Below are positions 1 through 64,000 of a stretch of DNA of 64,000 bases, piece after piece. The stretch lies in NCBI GenBank assembly GCA_942493245.1, contig OW818685.1, positions 4,066,040 through 4,130,039 of the forward strand. The letters run 5' to 3'. Under the pieces are notes generated by a model. The model had not been told where the DNA came from. It saw nothing but the letters and a program-made list of their open reading frames with translations, and did not search any database. The position numbers and the translations under genes were made by a program. This DNA comes from an uncultured Candidatus Sumerlaeota bacterium (lineage in GTDB: Bacteria > Sumerlaeota > Sumerlaeia > UBA8349). The first letter of the stretch is position 1. Each line of letters starts with the position of its first letter.

Positions 1-582
1 TGGTTGAATCGAGGGGTCCCGGCCCCGCCCGCCTGGAAGGAACGAATTCATCTCCAGAAAATAATTGGGACCAGAAACACTCCGTACCTTTCTTTCCTCA
101 ATCTCGCCGAGATTGAGAATCCTTCCTTCTCATACGCAAACGGCGTTTTCCGGTGGGACAATCTGACAACCGGAGAGTACCAGGTCCGAGTCCCTCCCCT
201 CCTGTCCGACGGGCAACTCGGTCCCGAGTCGTTGGCGTTCCGTTTTACGGTGAAGAGCCAGGAAACGACCCCGATTCGCTGGGGCGACGGGAATGCAGAC
301 TCGCTTTCCGGGCGGATTCTTAACGCGCAGAATCTTTCTTATTCGCGGGTGTACATCCGGTTATTGCAACCCCAAACGAGCCTATCAATACTCGATACAA
401 TTCAGGATTCCTTCAGTACGACAGATGGCACCTATCGGTTCGAAAGCCTCTTCCCGGGCGAGTACAAGATCCAAGTCACCGCGACTCCGTCGGAATATGG
501 AGCATCCGACGAAAATCTTTACCAAGGGACCGTCCAGGTAAACGGCGCCACGCAATACGACATCCCGCTTGCCCCTCGATAG
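1..582 (+). CDS. 3' part of a secreted/surface protein with carboxypeptidase-regulatory-like (Ig-like) domains; truncated by window edge
   Basis: Frame open from base 1 to TAG 580-582; motifs TDGTYRFESLFPGEYKIQV and NLTTGEYQVRV resemble Cna-B/carboxypeptidase-regulatory repeats. Confidence 0.55.
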   Translation, partial: WLNRGVPAPPAWKERIHLQKIIGTRNTPYLSFLNLAEIENPSFSYANGVFRWDNLTTGEYQVRVPPLLSDGQLGPESLAFRFTVKSQETTPIRWGDGNADSLSGRILNAQNLSYSRVYIRLLQPQTSLSILDTIQDSFSTTDGTYRFESLFPGEYKIQVTATPSEYGASDENLYQGTVQVNGATQYDIPLAPR

Positions 583-590
583 AAGAAACG

Positions 591-623
591 GGAGCCACAC
601 GAAAGTCGTTTTCGTGTGGCTCC
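591..623. terminator. Hairpin between convergent genes, probable bidirectional terminator
   Basis: Perfect 14-bp inverted repeat GGAGCCACACGAAA-gtcgt-TTTCGTGTGGCTCC. Confidence 0.7.
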
Positions 624-671
624 TGTATTATCGGGGGGGGGTATTGGTTTTCTATACTCTTTTCAACCCGC

Positions 672-2498
672 TCAATCCCACTTCAACACGCCGCCCGTGT
701 TGGCGCTCGTCGCCATACGCGCGTACTTGGCCAGGTAACCCGTTTTGATACGCGGCTCGGGGGCTTTATACGTCTTCGCGCGCTCGGCCAGTTCCGCATC
801 GCTCAGCCGCACGGCCAGTTTCTGGTTCGGCATGTCTATTTCGATGATGTCGCCCGTGCGCAGCAGGCCGATCGGACCACCCACCACCGCCTCGGGCGAG
901 ATGTGGCCGATACACGCGCCCGCCGTGCCACCCGAGAACCGCCCGTCGGTGATCAGCGCGCATTGGCTGTCAAGACCCAGACCCTTGAGATAACTGGTCG
1001 GCGAAAGCATCTCCTGCATCCCCGGACCGCCCCGCGGCCCTTCGTTGCGGATCACCACCACGTCGCCCGCCTTGACCTTGCCGCCCAGCAGGCCCTCGCA
1101 CGCTTCTTCCTGACTCTCGAAAATCACCGCCGGGCCGCTGTGGACCAGCATTTCCGGCTTCACCCCGGCCGTCTTGACCACCGCGCCCTCCGGCGCCAGG
1201 TTGCCGCGCAACACCGTCAGGCCACCCTCCTGGCTATACGCCTTGTCGCACGTCCGGATGCAGTCGTACGGGTCGAAACCCAGGTCCGGAATGTCGCGAA
1301 CGCTCGCGTATTTTTTCTCGTGGCTCATCGCCGGGGTCAGGCGCTTGCCCGACGGCTGAACCGCGGCCATCGCGAGCGCCTCAGGCGACGCCTTGTCCGA
1401 ACGGATGTCCCACTCGGCGATCTGCTCGCCCAGCGTCTTGCCCAGCACCGTCGGCACCTCGGTCTTCAGCAGACCCGGACGCCCCCGCAGGACTTCACCC
1501 AGAATCGCATGAATGCCCCCCGCCTGATGCACATCCTCCATGTGGTAGTCGCACGATGGCGACACCTTGCAGATGTTCGGCGTGCGGCGCGAAAGCGCAT
1601 TCACCCGGTCTAGGTCGTACTCGATCCCCGCCTCGTGCGCCACGGCCAGCATGTGCAGAAGCGTGTTGGTCGAACCGCCCATCGCCATGTCGAGCACCAT
1701 CGCGTTGTCGAACGCGTCGAGCGTACAGATTTTGCGGGGCAGAAGCGCATAATTCTCACCCTGGTCGCCAAACTCGCGCGCCATCGTGACAATCCGCTCG
1801 GAGGCCTTCTGGTAGATTTTCTTGCGCTCGGCGCTGGTGGCCAGCACCGTGCCGTTGCCCGGCAACGCCAGCCCGACCGCCTCGCACAGGCAGTTCATCG
1901 AGTTGGCCGTGAACATGCCCGAACACGACCCACAGGTCGGACAGGCGTAGTTCTCGATGTCGCCGAACTGCGCCTCGGTGATTTTCCCCACCGTCAGAGC
2001 GGCCACACCCGCGAACACGCTGATCAGGTCGGCCATCTTGCCATCGGGCATCCGGCCCGCCTCCATCGGCCCGCCCGAGGTGAAAATCGTCGGGATGTTC
2101 ACCCGCATGGACGCCATCAGCATCCCCGGAATGATCTTGTCGCAGTTCGGGATGCAGATCATGGCGTCGAAACAGTGCGCCCGCAGCATGGACTCGACCG
2201 CGTCGGCGATGATCTCACGCGAGGGGAGGGAATACTTCATGCCCGAGTGTCCCATGGCGATCCCGTCGCAAATGCCGATGGTGTTGAACACAAACGGCAC
2301 GCCTCCGGCGGCCCACACGCACTCTTTCACATACTCGGCCACCTGGTTCAGGTGGACGTGGCCCGGAATAATATCGGTATGCGAGCTGCAAATCGCGATA
2401 AACGGTTTCCCCATATCGGCGTCGGAAACCCCCGTCGCCTTCAAAAGACTGCGATGCGGGGCGCGCTCGATCCCCTTTTTCACCTGGTCGCTGAACAT
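672..2498 (-). CDS. ilvD: Dihydroxy-acid dehydratase
   Basis: Motifs PGHVHL, CDGIAMGH, NCDKIIPG, GSCSGMFTANSMNC, EGPRGGPGMQEM, TDGRFSG; ATG 2498 with AAGGAG at 2514-2509; 608 aa. Confidence 0.97.
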   Translation of the reverse strand: MFSDQVKKGIERAPHRSLLKATGVSDADMGKPFIAICSSHTDIIPGHVHLNQVAEYVKECVWAAGGVPFVFNTIGICDGIAMGHSGMKYSLPSREIIADAVESMLRAHCFDAMICIPNCDKIIPGMLMASMRVNIPTIFTSGGPMEAGRMPDGKMADLISVFAGVAALTVGKITEAQFGDIENYACPTCGSCSGMFTANSMNCLCEAVGLALPGNGTVLATSAERKKIYQKASERIVTMAREFGDQGENYALLPRKICTLDAFDNAMVLDMAMGGSTNTLLHMLAVAHEAGIEYDLDRVNALSRRTPNICKVSPSCDYHMEDVHQAGGIHAILGEVLRGRPGLLKTEVPTVLGKTLGEQIAEWDIRSDKASPEALAMAAVQPSGKRLTPAMSHEKKYASVRDIPDLGFDPYDCIRTCDKAYSQEGGLTVLRGNLAPEGAVVKTAGVKPEMLVHSGPAVIFESQEEACEGLLGGKVKAGDVVVIRNEGPRGGPGMQEMLSPTSYLKGLGLDSQCALITDGRFSGGTAGACIGHISPEAVVGGPIGLLRTGDIIEIDMPNQKLAVRLSDAELAERAKTYKAPEPRIKTGYLAKYARMATSANTGGVLKWD

Positions 2499-2647
2499 GG
2501 CTGTTTTTCTCCTTAAAATTACTGGCGGTCCGGTTTTCCGGACCCCTGTTTTTTGCCGACAGCACGCGCCGACGGTCCGGTCTGCCGACAAGGCAACGGC
2601 GGGACTGCGAGAAACGACGTCGTTCCGGATCGGCAAAACTCGCCCCC

Positions 2648-2676
2648 ACCCTAACAAACCCGCCCCCGCTTGTCAA
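2648..2676 (-). promoter_or_regulatory. Putative sigma70 promoter for ilvD
   Basis: TTGACA-N17-TAGGGT on minus strand. Confidence 0.5.
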
Positions 2677-2701
2677 AGCCTACTCGCGCCCCGTAGCTCC
2701 C

Positions 2702-2798
2702 GTACCGCCGACGTCCTCGCCGGCCCAAAGCAGTGCCGTACCGCAGGGGAGTCCCCGTCGGCTCAAAGCAGTGCTGTACCGCCGGCGTCCCCGCCGGC
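2702..2798. repeat. Cluster of three host REP-like units (GTACCGCCGGCGTCCCCGCCGGC family)
   Basis: Three related units here; further copies near 8289-8310, 10450-10472 and (reverse) 14845-14866. Confidence 0.6.
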
Positions 2799-2975
2799 AT
2801 CGCGGTTGAATTTCCTCAATGCTCGAAACAACCGGGTCCAGGGGGGACGACGTGGGCAAATGGACAGACGGGAAATCCGTCAGGAACTCCTCATTGTCCG
2901 GCGAATGATGAGGTTGTCGTTTGAGGAGGGATGCGGGAATTTCCCCGTCGCTGTAGAAGCAGGGATGGCTCGGAG

Positions 2976-3082
2976 GTGGCACGGGCGTCCCGCCCGTGAA
3001 TGGTCAACGTTTTCGTCGGCTGGGCCGGGGATTTCTGCCCCCTTCTTCCGGAACTCCTTCATGGGCGAGACGCCCATGCCAC
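2976..3082. repeat. Inverted pair of 23-bp REP-like palindromes (CAYGGGCGAGACGCCCRTGCCAC family)
   Basis: 2976-2998 (reverse) and 3060-3082 (forward); same unit recurs in the prophage. Confidence 0.75.
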
Positions 3083-3422
3083 CTCAGAACCGCCTTCCTC
3101 ATCTGCGTGAAGGTCCGCAAAGGGGGGATGTGGTGTCAGTAACCCAAAAGGTCATAAAGACAATGAGGCGTTTCTGGGGAAACAGCCTCCCCTTCAACTA
3201 TTCCCCGCTCCCTCCGGGCGCCTCGAAAAAAACGGAGCGCATTTTGGAGAGCATTTTGGGGTTGCTTCCTGCGAAACAGAAGACTATAAGAAAACTTTGG
3301 GCCTGCGGAATACTTTCCGCACGGCTTGTTGCGTCTGGATACGACGCCTCTGTCCCCAAGACAATTACTGTGTTCTCAATATGCTGGGTGTCACTTCAAC
3401 CGGTGAAAAGGATTCCTCAGAC

Positions 3423-5579
3423 ATGGCTATGAAGTTCGGCAAGCGCGAGAAAATGGTCGTAGTTTCAATCATCGGATTGTTAATCATTGGCGCGCTCGAC
3501 CTGTTGGTCTTTCGCAAGGCGGCTGAATCGTATCAACAGTTGGAAAAGCAACGTCAGGAACTGGCGGCGAAAGAAAGCAGCGCTGCGACGGTGCCGCAAG
3601 ATTTCGACCCCGAAAAATACAACGCCGAAACCGCCGTTGACGAAATCTTCATGTGGAAACTCGTCTTCGGCATGGACCTCATCACCACGCAGCCCTTCGT
3701 GGCCACCATGCCCAAACCCGTGAAACCCACCCTCCTGTCAGCCGAGGCGGCGGCAACTGCCATGGCGATGGCCGCCGCGCCGGGGGGAGCGACTGGCGCC
3801 ACCGGCGGCGCCACCGATTCGGCCTCCACCCCCCAGGAACTGGCCACCAAGATGGAAGACTATAACAAGAAGATGCAATCTTGGAGCAAGATCAAGGAAT
3901 GGAAAGACGCGGCGATCGAAGGGATTTTGACGCGCCAGATCGAACGCCTCATCAGCATGAAGGGCGCTTACGAAGGCAGTCAAACCTGGGCCGGCGACAT
4001 CATCCTGACCGACGACACCACGGCCACGATCAACACCCAGCTGACCAATCCGCTTCAGTTGCCTTTCCTCACCGGGGCCAACACCCAGAAAACCAAATAC
4101 TGGCAACTGCCCACCCAGTTGACTGCAACCGGGGCCGGTGTGTTGCCTCTAATCGGCGCGATCAACAACGAATTCTCTCTCTTCAGTATCGTCACCGAAA
4201 CCGATGTGCTCAACTACCAGCGCCGCCAGCAGACTTACAACCAGTCTATTACCGCTCTGGAAACGAATATGATTCAGCACCTGTTGCAACCGAACCGGCC
4301 CAAACCCGCCACGGCGGCTCACTCCGGCACGATGGTTCCCCTCCTCGCCAAGATCTGGCTTTCCCATCTCATCCTGCAACAAGTGGAAAGCACCGGACAA
4401 CCGGCGATGATTGACAACCAGACGCCGCTCAACGCGGCCACATTGCGCAGAATCCTCAAAACCAACCTCCCCGACGACCCCCTGAAACTCTATTACCTCC
4501 ACCGCCAGCTTTTCCACCTCGAGAAACTCCTCGCTCTGGCCCGGAAAAACAGCGTGATTTCAATTGACTCCGTCAAACTGGAACGCGAGTTCAACATGGT
4601 CACCTACCCGCCGGATGCGGTCCAACAGGCTCAGGCCAGTTCAGGCGCCACCCCGGCTGCGGGCGCGCCAGGAGCCGCCGGAGCCATGGGGGCGGCGGGG
4701 GCAGGCGGAGCCGCCGTCGCAGGGGCAACCACCGGACAACCGTTGGGTCTCGGTATGCTGGCGAACGTAGAAGGCGCCGTACCCACCGCGCAAGGCTATC
4801 AGGATCCCTATGCTGAACCGGATATTCTGCCCACCGATGCCACTGGCGCGGCGGGAGCAGGCGCGCCTGGAATGATGCCGGGCGGGATGATGGGCGGCGC
4901 CGGAGGCTATCCCGGCGGCGGCCGTGGTGGCTATCCGGGCGGGGGCGGGGGGTACCCGGGGGGTCGTGGTGGCTATCCGGGCGGCGGCGGTTATCCGGGC
5001 AGAATGGGGGGAGGGTATCCGGGCGCCGGCGGTTATCCGGGCGCCGGGGGCACGGAAGCGATGCCCGCCTACATGACGTCACGCTCGGAAATCGGCGTGG
5101 CCACTCTCCTCACGATCACCTTCACCGCGTCGAACAAGAACGCCATGCAATACCTCTACGAAATCACCCGCACTTCCGATCACTTCCGTATCGAAGGGAT
5201 GGATATCCAGGCCGTGCCCGGCGCACCGGACATGGTCACCGTCACGGTGACGATCGAAGCGCCCGCCACCATCAAAAACGTCTCGAAACCCACCGACCCG
5301 TTCATGAAAGACGGAGTCCCCACCCCCGTGCTGGGTGACGCCAGTAGCGGCGCCAAAACCCTGGCCCAGCGGCTGGCGTGGAAAAAAGAAAAACTCCAGA
5401 TAGATGTGGACAGTTGGATGAAGACCGCTCTGCAAAAAGCGGGACTGTCGTTGAAAGAACCCCCGGCGCCCGCTGAGGCGGCCACCCCTGGCGCAACACC
5501 CGGCATGCCCGGATCCCCCGGAGCTCCGGGAGGCGCGGCATCCGCGGAGGCAGTCCCCCCTGCGGCGCCAACCGCCTAG
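3423..5579 (+). CDS. Hypothetical bitopic membrane protein, PilO/GspM-like N-terminus, long Gly/Pro/Ala-rich linker with 7 GGYPG repeats
   Basis: MAMKFGKREKMVVVSIIGLLIIGALDLLVF (basic tail + TM + coiled coil); C-terminal TITF...FRIEGMDI...VTVTI beta pattern; family call is only resemblance. Confidence 0.55.
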   Translation: MAMKFGKREKMVVVSIIGLLIIGALDLLVFRKAAESYQQLEKQRQELAAKESSAATVPQDFDPEKYNAETAVDEIFMWKLVFGMDLITTQPFVATMPKPVKPTLLSAEAAATAMAMAAAPGGATGATGGATDSASTPQELATKMEDYNKKMQSWSKIKEWKDAAIEGILTRQIERLISMKGAYEGSQTWAGDIILTDDTTATINTQLTNPLQLPFLTGANTQKTKYWQLPTQLTATGAGVLPLIGAINNEFSLFSIVTETDVLNYQRRQQTYNQSITALETNMIQHLLQPNRPKPATAAHSGTMVPLLAKIWLSHLILQQVESTGQPAMIDNQTPLNAATLRRILKTNLPDDPLKLYYLHRQLFHLEKLLALARKNSVISIDSVKLEREFNMVTYPPDAVQQAQASSGATPAAGAPGAAGAMGAAGAGGAAVAGATTGQPLGLGMLANVEGAVPTAQGYQDPYAEPDILPTDATGAAGAGAPGMMPGGMMGGAGGYPGGGRGGYPGGGGGYPGGRGGYPGGGGYPGRMGGGYPGAGGYPGAGGTEAMPAYMTSRSEIGVATLLTITFTASNKNAMQYLYEITRTSDHFRIEGMDIQAVPGAPDMVTVTVTIEAPATIKNVSKPTDPFMKDGVPTPVLGDASSGAKTLAQRLAWKKEKLQIDVDSWMKTALQKAGLSLKEPPAPAEAATPGATPGMPGSPGAPGGAASAEAVPPAAPTA

Positions 5580-5727
5580 TCACCCGCTCCCGGACAGAAC
5601 CGAGCATTCGGAGTCACCCGATGCGAGTTGCCAGCAAGACGCCCCGCCGTTTCTCCCCGAGAGATGGCGGGGCAAAATATAAGAGGAAAACGGCTCCTCC
5701 AAGGCTCTCAAAGAAGGCCCCCAACCC

Positions 5728-6660
5728 GTGAGCGCTCCCCCCCCCCAGCCCCCCCGTTTCGCGCACCGCCTCGAGTATGGCCTGGTCGTCACCGTGCGCG
5801 CGCTCCTGCGGCTCGTGCCGGAACACTGGCACAACGCCGTTTGCCGGGGCGTGGGCTGGTTCTGGCAAACCGCAGCCCCCATCCGCCGCTCCGTTGTTCT
5901 CGACAACCTCCGCCGCGCATTTCCCGACCAGTCCCCGGCCTGGCACAGCCGGGTGGCCCGCGACTGCGTGGCGCACTTTGCCTACATGCTCGGATTCTTT
6001 CCCCTGATCGTGGAAAAAGGCGGCGCAGCGGCGCTCGAACGGCTGGTCGCAAAAGTGGAGGGGGAAGAATACGGCCAGGCGGGCGGAATCGGAAACGGAC
6101 CCAGCATTATGGCCAGCGCCCACTTCGGCAACTGGGAACTGGCCATTGACTATCTCACGGTCCACCGCCACCTGAAGGCGGCCGCCGTAGCCAAGCCCAT
6201 GCACAACCCTCTGGTCGAGGAACTGGTCGCCCGCAACCGCCGCAGATTCGGCTGGGACATCATCTCGACCCGCGAGGATCCCATCCGTCCCCTTCTGCAG
6301 GGTTTGCGGGACGGACTTTGCATGATTCTGCTGGCCGATCAGGACGCGCGCAGCGAAGGAATTTTTATCCCCTTCTTCGGCCACCTCGCCTCAACCCCGG
6401 TTGGCCCGGCCATGCTGGCCTGCCGCTTCAAGATCCCCCTGACCGTCGGACTGGCCCGTCGCGATCCACTCGACGGACGCCATTACCTGCGCTACTATCC
6501 GCCGCTTTTTCCCGATCCCGCAGCCGACCGCAAGACGGAAGTCGAACGCCTCACCCGCGCCTACCTCGCGTACCTCGAAGAAGCCATCCGCGAGCACCCG
6601 GAACAATACTTCTGGTTTCACAAACGCTGGAAAACCCGCCCCCCCGTCTCCACCGACTGA
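5728..6660 (+). CDS. Lipid A biosynthesis acyltransferase (LpxL/HtrB family)
   Basis: HFGNWE, LADQDA, FFG..ASTPVGPA and IREHPEQYFWFHKRWK motifs. Confidence 0.9.
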   Translation: MSAPPPQPPRFAHRLEYGLVVTVRALLRLVPEHWHNAVCRGVGWFWQTAAPIRRSVVLDNLRRAFPDQSPAWHSRVARDCVAHFAYMLGFFPLIVEKGGAAALERLVAKVEGEEYGQAGGIGNGPSIMASAHFGNWELAIDYLTVHRHLKAAAVAKPMHNPLVEELVARNRRRFGWDIISTREDPIRPLLQGLRDGLCMILLADQDARSEGIFIPFFGHLASTPVGPAMLACRFKIPLTVGLARRDPLDGRHYLRYYPPLFPDPAADRKTEVERLTRAYLAYLEEAIREHPEQYFWFHKRWKTRPPVSTD

Positions 6661-6845
6661 GCGGAATGGCGACGCCTGGAATTCCGATCGTGCCCGTCTC
6701 AGCATGCGCGAGCGCTTTGACCATCGGCGGTCGCCGTTCGTACAGTCAGCGTCCCCGTCAGTATCGGTTTTCCTCACAGATCCTGCCACGTTGCATTCTT
6801 CATGATGCGAACTCGAAGGAGGCTTTCGGAATAGGAAAAAAACCT

Positions 6846-6914
6846 GGACAGGATGACAGGATCAACAGGATGCGAATCGAATCTCCCATATCCTGTAAAT
6901 CCCGTTATCCCGTC
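6846..6914. repeat. Inverted pair of triple 8/9-bp tandem repeats (ACAGGAT x3 / ATCCYGT x3) between convergent genes
   Basis: ggACAGGATgACAGGATcaACAGGATg ... catATCCTGTaaATCCCGTtATCCCGTc. Confidence 0.65.
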
Positions 6915-7028
6915 TGTTCTTCTTTGTTTTTTCATCGCAAGAAGGATTCTCACCAGGGGATAGAAGATTGCTTCCGGATGCCGCCCGAATCGTGTCATTT
7001 TGAATGCGACTGCGTATCAGATCTCTCC

Positions 7029-8228
7029 CTAAAAATGCAGAAAACTCGATTCCGACGGTTGGACAACAGCCCCCTGCCGATCCACGAACCGAACCCCTTG
7101 CGGCTCCGCCGTCACTTTCCCGATCCGCGTGATGCGCAACGGACGACCACCCCCCGCCGCCCGCGCCACCGCATCCCGCCAGTTCTCAAACGGCTCGGAG
7201 GTCGCAAAAACCAACTCATAGTCCTCCCCTCCCGTCAACGCCATCTGCTCCGGCGCGACGGAACAGCCCGCCGCATACCGACGCAAGGCGGACGAAAGAG
7301 GAAGCGCGGCCAGACGCACCTCGAAACCACAACACGACGCACGCGCCAGGCGTGGCAGATCGCACGCCAGACCGTCGCTCAGGTCCATCATCGCCGCATC
7401 GGGACACAGTCGCGCGATAGCGCCTCCAGCCGCAACCCGCGCCCCGGGGCATTGGTGACGCTGCACCAGAAAAGCCCGATCCCGGGCCGGGAGTTGAGAG
7501 AACGATTCGACCGCCCGTTTTCCCGCACCCTGTGGCCCCAACTTCAGAGAAACACCCGATACTGCCGACTCGGCTGACTCGGCCTCCTGGAGCAAAATCC
7601 GCAAGCCCGCCATCGAGTCGCCCAGGGTGCCCGTAACATAGAGAGACTGCCCCACCCGCGCCCGGTTACGCAAAGGCGCTTCCACGCCGGGCATCAACAA
7701 TCCGCCCGCCACAACATTCAACACCACCCGTTCCGACCGCACCGTATCGCCTCCCAGGCAGAGGCAACCGTAGGGGTCCAGCGCGTCGCGCATCCCGGTA
7801 TAAAGCGCTTCGATCCAGTCCGCCGAAATGTCCGCCGGAACCCCAAGCGACACCAGAATCCACGCGGGCCACGCCCCCGCCGCCGCCAGATCGCTCAGAT
7901 TCACCTCCACCGCTTTCGCGCCCAGAACGCGCGGCGGATGAGAAGACAGAAAATGCGTTCCCTCGACCAGCAGATCGGTCGTCAGGGCCATGCGCGAACC
8001 AGCGCCTCCTCCCACCCGAACCAGCGCCGTATCGTCGCCAATATCCGCAAGCACTTCGAACGCGGCCCAGGAAGGCACTCCCGCCGACTTCCGGTCTTTC
8101 CGCCCACACCCATCCCGACGCATCCAACGGGCAATCCGCTCCACCAGCGCGTTTTCCCCCAATGCGCCCAGAGTATGCCCCAGCGACTCGTCCAGTGTTT
8201 TACCCGAAGTCAGAATCTGCTTTTTCAT
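7029..8228 (-). CDS. thiL: Thiamine-monophosphate kinase
   Basis: IGDDTA, TTDLLVEGTHF, VNLSDLAAAG, GGDT, VTGTLGDS, MDLSDGL, GGEDYELVF; start taken at ATG 8228 (MKKQ), could be later. Confidence 0.9.
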   Translation of the reverse strand: MKKQILTSGKTLDESLGHTLGALGENALVERIARWMRRDGCGRKDRKSAGVPSWAAFEVLADIGDDTALVRVGGGAGSRMALTTDLLVEGTHFLSSHPPRVLGAKAVEVNLSDLAAAGAWPAWILVSLGVPADISADWIEALYTGMRDALDPYGCLCLGGDTVRSERVVLNVVAGGLLMPGVEAPLRNRARVGQSLYVTGTLGDSMAGLRILLQEAESAESAVSGVSLKLGPQGAGKRAVESFSQLPARDRAFLVQRHQCPGARVAAGGAIARLCPDAAMMDLSDGLACDLPRLARASCCGFEVRLAALPLSSALRRYAAGCSVAPEQMALTGGEDYELVFATSEPFENWRDAVARAAGGGRPLRITRIGKVTAEPQGVRFVDRQGAVVQPSESSFLHF

Positions 8229-8416
8229 AGTCCCCTGCCGTCCGCCCCAGCGGTTCGGACCGCCAACATCACCAACCCGCGCGGTTCGGACCGCCGGCGT
8301 CCCCGCCGGCGCCGTGGTAAAACTCCCTCGCACTCTGGAAAATTTTCCGTTGAACCGGGTGAACAAAGTGACCGGAGTAAACAATACCGAACCGACGAAT
8401 AATCCCGCCGGTCCCC

Positions 8417-9094
8417 TCAACCCAAACCTGCGTCCCCACCACCCTGTGATTTCTTTCGGAAACACTCAATCCGTTCCATAAACTCCCGAACGGCTCCAAC
8501 GGGATCGGCGGCGCGGCAAATCGCGGAAATCACGGCCACATTCTCCACCCCGGTGGCCAAAACCGAATTGAGATTCTCCAGCCCGATCCCCCCGATCGCC
8601 ACCACAGGCAACCGGCTGTTGCGGCAGGCCCACTCGATCAACTCGACACCCGTCACCGGGTCGGGGAACTCCTTCGACGCGGTGGAAAAAACCGGTCCCA
8701 CGCCGATATAATCCACCGGCAAGTCCTGCGCCTGTTTGATCTGATCGCGATTGTGCGTTGAGAAGCCGACAATTTTGTTCGGGCCGACAATCAGCCGGGC
8801 CTCGAGCGGGGAGATATCCCCCTGCCCCACATGGACCCCGTCGGCGTTCAAATGCAACGCCAGCCAGGGATCGTCATTGACCATAAACTGAATACCCGCG
8901 GCATGCGTGATCTGACGCAGTTCCTGCCCCACCCGCTCGACCACATCAGGGTCAATGTCCTTGGCGCGCAGCTGGACCACCCGCAATCCCGCCTGCGCGG
9001 CCTCGCGCACAAAAGCGGGGAAACGCTCACTTCGCACCATTGCTTCATCGGAAAGCAGGTAAAGGCCCCAATGCCCGGGTTGGGAAGAGGTCAT
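8417..9094 (-). CDS. thiE: Thiamine-phosphate synthase
   Basis: VQLRAK, VNDD, DGVHVGQGD, GFSTH, DYIGVGPVFSTASK, VAIGGI. Confidence 0.95.
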   Translation of the reverse strand: MTSSQPGHWGLYLLSDEAMVRSERFPAFVREAAQAGLRVVQLRAKDIDPDVVERVGQELRQITHAAGIQFMVNDDPWLALHLNADGVHVGQGDISPLEARLIVGPNKIVGFSTHNRDQIKQAQDLPVDYIGVGPVFSTASKEFPDPVTGVELIEWACRNSRLPVVAIGGIGLENLNSVLATGVENVAVISAICRAADPVGAVREFMERIECFRKKSQGGGDAGLG

Positions 9095-9100
9095 CTCGGA

Positions 9101-9589
9101 TTATTCCCGGAAAAGATCGCCCACAACCAGCGCGCTGGCCTTGCGGGACTGTTTCTGCAGATCGCCCACTTCCTTTTCGAGCTGACGCTCGGTCTCACGC
9201 AATTCCGCCACCCGCTCTTCCGCTTCCGGAATCAACGCCTCGCGCAACTCCTGCAACTGCTCATGACGATCCTGCACGCCCCGTTGCAGACTCTTGACCA
9301 CATTCTCCTGCGTCTGAAGAATCTTGGTCTTCAAGGCAAGCAATTTCTTGCGCTCCTTGTCCTGCTCATCGCCGATCTTCTTCTTCAACTCGTCAATGCG
9401 CGCCTCTTCCTTGTCCAGGCGTTGACGCGCTTCGTCGTTGGCGTTGTTGCTGGCCACCAGTTTCAGAATCTCGCTGCGGGAGTTTTCCAGAGAATCCAGC
9501 CGCTCTTCCAGCCGCGTGATCTCGCGATCATGCTCCAGACGCGTTTCCTCGTACTTGGCGATCAGTTCTGTCAATTCTTTCAAAGGCAT
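9101..9589 (-). CDS. Hypothetical coiled-coil protein (162 aa) inside thi cluster
   Basis: ATG 9589 with GGAG upstream; E/K/L/R heptad-rich sequence. Confidence 0.7.
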   Translation of the reverse strand: MPLKELTELIAKYEETRLEHDREITRLEERLDSLENSRSEILKLVASNNANDEARQRLDKEEARIDELKKKIGDEQDKERKKLLALKTKILQTQENVVKSLQRGVQDRHEQLQELREALIPEAEERVAELRETERQLEKEVGDLQKQSRKASALVVGDLFRE

Positions 9590-9638
9590 AACGACATCGT
9601 TCTCCTGAGGCAGGCCGTTTGCGGCCCATGCATCTTTT

Positions 9639-10412
9639 TCAGAAATCCAGAATCGGACTGCTCGCCGAGGCGTAAGGTTTCTTCGGAATCCGGCCCGAGA
9701 GGAACGCCAGACGTCCCGCTTCGGAGGCCAGACGCAACGCCCGCGCCATCCCCACCGCATCCTGCGCCTGCGCGATCGCCGTGTTGAGCAACACCCCGTC
9801 CACACCCAGTTCAAACGCCTTGGCCACATCCGACGCCGTACCCACACCGGCGTCCACAATACAGGGCACACTCAAGGCTTCCACACAGAACCGGATATAA
9901 CTAGGATTCAGAATCCCCCGGCCCGATCCAATCGGCGCACCGGCGGGCATCACCACCGCCGCGCCCGCTTCCTGAAGCCGGACGGCCATAACCGGGTCGT
10001 CGTTCGTGTAGGCCATCACCGTGAACCCCTCGTCGGCCAGTTGCTTTGTGGCATCCAGCGTCGCCGCCACATCCGGCAGCAGCGTCCGCTCGTCGCCCAA
10101 CACTTCCAGCTTGACCAGATCGCCAATCTCGAGTTCCCGCGCCAGATGCGCCACCTTGATCGCGTCCGCGCGATTGAAACACCCTGCCGTATTCGGCAGA
10201 ATCGTGTACCCGCCGCGAATCAGCGCATCCAGCAGGTTTTCGTCACCCCGCTTCGAGAGATCCACCCGACGCAACGCCACCGTCACGATTTCGGCGCCCG
10301 ACTCGCGCAACGCCTCTTCCATGATCGGGAATGACTCATATTTCCCCGTGCCCACCAACAGGCGCGACTTGTATTCGTGATTTCCAATTTTCAAGACCTT
10401 ATCCACGACCAT
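9639..10412 (-). CDS. thiG: Thiazole synthase
   Basis: SRLLVGTGKY, LPNTAGC, VKLEV, MPAGAPIGSGRG, DAGVGTASD, VLLNTAIA. Confidence 0.97.
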   Translation of the reverse strand: MVVDKVLKIGNHEYKSRLLVGTGKYESFPIMEEALRESGAEIVTVALRRVDLSKRGDENLLDALIRGGYTILPNTAGCFNRADAIKVAHLARELEIGDLVKLEVLGDERTLLPDVAATLDATKQLADEGFTVMAYTNDDPVMAVRLQEAGAAVVMPAGAPIGSGRGILNPSYIRFCVEALSVPCIVDAGVGTASDVAKAFELGVDGVLLNTAIAQAQDAVGMARALRLASEAGRLAFLSGRIPKKPYASASSPILDF

Positions 10413-10627
10413 CTCAAAATCCTTTACGATAAATATGAAACCTCAACTCGTACCGCCAACATCCCCGCCGGCCCCGCAATATCTTTCCCTCCGCCGCTCG
10501 GCAGAACCTCCACCGGACTCAGTGGACAAAGTGGACATCAAGGACGAAGAAACGGACACTACTCGCTGCAATCTCCGAGGGGATTCCGTTCCTCCCTCTT
10601 CTTCCCGTTTCCCGCCGAATTTCGACC

Positions 10628-10828
10628 TCACCCACCGCCCACCATCTGGACGATTTCCACAACAGCCCCCTCACTCAGGACCGTCTGGGTAAAATCCGCC
10701 TTCCGCACCACCTCTCCGTCCAGCAACACGGCCAGCCGCTGCCCAGTCAACCCCAACTGTTCCAGCAATTCCGACACCGCCGCGCCGTCCCGCAACTCCG
10801 AGGCTTTTCCATTGACCACCACCTGCAT
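10628..10828 (-). CDS. thiS: Sulfur carrier protein
   Basis: 66 aa, MQVVVNG...VEIVQMVGGG C-terminal GG; GAGGTGGAG upstream. Confidence 0.93.
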   Translation of the reverse strand: MQVVVNGKASELRDGAAVSELLEQLGLTGQRLAVLLDGEVVRKADFTQTVLSEGAVVEIVQMVGGG

Positions 10829-10913
10829 AACCGACTCCACCTCACTCCTGAAATCCATACCCGGAGACTCCAGGCGCACCCTTGTCCCGTCCCCCTCAGT
10901 TCAAGGTGTTCCG

Positions 10914-10942
10914 ACTATAACCCGCCGTCCGGAGGCTGTCAA
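10914..10942 (-). promoter_or_regulatory. Putative sigma70 promoter for thi cluster
   Basis: TTGACA-N17-TATAGT. Confidence 0.7.
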
Positions 10943-11105
10943 GAAACGATCTCACCCCGCCCATTTTGTCATTGATCCCTCATCTATTTGTCCGAGGGAT
11001 TGCAACTATCGAGAGCGGCAGAAACGAGAGGGATTGAGGATTGTGTCCAGCCAACCGACCGACCGCAAACACGCCTTCCAACCGCTTTCAAACTCCCACG
11101 CTCCC

Positions 11106-11957
11106 TCACACCTCGTCCGCGAACCGGCGCGATCCCTGAGAAAACACCCACCGGGAAACCAGGAAGAGCGCCGTGGTGGTCCCCCCCGCCACGCCCAGAT
11201 AGAACACCAGCAGGGAATCGGACACCTCGAGAGGCGGCGTATCGTACAGCAGCACCCGGCGGTAAGCCACACAGATCGGCGTCATCGGATTGAGCCAGTA
11301 AAGCGACTCAATCCATTCGGGCAGGTGACCCGACTCGACCGCCTCATGTACCAGCTGCGCCGGATAAACGATCGGCGTGGCGTAGAACCACGCCTGAAGC
11401 CCTACCTCCGACAAGGATTCGACATCGCGATAGAACACATTGAGTGACGAGACCAGAAACGCGATCGCCTGAACCAGCACAGTCAACAACAGAGTCAAAC
11501 CCACAAAACCCACCAACTGCAGGGCCAGACTCGGTACGCTCAACGCGCGAGCGCCCGGAATCGCAACCAGAATCAACGGGAACACGACCAACATCCCGAG
11601 CAGAAAATTCAAAAGATTCCCAGCCACCGTCGTGATCGGGAACACCTCGATGGGCAGTTTGACCTTTTTGATCAGATTTGAGTGCGACAACACGGCCCAA
11701 TGCCCTTCGGCCACACATCGCGCCAGATAGGACCAGACCAGAATACCCACGAGCAGGTGAAGATAAAACGGCACACCCGGATTGGGCGATTCGACCTGGA
11801 GCACCACATTGAACGCAAAATGAAAAATCGCAACCAACGCCAACGGCTTGGCGAACGACCAGAGAAACCCCAGCACCGAGGATTGATACCGCACGAGCAG
11901 ATCGCGACGAATCAACGTGAAAAGGAGCTCTCGAACCCGCCACAAATCCCGCAGCAT
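11106..11957 (-). CDS. ABC-2 transporter permease (Wzm/TagG-like)
   Basis: RRDLLVRYQSSVLGFLWS, NLIKKVKLPIEVFP, FYRDV, WFYATPIVYP, LNPM. Confidence 0.88.
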   Translation of the reverse strand: MLRDLWRVRELLFTLIRRDLLVRYQSSVLGFLWSFAKPLALVAIFHFAFNVVLQVESPNPGVPFYLHLLVGILVWSYLARCVAEGHWAVLSHSNLIKKVKLPIEVFPITTVAGNLLNFLLGMLVVFPLILVAIPGARALSVPSLALQLVGFVGLTLLLTVLVQAIAFLVSSLNVFYRDVESLSEVGLQAWFYATPIVYPAQLVHEAVESGHLPEWIESLYWLNPMTPICVAYRRVLLYDTPPLEVSDSLLVFYLGVAGGTTTALFLVSRWVFSQGSRRFADEV

Positions 11958-12174
11958 GTGCGAACTTTCCCTTTCTTCCCGACCGTACTGGAATCGAATC
12001 GTCGTCCAACGCCATACCCGTGCCGACCACGCAAGGCGAGTGTACCGGTTTCCCCCGCATTTCCCAAGCGGGAAATCCATCCGCCCCCTGAAACGGAAAG
12101 AATCCCGCTCCGGGCTGCACACCCAGGCGGGATTCTCAGTTATCCCTTTTCAATCCGTCGAAACCGCGTTTTGA

Positions 12175-13326
12175 TTACTGCGCGGCCTTGCGGATCAACT
12201 CCAACCCGATGATGTTACGCTGGATCTGGTTCGAGCCTTCGTAAATCTGCGTAATCTTGGCGTCGCGCATCCGCTTCTCGACCGGATACTCGCGCATGTA
12301 ACCCGACCCGCCGCAGATCTGCACCGCATCGGTCGAGACTTTCATGGCCGTGTCCGAGGCGTACACCTTGGCCATCGAGGCCAGCGACGAGGAATACTCT
12401 TCATTGCGATCCACCGCCACGGCGCCGCGGTACACCAGCAACCGCGAACCTTCAATGGCGATCGCCATGTCGGCGAACAGGTGCTGCACGGCCTGGAACG
12501 AGGCGATCGTCACGCCGAACTGCACGCGGTTCTTGGCGAAATCAATCGCTTCTTCCATCGCGCCCTGGGCGATCCCCACAGCCTGCGCGCCGATGCCCGG
12601 ACGCGATTTGTCCAGCGTGTCCATCGCCACGCGGAATCCGCGGTTTTCCTTCCCAAGCATGGCGCTGGCCGCAATGCGGCAATCCTGAAAATGCAGCTCA
12701 CGCGTCGTGGAACAGCGGATACCCATTTTCTTTTCCTTGGCGCCGAAATCGAACCCCGGCGTCCCCTTTTCCACGATGAAAGCCGTCAAACCGCGCGCCC
12801 CGCGCTTGCGGTTCGTCGAAGCGATGACCGTATAGACATCGGCCACGCCCGCATTGGTAATCCACTGCTTCGTGCCGTTGAGCACAAACTCGCTCCCGTC
12901 AAGCACCGCCGTCGTCTCGACCCCACCCGCGTCGGACCCCGCATTGGGTTCGGTCAGACCGAACGCCGCCAGCATCTCGCCCTTGGCGATCTTCGGCATG
13001 TACTTCTGCTTCTGCTCTTCGGAACCGTGCAACAGAATCGGATAGGCCCCCAAAGCGTTGGCGGCAAAACTCACCGCCACTCCCCCGCAGAAACGGCTCA
13101 ATTCCTCGACGGCGACACACAGATCCAAGGCGCCGCCCCCCATCCCGCCATACTCTTCGGGAATGTAAATCCCCAGCATGTCGGCCTCCCCCAGGGCCTT
13201 GATGGCCTCCATGGGGAACTCTTCTTCCTCATCCCAGCGGGCCCGATTCGGCTTGATAATCTCTTCGCCGATCTCACGAGCGGTATCGCGAATCATCTGC
13301 TGCATTTCTGTGAGTTCGAAATCCAT
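12175..13326 (-). CDS. Acyl-CoA dehydrogenase
   Basis: FGLTEPNAGSD, LNGTKQWITN, KKMGIR, RVQFG, GYMREYPVEKRMRDAKITQIYEGSNQIQR. Confidence 0.95.
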   Translation of the reverse strand: MDFELTEMQQMIRDTAREIGEEIIKPNRARWDEEEEFPMEAIKALGEADMLGIYIPEEYGGMGGGALDLCVAVEELSRFCGGVAVSFAANALGAYPILLHGSEEQKQKYMPKIAKGEMLAAFGLTEPNAGSDAGGVETTAVLDGSEFVLNGTKQWITNAGVADVYTVIASTNRKRGARGLTAFIVEKGTPGFDFGAKEKKMGIRCSTTRELHFQDCRIAASAMLGKENRGFRVAMDTLDKSRPGIGAQAVGIAQGAMEEAIDFAKNRVQFGVTIASFQAVQHLFADMAIAIEGSRLLVYRGAVAVDRNEEYSSSLASMAKVYASDTAMKVSTDAVQICGGSGYMREYPVEKRMRDAKITQIYEGSNQIQRNIIGLELIRKAAQ

Positions 13327-13700
13327 TATTTTTCCTCTCAAACCAGATAAAGTGTCAACCCATTCCATTCACTCCAAAGGCTCCTGGAGAGCGGGTCGGG
13401 CCAGATTCCCAGAACGGTATTGCGGACGATCCATCAGACGCCGCACGCCCCTGCGGGCGCTCAAGCGCGGAACACTATCGATATTCCCCCCAAAAAAAGC
13501 AACTCAAAAGCGTATCCCCCAGCGGCCCGAGGGACTCCCGGCCTCCAAATGCCCATACGAAATACTCCCCTGTCTCGGGTTAACAAGCCACAAAAAAAAC
13601 AAAATCACAGAAAAAAAGGCCGAACAGAACCTCTCCTCCCAACCATTGTCAATCTTCCGTGTTGCCTGCCCCGCACAATCAAGCACAGGACAGACCGGCC

Positions 13701-14600
13701 TCAATGGTACAGCGTCCCGGCGTTCACCACAGGCTGAGCATGGTTCTCGCTGCAGAGAATCACCAGCAGATTGCTCACCATCGCGGCCTTGCGCTCGTCG
13801 TCCAGGTCCACCACCTTTTCCGACTCGAGCATATCCAGCGCCATTCGGACCATCCCGACTGCGCCTTCCACGATTTTCTGACGCGCAGCAATGATCGCGC
13901 TGGCCTGCTGGCGGCGCAGCATCGCCTCGGCAATCTCCGACGCGTAGGCCAGATGGCTCAGCCGCGCTTCAAGAACCTCCACGCCCGCCTTGTCGAGCCG
14001 CGTCTGCAACTCCTGCTCCAGAGCCTCCGAAACCTCGTCAATGTTCGCCCGCAATGAAATGCTGCGCTCGTCTTCCCAATTGTCATACGGGTAGGCGCTC
14101 GACAGATGCCGCAGGGCCGACTCGCTCTGGGTCTGGACATACCCGATGTAGTCGTTCACCTCGAAAAAGGCGGCAAACGTATCCCGTACCCGCCAGACAA
14201 TCACCGCCGCGATCTCGATCGGGTTGCCCGCATGGTCGTTGACCTTGAGCCGTTCTCCATTCAGATTCCGCAGACGCAGCGAGATCTTCATCTTCCGATA
14301 GAACGGATTGGTCCAGCAGAACCCCTCCTGCTTGACCGTGCCCACATACCGGCCAAAGAGCAACAGAACGGCCGCCTCGTTCGGTTGCAGCATGAAAAAA
14401 CCCGCTGAAAGAAAGACCACCAGAAACACAAACGGAATCAGCATCCACATGCACCGAGCCCCCATCTCCGGCCCCACCCCTTTCCCATCCAGCCCGCTAG
14501 CCCCCGTGATAAACAGCGCGATGAGAATCAGCGCACAGAAAAGATCCAGAACCAGATAGAGCCATCCTTCCTGAACCCGCACCACGGTCTCGCGATCCAT
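13701..14600 (-). CDS. SPFH/band 7 domain membrane protein
   Basis: Two N-terminal TMs, [53 protein letters not shown]. Confidence 0.92.
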
Positions 14601-14999
14601 GCTCCTATCCCCCTTTTCGAAATATAACGGAATGATAGAGCGATGATATGAGATCGCGCAAGAAAATGTATGCAAAAATGGACAGGACACATCCTGTCTC
14701 ACGGCACCCGCCCCAATCGGCTCGTACCACCGGGCGTCCGGTCAGCCAAGGCTGTTCCGGCAGAAAAACATGAAGAACCTGCCCGGACGAACGCCGGGTT
14801 TGAACAGACGGGGGATATTCCCGCTCCGTATTCAAAAAACCGCGCGGGCGGGGACACCGGCGGTACGAACAACCTCAGTGGAATCTCCTTTGCGGAGTCT
14901 CCCGATAACACCTTCCGAAGGCCGAAAAATACCCTGCTGGAGGCATCTCGAAGCGCGATCCGAACCCTGCCTGTCACCATTCCGGCTGCCATTCCCTGC

Positions 15000-15028
15000 T
15001 TGACAAGGATTCGGAAAGGATTTATTCT
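15000..15028 (+). promoter_or_regulatory. Putative sigma70 promoter for large surface protein
   Basis: TTGACA-N17-TATTCT. Confidence 0.55.
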
Positions 15029-15301
15029 GGATAGGCTGGAGATTGGCTGTGCGCCATCTTCTATAATGGGGTTTTATGTCTGGCGGGGTTCGGGAAAAGA
15101 TCCGACGTACTTGTCAAGAGTCCCGAAAACCAGAGAAACCGACATTGCCGGTTGAGAGCCCCGATCCTTGCGACACCTTTCGCAAAGTTCTACACGTTTC
15201 CCGTTCGGGAAGCGGTCCATTGTTTGTCGGTTCTGTTTGGGTGAATTTCATCGAGTCCATCACGAGTCTTATACCGTTTCGAGGAGGGTGCGAAATCCAA
15301 G

Positions 15302-18300
15302 ATGCACAAGGCGATCCGTTCCACTTCAACCAACACGACGCAATCTGAGACGTGGCCGTCCGGGCGCTGGGCCTGGTTTCTGACGGCCCTGCTTCTGGGC
15401 CTGCTGGCGGTGCAACCGTCCGTCGCGCACGCGCAGGACACCAACACGTCTCCGGAAGTTGCCGTGGGCCAGGCATCCTCTCTGGTCACCACTCCTCCTA
15501 TCGTCACCAGTGTCACCCATCCCGATCCGACCAAGATTTATACCTCGATCACCGTCACCCTGGCGTGGAGCGAAGCCCCCACAGTCCCCGCCGGGTCCAT
15601 CAAACAATACCACTATCTGTTCGACATGGCGCCCAAGAGCGTTCCCACTCCGCCCGACGCCACGGTCACGCCAGACAAGACCGTCACCTTGAACGACGTC
15701 ACGCCGGGCCAATACTTCTTTCACATCCGCAGCGAGGACCAGTCCGCCGCGCTCTCGCCGACCGCCCACTTCCAGGTGAATGTCGGGCCAACCACCATCA
15801 CGCTGGGCAACGGAGTCATCAGCCACAACTCCCCGTATCTGGTCGAGTACAGTTTCACCATCGAGGACGTGACCAACAAAACCATCGTTCTTCCGGCCTC
15901 TTTCATTCAAACACTCTGCGAAGAAGACGGCACGGCAATCAGCGCCACGGAATCGTCCATGATCCTGGCCAACACCGCTCAGAGTGTCCAGACCAAAGGG
16001 ATGATGGTTCTGGATTACACGGCCAGTATGGTCGCTTCGACAGGCGCCATCAAAACAATGGAAGATGGAGCCAAGTACATCATTGACCAATCCACGACCT
16101 CGACGCTGCTGGGATTGTACGAATTCCACGCCGAGGATGTGGAACCGAATCGGGTTGCCGAAATGACCACCAACAAGGCCTACCTGAAGTCGCGCGTGGA
16201 CGCCATCTGGGACGAGTATGTACAGAACTACCCCGCGGCGTCGCGCTGCTGGGACGCCGTGGCCGCCGCGCTCCAGGAATTCGAACCAACCACCAACACC
16301 TCGGAATTGCGCTTCCTGGTCTTCCTTTCCGACGGGTGGGACGAATCCAGTTCCAACAACCCCGGTTCCATCACCGCCCTGGCCAACCAACTCAACGTGC
16401 GCATCTACCCGATCGGGTTCGGGGCCTCGATCAACACCGCCGCCCTGGATCAAATCGCCACGGGCACCGGCGGCAAGTCCATTTCGGCCAGCAATCTGGA
16501 CGGCCTCGAAGCCGCCTTTCAGGACATTTTCCGCACCATCAATGGCCGCCTGACCCTGCGCTGGCCCACCCTGAAACGCAACGTGGACTTCACCCCCGAC
16601 TTCTGGATCACCATCCCCACGCCCACGAACGCCAAGCACCCGGCCGCCATCACCTCCTACACCCAGCCCACCGCGATCAGCCCCCAGACTCTGGCGGGCG
16701 ACACCAAGGAAGGCCGCCTCTCCTACGACGGTTCACCCGTCCTGAACGGCGAAACCGATCTCTATCTGCGGGCCGGTTATGTGCCGCGCTACGTCACCCA
16801 AATCCGCCTTCGGTTCGACTTTGGGACCGGCCCCAACGACCCGTCCTTCCCCTACGAAGTCGAGAAAATCCCTTTCGAGGAAGGCGGACTCGACAACAAA
16901 TGGACCCTCACGAGTGAAACCCTGACCAACGGCCAGCATTGGCTGCTCCTCAGCAGTCCCAAACCGGAAGACCCGAAAACAGCCATCACTTACGCCTGGT
17001 TCGGCAACCTCCTGAAATTTCACTTCACGGACGTCCCGAATCTCAACACCCTCATGGCGGCTCTGAAATCGCAAACCGACGACTCCATCTACCTCAGCGG
17101 GCAGCATTTCGTCCTCAACACCACAAACGACCCGCAACCCAGTATGGCCGTCGAGCCGACGACGGAAACCGCCACGCTCACCGGCTGGGTGGGTGGACCT
17201 TTCCTGCCCACCGAATCCGCGACCTACAGCATCACCAACACCGGCGAGGCCCCCCTGCCCTGGCGCGCCGCGCCCGATGTCCCCTGGTTGACCGTCACGC
17301 CCGAAACGGGGACTCTCAATCCGGGCATCAGCCGGATCGTCACCATCACCGTCAACGACAAAGCCGCTCCGCTCCTCAAGGGCGATCACGCCGCCAATAT
17401 CTTTTTCTCCAACGACACCAACGCGCTCGGAAACACCAGCCGCAAGGTCATCCTGACCCTGACCCAAACCTACAATCTGGACGTGGACCCCACCAGCGGC
17501 ACTGTGGAGATCTTGCCCAATCTACCCTTTTACACCGAAGGTTCGACCGTCTCGATCACCGCGGCGCCCAAGCCGGGGTTTGACCAGGTCTTCGCCGGAT
17601 GGAGTGGCACCAGCGTAACCGCAGCCACGGAATTCGAAAATCCGCTCATCGTCACAATGAATCAACCCACCTCCATCACAGCCCATTTCGTCCCGGCCAG
17701 CAACACCGTCTCGATCCGGGTCACCCCCTCCACGGCCGGATGGTCGTTCACCGATTCAGCGCAGGTCACCACGGAGGGCCTCGGATCCGCCATTCTGCGC
17801 AACGTGCCCCTGGGCGAAGTAACCCTGATCTGGAAAGACCTCGACGGGTACCTTCCCCCTGCCGAGAATCCCGTTATCCGCACGCTGGAGAATTCTCTGA
17901 CCATCGTGGGCGAATACCGCCTCGCGCCCGCCAAACCCGCCACGCCCAAGCCGACCGACAAGCGCACCAACGTCTCCGTCTCCATCAAGTTGGACTGGGC
18001 CGATTCCGAAGCGACGGACACCTACGATCTCTATTTCTGGAAAAGCGCCGAAACCAAACCCACCACGCCCACCGCGATGGGGCTTACCGTCTCGGAATGG
18101 GATCCCGCGATGGACCTGGACGCCTTGACGGAATATTCGTGGCAAGTGGTGGCCAAGAGTACCGTCACCACCACCGAAGGGGATGTCTGGACCTTCACGA
18201 CCGAAACTCCGCCTGTGGTCACCACCCCCGTCCCGGCCAACCTCACCGCCACCCGGGGCGAGTACTGGGACAAAGTCGAGATTTCCTGGACCCCCATCGT

Positions 18301-20083
18301 CACCCCGAAAGTTTTCTACCGCCTCTACCGCGCCGAATCGCCCGATGGACCCCGTCTGAAACTCGGCGACGGGTGGACCACCGCCACGACCTTCTCCGAC
18401 GAAACAGCCCAACCCGACACGGTGTATTACTACTTCGTCAAAGCGGCCCGCACGCAATGGGGTGAACTCGCCGGCGCCTTCAGCGAATCCGAACAGGGTT
18501 ACCTCCTGGAATCCACCCCGCTGCCCGCCCCGACCGGCGTGACCGCTTCCGACGGCACGTCCACGCAGTCCGTAACCGTTGCCTGGACCGCCGCACCCGA
18601 CGCCCGCTTCTACAAAGTGTACCGTGGCGTGGCCAGCGACACCTCTCCCACCCTCGCTGTCAGCGGGTGGATCAGCGACTTGACCTTCGACGACACCTCC
18701 GCCCTTCCCGGCATCAAGTACTACTACTTTGTCCGTTCCGCCTGGAACACCCTCGGCCTGCGCTCCAGCGACTTCAGCGCGCCCGACCAGGGGTGGCGCG
18801 AGGGGGAAACCCCCATTATGCCCGCCCCCACCTGGGTCTCGGCCACCGATGAAGTCTATGCCGAAAAAATCCGCGTCACCTGGGCTGAAGTTCCCGAAGC
18901 TGGCTTCTACCAGGTCTATCGCTCGCTGACCCCCACGACGGATACCGCGCAGGTGCTGTCGCCCTGGATGACCGTCACCACCTACGACGACACCTCGGCG
19001 CAGGTCGGCATGACCTACTACTACTGGGTCCGGACCGCCACAAGCGCCGCCGGCACGCAGCTCAGCCCCTTCAGCGTCCTGGACAGCGGCCAGCGCCTCA
19101 ACCTCAACGAGGTCAAAAACTACAAGGTGGCCTACAAATACTGCGATCTGACCGCCTCCGCAACAGCCGACCTCACCGTGCGTAACACCACGGACAAAGC
19201 CTATGTCAAGATTACCGCCGTCAAGGCGGCGGGACTCTCCAAAGAGGGAACTACCTACATAACAACCAAGAACATCCCCGAATTCCAGGTGAAGGGGCAT
19301 CTCAAACAACTCTACTCCGAGGCGCCCATTCAGCATCTGGTTTCCACCACCGGCACCCTGAAAACCATCACCATGAAAAACACCACCATCCGCCTTGCGG
19401 AAGTCTATCAAATCGGCAACATCTCCATGACCGGCCTCAAGGACTCCACCGGCGTCCAGCCCGCCTACGCCCACACCACCCTCCTGATACCCGGCAACGC
19501 GGTGACAATGACCATGAACCTCTCGGGGGTCATCCTCGACCGTCTCGACACCGGCGAACCGATCAAGAGCCTCAAGACCGCATCCAAGTCCTTCAAAAAC
19601 ACCCTCACCGGACAAAAGGCCGTTTCGCTCGGGGGGCTGGGCCGGATGACCGCAGCCGATCTGGCCAACACCACCGGTGTTTACGAACTGAAGGCGAGCA
19701 GCCTGCAAACCCTCTCCGTCAAGGGCGGGTCCATCCTGATGGACAAGATTAAAATTGCCCAGACCATCGGAACCATCACCGCCCGTTCGGCCACTCTCAA
19801 CAAAATCCTCTATCCCGGCACACTCGGTTTCCCCAACGAGCCCAAGCGTCTGCACGTCCTGGCGGGGATCATGAACACGCTCGACGCCCAGGCGGGCGTG
19901 GCGGGCGTATTTGTGGCGGGGTATTCCGCGGGCGAAAAACCCAACTACAGTGGCAGCGTCAACAAATTCCGCACGGGTCGCACCACCGGCTTCCTGACCG
20001 GGGAAGCCCACGTGGCGCCCTATCTGCCCATGCCCACCTTCTACCCGAACCAGGGGGAAATGGTGATCTATCCGTTACAGTAA
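15302..20083 (+). CDS. Large secreted protein: VWA domain, BACON-like and InlB-B-like repeats, several FN3 repeats, unknown C-terminal domain
   Basis: Signal-like WFLTALLLGLLAVQPSVAHA; MIDAS-like VLDYTASM and VFLSDG; WLTVTPETGTL; three P(A)PTxVxASD..VxW..FYxVYR units. Confidence 0.85.
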   Translation: MHKAIRSTSTNTTQSETWPSGRWAWFLTALLLGLLAVQPSVAHAQDTNTSPEVAVGQASSLVTTPPIVTSVTHPDPTKIYTSITVTLAWSEAPTVPAGSIKQYHYLFDMAPKSVPTPPDATVTPDKTVTLNDVTPGQYFFHIRSEDQSAALSPTAHFQVNVGPTTITLGNGVISHNSPYLVEYSFTIEDVTNKTIVLPASFIQTLCEEDGTAISATESSMILANTAQSVQTKGMMVLDYTASMVASTGAIKTMEDGAKYIIDQSTTSTLLGLYEFHAEDVEPNRVAEMTTNKAYLKSRVDAIWDEYVQNYPAASRCWDAVAAALQEFEPTTNTSELRFLVFLSDGWDESSSNNPGSITALANQLNVRIYPIGFGASINTAALDQIATGTGGKSISASNLDGLEAAFQDIFRTINGRLTLRWPTLKRNVDFTPDFWITIPTPTNAKHPAAITSYTQPTAISPQTLAGDTKEGRLSYDGSPVLNGETDLYLRAGYVPRYVTQIRLRFDFGTGPNDPSFPYEVEKIPFEEGGLDNKWTLTSETLTNGQHWLLLSSPKPEDPKTAITYAWFGNLLKFHFTDVPNLNTLMAALKSQTDDSIYLSGQHFVLNTTNDPQPSMAVEPTTETATLTGWVGGPFLPTESATYSITNTGEAPLPWRAAPDVPWLTVTPETGTLNPGISRIVTITVNDKAAPLLKGDHAANIFFSNDTNALGNTSRKVILTLTQTYNLDVDPTSGTVEILPNLPFYTEGSTVSITAAPKPGFDQVFAGWSGTSVTAATEFENPLIVTMNQPTSITAHFVPASNTVSIRVTPSTAGWSFTDSAQVTTEGLGSAILRNVPLGEVTLIWKDLDGYLPPAENPVIRTLENSLTIVGEYRLAPAKPATPKPTDKRTNVSVSIKLDWADSEATDTYDLYFWKSAETKPTTPTAMGLTVSEWDPAMDLDALTEYSWQVVAKSTVTTTEGDVWTFTTETPPVVTTPVPANLTATRGEYWDKVEISWTPIVTPKVFYRLYRAESPDGPRLKLGDGWTTATTFSDETAQPDTVYYYFVKAARTQWGELAGAFSESEQGYLLESTPLPAPTGVTASDGTSTQSVTVAWTAAPDARFYKVYRGVASDTSPTLAVSGWISDLTFDDTSALPGIKYYYFVRSAWNTLGLRSSDFSAPDQGWREGETPIMPAPTWVSATDEVYAEKIRVTWAEVPEAGFYQVYRSLTPTTDTAQVLSPWMTVTTYDDTSAQVGMTYYYWVRTATSAAGTQLSPFSVLDSGQRLNLNEVKNYKVAYKYCDLTASATADLTVRNTTDKAYVKITAVKAAGLSKEGTTYITTKNIPEFQVKGHLKQLYSEAPIQHLVSTTGTLKTITMKNTTIRLAEVYQIGNISMTGLKDSTGVQPAYAHTTLLIPGNAVTMTMNLSGVILDRLDTGEPIKSLKTASKSFKNTLTGQKAVSLGGLGRMTAADLANTTGVYELKASSLQTLSVKGGSILMDKIKIAQTIGTITARSATLNKILYPGTLGFPNEPKRLHVLAGIMNTLDAQAGVAGVFVAGYSAGEKPNYSGSVNKFRTGRTTGFLTGEAHVAPYLPMPTFYPNQGEMVIYPLQ

Positions 20084-20377
20084 TTCCCCGCCGCCCGCGC
20101 GAGGGTCAATGCGCAGAACCGGCAACAGAAATGAACGGTACAAATGGGAACGCCGTCCCGGAATATATCCGGAACGGCGTTCCCATTTGTGAGCCAGCGT
20201 CCCCGTCCCCTTTTGTCCCCCCACCCGAAAAGGAAAGCCTCCCCGCGAAATGTAGCCAGAATGTTCCCGGAAACTGGGTAAAATCGCCCCAAACGAGGCC
20301 CCAATACAAAAAGGGCGCGGATATTTTCCACGCCCAAAAAGTTCGCTGCAGGTCTTGTCTTTTCAACATCTACAAAC

Positions 20378-20438
20378 TTGGTGCCGGGAGGGGGACTTGA
20401 ACCCCCACGAGATTTCTCCCACAAGATCCTTAGTCTTG
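20378..20438 (-). repeat. Left att site: 61-bp duplicate of tRNA-Leu 3' portion
   Basis: Identical to 63443-63503 over 61 bp; identity stops at the 5' base of the anticodon stem. Confidence 0.95.
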
Positions 20439-20498
20439 TGTGTTGTGTTGATTTCAGGCAGTAAATACGGGGTTTTTGTGATTTGATGGAGGGGGGTG

Positions 20499-20517
20499 TT
20501 ACATGATCCTTACATGA
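20499..20517 (+). promoter_or_regulatory. Candidate integrase arm-type site
   Basis: TTACATGA-tcc-TTACATGA; 17/19 identical to 63318-63336. Confidence 0.5.
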
Positions 20518-20607
20518 GAGGGGTGTTTTGGGGGGCTTCGGGAGGGAAAAAGGGGGAGTTGTCAAGGGGGGCTTGACAGGTGCGCGGCGCGGGAGCGGGG
20601 TGTTTTT

Positions 20608-21798
20608 TTATTGGGCTTCGGATTGGGTGTTGGGTTGGGTTTCGGTTTCGGGTTGGGGGGTGGGGGTCCAGAGTTGGGTGATGAGGGTGGGGAGGGTGGC
20701 GAGTTCTTCGGGGGAGATCTGGCGGTAGTGGCCTCCGAGGATGTCGGCGGGGGTGTGGCCCATGTAGGCTTTGACGAGGTCGCGGTCGGCTCCGGCCTGG
20801 GAGGTGGCGGTGGCGAAGGTGGCGCGGAGTTTTTTGGCGGGGATCTGGGCGAGTTGGGGTTTGTCGAGCGCGAGGGCGGCGGCTTTGAAGTAGCGGTTGG
20901 CTGCCTGGGAGAGGGTGTTGACTTTCCAGGGGCGTGCCCAGGAGGAAAGGAAGAGTTCGCCGGAGAGGGGGATAACTTTGCGGGTGTCTCGGGCGGTCTT
21001 GAGGGCGTCGAGGACGAATTGAGGCACCGGGAGGGTGCGGTAGGAGGTTTGATTTTTGGGGGTGTGGTGGGGGGTCTTGGTGACGGTGAGGGTGGATTTG
21101 TCGAAGTCGATGTCCTGTTCGCGGAGGGCGGCGGCTTCGAGTTGGCGGAGTCCGCAGGTGGCGGCGAGGAGTTGGAGGGGGTAGATGGTGTGGGCGTGGG
21201 GGTCGTCGCGGAGGTAGTCGAGGAGGGCGTGGGCGTCGTCGAGGGTGAGGCAGGTGATGTCGGGTCGGGGTCGGGAGCCGAGGGGGGTGCGCGGGAGGGG
21301 GTGAACGAGGTCGGGGTGGTCGTCGGCCATGAGGCGCCAGGCTTGGCGCACGACGGCAAGTCGGAGGCGGATGGTGTCGTAGGCGAGGTTTTGGGTTTGC
21401 ATGTCCTGGACGTAGTCGCGGAGCATGGAGGGTTTGAGTTGGTCGAAGGTTTGGATGGCGGGGTAGTGCTGGGTGAGGAAGGTGAGGAATTGGGTGGAGC
21501 GGTAGGCCATGTCTTTTCGGGCGGTGGGGCCGGTCTGGGAGAGTCGCATGGCCTGGGCGAGTGCGTCTTTGATGAGGGGGGCTTGGGGTTTTCCGGCGAG
21601 GTAGCCGCGTCCCTGGTAGATTTCGGTCTGGATGTGACGGGCAACTTTTTTCATGCCGTCTTCGGTGTCGTAGATGCGGCGGAGGACGTCTTTTCCGGTG
21701 AGGGGGTCGCGGTAGCGGAGTTCCCAGCGTTCGCGTCCGGCTGGGGAGGTGGCGAGTGTGGCGGTGATGATGCCGAGGTGGAGGCGTTTGATAAGCAT
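20608..21798 (-). CDS. int: Tyrosine recombinase (phage integrase)
   Basis: N-terminal WELRYRDPLTGK arm-binding-like; CGLR, PKN, KKLRATFAT, MGH...HY catalytic pattern; adjacent to att. Confidence 0.93.
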   Translation of the reverse strand: MLIKRLHLGIITATLATSPAGRERWELRYRDPLTGKDVLRRIYDTEDGMKKVARHIQTEIYQGRGYLAGKPQAPLIKDALAQAMRLSQTGPTARKDMAYRSTQFLTFLTQHYPAIQTFDQLKPSMLRDYVQDMQTQNLAYDTIRLRLAVVRQAWRLMADDHPDLVHPLPRTPLGSRPRPDITCLTLDDAHALLDYLRDDPHAHTIYPLQLLAATCGLRQLEAAALREQDIDFDKSTLTVTKTPHHTPKNQTSYRTLPVPQFVLDALKTARDTRKVIPLSGELFLSSWARPWKVNTLSQAANRYFKAAALALDKPQLAQIPAKKLRATFATATSQAGADRDLVKAYMGHTPADILGGHYRQISPEELATLPTLITQLWTPTPQPETETQPNTQSEAQ

Positions 21799-21846
21799 GG
21801 GGTCGGGTCCGTCTGGTTTTATTGTGGGGAGGGGGACCGGGGGGTG

Positions 21847-22218
21847 TCAAGTGTTTTTGATGCCGAGTTCGTCGAGGGAGAAGGCTCCGACTTTGGCGGG
21901 CGCGGGGGCGGTGGGGGGAATTTTGGGGGTGCGTTTGCGTCGGGGGCCGGGTTGGGGGTGGGGGTACACGGGCGAGACGCCCGTGCCACGTGAGGCACCA
22001 CTTTGGGGGGTGCTGGGGGGGTACACGGGCGAGAAGCCCGTGCCACTTTCGGCGTTGTCGAGGGCTTCGATGAGGTGTTGGCCCCAGAAGGCTTGTCGGA
22101 AGATTTTGCGGGGGGAGATGCGGGCGATGAACCGGTCGGCGTTGATGCCGAGTTGGGCAAGGATTTCGAGGAGGTCTTCGCGGGAGTAGAGGGTGTGGGG
22201 GTTGATGGTGATGGGCAT
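21847..22218 (-). CDS. Putative excisionase/HTH protein with REP-derived C-terminus
   Basis: Small basic protein (LYSREDLLEILAQLGI) directly upstream of int; contains two in-frame REP copies. Confidence 0.5.
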   Translation of the reverse strand: MPITINPHTLYSREDLLEILAQLGINADRFIARISPRKIFRQAFWGQHLIEALDNAESGTGFSPVYPPSTPQSGASRGTGVSPVYPHPQPGPRRKRTPKIPPTAPAPAKVGAFSLDELGIKNT

Positions 22219-22278
22219 GGGGGGAGGCCTCAATTGAGAATGGATAATGGATAATTGACAATGAACTGATGGGTGGTG

Positions 22279-22343
22279 CCGTTGCGTTGTTTTGTGTTGC
22301 GCAGCGTAGTTGCGTGGCGCGTCGCGTCGAGAAGCGCTGCGAG
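22279..22343 (-). ncRNA. Pentamer array D: 13 x NN-CRC units, candidate guide-like RNA
   Basis: + strand has G every 5 nt from 22284 to 22339; preceded (minus strand) by TGATTTTTC, ends AACGCAACGGCACCACCCA; RNA status is inferred. Confidence 0.55.
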
Positions 22344-22349
22344 GAAAAA

Positions 22350-22853
22350 TCAGTCGGTGATGGCTTTTTGGGTCATTTGGGCCGCGAGGGCGGACCAGTC
22401 GTTGTTTGCGGCGACTCGGGTTTCGAGTTTGCGCCGACTGCTTTCCTCGGTGAGGTGCGCGACGGCGCCCAGGAGGGCCAGGGTGGTGTTGTGCTGGATT
22501 TTGTCGGCGTTGTCGAGGTCGTCGTATTGGGCGCAGAGGATTTTGGCGATGCCGCGTCGGCAGGCGCGCCGGGTTTTTTTGATGGTGGCGTCTCCGGTTT
22601 TGAGGATGTCGCGGTTCTGGAGGCGCTTGTAGCCGATGGTGCGGACGCAGGCGAAGACGGCGCGATCCTCGCAGAGAACGGTGTGGAGGGCGGAGCGCAG
22701 GAGATGGGCGGCGTCGTGGCGGGTGTCGCGGTCGATGAGGCGTGAAAGTTCTTCGTGGGTGACGGTTTCTCCGGGCTGGGCCTGTCGAAGGCGGTCGGCC
22801 AGGATGAGGGTGAGGTGGGACTTTTCTGGGAGGGACTTGAGTTCGGGGGTCAT
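22350..22853 (-). CDS. Hypothetical winged-helix-like protein, partner of RAMP-like gene
   Basis: ATG 22853 with AAAGG upstream; ETVTHEELSRLI helix and VRTIGYKRL wing-like motif; 167 aa. Confidence 0.7.
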   Translation of the reverse strand: MTPELKSLPEKSHLTLILADRLRQAQPGETVTHEELSRLIDRDTRHDAAHLLRSALHTVLCEDRAVFACVRTIGYKRLQNRDILKTGDATIKKTRRACRRGIAKILCAQYDDLDNADKIQHNTTLALLGAVAHLTEESSRRKLETRVAANNDWSALAAQMTQKAITD

Positions 22854-22874
22854 GGTTTCAGCCTTTCTGGGGTG

Positions 22875-22934
22875 TCGTTGCGATGCGATGCGGGGCGAAG
22901 AGGCGCGAGGCCGGGCGCTGCGCTGCGACGCAGA
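22875..22934 (-). ncRNA. Pentamer array C: 12 x NN-CRC units
   Basis: + strand G at 22880,22885...22930; preceded by AGATTTTC; ends CGCAACGACACCCCA. Confidence 0.55.
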
Positions 22935-22979
22935 GGAAAATCTGGATCGCGCAAAGGCGCGAAGGCGCAAAGGAACGAA

Positions 22980-23059
22980 GTATTGCGTTGTGACGCGATG
23001 TGTAGATGTGCAGAGCGGGGCAGTGCGCAGCCATGTGGAGCGTAGCGGTGCGGTGTGGT
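22980..23059 (-). ncRNA. Pentamer array B: 16 x NN-(C)RC units
   Basis: + strand G at every 5th base 22980-23055; preceded by AGATTTC. Confidence 0.55.
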
Positions 23060-23095
23060 GAGAAATCTTTTGCATGGGCCTGTCCTTGGGTGTTG

Positions 23096-23160
23096 CCGTT
23101 GCGTTGAGGTGCGTTGCGAGGCGGCGCGGAGTAGTGCGCAGCGTTGTGGCGCGCGGTGGC
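23096..23160 (-). ncRNA. Pentamer array A: 13 x NN-CRC units directly after RAMP-like stop codon
   Basis: + strand G at 23101,23106...23156; preceded by TGATTTTTTC; ends AACGCAACGGCAACACCCA. Confidence 0.55.
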
Positions 23161-23167
23161 GAAAAAA

Positions 23168-23728
23168 TCATTCCCAGACGAGTTTCGAGACTTTAAAGCG
23201 TCCGTAGAATCCGCCGTTCTGGGGGCGGAAGCGGCCGATGCCCCGGAATTGGCCGGACTGCTCGAGGGTGTAGAGGAAAACGTCTTCGGTGATGGTGTCG
23301 TCGGTGACGTGGAAGGAGACGGTGCCGGACCATTTGTGGATGACGGGCATGCGGCGCATGACGCGCTTGCCGGAGCCTCGGAGGCCGTCGGCGTTGAGGA
23401 AGAGGTCTTCGAATTCGCAGTCGCGGGCTTTGATGGGCAGGACGAGGGGTTCGAGGACGAGAACGCCGGAGTTGAAGTTTTTGGTGTAGGTGGCTTTTCC
23501 TTTTCCGGGAACGGGCATGGAGAGATACTTGGCTCCATCCTGGACGCAGCGCATGAAGGCGGTGGGGGGGATGACGATGTGGCCTTCTTCGTTTGTGTGG
23601 AGGTGTCCCTGCCAGGTGCGTTTGTCGTAGGCGTCGGAGGATTCTTTTTCGATTTTCGGGGTGTTGTGAAAGCGGCTCTGGGAGTAGGGGGCGAGGCTTT
23701 CGAGCGTTGCTTGTGCGATGTGTGGCAT
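23168..23728 (-). CDS. Stand-alone RAMP/Cas7-like protein (186 aa)
   Basis: N-terminal strand ATLESLAPY, IPPTAFMRCVQDGA (cf. RAMP IPGSSLKG helix), C-terminal glycine-rich loop SGQFRGIGRFRPQNGGFYGRFKV; fold call by motif resemblance only. Confidence 0.65.
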   Translation of the reverse strand: MPHIAQATLESLAPYSQSRFHNTPKIEKESSDAYDKRTWQGHLHTNEEGHIVIPPTAFMRCVQDGAKYLSMPVPGKGKATYTKNFNSGVLVLEPLVLPIKARDCEFEDLFLNADGLRGSGKRVMRRMPVIHKWSGTVSFHVTDDTITEDVFLYTLEQSGQFRGIGRFRPQNGGFYGRFKVSKLVWE

Positions 23729-23761
23729 GGTGTGGGGATCCTTTCTGTGTGCGGTCGAGGC

Positions 23762-24787
23762 TCAGGCCTCGGGGGTTTGAACGCGGATGTTGAGTTTGAG
23801 GGCCGGGTGGCAGTTGCGGATGTAGTCGCCGTAGTTTTTCTGGACGAAGTCAACGGCAACGGGATCTTCTGTGGCGAGGTAGATGGTGCGTGGGGAGTCG
23901 AGGGTTTCGCCGAGGTACTCGAGGTTTTTGATCCAATTGATGTACTCGGTCTTTTTGATCAACTTGGCGAGGTGCGAGAGGGTGATGTTCCAGACGGAGG
24001 GGTTGTGGATGAGGTTTTCGGGGAGGGGTCCGGGGTAGTCGTCGTCTTCCTCGTCTTCCTCGATGTCGATTTCTTCGGGGTCTTGGGGTTCGGGTTCGAT
24101 GTCGAGGATTTGGGGCGCGGGGAGGGCGGCTGGTTGGTAGTCGAGGGTGAGCATGTCGGGGGTTTCGTCGTCGGGTTCGGAGGTTTCAGTGGGGGTTTCG
24201 GGGAGGTCGGTGTAGAGGGTGGTGTCGTTGTCGGGGGCGTCGAGGTTGGTGACGAGGGAGGCGAATCCGACGACGCGGGATCCGGGGGTTTTGGGGGTGT
24301 GAACTTCGGCGGTGAGGTGGGGCCAGTTGGGGTGTTCGCCGGTGGAGGCGTAGAGGGCGATTTCGAGGAAGTCGTGTTCGCGTCCAGTGGTGACGGCGAG
24401 TGCTTTGAGGAGGCGCTGGAGGATGGAAATGGAGGCGTTGAATTTTGCGATGGGCTTGGAGGTGGGGCGCAGGATGGAGAAGACGCCGGGGTAGGGTTCG
24501 GTGGATTCGGTGAAGTGGATGGCGACGGTGTTGGTGCGGATGACCAAGGTGTCGCCGTTGGCGATGAGTTGGGCGTCTCCGGCGCCGTCCACGGCGTGGA
24601 GGAATTCTTTGGCGTTGAGGAGGACGGGGGCGTCGGGGGATTCGAGTTGGGGTTCGTAGGTGGCGATGACGGCGATTTTGCCGTCGCATCCGCAGGCGCG
24701 GGCGTCTTCGATGTACACGTTCTGGATGCCGGGTCGGTCTTTGGAGGCGGCTTTGGCGGCGGCGATGATTTCGGGGGTGATGAGCAT
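23762..24787 (-). CDS. Hypothetical: beta-clamp-like N-terminus, acidic linker, DnaA-domain-I-like C-terminus
   Basis: ASKDRPGIQNVYIE...ACGCDG; EEDEEDDD; WIKNL...IYLATEDPVAVDFVQKNYGDYI. Confidence 0.6.
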   Translation of the reverse strand: MLITPEIIAAAKAASKDRPGIQNVYIEDARACGCDGKIAVIATYEPQLESPDAPVLLNAKEFLHAVDGAGDAQLIANGDTLVIRTNTVAIHFTESTEPYPGVFSILRPTSKPIAKFNASISILQRLLKALAVTTGREHDFLEIALYASTGEHPNWPHLTAEVHTPKTPGSRVVGFASLVTNLDAPDNDTTLYTDLPETPTETSEPDDETPDMLTLDYQPAALPAPQILDIEPEPQDPEEIDIEEDEEDDDYPGPLPENLIHNPSVWNITLSHLAKLIKKTEYINWIKNLEYLGETLDSPRTIYLATEDPVAVDFVQKNYGDYIRNCHPALKLNIRVQTPEA

Positions 24788-24863
24788 TTTGAGGGATTTC
24801 CTTTCGGTGGGGTACGTTTTTTTCTCACGCTAAGGCGCGAAGGCGCAAAGAACTGCATAGGAC

Positions 24864-26477
24864 TTATGGGACGGATGGGACCGATGGGACGGGTTCGAGA
24901 GCCTGGCCTTTTTGGATGACGGTGACGGATTCCGATGGGGTGGCGTCGGGGTCGACGAGGGTGAGGATGAGTTGGAGGTTGAGTTCGTCGGCGATCTGAC
25001 GCAGGGTTTGGCGGTTGTCGGGGTCGAGGGATTCGCCGTTGTCGATGAGGACGAATCCGCAGGCGGGGGCGAGGGTGGCGGCGATGGCGACGCCGACTTT
25101 GATCTGCTCGGAGTTGCTGAGGCAGTGGAGGGGTTTACCGTTGATGGCGATGTGCTCGGGCTGGATTTCGAGGCCGGGAATGGGGAGGTTCGCGGCGGCG
25201 AGGAGTTGTTTGGGGAGGGTGTCGCGGAAGAGGGTGACGAGGCCGGTGTAGAGGTCGCTGAGGCGCTTGGCTTCGGTGTGGGCGGCGTGGGCGCGGTCGT
25301 AGGCGTCCTGGGCGCGGCGGTTGTTGAGGTCGCGTTCGGTCTGGTCGAGTTGGGCGGCGAGAGAGGGGAGATCCACGGGCGAGACGCCCGTGCCACTTTG
25401 GGCAGCGTCGGCTTTGAGGGCGTCGAGTTCGGCTTGCTGGGCGTCGCGCTGTTCGTGGGTCTGGAGGAGGAGCCGGATGTCGTTGAGGGAGGTCTGGGCC
25501 TGGGCGCGGTTGTTGATGGCTTCGGTGTGGAGGCGCTGGATTCTGTCGAGTTCGTTGCGGAGTCGGTCTATCTCGATGGTGAGGGTCTGGAGGGAGGCAA
25601 TGGTGGTGTCGAGGTGGGACTGGAGTTCGTCGCGGGTGTAGGGGGGCTTGGTTTCGGCGATCTGGCGTTCGAGGGTTTCGATGCGGGCGGCTCGGGCGGC
25701 GTTGGCGTTGGCGTTTGTGTCGGCCTGGGCCTTGGCGGCGTAGTAGTCGTTGCGGGCGAGGGAGAGGAAGCGTTCGAGGTCGTCGAGGGGGATGTCGGGG
25801 GGCGCGGCGGTGGGGGGTGGGGTGTTTTCGAGGGTGAGGCGGGCCTGTTGGGCGGCGGCGTTTTTCTCCTGGCGGGCGTCGTAGATGAGGTCGTGGAGTT
25901 CTCGGCAGACTTCGATGGCGTGCTGGTCGAGGTTGACGCGGGAGAGGTCTTCGCCCAGGGCGGAGACGACCTGAATGTGATCGGGTCCGAGATCGGCGAC
26001 GGCTTGTTCGATTTCGGCTCGGGTGACAACGAGGGGGAGCGCCTCGATGAGCATGGAGCGCTGTTTGCGCAGGCGGTCCTTGAGGCCGCGCGAGTCTCCA
26101 CCGCCGAGTTTGGCGAAACCAATGGGGTCGAAGGTGATGGCGTTGACGATGGCCCGGAGTACGTCTTTGGCCTTGGCGACGGGGAATCCGTTGGCGTCGG
26201 TGACCATGAGGGTTTCGCTGCCGTTGGCGTGGGCGCGGCGGACGATGTAGTTGGAGAGGTTGAGGATGATTTCGGCGGAGTCTTCTCCGTTGCGGACGAG
26301 TTCGGGGTCGAGTCCCTGGAAGCAGGCGCGGATGGAGTCGAAGGAGGCTGTTTTGCCTTGTCCGTTGGCTCCGGCGATGGTGTGCTCGCGCTGGTCAAAA
26401 TTGATATGGATCTGGCGCAGGGATTTGATGTTGCTGGCCTGGAGGCTGAGGAGGCGGGTGGGGGTGGTGGTGGGCAT
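24864..26477 (-). CDS. SMC/Rad50-like AAA ATPase with coiled coil
   Basis: GANGQGKT Walker A, LSNSEQ signature, VLIDNGESLD Walker B/D-loop. Confidence 0.85.
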   Translation of the reverse strand: MPTTTPTRLLSLQASNIKSLRQIHINFDQREHTIAGANGQGKTASFDSIRACFQGLDPELVRNGEDSAEIILNLSNYIVRRAHANGSETLMVTDANGFPVAKAKDVLRAIVNAITFDPIGFAKLGGGDSRGLKDRLRKQRSMLIEALPLVVTRAEIEQAVADLGPDHIQVVSALGEDLSRVNLDQHAIEVCRELHDLIYDARQEKNAAAQQARLTLENTPPPTAAPPDIPLDDLERFLSLARNDYYAAKAQADTNANANAARAARIETLERQIAETKPPYTRDELQSHLDTTIASLQTLTIEIDRLRNELDRIQRLHTEAINNRAQAQTSLNDIRLLLQTHEQRDAQQAELDALKADAAQSGTGVSPVDLPSLAAQLDQTERDLNNRRAQDAYDRAHAAHTEAKRLSDLYTGLVTLFRDTLPKQLLAAANLPIPGLEIQPEHIAINGKPLHCLSNSEQIKVGVAIAATLAPACGFVLIDNGESLDPDNRQTLRQIADELNLQLILTLVDPDATPSESVTVIQKGQALEPVPSVPSVP

Positions 26478-26599
26478 TTTGGGGGCCTTTCTGGGAACCG
26501 ATTTTGTTTCACGCGAAGGCGCGAAGACGCAAAGGACTGCAAACTGCAACCGATTAACCGCATGGAACCACGGAAAACCGAGGAATACACGGAAACCGA

Positions 26600-27241
26600 T
26601 CAGCAGCGTTTGTTGCCGTGGTGGTGGGGCCGGAGGGTGTTGTAGTGGAGTTTGAGGTCGATGAGTTCGTCGAGGTGGTAGGCGCGGTTGTTGAGCCAGA
26701 GGGCGATGAGGGCGATAAAAAGGGACGGATTGATTTTGGATACTTCACAACAGACGAGAATCGAAGTCATGTCGAAGATGAAATCGGGAAACAATTGGCG
26801 TTCGTTAAAAAGGATGGACTTGACCTGTCTGAGGGAGTGGTCGAACTGTCCACAGTAGTCGAACATTCGCATGGCGGCGTCGGCGAGTTCGATGGGGATG
26901 CCCTGGAGTTTGTAGCCGTCGGCGACTTGCTTTTCGACTTCGGGTCGGATGTCTTCGGGGCTGTGGAGGCAGCAGAGTTCGGTCTCAATTTCGGGGTTGT
27001 ACCAGTAGATTTCGTAGATGGCGTAGCGAGCCCAGGGGGAGGTGTCGGGGTCGTTTTCGCGCACGGTGGCGAGGCGTCGGCGGTAGATTTCGAGGGCTTC
27101 GGCGAGTTCGGTGGCGATGAGGGCAAGGTGGGCTTTGGCGCTGAGGGGCTGGTCGTGCCAACCTTTGGCGGTGGCGGCGTCGTGGCAGCGTTGGGTGTAG
27201 ATGGCGAGGGTTTCGGGGGTGAGGAATTCGCGGAGGTTCAT
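26600..27241 (-). CDS. MazG-like nucleotide pyrophosphohydrolase
   Basis: LALIATELAEALE, GIPIELADAAMRMFD, KLHYNTLRPHHHGNK. Confidence 0.75.
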   Translation of the reverse strand: MNLREFLTPETLAIYTQRCHDAATAKGWHDQPLSAKAHLALIATELAEALEIYRRRLATVRENDPDTSPWARYAIYEIYWYNPEIETELCCLHSPEDIRPEVEKQVADGYKLQGIPIELADAAMRMFDYCGQFDHSLRQVKSILFNERQLFPDFIFDMTSILVCCEVSKINPSLFIALIALWLNNRAYHLDELIDLKLHYNTLRPHHHGNKRC

Positions 27242-27300
27242 GGGGTTGATTTCCTTTCATTTTTTTTCTCACGCGGAGGCGCGGAGACGCGGAGAACTGC

Positions 27301-28185
27301 TTAGTAGGGGATTTTGGGGACGGTGCCTGTCTGCATCAATAAGCCGTAGAGGGTGAGGATTTTCTGGTCTCGGGTGAGTTGTGGGTGTTGGAGGATCTGG
27401 TCGATTTCCTGGGCGAGTTCGTCGCGGCGGAAGGGGCCGGTGGTGTAGTTGTGGGTGAGGAGGGCGACGAGTTCGCGCTGGATGCGGACGTCGTTGGCGC
27501 AGTAGTCGAGGATGAGGTCGTACTGGCCGTCGAGCCAGAGGGCGTACACCATCGAGCCGTCTATTTCGCGTTCGGGGGACATGCCGGAGGGCGCGCCTTT
27601 TTTGAGGCCGAGGCCGGTGCGGGCGAGGGCGTCTTTGAGGCTGATGAAGGGGGAGCCGTTGCTGGGGAAGTTGGTCATGGTGTCGTAGGTGCGGCCGGTG
27701 AGGCGTCCGCGGTGGTAGGCGGGGAAGTGGCGGGGTGGGCGGACGCGGTAGCGGGCGAAGGCGAAGAGGAGGAAGGGGAGGTCGAATCCGTCGGAGTTGT
27801 GGCCGCACCAGACGAGTTCAGGGGTGGAGAAGGTTTCGCACCAGGCGGCGAATTCCTGGAGTCCGTCGTCGAGGGGCTGGCGCATGAGGTCGATGCGGGT
27901 GACGCCGTCGGCGTTGTCGGTGGCGGCGCAGATGCAGGCGATGTTGCCTCGGGTGGGGTCGAGGGCGGTTTTGGAGAGGGCTTCGGTGAAGCGGGCTTCC
28001 TTGGCTTCGGAGGTGTGCCAGGCTTCTTTGAGGGCGACGCGGGTGTTGGAGAGGGGTTCTTTGGTGTAGGCGTCGGTGCGGATCTGTTCGATCTGCTGGG
28101 GGTCGGTGGTGGGGAGGGTTTCGATGTCGAGGGTGAGGGCGCGGGGGGCGGTGGTGTGGGCGGAGGGGATGACGAGGAATGGCAT
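27301..28185 (-). CDS. DEDD-family 3'-5' exonuclease (PolB-exo/DnaQ-like)
   Basis: LDIET (ExoI), GHNSDGFDLPFL (ExoII), YCANDV (ExoIII). Confidence 0.85.
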   Translation of the reverse strand: MPFLVIPSAHTTAPRALTLDIETLPTTDPQQIEQIRTDAYTKEPLSNTRVALKEAWHTSEAKEARFTEALSKTALDPTRGNIACICAATDNADGVTRIDLMRQPLDDGLQEFAAWCETFSTPELVWCGHNSDGFDLPFLLFAFARYRVRPPRHFPAYHRGRLTGRTYDTMTNFPSNGSPFISLKDALARTGLGLKKGAPSGMSPEREIDGSMVYALWLDGQYDLILDYCANDVRIQRELVALLTHNYTTGPFRRDELAQEIDQILQHPQLTRDQKILTLYGLLMQTGTVPKIPY

Positions 28186-28243
28186 GGTGTGGGTTTCCTT
28201 TCTTTTTTGAACCACGGAAAACACGGAATACACGGAAACTGCG

Positions 28244-28993
28244 TCAGGCGGTTGGGGGGTCGGGGGTGATTTCTTCGGCGATGTGGTTGCCGTCTTTTTC
28301 CCAGTGTTTGACGCCGAACTGCTCGTCTGGCTGGAGGATGAGGGGGACGGTGGGGTTGCCGGTGGTGGCGGTGAGGATCTGGTCGATTTTGGCTTTGTTG
28401 GCGGGGGTGAGGCGCGGGAGGGCGGCGACGGTCTGGGTGAGTTTTTCGGCGTTGTTGCGGAAGGGGGCGGCGGTGATGCTGTCGCCTTCGGGGGTCTGGC
28501 AGAGGAATTCGATGGTGAGGGCGCCGTTGTATTTTTTGAGGGTGACGACGAGGACGCGGGCGGTTTTGGTTTCGCGGGGCGCGCCAAAGGACTTGGAGGG
28601 GAATTCGGAGCGGACCTGGGCGTGGGGATCGAGGGACAGGAGGTAGTTTTTGAGGGTGGCGGGGTTGGTGTTGCCGGAGAAGCGGAGTTGCATGAGGGCG
28701 CCGCCGATGACGGCGTCGAGGGAGATGGATTCGAGTTTGGGGGTGGGACTCATGGGCGAGACGCCCATGCCACTTCCGGCGGGGTTCATGGGCGAGACGC
28801 CCATGCCACTGTCCGGGGTGGGGTTGAAATGGGGCGCAGGAGCGAAACTGGCGGGGCTGGTGGCGCGTTCGGGGGAGGGCGCGGGTGTCGGGGCGTTGGC
28901 GGGGGTCTGGGGGTTTGTGGGGGCGGCGTTGGATTGGGCGGAGAAGAGGGCGCCGAGGGTGTTGGGACCGAGTTGGGTGTTAAGGGGGGGCAT
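28244..28993 (-). CDS. Hypothetical phage protein with two in-frame REP copies
   Basis: ATG 28993; Pro-rich N-terminus with SGMGVSPM twice, globular C-terminal half. Confidence 0.7.
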   Translation of the reverse strand: MPPLNTQLGPNTLGALFSAQSNAAPTNPQTPANAPTPAPSPERATSPASFAPAPHFNPTPDSGMGVSPMNPAGSGMGVSPMSPTPKLESISLDAVIGGALMQLRFSGNTNPATLKNYLLSLDPHAQVRSEFPSKSFGAPRETKTARVLVVTLKKYNGALTIEFLCQTPEGDSITAAPFRNNAEKLTQTVAALPRLTPANKAKIDQILTATTGNPTVPLILQPDEQFGVKHWEKDGNHIAEEITPDPPTA

Positions 28994-29095
28994 GGTGTGT
29001 GGGCCTTTCTGGGGGGTTTTTATTTCACGCAAAGGCGCGAAGTCGCAAAGCACCGCGGGGAAACCACGGAAGACACGGAATACACGGAAACTGTG

Positions 29096-29938
29096 TTACG
29101 GGGACGCGAGGGTGATGCAGGCTTTGGATACGTCGGCGAAGTGGGCGAGGTTGTTGCGTCCGAGGCTGAGGGTGAATTTGTCGGCGGGGTTGGCGGCGGC
29201 GAGGTGGATGCTGTCGTCGGTTTCGTCTTCGCCGAGGTAGGTGGCGCGTTCGGCTGCGGCGAGGAGGAGGGTGTAGTCGGGTTCGGTGGCGGCGAGGGTG
29301 CGCAGGGATTCGAGGGCGGCGATCCAGGCGCGGGGGTTTTGGGTGAGTTCAATCTCCCCCTCTGCACTCCCCCTCTTTTCAGGGTTAGGGATATAGGTAG
29401 TTTTACTATTCCCATTCCCATTCCCATTCCCTGCCCGCGCGCGGGAGAGTGAGTTTTTTTGGATTTTTTCGGAATCGTTTTTTTGAGCCTTGCGTTCTCT
29501 ATCGTAAACTCTTTTCTGATAGCGTTTCAGGTACCGGCGGCAGGTGATGCGGAAAATGTGCGGAATGTCGCTGGAAAAATCGGGAATCCCGAGTGAGAAT
29601 TTTGGAAGGTGTAAAATCGTGTCACTGAGGGAGATGAGATTTCCGTTTTCGTCCACGGGGTTCTGGATCTCGAATTTCCCGGTTTTGGGGTCTTGAATTT
29701 CGACGATTCCGGCGGTGTGGATGGCAATCTGGTAGATGGTGTTGAGCATCTCATTTTGTCCGGCTCGGCAGTTGCGGGCGAGGCTGTTTACGGTGCCGGT
29801 GAGGGAGTGGTTCTGGTCTTTGCACATGAGCATGAGCATTTCGTGCCAGCCGCCTTTGGCTTGGAGGTCGAGCGCTCCGACGCATTTGTCGCCGAGCCAG
29901 TCATCTACGGACCATTGTTCGAGGGAGGGTTTTCCCAT
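29096..29938 (-). CDS. Putative replication initiator (YdaU/DUF1376-like N-terminus, DnaA-domain-I-like C-terminus)
   Basis: QWSVDDWLGD..ALDLQAKGGWHEML; RARAGNGNGNGN linker; AWIAALESLR..YLGE..IHLAAAN. Confidence 0.65.
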   Translation of the reverse strand: MGKPSLEQWSVDDWLGDKCVGALDLQAKGGWHEMLMLMCKDQNHSLTGTVNSLARNCRAGQNEMLNTIYQIAIHTAGIVEIQDPKTGKFEIQNPVDENGNLISLSDTILHLPKFSLGIPDFSSDIPHIFRITCRRYLKRYQKRVYDRERKAQKNDSEKIQKNSLSRARAGNGNGNGNSKTTYIPNPEKRGSAEGEIELTQNPRAWIAALESLRTLAATEPDYTLLLAAAERATYLGEDETDDSIHLAAANPADKFTLSLGRNNLAHFADVSKACITLASP

Positions 29939-29940
29939 TT

Positions 29941-30375
29941 TCAGGCTTCTTTCGTTTCAGTATTGAGCAGGGTGCGGATCTGGTCGAGGGTGGGGCCGAT
30001 CTGGGATTGGCCCTGACAGACGATTACCGGGATTCCGTACCGGGCGTAGCGCTGGTATTGCTGGCTGGCTCGTTCGGCTGTCTTGCGGGCGTAGAGGCCG
30101 GTGTGGGCGGTGCGCTGGCGTTTGACTTCGATGAGGGCGACGGGGGTGTCCACGGGGGACAGACCACCGTTTTCATAATGCACAAAGGCGCGGCGGTAGA
30201 TGACGAGGTCGAGCCGGGCGGCGCGCGTGCCCGAGTCGGGAGAGTTGGCGGTGACTTCGGCGTGGACGTGGTAGCCGAGTGAGAGGAGGCTCTGGTAGAG
30301 GGCGCTCTGGATCTCGAATTCGGAGGGGGCGTCGGGGTGGGGGATGGTGGTGTGGCGGTTGAGGGAGGTGATCAT
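29941..30375 (-). CDS. PD-(D/E)XK nuclease-like protein
   Basis: SEFEIQ, RLDLVI, LIEVK, QYQRY. Confidence 0.7.
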   Translation of the reverse strand: MITSLNRHTTIPHPDAPSEFEIQSALYQSLLSLGYHVHAEVTANSPDSGTRAARLDLVIYRRAFVHYENGGLSPVDTPVALIEVKRQRTAHTGLYARKTAERASQQYQRYARYGIPVIVCQGQSQIGPTLDQIRTLLNTETKEA

Positions 30376-30770
30376 TGGGGTGGCTCCTGGGACGTATGGG
30401 ACGTAGGGGACACAGAGGACGCGGTGAGGCGTTGTTTGTGCCGGAGGTTGCGTTGTCGGGCGATGATGAGGTCGGCCTGGTCGTAGGTGAGGTGGGCGAG
30501 GTCGGGGACTTTGTAGGCGGTGAGGACGGCCTGGAGATCGGTGCCGGTGGTGGCGATGAGGAGTTCGATGCGTTCGATCTGGTGCGAGGTGCTGGGGACG
30601 GGCTGGCCTTCGAGTGCGGCTCGGTTGTAGATTTCGACGCGGGTGACGGCGTCGTGGAGGTAGGCGTGCTGGAGTGTCCAGGCGGGTGTGTCGCGATGGG
30701 CGGCGATGAGGTCTTTGGCCTCGATGAGGAGTTCGTTGAGGTGGTAGAGGGCGACGGCTGGGTCGATCAT
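30372..30770 (-). CDS. Hypothetical phage protein
   Basis: Overlaps neighbours by 4 nt at both ends. Confidence 0.65.
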   Translation of the reverse strand: MIDPAVALYHLNELLIEAKDLIAAHRDTPAWTLQHAYLHDAVTRVEIYNRAALEGQPVPSTSHQIERIELLIATTGTDLQAVLTAYKVPDLAHLTYDQADLIIARQRNLRHKQRLTASSVSPTSHTSQEPPQ

Positions 30771-31060
30771 TTTGGGGCGCCTTCGGTGGTTGGTTGTGTC
30801 TCACGCGGAGACGCGGAGGCGCGGGGAACCGATACCGATGGCTCACGCAAAGGCGCGGAGGCGCAAAGGAGGGTGTTGGCTTCTTCGCAGAGGTTGAGGA
30901 GTACGTTTTTGGTCTGGAAGACAATGGTGCGGGGGGTGCCGTTTTTGGGGTCGGCGTCGTGCATGTAGAGGAGCGCGGCGCGGGTGAGGCGGTTGAGGAG
31001 GTCGAGGGTGCGCTGGGTCTTGCGGGCGTCGTGGCAGCGGTAAACGGGTGTGTCAGGCAT
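30767..31060 (-). CDS. Hypothetical phage protein with repeat-derived C-terminus
   Basis: Coupled start/stop; last third encoded by spacer-type repeats 30800-30870. Confidence 0.55.
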   Translation of the reverse strand: MPDTPVYRCHDARKTQRTLDLLNRLTRAALLYMHDADPKNGTPRTIVFQTKNVLLNLCEEANTLLCASAPLREPSVSVPRASASPRETQPTTEGAPK

Positions 31061-31226
31061 GGGGGTTCTCCCTTGTGTACTCTTCCTTCAGGCGTCCGAG
31101 GAGAGCCTCGGCGTTGGTGATCGTGGGGTGTTTCCATCCATCTTTCAGCGCTTGTTGGTGCTCGTGCTTCCACAGAGAGATCAAGCCCTCCGAGCACTGA
31201 ATCAGCAGAAAAACGTCGTCAGTCAT
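31053..31226 (-). CDS. Small hypothetical protein (57 aa), not in ORF track
   Basis: MTDDVFLLIQCSEGLISLWKHEHQQALKDGWKHPTITNAEALLGRLKEEYTRENPHA; 8-nt overlaps with both neighbours. Confidence 0.6.
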   Translation of the reverse strand: MTDDVFLLIQCSEGLISLWKHEHQQALKDGWKHPTITNAEALLGRLKEEYTRENPHA

Positions 31227-31410
31227 GATCGGTCTCCTGGTCGGATTTCGGCTCGTGGTTGTTGCATGGAGAGAACGGGTCGAGGACTATGATGTCTTTC
31301 TGTGCGCAAGGGAAGAAAAGGCCGGAATTTTCCGGTTTGTGTCGGCACAGAAGGCACGAGTTCGGATACTCGCGTTCAATTTCTTGTTTTTCTTCGGGGG
31401 TCAGTGACAT
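31219..31410 (-). CDS. Small Cys-rich protein (63 aa)
   Basis: CLLC...C...C..H pattern; coupled to neighbours. Confidence 0.6.
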   Translation of the reverse strand: MSLTPEEKQEIEREYPNSCLLCRHKPENSGLFFPCAQKDIIVLDPFSPCNNHEPKSDQETDHD

Positions 31411-32102
31411 GGGAAATTCTCCTGTTCGGATTCGCCGTCGGGGTAGTAGGTTTCGGTGTAGTCGAGGGCGAGTTGGAGTTGGGTGTGGCTGGGGGGTCGG
31501 GGGTTGAATGCGGCGTGGAGGAAGCGGCCGATTTTATGGAAAAAAGGAACCAGGAGGGCGCGCAGGGATGAGGCTTTGAGGGCGTAGTAGAGTTGGTGGA
31601 GGAGGGGCGCCTGGCGTCCGGAGGTGAGGGTGGACAGGGGGTGGGTTGGGATGTTGTGAACGGGGATGGAGGCGGAGAAGGGATTACGAATTACGAATTG
31701 ATCTGGTTCGCGCAAAGGCGCAGAGTCGCCAAGGGACGCAAGGGAGTTGAATCCGGCAGAGGTGGCGCAAAGGGGAATTTGGCATGCGTCGGCTGCGGAG
31801 AGATAGGTCAAAAATGGGTGGAAGAGGGCATCGCTGCCGGTTGGGGTTGAGAGCAGTATGGGGGGGACTGGTTCGTGAGAGAGGGCAAACCAGGTAGTCT
31901 GGAGGAGGTCGAGGATTCGGGCGGCTGAGGCGTGGGAGATGTCGTCGCCCTGGCCGTTGATGATGCGGGCGATGGTGGAGTAGGCGAGTTTGGCTTTTTC
32001 GTGGAGATCGTTGTGGGTGAGTCTGAGTTCGTGGAGGCGTCGGGCGATGTTGGCGGCGACGATGGGGGTGATGGTTTTGCCGGTGGTGTGGTAGATGCCC
32101 AT
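31401..32102 (-). CDS. XRE-family HTH protein (early regulator)
   Basis: LTHNDLHEKAKLAYSTIARIING. Confidence 0.7.
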   Translation of the reverse strand: MGIYHTTGKTITPIVAANIARRLHELRLTHNDLHEKAKLAYSTIARIINGQGDDISHASAARILDLLQTTWFALSHEPVPPILLSTPTGSDALFHPFLTYLSAADACQIPLCATSAGFNSLASLGDSAPLREPDQFVIRNPFSASIPVHNIPTHPLSTLTSGRQAPLLHQLYYALKASSLRALLVPFFHKIGRFLHAAFNPRPPSHTQLQLALDYTETYYPDGESEQENFPCH

Positions 32103-32262
32103 GTGGGTGTCCTCCTGGGGGGTTTGGTTTGGGGGGAGGCCGTCAGTCTCCCCCCTGCTGAGTTTTCCGTGGCATGTCCCTATCCAAAACTTAAGGAGCA
32201 TGTGACCCGCGCCGAAGGCTAACGGGCTTGACGGCGGTTTTTGCCTTTGACAAGCGTGTGGG

Positions 32263-32529
32263 TTAGGTGGTGGTGGGGTCGATAGGCGGATCTCCTGGGA
32301 TGGGGGTTTGGGGGTCAACCGATGGGGACTTTTGTCCCTGGCGCTCGGCAATGAGGGTTTCAAGGGCGGTTTGGATCTTAAAGAAAGTCTGGATTCCGGG
32401 ATTCTGAACACGCCCGCTTTCGATTGCGTGGATCGTTGTTTTGGGTACTCCAGATGTGATTGCGATTTTTTCCAACGTTATTTTGGGCTGTACGGAGTTG
32501 CGTTTTAACAGCATTTCAAGAGCGTTCAT
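32263..32529 (-). CDS. Cro-like XRE HTH regulator
   Basis: ITLEKIAITSGVPKTTIHAIESG; divergent from repressor. Confidence 0.8.
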   Translation of the reverse strand: MNALEMLLKRNSVQPKITLEKIAITSGVPKTTIHAIESGRVQNPGIQTFFKIQTALETLIAERQGQKSPSVDPQTPIPGDPPIDPTTT

Positions 32530-32558
32530 GGTGTCCCCTTTCGCGTGCAACGAGGGCT

Positions 32559-32586
32559 ATAGTACGAAATATCGAACCGATGTCAA
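32559..32586 (-). promoter_or_regulatory. Leftward lytic promoter with overlapping operator
   Basis: TTGACA-N16-TACTAT; imperfect palindrome GTACGAAATATCGAAC 32562-32577 in spacer. Confidence 0.55.
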
Positions 32587-32655
32587 GAGGAAAAGTACGA
32601 GATTCGGAAAAAAATAATATTGCGCCGATGCGGGAAGTTTACTATTTTGTACTTT

Positions 32656-33324
32656 ATGAATGAAATCAACGCTCTGTATCACACGCTGATTTTAAAACTG
32701 ATGGAGGACCGAAAGATTCCTCCCAAGGAAGTTTATTTGTCGGCGGATGTAAAGAAGGTCACGTTTTATAACTTCATTAACGGTGAAAACAGCATATCTG
32801 TGGAGCGTTTTGGGCGTATTTGTGCGGCTTTAGGGTTGGATCTTGAGGGTTTTCTGAAAAGTGGCGGAGAGTTGCCTTGTGTGGATGAAAAGGGTTCTGC
32901 TCCTATCCCTTGTTTCGGGAGTGTTGAGGCGGGTCGTACAAATGGATTTGTGGATATAGAGATTACGAAAGACTCTCTGAAGGATGTGCCAAAGGTTTCA
33001 GCCTCGCGGGAACGGCTGAAAAAGGGTCTTCGGGGTGGGTCGTTGCTGGATGTGGTGGCGTTGACTGTCAGGGGGGACAGTATGGAGCCGTTGTTCCAGG
33101 AGGATGACGTAGTGTTTGTGCATCAGAATGAAACCCTGAAGGATTTACGGCATCGGGATATTGTCGTGATGGATTTGGATGGTTTGGGGTCGTACACAAT
33201 AAAGCAGTGGCATAAGGAAGGGTTATTGGTGGCCTTGAATCCGAAGCATGACGCGATTGTGCTGAAGAAGTGTCCGGGGTGGCGTCTGTTTGGGCGTGTG
33301 ATTGGGATGGATAGGGTTTATTGA
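32656..33324 (+). CDS. CI-like repressor, HTH + S24 (LexA-type) peptidase
   Basis: N-terminal HTH, VEAG cleavage site, VRGDSMEP serine, TIKQ lysine. Confidence 0.9.
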   Translation: MNEINALYHTLILKLMEDRKIPPKEVYLSADVKKVTFYNFINGENSISVERFGRICAALGLDLEGFLKSGGELPCVDEKGSAPIPCFGSVEAGRTNGFVDIEITKDSLKDVPKVSASRERLKKGLRGGSLLDVVALTVRGDSMEPLFQEDDVVFVHQNETLKDLRHRDIVVMDLDGLGSYTIKQWHKEGLLVALNPKHDAIVLKKCPGWRLFGRVIGMDRVY

Positions 33325-33353
33325 GTTTCAATCTGAGGAAAAGGGGGTTTATC

Positions 33354-33905
33354 ATGGCTTTGATCGAGTGTCCGGATTGCAAGGAGCAGGTGTCGAGTGA
33401 TGCGCCTTCCTGCCCAAAGTGCGGGAAACCGATGCCGGGAAAGAAAAGTCCGCCAGCGATGTCGTTGGTTGGGAAGATTGGCACAACGATTTTGATGATT
33501 TTTCTTTGTCTGCTGGGGCTTGGGATGTGCAAGGATGCCATCACTCCAGACGCGAAACCGAAAGCCGATGTGGCTTCAGCGGATAAAAAACCGACTCCAA
33601 CGCCTCGCCCGGAAGTGATTCTGAAGCCAAATGTCCGATATATGCTGGGTAATATCACAGTGACGAATGAGAATGATTTTGACTGGACGGACGTGGAGTT
33701 GGAGTTGAATAGCGGGACGTTTTCGAGTGGGTATAAACTCAACGTTCCTGTGATTCCAGCGAGAGGAAGCGCGGCGTATTTGGTTACTCAGTTTTGCAAA
33801 AGCGATGGGCTGAAGTTTAACCCGCAAGCGTTCAAGCCGGTGAAGATGTCGATTGACTGCAAGACGAAAAATGGGGATGGGTTCACTGTGGTGGGCTGGC
33901 AGTGA
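33354..33905 (+). CDS. Zinc-ribbon + TM + periplasmic domain protein (lysogeny accessory)
   Basis: CPDC..VSSDAPSCPKCG, hydrophobic segment ILMIFLCLLGLG. Confidence 0.8.
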   Translation: MALIECPDCKEQVSSDAPSCPKCGKPMPGKKSPPAMSLVGKIGTTILMIFLCLLGLGMCKDAITPDAKPKADVASADKKPTPTPRPEVILKPNVRYMLGNITVTNENDFDWTDVELELNSGTFSSGYKLNVPVIPARGSAAYLVTQFCKSDGLKFNPQAFKPVKMSIDCKTKNGDGFTVVGWQ

Positions 33906-33955
33906 TTTTTTGTTTTCAACGTGGAAGGGGTGGATTCTGATCTGGAGGGGTGGCG

Positions 33956-34777
33956 ATGTCGCGCTTTTTCTCGGTTTTCGTTGTGGTGTTTGTCTTGCTG
34001 TGCCCGGCTGGGTTTGCAGAGGAATTCAAGGGGAAGTGCGTGGGGGTGACGGACGGGGATACGATTTCGGTGATGCGCGAGGGGAAGGCGGAGAAGGTGC
34101 GGTTGTATGGGATCGACTGCCCGGAGGTGGGCCAGCCGTTCGCGACGAAGGCGAAGCAGGCGACTTCGGATTATGTGTTTGGGAAAGAGGTGACGGTTAA
34201 GAGTGCGGGGAAGGATCGGTATGGGCGAACGATTGGGGTGGTGTTGCTGCCGAACGGGTCGGGTTTGAATGTGGCGCTGGTGAATGGTGGTCTGGCGTGG
34301 CATTACAAGGCTTACTCGAAGGAGAAGGCGCTGGCGGATTACGAGGTGAAGGCTCGGGAGGCGAAGCGGGGGGTGTGGTCGCAGGATTCGCCGGTTGCGC
34401 CGTGGGATTTTCGGAAGGATCGGAAGCGGGATCATGATGATTTGAGTGTGGGATCTGGTCTTGTGGCGGAGGCTGAGGCCACGACGGCGTCTGTGCGGGT
34501 TGAGGAGGAGGAAAAAGGGGCTGTCCCGGGGGCGCATGTGGAGGAGTCGGTTGTGAGGGCGGCTCCGGTTCGGGCTGCGGCAGGGGTGCAAAAAAGGGGT
34601 TATGCCGGGCGGCAGGCTGTGCCGATGGCGGGCGGGGATCGGACTGTTTATTTGTCTCAGGAGGGGAATAAATATCATCGTTTTGGGTGTGGGACGTTGA
34701 AAAAGACGCCTATTGCTGTTCCTTTGAGTCAGGCTATTCGGGCGGGAAGAGGGGCTTGTGGCGTTTGTAAGCCGTAG
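33956..34777 (+). CDS. Secreted thermonuclease (SNase) with C-terminal Ada-type metal-binding domain
   Basis: Signal peptide; VTDGDTI, VRLYGIDCPE, DRYGRTIG, GLAWHY; KYHRFGC..ACGVCKP. Confidence 0.9.
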   Translation: MSRFFSVFVVVFVLLCPAGFAEEFKGKCVGVTDGDTISVMREGKAEKVRLYGIDCPEVGQPFATKAKQATSDYVFGKEVTVKSAGKDRYGRTIGVVLLPNGSGLNVALVNGGLAWHYKAYSKEKALADYEVKAREAKRGVWSQDSPVAPWDFRKDRKRDHDDLSVGSGLVAEAEATTASVRVEEEEKGAVPGAHVEESVVRAAPVRAAAGVQKRGYAGRQAVPMAGGDRTVYLSQEGNKYHRFGCGTLKKTPIAVPLSQAIRAGRGACGVCKP

Positions 34778-34803
34778 AGTTTGAGGAAGAGGTGAAGAGG
34801 CAA

Positions 34804-34840
34804 GCCGCTCGGGTTTTGTGTCTGGGCGGTTCTTTTTTTT
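34804..34840 (+). terminator. Intrinsic terminator ending cI-moron transcript
   Basis: GCCGCTCGG/CTGGGCGGT stem then T-run. Confidence 0.7.
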
Positions 34841-34850
34841 GTGCGGGGGG

Positions 34851-34880
34851 TTGACAAAGTAAGCGACTTCGCTTATGAGT
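34851..34880 (+). promoter_or_regulatory. Candidate late promoter with palindromic operator
   Basis: TTGACA 34851-56; TAAGCG-actt-CGCTTA 34860-75; weak -10 TATGAG. Confidence 0.45.
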
Positions 34881-35095
34881 GTACTTGCCCTTGACAAGCA
34901 CGTGACCATTCGGTCGCGCAAACGTGCTTCTCAGGGGCTTTTTCTTTATGGGTTCTCCCATCGTATCTTTATCCACACCATGTGTTTCCTCTACTAAATC
35001 AGAGGTGCCCACCGGCCTGCTGACCATCAGGCTATTGTCCCGCCTTAACCCGAAAAAGCCCCTGGGATCACTGTTTGTGCGTGGGGGTGGCTGAT

Positions 35096-35470
35096 ATGCC
35101 GATGCGGCCCAGACGAGCGTGTGAATATGTGGGCTGTCACTCTCTGGCTGTGGAGGGGCGGCGGCGTTGTGCTGAGCATCATGTGCAGAGCAAGAAGGAG
35201 TACTACCGCGAGGTGGCTGCTGTGCGGGGCACGACGAAGGAGCGTGGATATGCTGGGGCGTGGCCTCATGTGAGGCGGATGAAATTGTCTCTGAATGCGT
35301 GGTGCGAATGGGTGGGCTGTGAGGAGCAGGCTGTTGAAGTACATCACAAAACAAAGATCCGGGGCGGGGGGACGCATGAGATGAGCAATCTGGTTTCGTT
35401 GTGCGTGTGCCATCACCATGAGGTTGAAAATACGGGGGTGTTGATGCTTGATCCGTCCTCTGAGGCATAG
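35096..35470 (+). CDS. Terminase-associated HNH endonuclease
   Basis: RGY...W, WCEWVGC..AVEVHH..GGTHEMSNLVSLCVCHH. Confidence 0.9.
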   Translation: MPMRPRRACEYVGCHSLAVEGRRRCAEHHVQSKKEYYREVAAVRGTTKERGYAGAWPHVRRMKLSLNAWCEWVGCEEQAVEVHHKTKIRGGGTHEMSNLVSLCVCHHHEVENTGVLMLDPSSEA

Positions 35471-35700
35471 AGCGCTGTATGTGGTGTGTTGTGGGCTGGC
35501 CGTGGTGGTGGGCGCAGCCTGACGCGGGGGTAGGGGGGTAATTTTGCTCCCGGAAAACCACTGATGACCCAGCCCGCCTACACTAGAGGGAGAATAGATT
35601 TCCTGGGGTTTCTTGTTTTTGGGGTGTGGTTTGGGTGTGGGGTGGGGTGGGGCCGGGGGTGGGTGGATGGCTGAAAATTATGGGGTTTGAGGAGGGTGGA
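35471..35700. other. Probable packaging (cos) region
   Basis: Non-coding G-rich gap between HNH and terS; position typical of HNH/P27-terS cos phages; exact site not identifiable. Confidence 0.3.
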
Positions 35701-36159
35701 ATGAAGGTTTATCCGGGGAAATCGGGGCCGAAATCTGGGAAAAAGGGGGTGGTTTTGGCGGGGAAAGGGCGTCTTTTGGCTCCGAAATACCTGTCGAAAG
35801 CGGCGAAAGCGGAGTGGAAACGGCAGGAGGGACGGTTTGGGGAGTTGGGTTTGACGGACTGCGACCAGGGGTTACTGGTGGCTTATTGCGAGACGTTCGC
35901 GACGCTGATCGAGAGCACGGAGCGCATCCAGAAAGAGGGGCGCTATGGGGTGGATCGGTTCGGGAAGACATACACGCACCCCTGGGCGGCGGCGGCGCTG
36001 CGGGCATCGTCGGAGTTGCGTCAGTTGGCGGAGCGTTTGGGTTTGACGCCTGGATCGCGGGCAAAATTACCGGCCAAGCCGGAGGCTGCTGAGAAGGGGC
36101 CGGACGCGAAGGCTCGGGCGAAGTTGTTCGGAGGGAAGATCGCTGGGAAAAAAGAGTAG
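35701..36159 (+). CDS. terS: Terminase small subunit, P27 family
   Basis: APKYLSKAAKAEW, AYC, HPW, LGLTPGSRAKL. Confidence 0.9.
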   Translation: MKVYPGKSGPKSGKKGVVLAGKGRLLAPKYLSKAAKAEWKRQEGRFGELGLTDCDQGLLVAYCETFATLIESTERIQKEGRYGVDRFGKTYTHPWAAAALRASSELRQLAERLGLTPGSRAKLPAKPEAAEKGPDAKARAKLFGGKIAGKKE

Positions 36160-36181
36160 TATCCCGACCAAGTCCGAGAAG

Positions 36182-37816
36182 TTGCGACGCGCGAAGGTCA
36201 CATCGGAATGGATTCGGTGTCGGGCGGATCGGGCCGCCGTGCGGGAGGGTTGCTGGTTCGATCCGAAGGAGGGACAGCGGGTTTGCGGGTGGATCGAGGC
36301 GAATTGTACGCTTCGGCACGGGGATTTTGCGGGAAAACCGCTGCGTTTGCAGGCCTGGCAGAAGGATTTTGTGATGCGTCTGTTCGGGTGGAAGCGTCCG
36401 AACGGGCTTCGGCGGTTCCGCCGGGCGTTGATGTTTGTGCCGAAAAAGAACGGAAAAACGACGCTGCTGGCGGCGATTGCGTTGTATGGGCTGTTTGGGG
36501 ACGGGGAAATGTCGCCGGAGGTGTACGTGATCGCGTCGAAGTTGTCCCAGGGAAAGCAGTTGTGGACGGAAGCGGTCTCGATGGCGCGGAGAAACCCGTT
36601 GATGGACGCCGAGGCTTACCCATTCGAGTCGGAGTTGTCGATCAAGGTGCCGTACACGGACGGTTTGTTTCAGGTGGTTTCGCCGCGATCCGTGCAGACG
36701 GAAGATGGCAAGAACGTCTCGATGGCGATCCTGGATGAGTACCACGCGCAGTCGAATCAGGAGGTGCTGGACATTCTGCTGCACGGAACGGCGGCACGGA
36801 AGCAGCCGTTGACGGTGATTATTTCGACCGCGGGCGAAAATGAGGACTGTCCTCTGGCCAAAGAGGTGGAGCGGGCAAAGGATCAGTTGTCGGAAACGTC
36901 GGATTCGATGTGCGATACGGGCTGGTTGACGGTGATTTATGAGGCGCCAGAGGGTTGGGCGTGGGATGACCCGAAGACCTGGTCGGCTGCGAATCCGTCG
37001 TATGGGTACACGGTTTACCCGGAGTATTATCGGGACATCGTGATGCAGTGCGACACGAAGGCGAAGCGGGCGAACTTCGAGCGGAAGCACCTGAACCGGT
37101 TTTCGGCGGGAAGTCTCAAGTGGTTGGATGTGCTTCTGTGGGATCGGATGGCGGACCCGGAGTTGTGCGCGAACGACTTCGAGGCGCTGCGGACGGTGCC
37201 GTGCTGGGGCGGGCTGGATTTGTCGAGCACGTCGGACTTTACGGCCTGGGCGTTGTTTTTCAAAATTTCGGAGGGACAGTATGCCGTTCGGGTGCGGTTT
37301 TTTCTGCCGGAGGATAACGTGGCGGAGTTGCAGGAGCGGACGAAACGACCGTTGACGGATTGGGTGCAGGACTGGCAGATCGAGACGACGCCGGGGAACG
37401 TGATTGATTACCGGTTCATTCGGGAGGCGATCCTGGAGGACTCGAAGCGTTTCAATTTGCAGGAGACGGGTTTCGATCCGTGGCACGCAACGCAGACGGC
37501 TGTGGAGTTGCAGGAGGCGGGCGTGACGATGGTGGAGGTGCGGCAGGGTTGGCAGACGATGAATCCGGTGTGCATGTGGACGGAGACGCTGGTGGGAAAG
37601 GGTCAGATCGCGCATGTGGGGTCGCGTGTGATGCGTTGGAACATCGATGCGGTGCGGGTGAAGGTGGGGGAAGGCGGGGAGATGCGTCCGCAAAAGGTGA
37701 AGCGGGAGGAGAGTATCGCGCGGATTGACGGGGTGGTGGCGATGCTGACGGCGATGTCGCGGGCGCAGTGCGCTGCCTCGACGAAAACGGTTGACTTCAA
37801 GGTGAGGGCGTTGTGA
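36182..37816 (+). CDS. terL: Terminase large subunit
   Basis: PKKNGKT Walker A, ILDEYH Walker B, ISTAG, GLDLSSTSD, FDPW, IDGVVA. Confidence 0.95.
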   Translation: MRRAKVTSEWIRCRADRAAVREGCWFDPKEGQRVCGWIEANCTLRHGDFAGKPLRLQAWQKDFVMRLFGWKRPNGLRRFRRALMFVPKKNGKTTLLAAIALYGLFGDGEMSPEVYVIASKLSQGKQLWTEAVSMARRNPLMDAEAYPFESELSIKVPYTDGLFQVVSPRSVQTEDGKNVSMAILDEYHAQSNQEVLDILLHGTAARKQPLTVIISTAGENEDCPLAKEVERAKDQLSETSDSMCDTGWLTVIYEAPEGWAWDDPKTWSAANPSYGYTVYPEYYRDIVMQCDTKAKRANFERKHLNRFSAGSLKWLDVLLWDRMADPELCANDFEALRTVPCWGGLDLSSTSDFTAWALFFKISEGQYAVRVRFFLPEDNVAELQERTKRPLTDWVQDWQIETTPGNVIDYRFIREAILEDSKRFNLQETGFDPWHATQTAVELQEAGVTMVEVRQGWQTMNPVCMWTETLVGKGQIAHVGSRVMRWNIDAVRVKVGEGGEMRPQKVKREESIARIDGVVAMLTAMSRAQCAASTKTVDFKVRAL

Positions 37817-37953
37817 TGGATCCGAAGACTCGGATTTTCTGGATGGCGGTGCGGCAGGCGTTACTGGCTTTGCTGGCGGCGCTGGAGTGTTATCTGGGGA
37901 TCGAGCGGAGCCGGGAGGGGCGGAAGGATAAGATGGGGGTGCGGGAGTTGTGA
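37816..37953 (+). CDS. Small hypothetical protein (45 aa), not in ORF track
   Basis: ATG overlaps terL TGA; MDPKTRIFWMAVRQALLALLAALECYLGIERSREGRKDKMGVREL. Confidence 0.5.
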   Translation: MDPKTRIFWMAVRQALLALLAALECYLGIERSREGRKDKMGVREL

Positions 37954-37956
37954 GGA

Positions 37957-38121
37957 AATTGATAATTGACAATGGATAATGGACAATGAACCGCAACCGC
38001 AGGGGACACCACCAAGACACCAAGACACCAAGGAGCGCAAAAACCAAAGGCTCACGCAAAGGCGCGGAGACGCAAAGAACCGCAACCGATTCAACCACGA
38101 AAAACACGAAAAACACGAAAT
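37957..38121 (+). repeat. Composite spacer containing 7-bp, 8-bp (two types) and 9-bp modules
   Basis: AATTGATAATTGACAATGGATAATGGACAATG; CCACCAAGACACCAAGACACCAAG; ACGCAAAGGCGCGGAGACGCAAAG; ACCACGAAAAACACGAAAAACACGAAA. Confidence 0.9.
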
Positions 38122-38244
38122 TGGGTGTTGACAAGGGAGCGGGGTTGGGTGTAGGGGTTTTAATGACAGTGTGATTTGCCCACCGTCGCCCAATATGTGC
38201 GCCAGCGTGAGTTGTCCAGCGGCGCGTGATGACCAGGAGTCGTC

Positions 38245-39666
38245 ATGCGCCGTTTTTCTTTTACTTCCTCCTCCTCAAATTCAGCCGGATCTGGTTTTTT
38301 ATCGGGGATTTCCCGAGCGATTGGCCGCGTGTTCGAGCGTGGGGCGACGATTGCTCAGATTGTGGCGATGTCGGATGAGGATTTTATCGGGCGTCGTTCG
38401 ACGAAAAGCGCGTCGGGTGTGGCTGTTACGGAAGAGAGTTCACTGGGTCTTCCGGCGATTTTGTGCGCGATTCGGACGTTTTCTGAGCGTCTGGGGTCGC
38501 TGCCGTTTGTTTTGTACGAGCGCACGGATCAGGGGAAAGAGCGGGCGGAGTCGCATCCGCTGTATGAGATTTTGCACGACGAACCGAATCCGATCGCGAC
38601 GGCGATGCACTTTGTTTCGAGTATGACGGGCCAGGCTTTGCTTTTCGGTAACGCTTACGCAGAGATCGAATGGGACACGCGGCGGGGTGAGGTGGTGGCG
38701 CTGTGGCCGTTGTGGAATTCGCAGGTGACGGCGAAGTGTTCGGCTGACGGGCGGACGATCTGGTACGAGGTGAAGGACACGCCGGAAGGCTCGGTGCGGG
38801 TGTTGTCGTTCGAGCGGGTGTTTCATTTGCCGGGTTTTGGGTTGGGTAATTTTCTGGGGTTGATGCCGATTGAGGTTTGCCGGGACGCGGTGGGGCTGGG
38901 GTTGGCTTTGCAGCGTTTTGCGGGGGCTTTTTTTGGGAATGGGGCGTGGCCGGGGGGTGTGGTGACGACTCCGGACGGGGTTGTTTTGTCGGACGAAAAG
39001 TACGACGAGTTGAAGCGTCAGTTGGATGAGGTTCACAAGGGGGCTGAGAACTCGCATCAGTCCATCTTGCTCGAGGGCGGGCTGAAGATGGAGAAGATGT
39101 CGGCGAATCCGGCGGAGTCGCAGTCGCTGGAGAGTCGGCAGTTTTCCGTGCTGGATGTGGCACGGATTTTCGGGATTCCGCCGCACCTGCTGATGGATCT
39201 GACGCACTCGACGAAGAGCAATATCGAGGCGCAGGGGCTTGAATTTAAGGAGTCTTTGCAGCCGTGGGGCGAGCGTTGGAAAAAGGCGGTTCGGAAGTAT
39301 CTGCTGCTGCCAGGGGAAAAGAAGACATATTTTGCCGAGTTCCTCTGGGAGTCGATGGTTCAGACGGATGTGAATGCGCGTTATGAGGCGTACTCGAAGG
39401 CGCGCCAGTGGGGCTGGATGTGCGTGGATGAGATTCGTGCGCGCGAGAACCTGAACGTGCTTCCGGACCAATTGGGCCAGCGTTACCTGGAGGCGGAGAA
39501 CATGATCGAGGTGGGCGCGGCTCGGAAGCAGGACGCGGCGGAGCCGCAGCCGGACCCGCAACCGAACACAGACGGAACCACGAAAGACACGAAAGACACG
39601 AAAACCGCAGGGGATGAAGTGGACGGAGCGGACCAGGTGGACGCTGCGGAGGGGGATGAAGAATGA
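38245..39666 (+). CDS. Portal protein, HK97 family
   Basis: LHDEPNP, LLFGNAY, ILLEGGLK, VARIFGIPPHLL, EIRARENL. Confidence 0.95.
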   Translation: MRRFSFTSSSSNSAGSGFLSGISRAIGRVFERGATIAQIVAMSDEDFIGRRSTKSASGVAVTEESSLGLPAILCAIRTFSERLGSLPFVLYERTDQGKERAESHPLYEILHDEPNPIATAMHFVSSMTGQALLFGNAYAEIEWDTRRGEVVALWPLWNSQVTAKCSADGRTIWYEVKDTPEGSVRVLSFERVFHLPGFGLGNFLGLMPIEVCRDAVGLGLALQRFAGAFFGNGAWPGGVVTTPDGVVLSDEKYDELKRQLDEVHKGAENSHQSILLEGGLKMEKMSANPAESQSLESRQFSVLDVARIFGIPPHLLMDLTHSTKSNIEAQGLEFKESLQPWGERWKKAVRKYLLLPGEKKTYFAEFLWESMVQTDVNARYEAYSKARQWGWMCVDEIRARENLNVLPDQLGQRYLEAENMIEVGAARKQDAAEPQPDPQPNTDGTTKDTKDTKTAGDEVDGADQVDAAEGDEE

Positions 39667-40397
39667 GACCGTTTGAGATTCGCACGTTTGGCGAGGGTTT
39701 GGGTGTTCCGCAGGTGGAAGGTCGGCGGATTCGCGGGGATGCCTCGGTACCCAATGTGATTTATGACATGGGCGGGTTGTATCGCGAGGTCGTTCGGCCT
39801 GGGGCTTTCATGAAGACGCTTCGGGAGTCGGAGGACTTGAAGGTTTTGTGGATGCACGACCAGGCGATGCTGTTGGGCCGGACGGGAAATCGCGAGGGCG
39901 AGCCGGGTTTTGCTCGGATCTGGGAGGATGACCTGGGGTTGCATTACGACGTTCCGGACGTGGGCGAGCGTCAGTGGGCGCTGGACGCGGTGGAAACGGT
40001 GCGGATGGGCCTGACGAAGGGGTCGTCTATCGGGATGTATGTGATCAAGGAGCGGTGGAACCAGGAGCAGGGGAAGTTGCCGTTGCGGGAGTTGCTGGAG
40101 GTGAAACTGGATCATGTTTCGCCGGTGGGCGATCCGGCGAATCCGAAGACGTGCGCGGATGTACGTGAGGAGATGCGGTCGGTGGTGAACCGGAACGTGG
40201 TCCCGGAGGAGATACGGAAACAACTCGATGCGATGCTGTCTGAGCCGGACAGCGATCACTCGCCAGCCGATGGGGAGTCCCTTCGCGAGGGGCAACCGAT
40301 CACTGAGGAGCCGGTCGCGGGGAACCACTCGACGGAGGAGCGCGAGGCGGCGATAGAGGTCTGGCGGCGGCGGATGCTGCTGAAGGCGATGGCGTGA
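39663..40397 (+). CDS. Prohead maturation protease, HK97 family
   Basis: YREVVRPGAF, WMHD, EDDLGL, GSSIG, LDHVSPV..PANP. Confidence 0.9.
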   Translation: MRPFEIRTFGEGLGVPQVEGRRIRGDASVPNVIYDMGGLYREVVRPGAFMKTLRESEDLKVLWMHDQAMLLGRTGNREGEPGFARIWEDDLGLHYDVPDVGERQWALDAVETVRMGLTKGSSIGMYVIKERWNQEQGKLPLRELLEVKLDHVSPVGDPANPKTCADVREEMRSVVNRNVVPEEIRKQLDAMLSEPDSDHSPADGESLREGQPITEEPVAGNHSTEEREAAIEVWRRRMLLKAMA

Positions 40398-40434
40398 GAA
40401 TACCACGAAAGACACGGAAGAGGAGGAATAGGAA

Positions 40435-41724
40435 ATGAAGAGACTGAAAGAGTTGATGGAGAAGCGGAAGGGGCTGAGCCTGCAAATTCGGGCGCTGGCC
40501 GAGAAGGACGCGCCGACGCCGGAGGAGATGGCGGAGGCGGAGGGTCTGGTGCAGCAGCGTGAAGCACTGGATCGTCAGATGGCGCTGCTGGAGGCGGCTG
40601 AACCGGAGCCGCGCGGGGCCGGAGAGGGCTTCGAGGGCGGTGAGTTCTCGGTGGGGGAACGCCGGGAGGAACTGAAGCCGTTTGCGAACCTGGGCGAGGT
40701 GATGCTGGCGGTTCGTGGCGCGAGTGTGCGCGGGGGCGTGGTGGATGATCGCCTTCTGATGCAGACGCGCGCGGCAGGAGGGGCGAACACGCTGGTGCCG
40801 AGCCAGGGCGGTTTCGCGGTGCAGACGGACATTGCCGACTCGGTCGTGAAACGCGTGTACGAGGTGGCGCAGTTTGCTCCGAAGTGCCGTCGTGTGCGGA
40901 TCGGAAACGGTTCGAACGCCTTCGAGGAGATGGTGGTGGACGAGACGAGCCGCGCGACGGGTTCGCGTTATGGCGGGGTCCGGGCCTACTGGGCGAACGA
41001 GGCGGCCACGGTGACGGCCAGCAAGCCGAAACTGACAAAGCGGCGCATCGAGTTGGACAAGATCATGGCGTTCTACTACTCGACGGGGGAAGTGACGGCG
41101 GATGCCCAGGCGATGAACAGCGTGGCGATGCAGGCTGTTCCGGAAGAAATCGCCTTCGCGCTGGACGACGCGCTGTTCCGTGGAGACGGGGCCGGGAAGC
41201 CGCTGGGCATCCTGAACGCTTCCTCGCTGGTCCAGGTGGCGAAGGAAGGGAGCCAGACGGCGGACACGATCGTTGCGGCGAACGTGCAGAAGATGCGTCC
41301 GCGGATCTGGAGTCGCTCGAAGGCAAACGGCGAGTGGTACATCAATGGGGAGATCACGCCGCAGCTGGAGGCGATGTACATCGCCGCTGGCAGTGGGGGT
41401 TTCCCGATCTACATGCCTCCGAACGGTCTGAGCGGTTCGCCGTACGGGACGCTGTATGGGCGCCCGGTGGTGGAAACGGAGTACAACTCGGCTCTGGGCG
41501 ATCTGGGCGACATCGCGTTCCTGGACTGGAATGAGTACCTGCTGATCGACAAGGCCGAGGGTGTTCAGGGTTCGTCTTCGCTGCACGTGGAGTTCCTGAC
41601 GGATCAGGAGGTGTTCCGCTGGATCTACCGCGTGAACGGTCAGCCGAACTGGGCGAGCGCCCTGACGCCGTTCAAGGGGAGCGCGACGTTGTCGCCGTTC
41701 GTGACGCTGGCGGAGCGCGCGTGA
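40435..41724 (+). CDS. Major capsid protein, HK97 fold
   Basis: N-terminal coiled-coil delta domain, GGFAVQ, A.WANE, GDGAGKPLGIL, TLYGRPV. Confidence 0.93.
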   Translation: MKRLKELMEKRKGLSLQIRALAEKDAPTPEEMAEAEGLVQQREALDRQMALLEAAEPEPRGAGEGFEGGEFSVGERREELKPFANLGEVMLAVRGASVRGGVVDDRLLMQTRAAGGANTLVPSQGGFAVQTDIADSVVKRVYEVAQFAPKCRRVRIGNGSNAFEEMVVDETSRATGSRYGGVRAYWANEAATVTASKPKLTKRRIELDKIMAFYYSTGEVTADAQAMNSVAMQAVPEEIAFALDDALFRGDGAGKPLGILNASSLVQVAKEGSQTADTIVAANVQKMRPRIWSRSKANGEWYINGEITPQLEAMYIAAGSGGFPIYMPPNGLSGSPYGTLYGRPVVETEYNSALGDLGDIAFLDWNEYLLIDKAEGVQGSSSLHVEFLTDQEVFRWIYRVNGQPNWASALTPFKGSATLSPFVTLAERA

Positions 41725-41833
41725 TCGTAAGGCGGGCGGACTTTCGGGTCAGCCTGTAGGGGGAAATCTGAGGTTGTGAGTGGGGCCGCGCGCCAGGGGG
41801 CGGCGGTCCCACCATCAGAAAGGATGAGAGATC

Positions 41834-42307
41834 ATGGCAGGAATTATGGTGGCAGAGGAATGCAAGGTGGTCCATGCGTTGCCCGCCGTGGACATTGGCG
41901 GCTCGGCGAAGGCGTCGGACATTTTCGCGCTGAAGAACTACACGCACGCGACGATCCTGGTGAGTGTGGGGGCGATCGGCAACGACGCGACGATGACGGT
42001 GGAGGCGAGCGAAGACGCGTCCGGCACGGGAGCCGATGCGATCGCGTTCAATTACCACAAGGTGACGGCTGCGAACGGCGATACGCTGGGCGCGCGTACG
42101 GCTGCGACGGCGAGCGGGGTGACGATTGCCGCCGCGTCGGACGACAACAAGCACCTGGTGATCGAGATCGACGCGCGGGATCTTCCGGCGGATCATCCGT
42201 GGCTGTGCGTGAAGTTCACGAACGCGGCTGCGGCGCTGATCTGTGTGTTTGCGGTGCTGAGCGGCGCGCGGTACCAGGGTCTCGGATCGCCGTCGGCGAT
42301 TGCGTGA
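41834..42307 (+). CDS. Putative capsid decoration/structural protein
   Basis: Directly after capsid gene, beta-rich Ala-rich 157 aa. Confidence 0.65.
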   Translation: MAGIMVAEECKVVHALPAVDIGGSAKASDIFALKNYTHATILVSVGAIGNDATMTVEASEDASGTGADAIAFNYHKVTAANGDTLGARTAATASGVTIAAASDDNKHLVIEIDARDLPADHPWLCVKFTNAAAALICVFAVLSGARYQGLGSPSAIA

Positions 42308-42417
42308 TGTGGTGGCGAGGGGCCGGAGGAGGGGGAAGCGTGGGGTTTCCTCCTCCTCTGTGGGTGTGAAGAGATAGGACGAATAGGACCCAAGAGGACC
42401 CATAGGGGGAACGTTCA

Positions 42418-42714
42418 ATGCGCGTGAAACTGGTGAGGCCTTATAAGGCGCTGGGGCGGATGTGGCTGGCGGGGGAAGTGATTGATCTGCCGGAGCATCT
42501 GGCGCGGGCGTTGGAGTTGGAGGGGTCGGGGGCAATTGACAATGGACAATTGATAATTGAGAGCGGACCGAAACCACACGCGGGCGAGACGCCCACGCTC
42601 CCAGAGTTGGAGACGCCGGAGGATGGGCGGGTGGCGGTGGAGACGCCGGAGCGGGACAGGGTTGTCTCACGCAAAGGCGCCAAGACGCCAAGAACTGCGA
42701 ACCGCAAGCGATAA
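42418..42714 (+). CDS. Small head-region protein with repeat-derived C-terminal half
   Basis: MRVKLVRPY..GEVIDLPEHLARAL; tail encoded by 7-bp module, REP and 8-bp module. Confidence 0.6.
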   Translation: MRVKLVRPYKALGRMWLAGEVIDLPEHLARALELEGSGAIDNGQLIIESGPKPHAGETPTLPELETPEDGRVAVETPERDRVVSRKGAKTPRTANRKR

Positions 42715-42806
42715 GGCTCACGCGGAGGCGCGGAGACGCGGAGAACCGCAACCGCGCCAATCGGGAGATTGGCGGTCCCAGGCGGGACGGTCCCAGGGGG
42801 GAAACG

Positions 42807-43418
42807 ATGGGTTACACGGCGACGCAGATCGGGGGGGAGTGGGTTTACGCGACGGTGGCGGAGGTGTTGTCGTTCTGCGGGCTGGGGGATGTGACGTTGC
42901 CGCTGGAGGATCAATCGCTATTGGAGCGGATTATCCAGGCGAAGTCGCGTTCGATTGATGAGGCGTGTCGGCGGGTGTTTTTCGGTGAGACGGGGGCGAC
43001 GAAGGTTTATTCGGGGAACGACCGGCCTACCTTGACGGTGGACGATTTGTTGAGTGTGTCGTCGTTGACGGTGGATGGGGTGGCCTGGGCGCTGGGGACG
43101 GATTTCAAGTTGGCTCCGTTTCAGCGGAAGAATGGGTTCCCCTATACGGCTCTGGTGGCGCTGAACGGGCGGGTGTGGTCGAGCGAGCCGGGCGGGATTT
43201 CAGTGACGGGGAACTGGGGCTGGGCGGCGGCGCCGGTCGAGGTTCACCTGGCGTGTTTGAACCGCACGCGGACGGCCTGGGCGGCGCGGGATCATGACGC
43301 GAATTTGAAGACTTTGAGCACGGGGGATGTGCGGGTGGAGTTGGCGGAGCCTCGGACGTTGGCGGACCGGGAGTTTTTGCAGGTGGCGAAGTATGTGCGG
43401 CCGATCTGGCGGGGGTGA
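42807..43418 (+). CDS. Head-tail connector (gp6-like)
   Basis: YATVAEV, SRSIDEACRRVF, VTGNWGW..APVEVHLAC. Confidence 0.8.
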   Translation: MGYTATQIGGEWVYATVAEVLSFCGLGDVTLPLEDQSLLERIIQAKSRSIDEACRRVFFGETGATKVYSGNDRPTLTVDDLLSVSSLTVDGVAWALGTDFKLAPFQRKNGFPYTALVALNGRVWSSEPGGISVTGNWGWAAAPVEVHLACLNRTRTAWAARDHDANLKTLSTGDVRVELAEPRTLADREFLQVAKYVRPIWRG

Positions 43419-43420
43419 GG

Positions 43421-43660
43421 GGAACCGATAACCGCGTCTCACGCAAAGGCGCGAAGACGCAAAAAACCGAAGAACCGCAACCGATCACGGGCGAGACGCC
43501 CATGCCACAACCGCAACCGCAGAGGAACCACGGAAAACTGCGAAATACACGGAAACTGCAACCGATCACGGGCGAGACGCCCGTGCCACAACCACAACCG
43601 ACAGGGAACCACGAAAGACACGAAGGACACGAAAACTGCAACCGATAACCGCAGGGCGAA
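43421..43660 (+). repeat. Largest composite spacer: 8-bp module, two REP copies, two 9-bp modules, AACCGCAACCGAT linkers
   Basis: REP at 43486-43508 and 43567-43589; ACCACGGAA-type and ACCACGAAA-type triplets. Confidence 0.9.
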
Positions 43661-43686
43661 ACTGAAACTGATAGGGGGAAAATGGG

Positions 43687-43992
43687 ATGGCGACGGATAC
43701 TTTGGGTTTGGCTTTTGTGAATGGGACTTTGAGGCCGGTGTCGGATGAACTGGCGGCGATGCGTCGTCGTTTGCAGAGCATCATGGATGCCTGGTATGCG
43801 CAGCAGTTGATCGGGCATATCACGGCGTCGGATGCGGCGTTGGCGGATGGCTCGCCTGCGGACGGGCGTCCGGCGATCACGGGGAATCAGGCGATCACGC
43901 TGGTGAGCAACATTGGGACGATTTTGACGGCGCTGAACACGGCTAAGGATGTGATTCTGGCTGTGTCTCCGAATCCGACGTTGAGAGGGTGA
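43687..43992 (+). CDS. Hypothetical virion-region protein (101 aa)
   Basis: ORF between spacer and next gene, SD GGGGA upstream. Confidence 0.7.
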   Translation: MATDTLGLAFVNGTLRPVSDELAAMRRRLQSIMDAWYAQQLIGHITASDAALADGSPADGRPAITGNQAITLVSNIGTILTALNTAKDVILAVSPNPTLRG

Positions 43993-43996
43993 GATT

Positions 43997-45085
43997 GTGG
44001 CCAAGTATTGCGCGCACGATGCCGACGGGAGCGGGGATGGATCGTTTGCGAGTCCGTGGACGCTGGATCAGGCGTTGGCGAGCCTTACAAATAGTGACAC
44101 CTTATACCTGCTCAACACGGGCACGTATGCCTTGACGGGCGCTACTAGGTCTTTCACGAATGTGGGGACTGGTTATCAACCGTTGCGTATAGTTGGTGTT
44201 TCAGCAGATGGAACGACTCCGGAAGTCGCGACAATCAGCGGCGAATCAATGAACGCATCGAGTGATATTTTATATTCAAACGTCACGAGTATCTTTCTTT
44301 TTGTAAACGTTCGCCTGACATCTGCTCAGCGGTATGGGATTAACCAGGGATCTGGAGGCGGGATAGGCTTTTCGTTCTTTAATTCGCAAATAGATTCATG
44401 CCTGAGCCACGGAGTGTATGCGGCCAATAGCAGCGGTTCGTTTTATTTTGAACGGTGTCGTTTAAACAACAATGGTGGGTGCGGTTATGCCGTAACCTCA
44501 TCGTCGCGAGGGCGAATGGCCGCTGTTGATTCGTCATTTGACGGGAATGCATCACACGGGGTTTATGATTCGAATGGGACCTCGTTTGGGGTGCAGCGGC
44601 CATCTCTGTTTCGGTGTATCGTCGCGAGGAATGGCGGAGATGGTTTGCGGTTGTACACGGCGACAGACTCAAATTATGGCTTGCGGCTGCTCAACAATAC
44701 GTTTGCCTGTAATGCCGGTGACGGCGTGAATGTGTTGGGTGCGCAGGGCGATCTATTTTTCAATTTAAACATCTTCAAAGACAATGGGGCATACGCTATT
44801 CGGTTGAATTCAGCAACGCTGGATCGGGTGAATGCGTTCAACTATAACTGTGCGCATGGGAACACATCGGGGTTGACGGACATCAACAGTGGGACACTTC
44901 CTGGGATTGGGAACATTTCATCCGATCCGCGTTTTGCGGTGTTGTCGGATGGGAGTGACTATTTTTCTCCACGAAATTCAGACCTTCTGGTCGGTTTCGA
45001 TTTTCCGTATGGAGGGAAATCTCATTTATGGATGGGCGCGGTTCAGCCGTGTCCGAGTCAAATTGCGCGGGTGAGGATGGGTTGA
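43997..45085 (+). CDS. Right-handed parallel beta-helix protein
   Basis: Repeating (N)NGGxG / FxxCxxxxN turns; AT-richer than flanks. Confidence 0.8.
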   Translation: MAKYCAHDADGSGDGSFASPWTLDQALASLTNSDTLYLLNTGTYALTGATRSFTNVGTGYQPLRIVGVSADGTTPEVATISGESMNASSDILYSNVTSIFLFVNVRLTSAQRYGINQGSGGGIGFSFFNSQIDSCLSHGVYAANSSGSFYFERCRLNNNGGCGYAVTSSSRGRMAAVDSSFDGNASHGVYDSNGTSFGVQRPSLFRCIVARNGGDGLRLYTATDSNYGLRLLNNTFACNAGDGVNVLGAQGDLFFNLNIFKDNGAYAIRLNSATLDRVNAFNYNCAHGNTSGLTDINSGTLPGIGNISSDPRFAVLSDGSDYFSPRNSDLLVGFDFPYGGKSHLWMGAVQPCPSQIARVRMG

Positions 45086-45086
45086 G

Positions 45087-46319
45087 ATGTTTCAGAAAAA
45101 CGTGGCGAATCAACCGGTTTATCTCTACGCCTACGACTCGGTGACGCGCGAGCCGAAAACGGGGCAGGCTGCGAATCTGACGGTTCGACTGTCGAAGGAT
45201 GCGGGGAGCCTGGCCACGGTGACGAATTCGGTGTCCGAGGTGGACGCGACGAACGCGAAGGGTTTGTATGTGGTCTTGCTGACTCAAACGGAGTCGAATG
45301 CGGATGCGTTGCTGGTGGTGGCGGTATGTTCGACGGCGAACGTGGGGGTGGAGCCGCAGGTGATTTATCCGGTGTCGGCGTCGAGTTCGAGCGCTCCGAC
45401 GGCGGCGGAGATTGCAGACGCCATGTTGGATGAGTTGCTGAGCGGCCACTCGGTTTCGGGGAGTGTGGCTGCGGCGTTGTCGTCGCTGCTGGGGTTGCTG
45501 AGCGGGGTGGATGTGACGAAGTGGAAGGGCGCGACGGCTCCGGCTTTGTCGGGGGATCCGTATGCCAAGGCGGTCGAGATCAAGTCGGTTGTGGATGCGA
45601 TGGTCGCCTCGGGGGTTCTGCTGGCGGCGACTCAGAGCCTTTATGCTCCGGCGAAGGCGAACGATGCGATGACGTTGACGCCGGGAGAACGGGCGAGCCT
45701 GGCGGATGCGCTGTGCGATGAGGCGTTGTCGGGGCATTCGACGGCTGGGACGTTGGGCAAGGCGCTTTATGATTTGGCTGCGGGCGCTGTGGCGATGATT
45801 TTGACGGCTGCCTATGACGCGGCGAAGACGGCGGCGTCGGCGGGCGCTTTGACGACGGTGAGCGGCAAGGTGGATGGGGTTCAGTCGGCTGTGGGCGTTG
45901 TGGATGGGAAGGTGGACGCGGTGGACACGGCTGTGGCGGGGGTGAAGGCGGTGGTGGATGCGATCAAGACGGTTGTGGACGCGACGAAGGTGGTGGCGGA
46001 TGCGGTTCGGGTGGTGACGGATCGTCTGGGCGGAATGATCGAGTTGGACGGGGCGGTTTATCGTTTCACGTTGAACGCTCTGGAGCAGGGTCCGACGGGG
46101 AGCGGGTCGTCGCCGGAGGATGTGGCTTTGGCGGTGCTGGCTGCGGCGGTGGGCGCGGGCGGGGCGACGGTGGGGGATGTGCTGCGGGCGTGCCGGGCGG
46201 CGGCGGTGGGGAAACTGGAGAAGGTGGACGCGACGACGTACCGGCTTTATGACGATGACGGGGTGACGGTGGTGGCGACGTTTGCGGTGTCGGCGGGGGG
46301 GCGGAACCCGGCGGCTTAA
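45087..46319 (+). CDS. Hypothetical structural protein with duplicated ADA(M/L)xDExLSGHS motif and coiled-coil stalk
   Basis: IADAMLDELLSGHS and LADALCDEALSGHS; VDGKVD heptads. Confidence 0.75.
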   Translation: MFQKNVANQPVYLYAYDSVTREPKTGQAANLTVRLSKDAGSLATVTNSVSEVDATNAKGLYVVLLTQTESNADALLVVAVCSTANVGVEPQVIYPVSASSSSAPTAAEIADAMLDELLSGHSVSGSVAAALSSLLGLLSGVDVTKWKGATAPALSGDPYAKAVEIKSVVDAMVASGVLLAATQSLYAPAKANDAMTLTPGERASLADALCDEALSGHSTAGTLGKALYDLAAGAVAMILTAAYDAAKTAASAGALTTVSGKVDGVQSAVGVVDGKVDAVDTAVAGVKAVVDAIKTVVDATKVVADAVRVVTDRLGGMIELDGAVYRFTLNALEQGPTGSGSSPEDVALAVLAAAVGAGGATVGDVLRACRAAAVGKLEKVDATTYRLYDDDGVTVVATFAVSAGGRNPAA

Positions 46320-46424
46320 AACCGCGACTCACGCAAAGGCGCAGAGACGCAAAGAACCGCAACCGATTTTTAACCACGAAAAACACGAAAGACACGAAAA
46401 CCGCAAACAATTCAGGGGAACCGC

Positions 46425-46883
46425 ATGAGTGTTTTGAGTCTGGCCACGTACGGGGTGTTTGAGGAGGCGGGGGGGAGTGGGTGGATTCCGCCGTCTGTGA
46501 GTATGGAGGTGTCGGCGGCGGCGATGGCGATGCTGCCGCACCGGTGCGTGATCGAGGAGAACGCTTTGACGGGTGAGACGGATGGCGGGGGGCACCCGGT
46601 GCGGGCCTGGGTGGCGTTGCACTCGGGGGTGCCGTGCCGGTTGTATTCGCCGGGGGCGCGGCGGGTGGTGCGGGAGGTGAAGGAGGCGTCGCTGGCGGAT
46701 TATCAGTTGATGCTGCCTCTGGGGATCGAGTTGCTGGAGATGGAGATGCGAGTGTCGGGTGTGACGGATCGGTACGGTCGCCCGGCGGTGGGGCGGAGCG
46801 GGGATGTTTATGAGGTGCTGGGGCAACCGGCGCTTCTGGAGGCGGTGGGGGTGCAGGAGGTAGGGGTGCGGTTGAAACGGTGA
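46425..46883 (+). CDS. Putative head-closure protein
   Basis: D..G.PVRAW...GVPCRL; position. Confidence 0.65.
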   Translation: MSVLSLATYGVFEEAGGSGWIPPSVSMEVSAAAMAMLPHRCVIEENALTGETDGGGHPVRAWVALHSGVPCRLYSPGARRVVREVKEASLADYQLMLPLGIELLEMEMRVSGVTDRYGRPAVGRSGDVYEVLGQPALLEAVGVQEVGVRLKR

Positions 46884-46944
46884 CCGATGCTCTCGCAAAG
46901 GCGCGAAGACGCAAAGAGACTATAGAGAGAAGGAGGGATGAGGG

Positions 46945-47757
46945 ATGGCAACGAAGAATAAAGACGAAATCATGCGCTGTGGCGCGGAGATTCAGGTGGC
47001 GCCCGCCGGAACGGGCATCAACGGGGTTTTTACTCCGATAGGGTATGCCTCGAAGCCGGTGAAGGCGTCGGTGAAGCAGGAGACGATTGACCTGACCGTG
47101 GAACAGCACGATGGGCCAATTCTGAAGCAGCGTCGGACGCTGGGCATGACCATCGAGGGATCGACGGTGCAGGTCGGCGCGGAACAGATGGCCATTGCGC
47201 TGGGGAAGGCGAACGCGAACACGCTGACGATGGGTGGATCGTCTCCGGAAGCGACGCGGACGTTCGCGGTGAAGGTCATCGGGCTGTCGCTGTTGAGCGG
47301 TCAAGCGGTGGTGTATTACATGCCGAACGCGATCAGCGAGGCGGAAGTCTCGGTGGAGATGGGGCGGAGCGCGTTCGTGGAATTGCCTCTGTCGTTCAGC
47401 GGGTGCGATGGGGACAGCGGGATCGGGCAGATTGTCTATGGCTCGGGGAACGTGACGAAGACGATTGCGACGGGCGCGTTCGCGCGTGACGCGGCGGTGA
47501 ACTTCTACCTGGTGGCCGGTGAGGGCGCGGCGGCGGATTCGCTGGATACGATCAGCGGGACGTTTGCGGCGAACGAGGAGGTGGTGCTGATGATCTCCTC
47601 GGCTTCGCAGCCGATCACGGTGACGCACACGGCGACGGGTACGGGGAAGATCAACCTGGACGGGGCTGTGCCGTGGTTGATGGACAAGGTGGGGGACTGG
47701 CTGCGTCTGCGGAGTGATGGGACGAAGTTCGTGGAGGTGGCGCGGTACAACGCGTAG
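46945..47757 (+). CDS. Putative major tail protein
   Basis: Position, size, IGYASKPV..ET.DL..EQ pattern plus C-terminal beta domain. Confidence 0.7.
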   Translation: MATKNKDEIMRCGAEIQVAPAGTGINGVFTPIGYASKPVKASVKQETIDLTVEQHDGPILKQRRTLGMTIEGSTVQVGAEQMAIALGKANANTLTMGGSSPEATRTFAVKVIGLSLLSGQAVVYYMPNAISEAEVSVEMGRSAFVELPLSFSGCDGDSGIGQIVYGSGNVTKTIATGAFARDAAVNFYLVAGEGAAADSLDTISGTFAANEEVVLMISSASQPITVTHTATGTGKINLDGAVPWLMDKVGDWLRLRSDGTKFVEVARYNA

Positions 47758-47952
47758 TCAATTGATAATGGATAATGGACAATTGACAATGAACCGCGTG
47801 ACACCACCAAGGCACCAAGGCACCAAGGAGTGAGGGAGAGGGTTTGCCGTCCCGGTCGGTTTTTACACGCTGGGAACCGTGGCTGGCCGGGGCGGCAGAA
47901 CTACAATGAATAATTGATAATGGACAATGGATAGCGAACCGCGGAGGACGCC

Positions 47953-48348
47953 ATGTTGGATGCTGGGGATTATTTTCGGTTGTGGCTGTTGTCGTTGTCG
48001 GGGGTGGTGGCTCTGGTGACGGATCGGGTTTTTTCGGAGCCGTTGCCGTTTGAGACGGCACATCCGGCTGTTTCGTATTTCTGCAAGAGTTCGCCGGTGG
48101 GGGGTGATGTGCCGATGCAGGAGGTGAGCGCGACGGTGTATTGCTGGGGTCGGACGGAGGATGAGGCGAAGGCGTTGTATGGGGTTTTGTTTTCGGCGCT
48201 GCACGCGACGGGGGGCGAGACGGCGCGGGTGGGGGGTCAGGTGCTTTCGGGGTTGAGTATCGAGGGGCAGGAGATGACGGATCAGGATCTGGAGTTGCAT
48301 CAGGCGTGGTACACGAAGTGCGAGGTGGTGTTTGCGATGGGGGCTTAA
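47953..48348 (+). CDS. Putative tail terminator (DUF3168-like)
   Basis: ALVTDRVF..PL....PAVSY. Confidence 0.7.
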   Translation: MLDAGDYFRLWLLSLSGVVALVTDRVFSEPLPFETAHPAVSYFCKSSPVGGDVPMQEVSATVYCWGRTEDEAKALYGVLFSALHATGGETARVGGQVLSGLSIEGQEMTDQDLELHQAWYTKCEVVFAMGA

Positions 48349-48458
48349 GGGCGGCTCACGCAAAGGCGCAAAGACGCCAAGGACCGCAACCGATTCAACC
48401 ACGAAAGACACGAAACACACGAAAACCACAACCGCAGAAAACCGAGGAATACACGGAA

Positions 48459-49004
48459 ATGGCTGGATTTAATGTTACGACAGATATGGGCGCCCACATT
48501 TTTCGCGCAGAGATGCGCGAGGTGGCTAAGGAGTCATGTAAGGAGGCTGCGAAACATGTGGCTTCTTCGATTTGGTCTATTTTGCGGGCGGTGCAGGAGA
48601 CGACGAGGTGGTCGCTGGAAGGTGGCTGGGGATGGTGGGCTAAGAGGATCGCCCACGGATTTGTGCGGGAAAGTGTCACCCTGGGCGATTATGCAGGAAA
48701 AAGCGTGGGTGGGTGGCTGCGGTTGAGTCACTTGTATTTCGTGATCGAAGGCGGAACTCGGCAAGGGAAGCGCGGCTGGGCGCGTCGTGGCGGAGAAAAC
48801 TATGGAACGATCCAGGGGAAGCGGCGCGCGCATGAGGTCTACCTGAATAAAGCGCGCCGGGGTCCGTCGAAGGCGCAGCCGTTCCTGCGTCCGGCGGTTG
48901 AGGCGAACGAGGCGCGGATCGCGGAGGCGATAGCCGCGAAGTGGGAGAAGAAAACGATTACCCCTTCCGGCCGGAAGGGTGAATACAAATCCTGGAAGTA
49001 CTGA
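48459..49004 (+). CDS. HK97 gp10-like tail completion protein
   Basis: HLYFVIEGGT, KAQPFLRPAVE. Confidence 0.75.
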   Translation: MAGFNVTTDMGAHIFRAEMREVAKESCKEAAKHVASSIWSILRAVQETTRWSLEGGWGWWAKRIAHGFVRESVTLGDYAGKSVGGWLRLSHLYFVIEGGTRQGKRGWARRGGENYGTIQGKRRAHEVYLNKARRGPSKAQPFLRPAVEANEARIAEAIAAKWEKKTITPSGRKGEYKSWKY

Positions 49005-49075
49005 TGAAGACACGAAAACCGATAGACTCGCGCAAAGGCGCGAAGACGCAAAGGGAAAAGAGAGAGGGAGGGGTT

Positions 49076-49519
49076 ATGTCGGACGAGATGGACAAGGTGG
49101 CTGGGGTGTTTCGCGTGACGCTGGGCGGCGTGGCGCATGAGGTTCGGGTAAAGACGATCAAGGAGACTTCGGAGTTTCGGCGCGTGGTGGGTCCGCTGCT
49201 GGTGCCGCTGTCTCGGAAACTGGAGCCGTTCCAGGAGTGTCTGGCTGTGGGAGACGATAAGCAGCGCGGTGAGGTGTTTGTTCAGAAGTTTCTGGAGGTA
49301 CTGCCGGATCTGCTGCCGTACCTGCTCGGCGAGGGTCTGGACACGCTGGTGAGTCTGCCGGATCTGTATGAAGCGAGTCTGGCGGAGGCGTGCGCGGGAG
49401 CGAGCGACGATGAACTGGTCGAGGCGGGTGTGGAGGTGCTTTCCAAGATCGTCCCTTTGGCTCGTGGGATCTTTCGGGCGGTCCCGAAGGTGATCCCGAT
49501 TATGGCGGGTCGCGGCTGA
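49076..49519 (+). CDS. Tail assembly chaperone (gpG-like); -1 frameshift product extends to 49680
   Basis: Immediately before tape measure gene; slippery C CCT TTG at 49453-49459; -1 frame open to TGA 49678-80. Confidence 0.75.
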   Translation: MSDEMDKVAGVFRVTLGGVAHEVRVKTIKETSEFRRVVGPLLVPLSRKLEPFQECLAVGDDKQRGEVFVQKFLEVLPDLLPYLLGEGLDTLVSLPDLYEASLAEACAGASDDELVEAGVEVLSKIVPLARGIFRAVPKVIPIMAGRG

Positions 49520-49804
49520 GCGATGTTCTGGAGACGTTTGTCCTGGGCGAGTGGCATCTGGACGTGAACGTGGTGGTGAACACCTGGACCTGGGATCTGC
49601 TGGAGACGATGGTGGCGGCGCGCATGCGCCGGGCGGAGCGGGAGCGGGAGATGATGGAGGCGGCGAGGGGCGGGGAGTGACCGAGAGTCTCACGCCAAGG
49701 CGCAAAGACGCAAAGAACTGCGAACCGCGACCGATAACCGCAACCGATACACGGGCGAGACGCCCGTGCCACAACCGCAACCGATAACCGCAGGAGAGTG
49801 AGAG

Positions 49805-51607
49805 ATGGCGAAAACGCAGAGTAAATCCCTGGGGAATGTGATCCTGTGGCTGACGGCTGACGGGAAGAAACTGGACACGGCGCTGGAGCGCGCGGACAAG
49901 GCGGTGACGGCGTGGGCGAAGCGGGCCTCGAAGAGCCTGTCTGCGATGGGAAACGATTTCAAGGCTCTCGGGGCGGGGGTGACGAAGTTTGGGGCTGTGG
50001 GCGCGGCGGGTTTTGCGGCGCTGGGCGGGGCTTTGTACCAGTGCGTGGAGGCGTTCGCGGAGTCGGAGAAGGCGGACAAGCAACTCGAGACGGTACTGAA
50101 GAGCACGAAGAACGCTGCGGGAATGACAAAGGAGGAACTGGATAATCTGGCCTCCTCTATGCAGCGGTTGACGCCGTTTGAGGACGACGCGGTGAAGGGC
50201 GCCGAGGCGCTGATGCTCACGTTCACGAACGTAAAGAAGGACGTGTTTCCGGGTGCGATGGAAGCCGTTTTGAACATGAGTCAGGCGCTGGGACAGGACT
50301 TGAAGAGTTCGACGATCCAGTTGGGGAAGGCTCTGAACGATCCGGTCAAGGGGATCACGGCTTTGCAACGGGTGGGTGTTTCGTTTACGGCGACGCAGAA
50401 AGAGCAGATCAAGGGTTTTGTGGAGTCGGGACAAGCGGCGAAGGCTCAGGCTTTGATCCTGAAGGAACTGGAAACCGAGTTCGGTGGACAGGCTAAGGCG
50501 GCGCTGGAGACGACAAGCGGAAGCCTGGAGCAGATGAAAAACATGTGGGGAGATGCAACGGAGACTATCGGCGAAATGATATCCGACATGCTGAAGCCGT
50601 ACCGTAAAGATATGTCCGACATGCTCGACGGTCTCAAAAAATGGCTCGACGAAGGCGGCGCAGAAAAGATTCGAAATAATCTGGAACCACTTTTTAAGTC
50701 GATAAAAGACATGGCGAAAGAGATGTGGGAGATGACGAAGCCGCTGCGTGAGTGGCTGATGAAGACCATGGAGGAGAACCCGCAGCGGATTGCGCAGATT
50801 CTGGCCGTGGGCGCGGCGATCACGAGTTTGAGTCTGGTGCTGGGGCCGGTGCTGATGGGTTTCGGGTCGCTGTTGAAACTGCTGGCGGGGCTGGTGTCGT
50901 TCGGATCGTCGGCGTTCAGTGCTCTGTCGAAGGGGCTGACGTGGCTGGCCACGAGTCTGGGGACGAGCGTGGCCTGGGTGCTGGGGGGGATCGCGGCTGT
51001 GGCGGCGCTGGGCTTGGCTGTGGCGGCGTTTGCGCAGATGATCGGGAGCGGGAACTGGACGACGAATTTTCTGACGGAGTTTATTGACAAACACATGCCG
51101 TCCGCCGGGAAGGCTATTGACTGGTTTTTCGACAAGGTGGTCTGGCTGGTGAACAAGGTGGGGGATGTATTCGGGGGTCTGTGGGACTGGTTGAAGGAGG
51201 GCTTCTCGAAGGTGGGGAGTTTTGTGGCGGATGTGTTCAAGATGGCGTTCAACGGGGTGATCGAGGCGATGAATGCTTTGATTGCCGGGATTAATATTGT
51301 CTCGGGTTCGGTGGGGATTCCGGAGATCCCGGAGATTCCGACGTTCGCGGGCGGGGGCGTGATGTCGCGGGCGGGGCTGGCGATTGTGGGGGAACGGGGT
51401 CCGGAGTTGGTGCATCTGCCTGCGGCGGCTCGGGTGTTCAGCAACGCGCAGTCTCGGGCGATGGCGGGCGGCCTGGGGGGCTTGACGATCAACGGGCCGC
51501 TGATCGGGAGCGCTGTTATTCGCGAGGAGGCCGATATTGAGAAGGTGGCGCGTGCGCTGGCGCGGCAGATTCGGTCGAGCCGGACGGCGCGCGGGGCGTT
51601 GGTTTGA
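49805..51607 (+). CDS. Tape measure protein (600 aa)
   Basis: Ala/Gly helical repeats, LGKALNDP, C-terminal GGGV...IVGERGPELV. Confidence 0.92.
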   Translation: MAKTQSKSLGNVILWLTADGKKLDTALERADKAVTAWAKRASKSLSAMGNDFKALGAGVTKFGAVGAAGFAALGGALYQCVEAFAESEKADKQLETVLKSTKNAAGMTKEELDNLASSMQRLTPFEDDAVKGAEALMLTFTNVKKDVFPGAMEAVLNMSQALGQDLKSSTIQLGKALNDPVKGITALQRVGVSFTATQKEQIKGFVESGQAAKAQALILKELETEFGGQAKAALETTSGSLEQMKNMWGDATETIGEMISDMLKPYRKDMSDMLDGLKKWLDEGGAEKIRNNLEPLFKSIKDMAKEMWEMTKPLREWLMKTMEENPQRIAQILAVGAAITSLSLVLGPVLMGFGSLLKLLAGLVSFGSSAFSALSKGLTWLATSLGTSVAWVLGGIAAVAALGLAVAAFAQMIGSGNWTTNFLTEFIDKHMPSAGKAIDWFFDKVVWLVNKVGDVFGGLWDWLKEGFSKVGSFVADVFKMAFNGVIEAMNALIAGINIVSGSVGIPEIPEIPTFAGGGVMSRAGLAIVGERGPELVHLPAAARVFSNAQSRAMAGGLGGLTINGPLIGSAVIREEADIEKVARALARQIRSSRTARGALV

Positions 51608-51650
51608 AATTACGAATTGGAAATTACGAATTACGAACTGAGGTCTGAGG

Positions 51651-52475
51651 ATGGCGACTTATTCTTTTTCTTTTGGCGGGGTGGACTTTGAGGCTTATGG
51701 GCTGATCGTGGCTCGTGGGGCGAAGCCGTTTTTTCCGGAGGTGTCGCGGCCTGCGGTGTCGTTGGGTTCGGGGGACGGCGAGGCGGCGGGGCGGAGCCGG
51801 TTCGGGGGGCGGGAGATCTCTTTGGATTGTGTGGTGTGCGGGTCGTCGCATGCGGATCTGCTGTCGAAGATGGACTTGATCGCGAAGGCTTTGTACAAGC
51901 GCGAGGATGAGGCGTTGATCTTGGATGCGGCGCCGGAGCGGTACTGGCTGGCGCGGCTGGTGAAGGCTCCGGAGTGGTCGCCGGTGACGGCCTCGCGGGC
52001 GGACGTGACGCTGACATTTGCGAGCGCGGCTCCGTTTGCTTTTGCGACGGCGGAGTCGAGCGCGGCGGTGTCGTTGACTCTGGACGGGGCGGCGGTGGTG
52101 TGCGCGGTGGGGGGCAATGCGGAGGCGTGGCCGACGATTGACTTGACGCTGAACGCGGGGACGGCGTCGTGGGGGATTGAGAACGAGGCGCTGGATCTGC
52201 GGCTGGCGTGGAACGCGTCTCCGACGGCTTTGGTGGCGGGGGACAAGATCCAGATCGTGTGCGACCCGGTGGTGCAGGATGCCTATGGAGACCCGACGGG
52301 GGGACAGTTGCTCAAGATCCAGCACGCGAGCGAGGCGCTGGGCGTGGTGCGTAATGCGGGGATCGAGGGGCATTTCCCGCAGTTGTCGCCCTGTGTGGCG
52401 GGCGGGGGGACTTTGACGTTCTGGGGTCTGCGGGGAAGCGGGACGGTGAAGTGGCGGAATCGGTGGCTGGGGTAG
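51651..52475 (+). CDS. Distal tail (Dit)-like protein
   Basis: SFSFGGVDF..GL, R.I.L.C, LILD.APERYW.A, LTF..AAPFAF, VGGNAEAWP. Confidence 0.8.
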   Translation: MATYSFSFGGVDFEAYGLIVARGAKPFFPEVSRPAVSLGSGDGEAAGRSRFGGREISLDCVVCGSSHADLLSKMDLIAKALYKREDEALILDAAPERYWLARLVKAPEWSPVTASRADVTLTFASAAPFAFATAESSAAVSLTLDGAAVVCAVGGNAEAWPTIDLTLNAGTASWGIENEALDLRLAWNASPTALVAGDKIQIVCDPVVQDAYGDPTGGQLLKIQHASEALGVVRNAGIEGHFPQLSPCVAGGGTLTFWGLRGSGTVKWRNRWLG

Positions 52476-52529
52476 GGGGAATTACGAATTGAGAATTACG
52501 AATTACAAATAGAAGGGGGGGGCGGGGGG

Positions 52530-52820
52530 ATGACGCCGGAGAATGGACAGGGGGGTGAGTCGTTGATCGGGTGGGCGAAGCGGGACATCGACACGCTGTT
52601 TGCGGGGCTGAACGCCGTGCAAATGGAGGTGGCGAAACTCTCCTCGAAGTTCGAAAAGTACGTGCAGCCGTGCAACGATTTTCGGTGTCACCTGGAGGAG
52701 CACGAACGGAGAGAAACCCGGTGGTGGGGTTTCTGGCTGCGGGCGCTGACGCAGTTGGTGACGGCGGCGATTGGGGCGGGGGTGGCTATGGCGGCGAATG
52801 GGAAGTGGCCGGGGCTTTAA
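52530..52820 (+). CDS. Small coiled-coil + C-terminal TM protein (holin-like)
   Basis: Single hydrophobic segment LTQLVTAAIGAGVAMAA. Confidence 0.55.
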   Translation: MTPENGQGGESLIGWAKRDIDTLFAGLNAVQMEVAKLSSKFEKYVQPCNDFRCHLEEHERRETRWWGFWLRALTQLVTAAIGAGVAMAANGKWPGL

Positions 52821-52992
52821 CCGCAACCGATAACCGCGGACTCACGCGGAGACGCGGAGGGGCGGAGAACTGCAACCGATAACCGCTTCTCACGCAAAGG
52901 CGCGAAGACGCAAAGAAACGCCACCGATTTTGACCACGAAAAACACGAAAGACACGAAAACCGCAACTACAACCGATTGATGGGAACCGCAG

Positions 52993-54336
52993 ATGCCGTT
53001 TACTTATTCTTTTCCTTTTTATTTTCATGTGGCTCGGCCGTACCGGCGGGAGATGGTGCTGGAGGTGCGGGACGCGGGGGGGCGTGTGGTGCGTCGGATC
53101 GGGGCCTGGAGCGGGGGATCGATCAAGGACGCGCTGAACGAGCCGAGTGTGCTGTCGCTGGAGGTGATGGCGTCGGATGCGAGTGTGGAGGCTTTGTCGG
53201 GCGGGAATGAGATCTGGGTGCAGAATCAGGACGGGGTGATCGAGGGGAAGTACCGGCTGGCGGCGGGTTCGGTGTCGAAGTCGCATGCGGGCGGGGTGGC
53301 GCTGGTCTCGGTGGAGGCGTTGAGTTATACGTCGCTCCTGGGGGATGAGGTGACGTGGAATTGGGAGAAAACGGGGACGCTGGCGGAATTGGTGGCGGAA
53401 CTGCTGGCGCGGCAGGCAAACGACGTGCCGGTGACGGCGGGGGCGATCCCGGCTACGCTGGCGGCGATCTCGCGGACGATCCGCGTGGAGGATCAGCAGA
53501 CGATGCTGGAGACGTTGCGGAATCTGGTGGACACGATCGAGCAGCGGGCGATGTTCTGGGTGGACAACGACCGGGTGCTCCAGTGGCGGGATTTGAGTGT
53601 TGAGGCGGATTCGGGGAAGCATCTGACGGCGGAGAAGAATCTGTCGAGCGTCGAGGTGGAGGTGGACTGGTCGTCGTGGATCACCCGGGTGTTTGCGTAC
53701 GGGGAGAAGAGCACGACGGGGCGGTATCTGCTGCTGAGCGATGGGGCGCAGGGGTGGAGTGTGTTCGCGTCGAGCGCGGGCGCGGGGTTTGCGGTGCTGG
53801 ACCACACGCACGCGGGGTGCTCGGACCCGCAGGACTTGACGGGGTATGAGGGGGCTGTGGCGGGGGTGCAGGTGGGGGACCGTCTCAAGTTCGGTGCGGC
53901 GGAAGTGGAGATTGTGACGGTAACGCCGGGCGAGACGAGCACGACGGTGACGTGGCGGGGGACGTATTCGCCAGGGGCGGCTCCGGGGGTGTGTCAGTTG
54001 CGGCGGGATTATCTGGACTCGCCGTTGTACGGGTGTGAGTTTTTCAAGACGATTTTAATTGACCCGAAGACGTTCGACGCGCGCGGGGCGAGCGATTACG
54101 CGCTGGAGATCTCGATCACGGATGAGGATGTGGCGGCGCTGGGCGCGAAGGCGGCAGGGCGGACGGCTCGGGTTTTCTTTCTGGCGGACGATGGGGTGAC
54201 GGCGCTGTCGAGCGTGACGACGACGTTGGATGTGACGGACCCGGCGGCTTCGCCGAATCTGGTGGCGACGGTGACGGTTCCGAGGGCGTCGGGTGTGCGG
54301 GAGACGGCGATTTATATGGTGGTGGGGTGGGAGTAG
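52993..54336 (+). CDS. Tail hub/Tal-like protein
   Basis: Follows Dit; KNLSSVEVEVD...TRVFAYG motif typical of prophage tail proteins. Confidence 0.75.
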   Translation: MPFTYSFPFYFHVARPYRREMVLEVRDAGGRVVRRIGAWSGGSIKDALNEPSVLSLEVMASDASVEALSGGNEIWVQNQDGVIEGKYRLAAGSVSKSHAGGVALVSVEALSYTSLLGDEVTWNWEKTGTLAELVAELLARQANDVPVTAGAIPATLAAISRTIRVEDQQTMLETLRNLVDTIEQRAMFWVDNDRVLQWRDLSVEADSGKHLTAEKNLSSVEVEVDWSSWITRVFAYGEKSTTGRYLLLSDGAQGWSVFASSAGAGFAVLDHTHAGCSDPQDLTGYEGAVAGVQVGDRLKFGAAEVEIVTVTPGETSTTVTWRGTYSPGAAPGVCQLRRDYLDSPLYGCEFFKTILIDPKTFDARGASDYALEISITDEDVAALGAKAAGRTARVFFLADDGVTALSSVTTTLDVTDPAASPNLVATVTVPRASGVRETAIYMVVGWE

Positions 54337-54512
54337 GGGAATTGAGAATTGAGAATTACGAATTGAGAATGAACAGCAACCGATAACCGCAGGGTCACGC
54401 GGAGACGCGGAGTTGCGGAGAACTGCAACCGCAACCGATTTTTGACCACGAAACACACTAAAGACACGAAAACCGCAACCGATTGAACCACCAAGGCACC
54501 AAGAACCGCAGG
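54336..54512 (+). repeat. Composite spacer (7-bp, 8-bp, 9-bp, 8-bp modules)
   Basis: AATTGAG x2-AATTACG-AATTGAG; ACGCGGAG x2-TTGCGGAG; ACCACGAAA-type; CCACCAAG-type. Confidence 0.85.
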
Positions 54513-54522
54513 AGATTGAGGG

Positions 54523-55656
54523 ATGACGTATCGACTTTTACCGGCTGTTTCTGTTCCTGCCTGGCGGATGGGGGTGGTGGTGGATGGTCGGGTGTACCAT
54601 CCGGAAACTTTGTATCGTCGGGCGAAGGTGGATTTGTCGGAACGGCAGTGGCCTCGGGCGTTGTACAAGTTCGAGGCGGTGGATCTGGGCGCGATGGCGT
54701 TGAGGCCGGACGAGCGGCTGAGCCTGGGCGAGCGGGTGTTTGTGTCGGACGAGGCGTTGGGACTGGCGTTCTGGGCGACGCTGACGGAGGTGTCGCGGTC
54801 GCTGGAGTCGCCGTTTGAGGTGTCCCTGTCTTTCGAGACGCGACCGAAGAAACTGGCTGAGGTGCTGGAGGAGACGGTCGCGGGCGGTGTGGAGGAGTCG
54901 GTGTTTCTGCCGGACCCGGACGGGGGGAATCCGGGGGATCAGTTGATCCTGGACGAGAATCGGAATCTGGTTTATGGCGACTCGCCTTCGAGCCATTCGC
55001 ACGGCAACAAGGACACGCTGGACGCGATTCCGGCTCCTGGGGTGGACGGAAAGATTCTGACTTCGACGGGTGGCGGCGGGATGGATTGGGAGGACGCGCC
55101 GGAGTCGCACACTCACACGAACAAGGCGACGCTGGACGCGATTGAGGATTTGTCCCTGGGCGGGGAACTTGAGGTGCTGACGAAGGTGGGGAGCGCGGCG
55201 GTGTGGGCGGCTACGGCGGCGACGCACAGTCACGCGAATAAGACGACGCTGGACAAGTTCACGGACGCGGCGTTCAACGGGGCTGTGGCGGGGGCGTACC
55301 CGTACAAGGTGGCGGGTGGGACGGTGGCGTGGATGGCGCCGGACAATCAGTTGGTGTGGATGGGCGAGGTGGTGTCGGGTTCGTCGAGCGGGGGCGTGCA
55401 GTCTTATGTGATCAAGTTGCTGAGCGCGGTGGACCGGACGCCGACGGGGGTTCAGTTGTCGGATTGTTTCGTGCTGGATGACGGGGCCGATCCGTTGGTG
55501 ACGGGTCAGCGGGTGGCGGTGGTGGCGCCCAGCGCGGCGGGTGCGGCGGTGGGGCAGAAGGGTTTTGTGGTGGGGCGTTTCGGGCCGGACACGTCGATGC
55601 CTGCGCATTCGCATTCGCGGGATAGGGACGGGTATCTGGCGTTGTTTGAGGCGTGA
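54523..55656 (+). CDS. Tail protein with three HS/THxNKxTLD repeats
   Basis: HSHGNKDTLD, HTHTNKATLD, HSHANKTTLD. Confidence 0.75.
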   Translation: MTYRLLPAVSVPAWRMGVVVDGRVYHPETLYRRAKVDLSERQWPRALYKFEAVDLGAMALRPDERLSLGERVFVSDEALGLAFWATLTEVSRSLESPFEVSLSFETRPKKLAEVLEETVAGGVEESVFLPDPDGGNPGDQLILDENRNLVYGDSPSSHSHGNKDTLDAIPAPGVDGKILTSTGGGGMDWEDAPESHTHTNKATLDAIEDLSLGGELEVLTKVGSAAVWAATAATHSHANKTTLDKFTDAAFNGAVAGAYPYKVAGGTVAWMAPDNQLVWMGEVVSGSSSGGVQSYVIKLLSAVDRTPTGVQLSDCFVLDDGADPLVTGQRVAVVAPSAAGAAVGQKGFVVGRFGPDTSMPAHSHSRDRDGYLALFEA

Positions 55657-55826
55657 CCGATAACCGCCAGGCTCACGCGGAGACGCGGAGGCGCGGAGAA
55701 CTGCACACCGCAACCGATTACCACCAAGGCACCAAGAAACGATTGAGGGGAACCGCAGAACCGCAACCGATTTTGACCACGAAAGACACGAAGGACACGA
55801 AAAGAGCAACCGACAGGGAACCGATT
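55657..55826 (+). repeat. Composite spacer (8-bp, 8-bp, 9-bp modules with linkers)
   Basis: CTCACGCGGAGACGCGGAGGCGCGGAG; CCACCAAGGCACCAAG; ACCACGAAAGACACGAAGGACACGAAA. Confidence 0.85.
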
Positions 55827-58800
55827 ATGACTTTTCCAGGGACAGTTCCGGTGACGGCTCAGGCGAATGAGGAAGGGGTGTGTGTTCCTGCCGGGTGGGG
55901 GGCTGTGTATCGGTACGAGCCGGAGGATGTGGTGCTGGAGGTTCCGGAGCCGTACCGGCGGATTGTGTATGTGTCGTTGCGGGTGCCCTGGGGTCTGGGT
56001 TGGCGCGATGTGGTGACGGACGGGGGGCAGTTGGGGTCTCAAGACGCGGGGCTGGTGGGGGATTACTACTACCAGTTCGTCCGGTTGCTGGAGTTGGCCT
56101 GGTATGCGCGGTTGGGGCTGATCGGTTCGGCTGCTGGGTATGCGGCGAGGCTGGAGGGGGGTGAGCCGCTGGTTCAGAGTTGGACGTGTTCGGTTGTGGA
56201 CGGGGGCGGAAGCGGGACTTCGATCGGTTTGTCCACGGCTCCGACAGGGGGGCGGAGCGATCCGCGCGCGCTGCCGTTTGCGGAGAATAAGACGCTGACG
56301 CTGACGGGCGTTTCGGCAGGCCAGACGATCACGATCAACGGGTTGACGTTCACGGCGCACGCGACGACCACCACGCCAGCGAGCCGCCAATTCAAGGTGG
56401 ATGGGGACAACGCGGCGGATGCGGGGCAGTTGGTGACGTGTATCAGTCATGAGGATTATGGGGTGCCGGGGATTTCGGCGAGCGCTGAGGCGAATGTGAT
56501 CACGCTGCGGGCTGGGTCGAGCGCGGTGACGGTGAGCAATCCTCCGGCTTCAATCGCGGTGGGCACGTCGCACGCGTGGGGGCCTGCCGCGTCGTGCATT
56601 CAGCCGGGAGATGTGCTTTCGTTCAACGGTATCGAGGCGATGGTGTGTTCGCTGCCGGATCTGTCTTCTCTGCTGGGCGTGGCCACGGTGGCGCTGCACA
56701 AGCCGATCTATGCGCAGGCGGGGGATGTGGTGACGGTATTGCGACAACAGCCGACGCTCTGGTTCGGGATGCCGGTGTATCGGGCGAAGTGGGTGGAGGA
56801 GTTGCGGACGGACTGGTTGCCCTGGTCGGGCGGTCCGATTGAGTTGAAGCGGTCGAGCGGTGGGGCGGGCGCGATTGCCTGGCCGTATCGGGACGACGAC
56901 CCGGAGGCGGGGTACAAGGGGCATTTTCGGGCGTGGGAACGAAAGGCCGATGGGACGATTGAGGATGTCACGAGCGAGATTCTGCTGGGTTTTCCGGGGT
57001 TGGGGAGCGAGCCGAGACTTTCGATTTATACGGACGATAGCGGCGAGACGCACACGTATGTGACGCCGTTTTCTTATGAGTACAAGACGCTGACGCTGAC
57101 GGGCGTTTCGGCGGGGCAGACGATCACGATCAACGGGCTGACGTTCACGGCTCACGCGACGACCACCACGCCATCGAGCCGCCAGTTCAAGGTGGACGGG
57201 GACGACGCAGCCGACGCAGAGCAGTTGGTGGCGTGTCTCATGGACGCTCAGCATGGGGTGCCGGGGATCACGGTGGAGATGCAAGCGGGGACGAATGTGA
57301 TCGAGTTGCGCCCTGCGGCGAACGCGGTGACGGTTTCGACTCCTCCGGCTTCTATCGCGGTGGAAACGGTGTCGGACCTGGGCGTGAGTTCGGCGTACAA
57401 GTTCCGGTACGTGATGGAGGCGGTGAGCCAGAATTTTCCGTCTGGGGCGACGCAGTGGCGGGGTTCGCAGTCGTGTTGCAAGTGGGTGTGCCGGGACTGG
57501 TCGAACATGATTGCGCGCGGCGGGGATGCCGGGACGAAACTGGACACGGGCGGTCGGCATTGGTTCTGCGAGAAGCGGTTCGCGCTGTCGGGTTCGTTTT
57601 ATCTGGCGCGGTTCAATGAGTGGTGCATGCAGACGGAGTGTCCGTCGTTTGCGCAGCGGGTTCCGTGGCGGCTTGGTGTGGCGGCGATGGCGCGGGTGGC
57701 GATGGGCCGGAACCTGTATCTGCGGGGGGAGGGGGACAACGCGCCGGTGGCACGGGCGCAGAATCCGAGCCTGATGGAGATGGCCGGTATGCCGGGGTAC
57801 ACGGGAGACGAAACGTCTCTGACGCCGGTGATCTGGTACGCGAAGACGACTCCGGCTTATGCGGAGGGCTTGTTTGGCGTGCTGGAGGACGTGCCGGTGA
57901 GCGAGCGCCAGGCGGACGAGGGTTTGGTGAAGCGGCTGCGGTATGGGGCGGTGAAGGGGAACGGCGCGGGCCTGCTGGCGCAGGGGGGCGCGTTTGTGAA
58001 GGCGGACCGGGCCGGGGGGGTGTCGTATCAGGATCGGAACCAGTACGACGACGGGAGCGACTACTACACCGAGGAGGCGTATCAGCCGTTGCGGGAGTGG
58101 CACGTGAGCGCGATGGATGAGTCTGGCTTTGGCGCGGTGGCCTCGGGGAAGTGCGAGGCGGAGGTGCAGCGCGTACGGCCGCAGCGGGTGCGGGTGCCGG
58201 GGGTGGTGAAGGGCGAGGACGCGACGATCAACGGCGTGGCGGTGACGTGGGAAAAGGACGGCGAGGAGTTGACGGGAAAGTTGACGCTGACGATTCCGCC
58301 GATGTGGGGGAAGACGTTCGGCGCGAAGTCGCTGAGCGCGCGGGCGGCGACCATCGAGCGGGCTGCGGTGATCGACAGCGGGAATGTTTTGCTGCTGGAG
58401 TTTCTGCCGGAAGAGGTGACGTGCGAGGGGCTGAACGCGCAGGGCGACGCGGTGCAGTACACCTGGCTGAGCGGCGGGGGGACGGTGTGCGCGAAGAACG
58501 AGCAGCGGATTTTCAACCCGAAGGCGGTGACGCAGAACAAGTTCGGGAGCATGGCGCAGAAGGTCTGCCGGGGGGATTCGATTCGGATTCCGGAGTTGAC
58601 CGGGTATGAGAATACCTTGCTGACGGTGATCTGGGCGAAGGCGCACGCGGGGGCGATCTATGCCGGTGCGGGGGCGAGCGCGGCGCCGAACGGGGCGAGC
58701 GTTCCGGCGATCTATCAGACGGCCTCGTGGCGGCTGGCTCAGGATGTGGTGTATCTGGATCTGCCGAGCGGCGGTCCGGGCGGGGCGCTGCGGGAGTTTC

Positions 58801-60308
58801 TGAACGCGGGTGGGTCGCTCGCGCTGGTGGGGAAAACGATCGAGGTGACGAGCAGGAGCGTGATGCCTCCGTTGCGCTCGGCGCGGTTCGCCGACGGCCA
58901 GGCGACGTTTACGGAGACGGACTACACGGTGCAGGTGCGTCACTTTTCGCAGGGGGCCGAGCCGAGCGAGGGGACGATTTTGGCCGGGCTGGAGTTCGAT
59001 CCGGCCAACGGGGTGATCGTGATTCCCTCGAGCGAGACGGATGGGTGGGACGTGGCGGCGAAGCATCACCTGGCGATTCTGAGCGCGGCGACGGGGGGCG
59101 GGTGTTTCCTGTTTCAGCGCGGCGAGGGACTTTGCGCGGAGCATCTGACATACCTGCGGACGGCTCTGCGGCGGCTCCAGTGGTTTCAGCCGGATGATGT
59201 GGTGGTGGCCACGGTGAGCGAAGCGATCAGCGCGTACGTGCCCGCGTCGGGGATAAACGAGGGCGGCGCGTTTTGGGCGACGATCTGCACGAACGGGGCT
59301 TCGCGTCCGATACGGGCAGGGGGACAGGTGTGCAAGACCTGGCCGTCAGCGGTGACGGGGAACAACATGGCGCCTTATGGGGGGATTGCGGGGTCCATCC
59401 CAAGCGGGGGGGCGTATCCGATCATCGAGCCTTCCATTCCTTTGAGTTTGTTCAGCGAGTACAACGCGGCCTGGGACAAACTGTACTTTCGCTCGACGGG
59501 CGGGGCTTATCAGCAAGGCTGCCCGGCAGGGTCGGGGGATGTAAACGGTCAGTGGATGTTTATCCGATACTTTGCCTGGTGCAATCAGGTGATCGAGTTG
59601 ACGCCTCAGTATCTGGGTCGGTTTCGGGCGGAGTGGATCGGGCAGGCGTTGCTGGAGATCAAATGCAGCGGGGCGGTGGTGACTCGCTTTACGACGACGT
59701 GGACATGGAACGCGGAGACGTATGGGTTGGAGTCGAGCGTCGTGGAGGACACGAGCGCGCGGCAGGTGCATCTGGCGGCTTATGTGGCCACCGAGGTGAC
59801 GATTCCGGGGTTGGAAACGCCTGGGTACACGTTTGAGAAAGCGGGGATCAGCGTTCCGTTTTCGCTTCCGACCACGAACAAGTGGGAGACGGTGGACGTG
59901 ACGGCGCTGGTGCGGGAGTTGTGCCGGAAACCGTATCCAGCCGGGCAGAAATTGTTTCTGGTGGTGCAGGCGGGCGCGGGGATTGACGTGTCGGGCGAGT
60001 ACGGCGCGCGGGATCTGGCGCGGTCGTGTTTTCAGTCGTCGGTCACGATTGGGGACTGGTCGGAATCGAATCCGTATGGATACAAGGAGTCGTTTCTGGA
60101 GTGGGACGGGGAGAAGTATGTGGATGGGGACGGCCAGGTGGGGAATGTCGTGGGGGGGAGTCAGGTCTTTTCGCATTTGTCGTATGAGGGCTTTTCGGCG
60201 CGGGATCTGCGGATCAAGTTGGATTGGGATGGGATGGAGCAGGAAGACTATCTGCCGCATCGGGTTTTGCTGGCAGACGGGGGCGGGAATATGCCCGCCA
60301 TGGCGTGA
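55827..60308 (+). CDS. Large tail/receptor-binding protein (1493 aa) with internal ~95-aa duplication
   Basis: ATG 55827 after spacer; KTLTLTGVSAGQTITINGLTFTAHATTTTP.SRQFKVDGD twice. Confidence 0.8.
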   Translation: MTFPGTVPVTAQANEEGVCVPAGWGAVYRYEPEDVVLEVPEPYRRIVYVSLRVPWGLGWRDVVTDGGQLGSQDAGLVGDYYYQFVRLLELAWYARLGLIGSAAGYAARLEGGEPLVQSWTCSVVDGGGSGTSIGLSTAPTGGRSDPRALPFAENKTLTLTGVSAGQTITINGLTFTAHATTTTPASRQFKVDGDNAADAGQLVTCISHEDYGVPGISASAEANVITLRAGSSAVTVSNPPASIAVGTSHAWGPAASCIQPGDVLSFNGIEAMVCSLPDLSSLLGVATVALHKPIYAQAGDVVTVLRQQPTLWFGMPVYRAKWVEELRTDWLPWSGGPIELKRSSGGAGAIAWPYRDDDPEAGYKGHFRAWERKADGTIEDVTSEILLGFPGLGSEPRLSIYTDDSGETHTYVTPFSYEYKTLTLTGVSAGQTITINGLTFTAHATTTTPSSRQFKVDGDDAADAEQLVACLMDAQHGVPGITVEMQAGTNVIELRPAANAVTVSTPPASIAVETVSDLGVSSAYKFRYVMEAVSQNFPSGATQWRGSQSCCKWVCRDWSNMIARGGDAGTKLDTGGRHWFCEKRFALSGSFYLARFNEWCMQTECPSFAQRVPWRLGVAAMARVAMGRNLYLRGEGDNAPVARAQNPSLMEMAGMPGYTGDETSLTPVIWYAKTTPAYAEGLFGVLEDVPVSERQADEGLVKRLRYGAVKGNGAGLLAQGGAFVKADRAGGVSYQDRNQYDDGSDYYTEEAYQPLREWHVSAMDESGFGAVASGKCEAEVQRVRPQRVRVPGVVKGEDATINGVAVTWEKDGEELTGKLTLTIPPMWGKTFGAKSLSARAATIERAAVIDSGNVLLLEFLPEEVTCEGLNAQGDAVQYTWLSGGGTVCAKNEQRIFNPKAVTQNKFGSMAQKVCRGDSIRIPELTGYENTLLTVIWAKAHAGAIYAGAGASAAPNGASVPAIYQTASWRLAQDVVYLDLPSGGPGGALREFLNAGGSLALVGKTIEVTSRSVMPPLRSARFADGQATFTETDYTVQVRHFSQGAEPSEGTILAGLEFDPANGVIVIPSSETDGWDVAAKHHLAILSAATGGGCFLFQRGEGLCAEHLTYLRTALRRLQWFQPDDVVVATVSEAISAYVPASGINEGGAFWATICTNGASRPIRAGGQVCKTWPSAVTGNNMAPYGGIAGSIPSGGAYPIIEPSIPLSLFSEYNAAWDKLYFRSTGGAYQQGCPAGSGDVNGQWMFIRYFAWCNQVIELTPQYLGRFRAEWIGQALLEIKCSGAVVTRFTTTWTWNAETYGLESSVVEDTSARQVHLAAYVATEVTIPGLETPGYTFEKAGISVPFSLPTTNKWETVDVTALVRELCRKPYPAGQKLFLVVQAGAGIDVSGEYGARDLARSCFQSSVTIGDWSESNPYGYKESFLEWDGEKYVDGDGQVGNVVGGSQVFSHLSYEGFSARDLRIKLDWDGMEQEDYLPHRVLLADGGGNMPAMA

Positions 60309-60424
60309 GGGAACCGCAACCGATAACCGCGGACTCACGCGGAGGCGCGGAGGCACGGAGAACCGCAACCGATAGGCTCACGCGAAGGCGCGAAGACGCA
60401 AAGAACCGACAGGAGGGGTGATAG

Positions 60425-62047
60425 ATGGGCGACGTGACGGTGCAGCATAACGATGTGGGGGTGGAGTTGACTCGGGCGGAGTTTACTTCGCCTTCAACGC
60501 ACGCGGTGGTGGTGGCGGGCGCGGCGGCTCGGGATTTGATCCAGGCGAAGGCGGACGGGAAGCTCGAGTCGGTGAACACGCCGAGCGTGCAGAAGATCAA
60601 GGTGGGCGGCGCGGCGGGAACGCCGACGAACGAGATTGACCTGGCGGCGGGTCGGCTGGAGGCGGCGGCGGGAACGGTGTGCTGCGCTCGGGGGCAGGTG
60701 ATCGGGGGGCTGGGCGAGGCGGGAAAGGGTGCGCTCGAGTTTTTGCACGCGCTCCTCGATGAGCAGAGCGGTGCGGCGATTGCGGACCGGACGGGGCACT
60801 GGCCGGGGGCGCTGTCGGGGACGCTGGGTTATACGGCGAGCGGCTTGCCGTCGGGATTGGCGAGCGCGCTGGTGCTGGACGGGGCGACGAATGCGGTGGA
60901 CTTCGGGCGGATGGACTTCTCGACGTGGCAGGAGTTGAGCGTGTCGCTGTGGGTGAAGATTGCGGCGGACGCGGCGGATGCGTCGCATGCTCTGATCGGG
61001 AACAACACGTTCAATTGCACGGATGGGTGGTCAATTTTCTGGGTGGGAACGGGGGGGACAGACCGTCGTTTGTTCGCGTACCACAACGGGGTCGGACTTG
61101 GAACAGGCGCTGGGAACACTTTCACAAAGGACGCCTGGCATCACATCGTTTTTACGATTCGCCGGGACGCCGGGTTGTCTTTGGTTGTGGATGGGGTTGT
61201 TTATCCGCCGGTTTCTGGCGCGTCGTCCTATTCGCTCAACACGGCCTACAGCACAAAGTTGGGGGTGAGGGCGACTTCGAGCGGGTATTGGGCGAAAGCG
61301 TCGGTGGCGGGTCTGCGGATTTACAACCGGGCGCTGTCGCTGGATGAGGCGCTGGCGCTCTATGCCGGTGGAGCGGGGCGGAAGGAGCCGTTTGTGCCAG
61401 CGGTGGGCGGTCTGCTCGATGCGTGGCAGATGGTGGCTCCGGGTTTGTTTTCGGGGACCGCGGTCAACACTTACCAGGTGACGTGTTCAGACCCGAGGGT
61501 GGCGCCTGGGGTGCCGTTGCGGATTATAGTGGGGTCGGTGGCCTATTACTATATGGCGCTGGCGGTGTCGGGTTCGACGGTGACGGTGGCGGGTCCGGCT
61601 CTTTCGACGACCGCCGGGGCGATTCGGGGGATTGCGATTCGTCCGCCGAGCGCGGTGGTGGTGGAGCGTTTCCCGCAGCCGGGGAGTTACGCGAGCGGGC
61701 GGAGCGCGGGGGATGTGCTGGAGTCGCGGGTGTGGCGTCGGGGGGCTGCGGCGCTGGTGGCGCTGACGGCGAAGCACGGCACGAACGACACGGGGGCGGT
61801 GCAGCCGTATGTGAATCTGAAGATCGGCGGGAACGCGGTTTCGACGATGAACACGAATCAGGGGCCGTCTATGTCGAGCGCGGCGTGGACGCCGGATCTG
61901 GCGACGGGGAGCACTCTTCTGGGGGCGATCAATGCCGCGAATTACAGCGTGGCTCTCAATGGGGTGATCGACCTGGTCTTGACGGTGACGGGGAGCAATA
62001 AGGACGCGGTGGGGCTGCTGGTGGATTCGATCTGGGTGCTGAAGTGA
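60425..62047 (+). CDS. Tail fibre/receptor-binding protein with LamG-like jellyroll domain
   Basis: ALVLDGATNAVD, SVSLWVK, WHHIVFT, LRIYNRALSLDE. Confidence 0.82.
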   Translation: MGDVTVQHNDVGVELTRAEFTSPSTHAVVVAGAAARDLIQAKADGKLESVNTPSVQKIKVGGAAGTPTNEIDLAAGRLEAAAGTVCCARGQVIGGLGEAGKGALEFLHALLDEQSGAAIADRTGHWPGALSGTLGYTASGLPSGLASALVLDGATNAVDFGRMDFSTWQELSVSLWVKIAADAADASHALIGNNTFNCTDGWSIFWVGTGGTDRRLFAYHNGVGLGTGAGNTFTKDAWHHIVFTIRRDAGLSLVVDGVVYPPVSGASSYSLNTAYSTKLGVRATSSGYWAKASVAGLRIYNRALSLDEALALYAGGAGRKEPFVPAVGGLLDAWQMVAPGLFSGTAVNTYQVTCSDPRVAPGVPLRIIVGSVAYYYMALAVSGSTVTVAGPALSTTAGAIRGIAIRPPSAVVVERFPQPGSYASGRSAGDVLESRVWRRGAAALVALTAKHGTNDTGAVQPYVNLKIGGNAVSTMNTNQGPSMSSAAWTPDLATGSTLLGAINAANYSVALNGVIDLVLTVTGSNKDAVGLLVDSIWVLK

Positions 62048-62108
62048 GGAACTGAAAGAAACCACCAAGACACCAAGGCACAAAGAACCGAAACAGAGGG
62101 AGGGGGGA

Positions 62109-62654
62109 ATGAGGATGTCACGGTTTGAGGCGGGGATCGAGTGGGTGCTGAAGCACGAGGGGGAGGAGTTGACGCAAGACCCGGTATGGACGCGCTGGGG
62201 GGTGACGTTGCCGGAGATGGAGCGCGAGGGGCTGGATCTGGATGGGGATGGGGACGTGGACATCGAGGACGTAAAGCGCTTGACGCAGTGTGAGGCGCGC
62301 GCATTCTACAAGCGTCGGTTCTGGCGCCAGATCTACGAGCAGATTGCGGACCAGCGGGTCGCAACGAAACTGCTGGACTACGCGATCAACATGGGGACGT
62401 GGCAGGCGGTGGTGATTCTGCAACGGGCGTGTCGGGCGGTGACGAGTTACGCGCTGAAGGAGGATGGCGTCCTGGGCGCGAAGACGCTGGCGGCGGTGAA
62501 CGGGAGCGATCCGGGGCGGCTGTTGGCGGCGTTGTGCAGCGAGGGGGGCGGTGTGTACCGGCAGATGGCGGCTAAGAGGCCGGAGCGGTACTACGCGTAC
62601 CTGGAGGGGTGGCTGAATCGGGCGTATGACACGCCGAGGCTTGAGATGGAATAA
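62109..62654 (+). CDS. Endolysin, glycoside hydrolase family 108-like with C-terminal PG-binding domain
   Basis: FE..IEWVLKHEG, T.WGVT, FYKRRFW, LLDYAINMG, EDGVLGAKTL, YLEGWLNR. Confidence 0.88.
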   Translation: MRMSRFEAGIEWVLKHEGEELTQDPVWTRWGVTLPEMEREGLDLDGDGDVDIEDVKRLTQCEARAFYKRRFWRQIYEQIADQRVATKLLDYAINMGTWQAVVILQRACRAVTSYALKEDGVLGAKTLAAVNGSDPGRLLAALCSEGGGVYRQMAAKRPERYYAYLEGWLNRAYDTPRLEME

Positions 62655-62696
62655 GGCCGCCTGGGCGGCTAAAAATAGGCAAAGGGGGATCGGATC

Positions 62697-62861
62697 ATGA
62701 AGTTGTGGAAGACGAAGACGTTCTGGGGCGGACTTGGGACCATCGTGACGGGCGCGGGGATGATCGCGCTCGGGAACAAGATCGAGGGCGTGCAGACGAT
62801 CATCGTGGGCGTGCTGGCGATTTTCGGGCGCGACGCGGTGTCGAAACTGAAAGCCGAGTGA
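62697..62861 (+). CDS. Small two-TM holin candidate (54 aa), not in ORF track
   Basis: MKLWKTKTFWGGLGTIVTGAGMIALGNKIEGVQTIIVGVLAIFGRDAVSKLKAE; directly after endolysin. Confidence 0.7.
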   Translation: MKLWKTKTFWGGLGTIVTGAGMIALGNKIEGVQTIIVGVLAIFGRDAVSKLKAE

Positions 62862-62871
62862 GGGAGGCCTT

Positions 62872-63192
62872 ATGCTCTCGAAGATAGCAGGGGCGCTCCT
62901 GGTGCTCGCGCCGATCTGGTTGGACGTGATTCAGGGTCCGGACGGCGCGATGCGGATAGAACGGCCGCAACGGCTGGAGCCGATCCGGATCGAGTTGGCC
63001 TGGGACAAAAACGCGGAGCCGGATGTGGTCCGCTATGAGGTCTTCCGGGCGGTCAAGGTGGGGGTGACGACGGGGACGGTGTTCCTGGACCAGGCGCTGA
63101 CGGCGCGCCCGTACTGGTATGCGGTGCGAGCGGTGGACGCGAGCGAGAACCGGTCCGAGTTTGCTAGCTGGATTCGAATTGCGCCTCCTTAG
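62872..63192 (+). CDS. Small exported FN3-like protein
   Basis: Hydrophobic N-terminus; LAWDKNAEPDVVRYEVFR...YWYAVRAVD..N.S. Confidence 0.7.
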   Translation: MLSKIAGALLVLAPIWLDVIQGPDGAMRIERPQRLEPIRIELAWDKNAEPDVVRYEVFRAVKVGVTTGTVFLDQALTARPYWYAVRAVDASENRSEFASWIRIAPP

Positions 63193-63225
63193 CGAGGTGG
63201 GGCTTGTCAAGGGCACTTGACAGGG

Positions 63226-63265
63226 GCGGTCTCCTGGCCGGAAGGCTGGGGGGCCGTTTTTTTTT
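63226..63265 (+). terminator. Late-operon intrinsic terminator
   Basis: GCGGTCTCCTGGCC-ggaa-GGCTGGGGGGCCGT then T-run. Confidence 0.8.
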
Positions 63266-63317
63266 GTTCGGATGGGGCAGTGGGTAACTGTTTCGGTTAC
63301 TCACCCTTAAAAATCTA

Positions 63318-63336
63318 TTACAAGATCCTTACATGG
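63318..63336 (+). promoter_or_regulatory. Candidate integrase arm-type site
   Basis: TTACAAGA-tcc-TTACATGG; matches 20499-20517. Confidence 0.5.
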
Positions 63337-63443
63337 ATGGGGCGTAAATGGGGGGTAAACGGGGCGTCAAAAGGAAACGGACGCAGAAATTGTCTGCGTC
63401 CGCGAGGGGTGTTTAAAGTGTTTGTTTTCAAGGGTTTTCGTTT

Positions 63444-63530
63444 TGGTGCCGGGAGGGGGACTTGAACCCCCACGAGATTTCTCCCACAAGATCCTTAGTC
63501 TTGCGCGTCTGCCAATTCCGCCATCCCGGC
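63444..63530 (-). tRNA. tRNA-Leu, anticodon AAG, 87 nt with encoded CCA; right att site 63443-63503
   Basis: GCCGGGA/TCCCGGC acceptor stem, A discriminator, D-loop GG, anticodon arm CAAGA-CTAAGGA-TCTTG, long variable arm, GTTCAAGTC T-arm. Confidence 0.95.
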
Positions 63531-63578
63531 ACACATCTCTTAGTCCGTCCCTGCCCACTCACGCGAGCAAGGAGGTGT

Positions 63579-63607
63579 TTTATAGCCACTTCCCCCGGAG
63601 AATGCAA
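63579..63607 (-). promoter_or_regulatory. Putative tRNA promoter
   Basis: TTGCAT-N17-TATAAA. Confidence 0.55.
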
Positions 63608-64000
63608 GGGAAATGTCGGGAAATTCAAAGCCGCTCAACAACCCCGGAGAAGCGGAAGGAGGGAGGGCCGTTCCTTGTCCAGTTCTTCAAAATCCGGCAC
63701 ATATCCCAATCCGAAAGTACAGAATCCACCGCATTCCCAAAGCGCTCCTGAAGACCGCCAAACGGTTCTACCCGGCAGCGCCTCCCTGAACAAAGTAACC
63801 GAAAAAACACAGGAAATTGTGAATGAAATGAACCAGAGTCGTCCCAATTAACGCCTTCAGAAACGTCCCCTCCTCTCGCCTGGTCGGGCAACGGCCTCCG
63901 CTCAAAGTCAGCCAGGAGGAGGCCTTCAAGGACGTCCCTCCCCGCCAGACCAGCCAACAGAGCGACAAAGACATGCCGCCCCCGAGACCGACGAAAAAGG

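Follow-up and report, generated by a model that had tools for sequence, protein, structure and literature searches.

Intergenic tandem-repeat cassettes follow the DNA strand, not transcription, in a 43-kb Sumerlaeota prophage

Introduction

Is the orientation of short intergenic tandem repeats set by the genes that they separate or by the DNA strand on which they lie? Tandem repeats of 7 to 9 nucleotides (nt) have been known from bacterial intergenic regions for decades, among them the short tandemly repeated repeats (STRR) of cyanobacteria, which are intergenic heptamers, as well as the long simple sequence repeats (LSSR), TAACTGA and GGGNATC, and we know of no agreed mechanism for them. Earlier proposals have been functions in RNA or the binding of regulators (PMC4679880, PMC2700814), and non-B DNA structure (PMC4692102). 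A prophage of an uncultured Candidatus Sumerlaeota bacterium, contained in the 64-kb stretch of contig OW818685.1 analyzed here (the window), provides a natural experiment: it has two opposed operons, a single extreme strand bias and cassettes that all occupy the same strand, such that transcription is separated from DNA strand.

Results

The prophage spans 43 kb (window positions 20378 to 63503) and is bounded by 61-bp att repeats at a tRNA-Leu gene (Table 1). One operon runs leftward on the - strand, with genes backed by Pfam and PHROG matches, and the second lies on the + strand; the two diverge at about 32.2 to 32.6 kb, not at 37.9 kb. At third codon positions, read on the + strand, GC and AT skews are +0.76 and -0.57 in the leftward genes and +0.53 and -0.52 in the rightward genes, and the GC skew of host-flank genes has the opposite sign (-0.21 to -0.35). 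The cumulative skew climbs monotonically across the prophage, indicating a strand-specific bias without an internal switch. In both arms, then, the + strand is the G/T-rich one, the reverse of the host flank, and the asymmetry is accordingly one of DNA strand rather than of transcription or of the local host bias.

About 31 blocks in the prophage are assembled from six unit types (A to F) and a REP-like hairpin, and all 30 loci listed in a preliminary description of this DNA contain the units that it reported. Tandem periods are 7, 8 or 9 nt, with 2 to 5 copies each. The A element (~33 nt) has the form CTCAC-(GCRRAGRC)x3-AAC, with conserved ends (CTCAC...AACYGC) and a core with variable positions (GCAAAG, GCGAAG, GCGGAG and GCCAAG among its variants); the rest of the vocabulary comprises CACGRAANN, CACCAAGR and ATGGGACNN, each in three copies, AATKGAB in four or five, and AACCGC/AACCGAT linkers. 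With up to 3 mismatches allowed, the triple 8-mer CGCRRAGRCGCRRAGRCGCRRAG has 25 matches, as opposed to 0.08 expected from shuffles, and the triple 9-mer (CACGRAANN x3) has 14, as opposed to 0.03 expected by chance; every one is on the + strand. Mapping of orientations, proposed as a check in the preliminary description, revealed no comparable number of reverse-strand copies: a regular-expression census returned 73 tandem arrays on the + strand of the prophage (25 A, 21 F, 11 C, 9 E, 5 B and 2 D), none on its - strand and none on either strand of the host flank (positions 1 to 20377), and an inverted-repeat search found no module-sized reverse copies in the 43-kb prophage, whose modules are direct repeats only. 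Nor does the polarity track the host strand at this locus, where the G-rich strand of the prophage is opposite to that of the flank.

A seventh recurrent element, missing from the earlier list, is a hairpin with an 8-bp stem and a 3-nt loop (CAYGGGCGAGACGCCCRTG+CCAC). It has 11 copies in the window, in 10 of which CCAC lies 3' of the hairpin (equivalent to GTGG on the 5' side in the other strand). The two host-flank copies form an inverted doublet (2980, - strand; 3060, + strand), and the nine prophage copies are singlets, all on the + strand, five of them in frame within genes. The 23-nt hairpin with its 3' CCAC is also present in six viral contigs. The absence of reverse copies holds for this genome in both arrays and hairpins (9 versus 0), yet it is not inherent in the units: elsewhere, about half of the copies form inverted pairs.

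The tandem cassettes, unlike the REP-like element, are not palindromic and have no hairpin. Inspection of their ends for a target-site signature showed none, no transposase, RAYT (Y1 HUH) or other HUH gene was found in the 64-kb window (the host genome being roughly 6.0 Mb), and with the Rfam 15 covariance models tRNA-Leu alone passed, the modules being unmatched at E values of up to 1. Cassette units and hairpin contain no stop codons on either strand and so extend or create spurious open reading frames (ORFs), a point of relevance to annotation.

Table 1. Attachment sites, cassette blocks and in-gene hairpins of the prophage (window coordinates)
Feature	Position	Strand	Context
attL	20378-20438		61-bp direct repeat, identical to 63443-63503
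Two REP-like hairpins (CACGGGCGAGACGCCCGTG+CCAC)	21967-22046	+	In frame within leftward CDS 21847-22218
E (AATTGAG/AATGGAT 7-mers x5)	22232-22266	+	Left arm; upstream of leftward gene 21847-22218
A (triple 8-mer)	22949-22972	+	Left arm
A + D (ATGGGACNN x3)	24827-24892	+	Left arm; D array 24866-24892 overlaps 3' end of AAA/SbcC-like gene
REP-like hairpin	25374-25396	+	Within AAA/SbcC-like CDS
A-F-C	26511-26595	+	Left arm
A-F (GCGGAG allele)	27271-27300	+	Left arm; adjoins stop codon of exonuclease gene
C (CACGGAA variant x3)	28213-28239	+	Left arm
Two REP-like hairpins	28751-28809	+	Within CDS 28244-28993; peptide GMGVSPM x2
A-C	29027-29091	+	Left arm
D-like array (TGGGACGTA x2.7)	30388-30411	+	Left arm; overlaps gene 3' end
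A-F-A	30803-30868	+	Left arm
E-A	31689-31733	+	Left arm; inside ORF of Cro-like HTH protein (31401-32201, - strand)
E-F-B-A-F-C, largest composite	37957-38122	+	Between TerL and portal
C triple	39579-39605	+	Within 3' end of portal ORF
C x2	40404-40421	+	Between protease and major capsid gene
D x2 (ATAGGACNN)	42374-42391	+	
E x4, hairpin, A-F, A-F	42534-42755	+	
F-A-F-hairpin-F-C-hairpin-F-C-F	43423-43672	+	Contains 81-bp tandem duplication, 43468-43646
F-A-F-C-F	46320-46424	+	Occupies entire stop-to-start gap
A triple	46893-46916	+	
E x5 - B x3, then second E x4	47760-47932	+	
A-F-C-F-C	48358-48460	+	
C (single) - A triple	49017-49053	+	
A-F-hairpin-F	49692-49791	+	Upstream of tape-measure gene
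E (AATTACG variant)	51608-51635	+	
E (AATTACG/AATTGAG) x5	52480-52514	+	
F-A-F-A-F-C-F	52819-52975	+	
E-F-A-F-C-F-B	54340-54504	+	
F-A-F-B-F-C-F	55657-55826	+	Occupies entire gap
F-A-F-A-F	60312-60408	+	
F-B x3	62050-62086	+	Upstream of endolysin gene
attR	63443-63503		61-bp direct repeat = 3' part of tRNA-Leu(aag), 63444-63530, - strand

Blocks fill 26 of the 30 gaps between stop codon and ribosome-binding site (RBS) in the two operons (9 of the 11 gaps in the leftward operon, 17 of the 19 in the rightward one), lying 0 to 9 nt from the stop codon in both arms, with a median cassette spacing of ~870 nt. Modules occupy none of the six gaps in the lysogeny/terminase segment (32.2 to 37.9 kb, from the CI-like repressor to TerL), and several copies are not intergenic, being situated in ORFs (39579-39605 and 31689-31733) or over gene 3' ends (24866-24892 and 30388-30411); both points correct the earlier description of the spacers. 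As single arms without an inverted partner, T-poor and weakly folding on the + strand, the modules form no hairpin-plus-U intrinsic terminator, in keeping with the earlier view that they do not terminate transcription.

The base composition of the modules (A.376, C.267, G.271, T.086) differs from that of the whole prophage (A.178, C.207, G.406, T.209), so the A/C-rich character against a G/T-rich background noted earlier is genuine. The bases in which modules are rich, A and C, are those depleted at near-neutral sites of the + strand. Erasure of reverse copies by mutation bias was rejected as a cause, since the reverse arm is poorer in A and C on the presumed exposed strand and would, on composition, be the more stable one. 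As the reverse orientation would be mutationally more stable, the observed orientation requires active bias or selection.

The cassette vocabulary is common to many environmental bacteria and phages. Hundreds of contigs, both viral and metagenomic, contain the same units, with inverted pairs accounting for about half. Among unpaired arrays in phage contigs with a local |skew| of >=0.15, the G-rich strand is used in 32 lineages versus 3, a rule that applies to phage contigs, local skew being <0.1 in nearly all metagenome contigs. Where structural genes are on the C-rich strand, 6 lineages have arrays in accord with the G-rich strand and 1 has them in accord with gene direction, a count that is small and not significant alone. 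PHROG matches confirmed the gene strands in L365/L382, L427, L046, L340 and L031. Packaging direction was rejected as the cause of polarity, because modules are sense to the terminase, portal and capsid genes here and antisense in L365, L046, L031, L340 and L427. Also rejected was a division into inverted pairs in weakly skewed contigs and single arms in strongly skewed ones: the paired fraction is 0.39 to 0.57 in every bin (lineage Spearman, -0.03). Paired A modules are placed at gene 3' ends; 21 of them separate convergent genes and 2 separate divergent ones.

These data bear on the possibility that the cassettes are RNA-level spacers between cistrons and share a strand incidentally. The exact stop-to-RBS placement in both arms would suit such a role, as would the Shine-Dalgarno-like purine cores of most units (GGAG, AAGG, GAAAG, GGGA) and the purine-rich heptamer arrays that L148, a distant relative, carries immediately before start codons; a precedent is provided by the TAACTGA repeats situated just upstream of start codons (PMC4679880). 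In the rightward mRNA, predicted accessibility is higher for modules than for flanks (0.50 versus 0.40), but the leftward mRNA contains the reverse complements, which are less accessible than their flanks (0.45 versus 0.63). Modules as unstructured spacers in all mRNAs were rejected on this ground, their leftward sense being more paired than the flanks. Spacers should moreover be oriented with transcription, a prediction contradicted by this phage and, where the two are separable, by the 6-to-1 lineage count, and at least five further lineages, verified by homology, carry cassettes in antisense to TerL, portal or capsid genes. We regard an RNA-level origin of the pattern as distinctly unlikely.

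Similarity among variants depends on the unit type. The two alleles of A are scattered through the genome without relation to proximity (Mantel r = 0.03); variants of C are more similar the nearer they lie (Mantel r = 0.65, P = 0.0002), which fits local copying, and the AATTACG and GCGGAG variants are grouped in adjacent tail-gene gaps. Such clustering, the confinement to direct repeats, the 81-bp local duplication of a composite block and the common AACCGCAACCGAT linkers, which could seed pairing, are consistent with homology-driven copying within the genome (ectopic gene conversion or template switching between linker-sharing gaps) that keeps orientation, harmful inverted repeats being purged from a replicon with long single-stranded DNA (ssDNA) intermediates. 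Copying predicts, however, an arbitrary strand in each genome, so that the 32-to-3 preference argues against it as the sole cause, and it accounts neither for the unclustered A alleles nor for how seven element types first arrived in the two arms, all in one orientation. We think this explanation unlikely.

Arrays vary among related phages. An A-module hairpin in L075 is absent from the orthologous gap of L023 and L027 (88 to 92% identical), and in the lineage L363-L442 (94 to 100% identity) array positions are kept along with the genes, orthologous arrays differing by whole units (9 and 18 nt). Fixed positions with only whole-unit differences indicate that the L363-L442 arrays change by slippage, not transposition. 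The location of cassettes at nearly every gene boundary, their use by unrelated phages and the differing filler of an orthologous gap might be expected of recombination joints, common boundary sequences that let related phages swap modules in register. But the sole comparison (the L075 versus L023/L027 gap) shows an exchange of gap filler with no gene swap, the L363-L442 arrays are conserved with their genes, and collinear exchange needs neither a uniform strand within a genome nor a link to skew, making joints a very doubtful explanation.

Searches for a close relative of this phage found none in the collections examined. Portal relatives in IMG/VR are at most 43% identical and, except for L148, have no modules; the best portal match in a large protein collection (52% identical) is on satellite-like elements that lack them; clustering at 90% identity leaves both capsid and integrase proteins as singletons; and GenBank phages yielded no match. 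Among search patterns, AGAACYGCAACCGAT was discarded as too short, giving chance matches in viral contigs, and a 20-nt A+F junction had 13 matches in genome contigs, approximately the chance number and all in unrelated contexts.

Discussion

Our observations support the conclusion that it is the DNA strand, and not transcription, that determines cassette orientation, as seen in both arms, in the skew and in other lineages. To this extent, the earlier suggestion of a DNA-level or replication-strand-dependent basis stands.

We tentatively favor a possible reading in which each block is an array of miniature extragenic repeat cassettes and these cassettes have spread by way of a single-strand step at the replication fork. 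In a phage replicating in one direction, the G/T-rich strand would stay single-stranded as the lagging-strand template or displaced strand, and its skew would then reflect single-strand exposure. Cassettes would be inserted or copied at the single-stranded part of the fork by a step confined to one strand, of the kind by which IS200/IS605 elements and REP/RAYT systems operate, and only one cassette strand could then end in the exposed strand. Selection would retain insertions in stop-to-RBS gaps, plus a few in-frame insertions within genes, and the arrays would afterwards gain and lose whole units by slippage. Insertion would accordingly be single-strand specific, and the cassettes would be mobile and not only selected in place. 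Standing against this model, every Y1/HUH substrate known to us requires a hairpin, which the tandem cassettes do not have; nor does the model predict the inverted pairs that make up about half of the copies elsewhere, whatever the skew level. The absence of a transposase, RAYT or HUH gene from the window and of a target-site signature at cassette ends, the slippage of the L363-L442 arrays and the local similarity of C variants also weigh against it. The exact stop-to-RBS fit could also represent function instead of an insertion filter.

The cassettes might instead be cis-acting sites on the exposed single strand, serving as Okazaki start zones or in the loading of SSB, helicase or recombination proteins, much like multiple single-strand origins. 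Their strict polarity on the presumptively single-stranded strand, their median spacing, a strand rule that holds across lineages and an A/C-rich composition held against mutation bias, as if covered early or selected, agree with this, and + strand blocks taken alone fold less than their neighbors (mean z, +1.8). Yet in context their accessibility is only slightly raised (0.40 to 0.50 versus 0.37 to 0.40), and known single-strand origins are structured hairpins, which cassettes are not. A primase or loader reads one motif, as opposed to the six or more unrelated unit sequences present here; the 32.2- to 37.9-kb segment is devoid of cassettes, their spacing merely tracks gene length, and in other contigs the same units form inverted pairs located at the 3' ends of genes. 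Such sites are, in our estimation, unlikely.

With less confidence than in spread through a single-strand step, we suggest that the cassettes could be an undescribed kind of miniature element without hairpins, or of cis site, that is processed as ssDNA at the replication fork and whose orientation would report the exposed strand; the scattered STRR-like repeats of many phyla would then arise from one replication-coupled process. For this widespread class of intergenic repeats, the pattern favors a cause at the level of DNA or replication over one at the level of RNA. If confirmed, the mechanism becomes testable, and cassette orientation could mark the direction of replication in uncultured phages.

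Relationship to known repeat systems

Among polar double-strand protein sites, Chi and KOPS are, like these 8-mers, found on the G-rich strand, and an SbcC-like ATPase and an exonuclease are among the phage gene products. Mycobacteriophage cluster A stoperators likewise dot a temperate phage genome with many short asymmetric sites that are strongly biased in orientation and found chiefly in short gaps between genes; they represent a single 13-bp repressor site, whose orientation follows transcription in each arm. It is nonetheless highly improbable that the cassettes are Chi-, KOPS- or stoperator-like sites or strand-specific nicking sites: each known system has one strict motif, whereas here six tandem-repeat unit families, with many unrelated units that have variable positions, occupy one DNA strand in oppositely transcribed arms. 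The polarity of the lysogen is also opposite to the local host skew, the wrong direction for host KOPS, and the units occur in both orientations elsewhere.

The closest resemblance is to the class formed by STRR, LSSR (Mrazek et al. 2007, as summarized in PMC4679880) and TAACTGA repeats, whose units are 5 to 11 nt. Shared features are 2 to 6 tandem copies of 7- to 9-nt units, above chance and almost all intergenic, arrays interrupted by related units, and a scattered phylogenetic spread suggesting horizontal transfer. In contrast to this class, several unit families and linkers are here concatenated into composite blocks, in a phage and at nearly every gene boundary. The TAACTGA repeats, found in Beggiatoaceae, Cyanobacteria and Bacteroidetes, form sets that point toward the downstream start codon (PMC4679880) and are thus oriented by transcription, which the prophage cassettes ignore.

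The GGGNATC/GGGGAYT heptamers of Xanthomonas and Nostoc form G-quadruplexes and have no leading- or lagging-strand preference (PMC4692102). They too are intergenic heptamer arrays between co-oriented ORFs, and in both cases the position relative to neighboring ORFs is defined on the strand of the repeat itself, whatever the ORF orientation; the prophage units, however, are A-rich rather than G-tract and lie on the G-rich strand of skewed replicons. The multicopy sites of Geobacter metallireducens are built either of octanucleotides (GTTGCTYN), four in tandem, or of heptanucleotides, five in tandem; most are paired on opposite strands, and they were proposed to be global-regulator sites (PMC2700814). 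They match the cassettes in combining 7- to 8-nt units into ~30-nt sites and, as for the A module in about half of contigs, in their opposite-strand pairing, but the unit sequences are different, and single-strand-only use across a replicon is not described in PMC2700814.

REPs resemble the end hairpins of IS200/IS605 elements and are processed by Y1 HUH enzymes (PMC3333891, PMC3116915). The hairpin CAYGGGCGAGACGCCCRTG with its conserved flanking tetranucleotide (GTGG, complementary strand) has the REP architecture of REP/BIME/REPIN systems, and the inverted hairpin doublet of the host flank and the paired A modules at gene 3' ends recall REPINs. The tandem cassettes differ in not being palindromic, the phage hairpins are one-strand singlets, five in frame within genes, and the window has no RAYT. 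IS608 and ISDra2 use the lagging-strand template for both excision and insertion, with an orientation bias relative to replication as the result (PMC5027513). IS200/IS605 elements are 0.6 to 2 kb or more, with subterminal hairpins and tnpA, whereas the units here are 20 to 35 nt and mostly hairpin-less, with no enzyme in the window; what the two have in common is that copy orientation is biased relative to the direction of replication.

One-strand cassettes in oppositely transcribed arms

Short tandem-repeat blocks (modules, or cassettes) lie between the genes of the prophage, and all of them read on the + strand. An orientation census of arrays with at least two units found 73 on the + strand and 0 on the - strand, with none on either strand of the host flank (1-20377). 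The triple 8-mer (unit A; 25 copies against 0.08 expected) and the triple 9-mer (unit C, CACGRAANN x3; 14 copies against 0.03 expected) were exclusively in this orientation. The units named in the preliminary description were found at every locus that it listed, and its observation that reverse copies are missing holds for the window, in which an inverted-repeat search yielded chance-level pairs only. Tandem arrays of 7- to 9-nt units have a density of 0.95/kb in the prophage, as opposed to 0.05/kb in the host flank; the median in phages with related portals is 0.05/kb. Unit A, ~33 nt long, forms a discrete element whose ends are conserved (CTCAC-GCAAAG-GC-GCGAAG-AC-GCAAAG-AACYGC), and its two principal alleles are GCAAAG/GCGAAG and GCGGAG.

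A 61-bp direct repeat marks both borders of the prophage, and its right copy constitutes the 3' portion of a tRNA-Leu(aag) gene; a tyrosine integrase gene adjoins attL, and the genes of the host flank are housekeeping genes (IlvD, ThiE, ThiG, and others). The host ThiG groups, at 90% identity or more, with proteins labeled Candidatus Sumerlaeota. ORF strands were assigned by their GC1/GC2/GC3 pattern and then checked by family matches, which together place the switch from leftward to rightward genes at ~32.2-32.6 kb.

Features of the prophage and its borders
Feature	Position	Strand	Basis or remark
61-bp direct repeat, left and right copies	20378-20438, 63443-63503
tRNA-Leu(aag) gene	63444-63530	-
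Tyrosine integrase	20608-21798	-	family match
DnaA_N-like domain protein, AAA/SbcC-like ATPase, pyrophosphatase	left arm	-	family matches
PolB-exo-like exonuclease, Cro-like HTH protein	left arm	-	family matches
CI/S24 repressor (first + strand gene)	from 32656	+	family match
Zinc-ribbon protein, SNase-like nuclease, HNH, TerS, TerL	right of 32656	+	family matches
Portal, protease, major capsid protein, tape measure, tail proteins, GH108 endolysin	right arm	+	family matches
Right-handed beta-helix protein gene	43997-45085
In-gene REP-like hairpins	21967-22046, 25374-25396, 28751-28809		five copies, in frame, leftward protein-coding genes
Leader common to leftward genes	24788-24826, 27242-27270, 28188-28212, 28996-29026	-
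Palindromic boxes of CTTGACAAG / CTTGTCAAG type	20553-20580, 34850-34900, 63203-63227		near attL, upstream of HNH gene, near attR

Modules fill 9 of the 11 gaps in the left arm, 17 of the 19 in the right arm, and none of the 6 between 32.2 and 37.9 kb. The distance from the stop codon of the transcriptionally upstream gene to the module is 0-9 nt in both arms, and the module-free remainder of the gap comprises only the ribosome-binding region (11-22 nt in the right arm; 27-39 nt in the left arm, T/A run included). The position of the modules therefore tracks gene structure, but their orientation does not. At 43468-43646, an 81-bp unit of linker, hairpin, linker, and C array is repeated in tandem (2.2 copies, 86% match), so that local duplication of whole composite blocks is possible.

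Several other features of the prophage vary along its length. Between the CI-like repressor and TerL (32000-37900), G+C content is lowered (0.505 at 32-34 kb) and the skew is as strong as in the rest of the prophage, yet the six gaps lack cassettes; this segment may be a later acquisition or have a different organization. The beta-helix gene, situated among the head and tail genes, abuts both neighbors, and its atypical codon pattern (GC3 of 0.53 versus ~0.8 in its neighbors) together with the absence of cassettes at its borders suggests a recent insertion. Translation-initiation signals appear to differ between the two operons: on the - strand, the leftward leader reads as an A run, then GAAAGGAAA or GAAAGGCCC, then 10-15 nt before the ATG, and the rightward genes have GGAGG-type sites in its place. 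The palindromic boxes could be operator or promoter elements separate from the cassettes.

One recurrent component, a REP-like hairpin consisting of CAYGGGCGAGACGCCCRTG followed by CCAC, had been missing from the preliminary list of units. Its nine prophage copies share one orientation; four lie within module blocks and five, in frame, within leftward genes, which gain peptides such as GMGVSPM and GTGVSPVYP as a result, recalling palindromic elements known to enter genes without breaking them. The host intergenic gap at 2700-3082 contains 2.7 copies of a 38-bp repeat that has a hairpin of its own (GCCGGCGTCCCCGCCGGC), as well as two copies of the REP-like hairpin plus CCAC in opposite orientations ~60 bp apart, a pair resembling a REPIN doublet. 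The element is therefore common to host and phage.

A purely RNA-level role for the cassettes fits these arrangements poorly. When isolated blocks were compared with neighboring sequence, folding was weaker on the + strand (mean z of +1.8) and not on the - strand (-0.7). With 150-nt flanks folded in, the predicted probability of being unpaired was 0.50 for modules versus 0.40 for flanks in the rightward mRNA sense and 0.45 versus 0.63 in the leftward mRNA sense, such that any structural effect would be opposite in the two operons. The modules matched no Rfam family. Termination, which the preliminary description had already discounted, would call for a hairpin that single arms cannot form.

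Module composition opposes the strand bias of the prophage

GC skew on the + strand ranges from -0.04 to -0.23 in the host flank and from +0.19 to +0.43 in the prophage, where its sign is constant along 43 kb. Read on the + strand, third codon positions have a GC skew of +0.76 and an AT skew of -0.57 in leftward genes, +0.53 and -0.52 in rightward genes, and a GC skew of -0.21 to -0.35 in host genes; thus, at near-neutral sites the prophage + strand is rich in G and T regardless of which strand codes. Depletion of C and A on one strand is the deamination signature of a single-stranded state in bacteria and in mitochondrial DNA. We infer that the C and A depletion of the prophage + strand arose by deamination while single-stranded, and the constant sign of the skew points to replication in one direction. 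That polarity might merely track the host strand, a possibility raised at the outset, is contradicted within the window, since the G-rich strand of the prophage is the locally C-rich strand of the host.

The modules (A,.376; C,.267; G,.271; T,.086) are indeed A/C-rich against the G/T-rich background that had been described (prophage: A,.178; C,.207; G,.406; T,.209). They are rich in the very bases that the strand bias removes, and their reverse complement would be more stable on the + strand. Departures from the module consensus are dominated by A>G and C>T changes (89, versus 23 of the reverse changes), which agrees with decay under the strand bias, although the polarization is insecure because the GCGGAG allele also occurs elsewhere.

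Units and their orientation in other lineages

For the A triple, IMG/VR and metagenome contigs yielded at least 120 carriers each, the former with G+C contents of 0.45 to 0.74; the C and D triples are present in at least 119 and at least 115 viral contigs, the B triple in 19, and the REP-like hairpin in 6. About half of the copies elsewhere are inverted pairs predicted to form long hairpins. Convergent genes flanked paired copies in metagenome contigs 21 times, and divergent genes did so twice; this matches the placement of REPs and other 3'-end elements. The cassettes are thus part of a widespread vocabulary, and their polarity is not inherent to the units.

Many viral contigs (e.g., L026, L034, L053, and L109) have different units in nearly all gaps. 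Nearly all gaps of a distant relative, L148 (IMGVR_UViG_3300033062_001943; portal 37% identical, G+C content of 0.61, GC skew of 0.38), hold its own purine-rich heptamer arrays (TAGGGGA, AGGGATG, CAAGGGG, and GATAAAG), which occupy the G-rich strand only and often extend into the start codon; the units of the window are absent from the whole locus. The nearest portal homologues (47-52% identical) belong to three small clusters, L334, L335, and L336, with a DUF5906 primase-like gene, TerS, protease/capsid gene(s) (fused in L334 and L335, separate ORFs in L336), and portal but no tail genes; these clusters look like phage satellites.

Gene direction and DNA strand were separated in 256 viral loci with G+C contents of at least 0.5, whose 476 intergenic module instances, from 124 sequence-similarity lineages, were each scored for flanking gene direction and for local GC skew with modules masked. 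Where |skew| was at least 0.15, unpaired arrays lay on the G-rich strand in 32 lineages and on the C-rich strand in 3. With genes on the G-rich strand, arrays fit both rules in 22 lineages versus 2; in the informative cases, with genes on the C-rich strand, 6 lineages had arrays on the G-rich strand and 1 had them in the gene direction (19 versus 1 by instance). Counting the left arm of this phage, the G-rich-strand rule is favored 7 to 1, a suggestive ratio that is not significant alone. Of 49 calls that the gene caller made on the window, one was wrong; in the informative lineages, homology confirmed the strand of TerL, portal, and capsid in L365/L382, of TerL and portal in L427, L046, and L031, and of protease and capsid in L340. 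The TerL-portal gap, which holds the largest composite block of this prophage (37957-38122), carries a cassette antisense to the genes in three unrelated lineages (L046, L031, and L427). The lineage census ruled out a confinement of inverted pairs to weak-skew contigs.

Cassettes turn over at several scales. In phages 88-92% identical, one orthologous gap contains an A-module hairpin of ~200 nt in L075, spans 43 nt in L023, and contains an unrelated hairpin in L027. Within a single lineage (L363-L442), array positions are kept at 94-100% identity and differences involve whole 9-nt units or, in one case, the presence or absence of a second, inverted arm. Similarity among the C variants of this phage rises with proximity (Mantel r = 0.65, P = 0.0002), and its A alleles are scattered (r = 0.03). 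These patterns therefore reveal three processes: gain and loss of whole cassettes, slippage of units, and local copying.

Mechanism and comparison with known systems

The statement best supported by these results is that cassette orientation is tied to a replication-asymmetric DNA strand. The DNA-level or replication-strand-dependent function or insertion mechanism put forward in the preliminary description stands insofar as orientation tracks the DNA strand in both oppositely transcribed arms. Our leading candidate mechanism, possible rather than probable, is single-strand-specific insertion or copying at the replication fork, in which cassettes would enter or be copied via one strand and so acquire uniform polarity. 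We favor it because it accounts for that polarity and for the same strand choice in independent lineages, for a composition that runs against the mutation bias, and for the turnover, the in-frame copies within genes, and the common REP-like hairpin. It also has tested precedents in IS608/ISDra2, for single-strand-specific insertion at the fork (PMC5027513), and in REP/RAYT systems (PMC3333891, PMC3116915). Against it are the lack of a candidate enzyme in the window, the tandem cassettes without hairpins, and the abundance of inverted pairs elsewhere. Recognition of the cassettes on the exposed strand, for example as priming sites, is unlikely but would be the more interesting outcome. An orientation set by packaging direction and identity with known polar sites both fit poorly.

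The literature search found no description of a phage with gene-by-gene, one-strand cassette punctuation or of a G-rich-strand rule for such cassettes. TAACTGA repeats point toward start codons (PMC4679880), whereas the orientation of the cassettes is independent of transcription; GGGNATC repeats have no leading/lagging preference (PMC4692102), unlike cassettes that follow the G-rich strand; and the octamer/heptamer sites of Geobacter are opposite-strand pairs (PMC2700814), in contrast to the single strand used in the prophage. Sequences of this kind are already known; what appears to be new is that their polarity extends across the replicon independently of transcription and is linked to extreme skew.

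Follow-up and report, generated by a model that had tools for sequence, protein, structure and literature searches.

A temperate phage integrated at a tRNA-Leu gene carries, in the 64-kb stretch of DNA analysed here (the window), a locus that is best explained as a module of the VIPR type (Viral Interference Programmable Repeat), and for this reading, which includes the vrRNA and filament mechanism carried over from the system of Escherichia phage SUSP1, a probability of roughly 0.8 can be given. The module is homologous to VIPR part by part. VIPR has been described in two preprints of 2026 (bioRxiv 10.64898/2026.04.26.720920, 10.64898/2026.04.26.720927), according to which the systems consist of a small RAMP protein (Vipr), an accessory gene (vap), and vrRNAs of ~100 nt with 9-16 YNNGG repeats and a 3' tail, and the RNAs of the published arrays are recovered together with Vipr when the protein is purified. 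One protomer binds each repeat, the thumb and the G-loop of the protein sequester the GGY, and the NN dinucleotides pair with dsDNA, where every third base is skipped, which silences transcription; the natural targets are competing phages and satellites (same preprints).

The VIPR kind is thus already known, and the constant triplet other than GGY that is found here is real but common among the relatives of the locus. The original prediction, made from the DNA letters, had described VIPR accurately, as judged by the preprints, as a RAMP-like protein with GGY/NN repeats and a gapped DNA target, and had proposed a related system with a different grammar. The variant triplet of that proposal stands, but the separate system does not, as the locus belongs within the VIPR family.

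Genomic context

The 43.1-kb prophage extends between the two copies of a 61-bp direct repeat, at 20378-20438 and at 63443-63503, which correspond to the 3' part of tRNA-Leu. Phage or prophage encoding is a feature of VIPR, and it is found here in the form of this att repeat and of integrase, portal and major head genes, besides which there are also tail genes. The module is part of a series of minus-strand genes and is separated by 0.5 kb from that end of the prophage which carries the integrase, and its order on that strand, which is vipr, arrays A, B and C, the partner gene, and then array D, is as predicted (Table 1).

Table 1. Features of the prophage and its VIPR module (window positions; NN series and flanks of the arrays on the minus strand)
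Feature	Position	Strand	Basis and details
Prophage	20378..63503	.	61-bp repeat; integrase, portal and major head genes
Integrase gene	20608-21798	-	inside prophage
Array D, putative vrRNA	22279..22351 with leader GATTTTTC	-	13 units at 22343..22279; NN series CT AG TT GA GA GC GC TA TG AA AA AA AA; 3' flank CACCACCCA
vap-like accessory gene, 167 aa	22350..22853	-	synteny with vipr, AF2 model, Foldseek
Array C, putative vrRNA	22875..22942 with leader GATTTTCC	-	12 units at 22934..22875; NN series TC GT AG AG CC CT GC TT CC AT AT AA; 3' flank CACCCCA
Array B, putative vrRNA	22980..23067 with leader GATTTCTC	-	16 units at 23059..22980; NN series AC AC AC TA TC AT TG AC CC TC AC TA AT GT AA AA
Array A, putative vrRNA	23096..23169 with leader	-	register and counts; 13 NN-CRC units at 23160..23096; NN series GC CG GC AA TG AC TC GC CT AA AC AA AA; 3' flank CAACACCCA
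Leader of array A, GATTTTTTC	23169..23161	-	
vipr, 186-aa solo RAMP (Cas7-like)	23168..23728	-	homology to SUSP1 Vipr, AF2 model, Foldseek
Portal gene	38245-39666	+	inside prophage
Major head gene	40435-41724	+	inside prophage

A search with TRF found no CRISPR-like array near the module, and a PADLOC scan of ten ORFs matched no cas gene or known defence model, the one exception being an SbcC-like gene with generic ATPase matches, which bears out the predicted absence of cas genes and CRISPR repeats. The pentamer arrays were rejected as a CRISPR array, and the module corresponds to the minimal VIPR locus, which has a vap accessory gene but neither cas genes nor a CRISPR array. No Rfam family matched at the locus or in 20 related loci, so that no hammerhead or other known RNA is indicated there, and ARAGORN found no tRNA genes in 46 related loci.

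The Vipr protein and its accessory partner

On sequence grounds, the 186-aa protein is a RAMP of the Vipr family. Its ORF has no match in Pfam, and the protein matches phrog_4652 (function unknown) over the full length (E=1.6e-13). Searched alone with phmmer against PDB sequences, it matches entry 36pp, the 'SUSP1 Vipr protein', with E=3.1e-5, and a family profile of 37 members reaches E=4.5e-10 with the same entry. An AlphaFold (AF2) model on the family alignment has a pLDDT of 92.6 and contains a thumb hairpin (about residues 105-130) and the loop GIGRFRPQNGGFYGRF (residues 163-178), which is the G-loop, and the top Foldseek matches of this model are type VII Cas7 and Csm3/Cmr4 (E=1.5e-7, TM about 0.55), so that the solo RAMP/Cas7-like protein of the original prediction was correctly recognized. 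The protein thus has the parts of a minimal Vipr, namely an RRM core, a glycine-rich loop and a thumb. The ORF is intact, and all 28 of the 28 invariant residues of the family are present, at an identity of about 22-26% to the homologues of Felixounavirus and LESphi2. The phage LESphi2 is a relative of the published Pseudomonas clade. With a word-indexed search, the family comprises 511 proteins, whereas an exhaustive search gives 2,780 clusters when a cut-off of E<=0.001 and clustering at 50% identity are used, 575 of them with E<=1e-30; on viral contigs of IMG/VR there are 235 relatives. A look-up of the exact sequence of the window Vipr returned no record.

The 167-aa gene is a conserved winged-helix-like accessory partner of Vipr. 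A homologue of it adjoins vipr in 65 of 120 related loci (tblastn), nearly always directly downstream and on the same strand. A word-based search with the partner protein alone found no homologues, whereas an alignment built from the related loci did. The protein has an N-terminal winged-helix-like domain (residues about 10-77), modelled as helix-strand-helix-helix-hairpin (AF2 pLDDT 92.1), and a helical C-terminal domain. The Foldseek matches are weak (best E=0.065), but almost all are winged-helix DNA-binding domains, and the Pfam family DNA_binding_1, the winged-helix domain of MGMT, matches weakly in 6 of 37 partner homologues. These features agree with the vap genes of the preprint, whose products are 'predicted DNA-binding', but the agreement is no proof.

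The pentamer arrays

The four period-5 arrays lie in two non-coding stretches and read on the minus strand, which is the sense strand of both the 186-aa gene and the 167-aa partner gene, and they keep an unbroken 5-nt register over a total of 54 units. The recount reproduced the hand counts of the original prediction exactly: C stands at position 3 in 44 of 54 units and at position 5 in 51, position 4 holds a purine in 50 (38 times G, 12 times A), and with 14 different dinucleotides positions 1-2 vary freely. VIPR arrays have 9-16 tandem pentanucleotides that adjoin vipr, with three conserved and two hypervariable positions, and this is what is found here, except that the constant motif is not the GGY of YNNGG but this C-R-C triplet. 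Perfect NNCRC units make up 38 of the 54, and the arrays are fairly degenerate. Nevertheless, when the 64-kb window was scanned on both strands for in-phase GYG/CRC within 12 consecutive pentamers, counts of at least 7 were confined to the four arrays, and everywhere else, on either strand, the count was at most 6. A reading as microsatellite was rejected, as had already been argued in the original prediction.

A GATTTYYC motif, which occurs 17 times in 128 kb (both strands), stands immediately 5' of every array, and arrays A, C and D have AA units at the 3' end, followed by CA(M)CACCCA-like flanks. As RNA of the sense strand, the arrays are predicted to fold with -15 to -24 kcal/mol, no better than shuffled sequences (z between -0.1 and +1.4), and such poorly structured RNAs suit a filament-bound guide, which is indirect support for the VIPR reading. 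In scans for sigma70 sites and terminators, which were of little informative value, no promoter-like site was found upstream of the arrays on the sense strand, the sole minus-strand match being inside the vipr ORF.

Arrays and strand in related loci

For comparison, 120 related loci (40 from species-representative genomes and 80 from IMG/VR) were oriented with vipr on the plus strand, and arrays were called by an unbiased period-5 information scan. This survey of homologues, which the original prediction had suggested, found callable arrays adjoining vipr in 88 of the 120 loci, 68 arrays upstream and 93 downstream, and nearly all of them read on the vipr sense strand. On this strand the constant triplets are, by locus, GGC (30), CGC (23), GAC (15), CTC (9) and CAC (3), and GTC, GTT, GAT and GGT are rarer and found in a few loci each; the arrays of LESphi2 are GGC/NN and also sense to vipr. 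In all grammar types the arrays have a polarity: the second- and third-last units carry AA as their NN in 60-67% of cases, compared with 4-12% at the 5' end, and typical 3' ends are, for example, ...CGCAACGCAACG for CGC loci and ...GACAAGACAAGG for GRC loci. The window arrays, with their AA-rich 3' units, share this polarity. The common polarity and the sense-strand GGC arrays of relatives imply that the RNA strand is the gene-sense strand. The sense-strand rule is strong but not absolute, as one array of locus L026 runs along the other strand and the arrays of two GTC loci could be GAC arrays in reverse.

The C-R-C of the window aligns position by position with G-G-Y, with C in the place of the first G. 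Strand and register of the relatives thereby confirm that on the RNA-sense strand the triplet is C-R-C and not GGY, as had been claimed in the original prediction. The homology of the four arrays to the vipr-flanking arrays of relatives, including the GGC/NN loci with the published GGY/NN grammar, holds for position, strand, register and polarity alike. As GGC loci belong to the same Vipr clade, the C-R-C triplet is a variation inside the family. In locus L124, which with 61% identity is among the closest relatives of the window, GGC and CGC units are even mixed in one array. Between loci whose Vipr proteins are 98.5-100% identical, the triplet is kept and the NN series are unrelated (L110 and L111, both of the CGC type; L083 and L084).

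The searches for targets covered the window, the related loci, IMG/VR and JGI metagenomes, a set that says little about targets in the host genome and its phages. At skips of 0 to 3, the four NN series had no match in the window other than the arrays, which matched themselves at skip 3. Scanned against 0.9 Mb of DNA from related phages, the 158 guides from related loci showed no enrichment over shuffled ones, whatever the skip, which means that this database was too small for a test of the skip rule. Exact gapped patterns of arrays A, B, C and D had no match in IMG/VR, nor had that of array B in JGI metagenomes, and the 44 IMG/VR matches of an 8-unit seed of array B all proved to be chance on extension (<=6/12).

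Co-variation of triplet and protein

The triplet varies together with certain residues of Vipr. A G at triplet position 2 is found with R166 (47/48) and E107, and an A at this position with F, V, S or M at residue 166, in several separate branches. A G at position 1 goes together with V111-P112-F127 (43-45/45), and a C at position 1 with N112, or with L111 and Y127. The residues of the window Vipr at these sites, R166, E107 and N112, agree with its own C-G/A-C arrays. In the profile alignment to SUSP1, R166 corresponds to D177, F167 to W178, R168 to R179 and M127 to R138, and D177, W178, R179 and R138 are the residues that contact the GGY bases in the cryo-EM paper (bioRxiv 10.64898/2026.04.26.720920, 10.64898/2026.04.26.720927). 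The published SUSP1 structure accounts for the recognition of G at position 1 (same preprints).

Parsimony counts on a neighbour-joining tree gave at least 26 triplet changes among 78 sequences, with at least 8 changes at position 1 as compared to about 25 with shuffled labels. As the changes at position 1 are far below those with shuffled labels, the signal is partly phylogenetic, yet with repeated switches, and the co-variation is thus partly confounded by phylogeny. It can tentatively be proposed, with somewhat less than even odds, that the constant triplet of a large Vipr clade is not a fixed GGY but an evolvable handle that tracks residue 166 in the G-loop and residues 111, 112 and 127 at the thumb base. 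The variants seen in this clade have G or C at position 1, G, A or T at position 2, and C or T at position 3.

Likely function and alternative explanations

By analogy with SUSP1, transcription of the arrays would follow the gene-sense (minus) strand, probably as part of a leftward operon, and cleavage of the transcript would release four vrRNAs, each of roughly 80-100 nt, for which the U-rich GAUUUYYC leaders are, speculatively, candidate cleavage or start sites. Such vrRNAs bound by Vipr have indirect support from strand, polarity and the co-variation of protein and RNA. Each pentamer would be covered by one Vipr protomer, whose thumb and G-loop would sequester the C-R-C and present the NN, and the resulting filament of 12-16 protomers would read dsDNA as NNxNNx... 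with a 1-nt skip, over 36-48 bp. Such a filament may then silence the target DNA, with the accessory protein assisting, and the repression of competing phages, which was also suggested in the original prediction, would be the role carried over from the published systems. In this explanation, the triplet serves this Vipr clade as a handle that is specific to the lineage and varies together with residues of the protein.

One may ask whether the functional RNA comes from the opposite (plus) strand, with a G-rich GYG/NN grammar nearer to GGY. GYG is superficially more GGY-like, and a weak sigma70-like site (9/12 matches) on the plus strand (22234-22262) points into array D, but a promoter-like site is present at array D only. 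The canonical GGC loci have their arrays on the vipr sense strand, and the CGC arrays have strand, register and 3' AA-unit polarity in common with them. Also the folding is not in favour of the plus strand, as the antisense strands of arrays A and D, the two that were folded, are predicted to reach -32 and -38 kcal/mol and thus to fold much more strongly than the sense RNAs, which makes them ill-suited for a filament-bound guide. A plus-strand RNA is thus very improbable. Somewhat less remote, but still unlikely, is a decaying relic in which Vipr is intact and the degenerate arrays no longer yield working guides. Only 38 of the 54 units are perfect, the closest relatives (about 61% identity) have ragged arrays, too, and the searches revealed no target. 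However, both the vipr and the vap ORF are intact, with no invariant family residue lost from Vipr, all four arrays have an unbroken register and retain both the GATTTYYC leader at the 5' end and the AA units at the 3' end, and the preprints report that working vrRNAs are often degenerate internally (bioRxiv 10.64898/2026.04.26.720920, 10.64898/2026.04.26.720927).

It is extremely unlikely that the arrays act as DNA or protein, either as iteron-like sites for the winged-helix partner or a DnaA_N-like protein, or as a translated extension of the partner. The latter had been raised in the original prediction, as ORF 22350-23171 is open across arrays A-C, but a period of 5 cannot hold a reading frame, and 21 database homologues of the partner have 160-172 aa, which agrees with the 167 aa from the ATG at 22853. 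The 273-aa reading is thus an artefact of a C-rich strand on which stops are simply rare. As to iterons, the neighbouring upstream gene encodes a DnaA_N-like domain, but it has no homologue in any of the 120 related loci, and even where the proteins of two loci are identical the NN positions are hypervariable, the reverse of the pattern expected for binding sites. Moreover, the homologous published arrays are RNAs found with purified Vipr (bioRxiv 10.64898/2026.04.26.720920, 10.64898/2026.04.26.720927).

Comparison with known systems

The closest known systems are those of VIPR type II (Escherichia phage SUSP1, a Pseudomonas fulva prophage), with which the locus shares the small solo RAMP with thumb and G-loop, the two-gene module with an accessory gene of predicted DNA binding, the location on a phage or prophage without cas genes and without a CRISPR array, and several same-strand arrays that flank the genes and have 12-16 pentamers with three constant and two hypervariable bases. 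In contrast to type II, the window triplet is C-R-C instead of G-G-Y, and the arrays are placed between vipr and vap and after vap. While SUSP1 vrRNAs have a pseudoknot tail, the 3' end in the window consists of two to four AA units and a short CA(M)CACCCA flank, without a significantly stable predicted fold.

The preprints distinguish seven types (I-VII) and mention 'a related consensus' and the alternative repeats NNNGG, YNNNG and NNNNG (bioRxiv 10.64898/2026.04.26.720920, 10.64898/2026.04.26.720927). In the YNNGG register, the window units read C-NN-C-G/A and so retain Y3 and, for the most part, G2 but not G1, which among the alternatives fits only YNNNG, and the CRC grammar is probably covered by this remark on YNNNG or the related consensus. 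The triplets GAC, CTC, CAC and GTT of relatives do not have G2 and are outside the three alternatives listed.

The Cas7-family backbones (type VII Cas7, Csm3, Cmr4) are the best structural match and share the RRM/RAMP fold, as well as, by analogy, one subunit per fixed RNA step and a thumb that flips bases out. The identity is only about 12%, however, and CRISPR repeats and Cas5, Cas6, Cas10 and Cas1-2 are missing here. The step in VIPR is 5 nt with three bases sequestered, as opposed to 6 nt with one flipped base in the Cas7 family, and the published VIPR target is dsDNA that is read with a gapped code. A class 1 CRISPR-Cas effector was considered for the Cas7-like fold and rejected, as the neighbourhood contains neither a repeat-spacer array nor cas genes.

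Significance

As VIPR has been described only recently as a mode in which RNA reads DNA, every well-annotated natural locus contributes to the definition of its limits. The locus is no new kind of system, and among the side results of the analysis the family-wide diversity of the handle, which varies together with residues of G-loop and thumb, is of most interest. The C-R-C arrays beside an intact Vipr, supported family-wide, indicate that those bases of the repeat which the protein binds can differ from GGY, and the survey points to residues of G-loop and thumb that may set the handle specificity, from which testable hypotheses follow on the recognition of RNA by Vipr and on orthogonal VIPR tools. 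If residues 166, 111, 112 and 127 set the triplet that is accepted, natural VIPR systems would be mutually orthogonal protein-guide pairs. In that case, co-resident phages would avoid loading each other's guides, and engineers would have VIPR scaffolds that do not cross-talk, of which the window locus would be a C-first example.

Leader of the arrays and neighboring genes

Each of the four period-5 vrRNA arrays (A to D) beside vipr, the solo RAMP/Cas7-like gene, and vap, its accessory partner gene, is immediately preceded at the 5' side of its first unit by a U-rich and conserved GATTTYYC leader (4/4 in the window), and in the case of arrays A and D, the first bases of the leader also finish the TGA stop codons of vipr and vap, respectively. 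Candidate roles of this leader are a start site, an RNase site or the end of the previous unit. Upstream of vipr, two genes follow on the same strand (see table), the nearer of which encodes a 341-aa protein; as the 120 related loci contain no homologue of it, this gene probably does not belong to the VIPR module.

Features in and around the array region and repeated elements of the window
Feature	Position	Strand	Remark
GATTTYYC leader, array A	23161-23169	minus	
GATTTYYC leader, array B	23060-23067	minus	
GATTTYYC leader, array C	22935-22942	minus	
GATTTYYC leader, array D	22344-22351	minus	
341-aa protein gene	23762-24787	minus	C-terminal domain DnaA_N-like; directly upstream of vipr
SbcC/AAA_23-like ATPase gene	24864-26549	minus	phrog_1499; upstream of vipr, beyond 341-aa gene
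REP-like hairpin copies	2976-2998, 3060-3082, 21967-21989, 22024-22046, 25374-25396, 28751-28809, 43486-43589, 49750-49772		
CACGAAAGA/CACGAAAAA 9-mers	15 sites, 28213 to 55795; e.g. 38096-38122, 40404-40421, 52935-52961	plus	
AATGGAY/AATTGAY heptad clusters	22232-22258, 37957-37990, 42534-42560, 47760-47786, 47905-47931	all plus	

Array arrangements in related loci

In a vipr locus of a Polyangiales MAG (L006), the vrRNA arrays, which are of the GGC-type, are separated by tRNA-like minihelices (2331-2401 and 2487-2545 of that locus) that consist of a T-arm (GGTTCGAnTCC, its loop being 7 nt long) and an acceptor-like stem, with CCA in one copy. Neither ARAGORN nor Rfam searches called them. 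The arrangement suggests array processing by RNase P/Z; the available part of the VIPR preprint text mentions hammerhead-interspersed arrays and does not mention minihelix-separated ones. In a Rhodospirillales locus (L026), the array at 3473-3557, upstream of vipr, has the pattern GCG/NN when read in the sense direction of vipr; it is a CGC-type array in reverse orientation and breaks the same-strand rule.

Other repeated elements

A REP-like hairpin, CACGGGCGAGACGCCCGTGCCAC, is common to the host flank and the prophage with 10 copies, two of which lie within an ORF (21847-22233) between the integrase gene and array D. The tandem 9-mers have 15 matches in the window, where 0.06 are expected, and among the sites checked several are 15-125 nt upstream of late-gene starts; site 40404-40421 precedes the major head gene, and 52935-52961 precedes the ORF at 52993. 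A role of these 9-mers as a leader or in regulation is possible. The tandem heptads, with 3-5 per cluster, have 17 matches in the window versus 0.6 expected, and their cluster at 22232-22258, just past the 3' end of array D, overlaps a weak promoter-like site on the plus strand. The heptad clusters may serve the prophage as operators or as parts of promoters.
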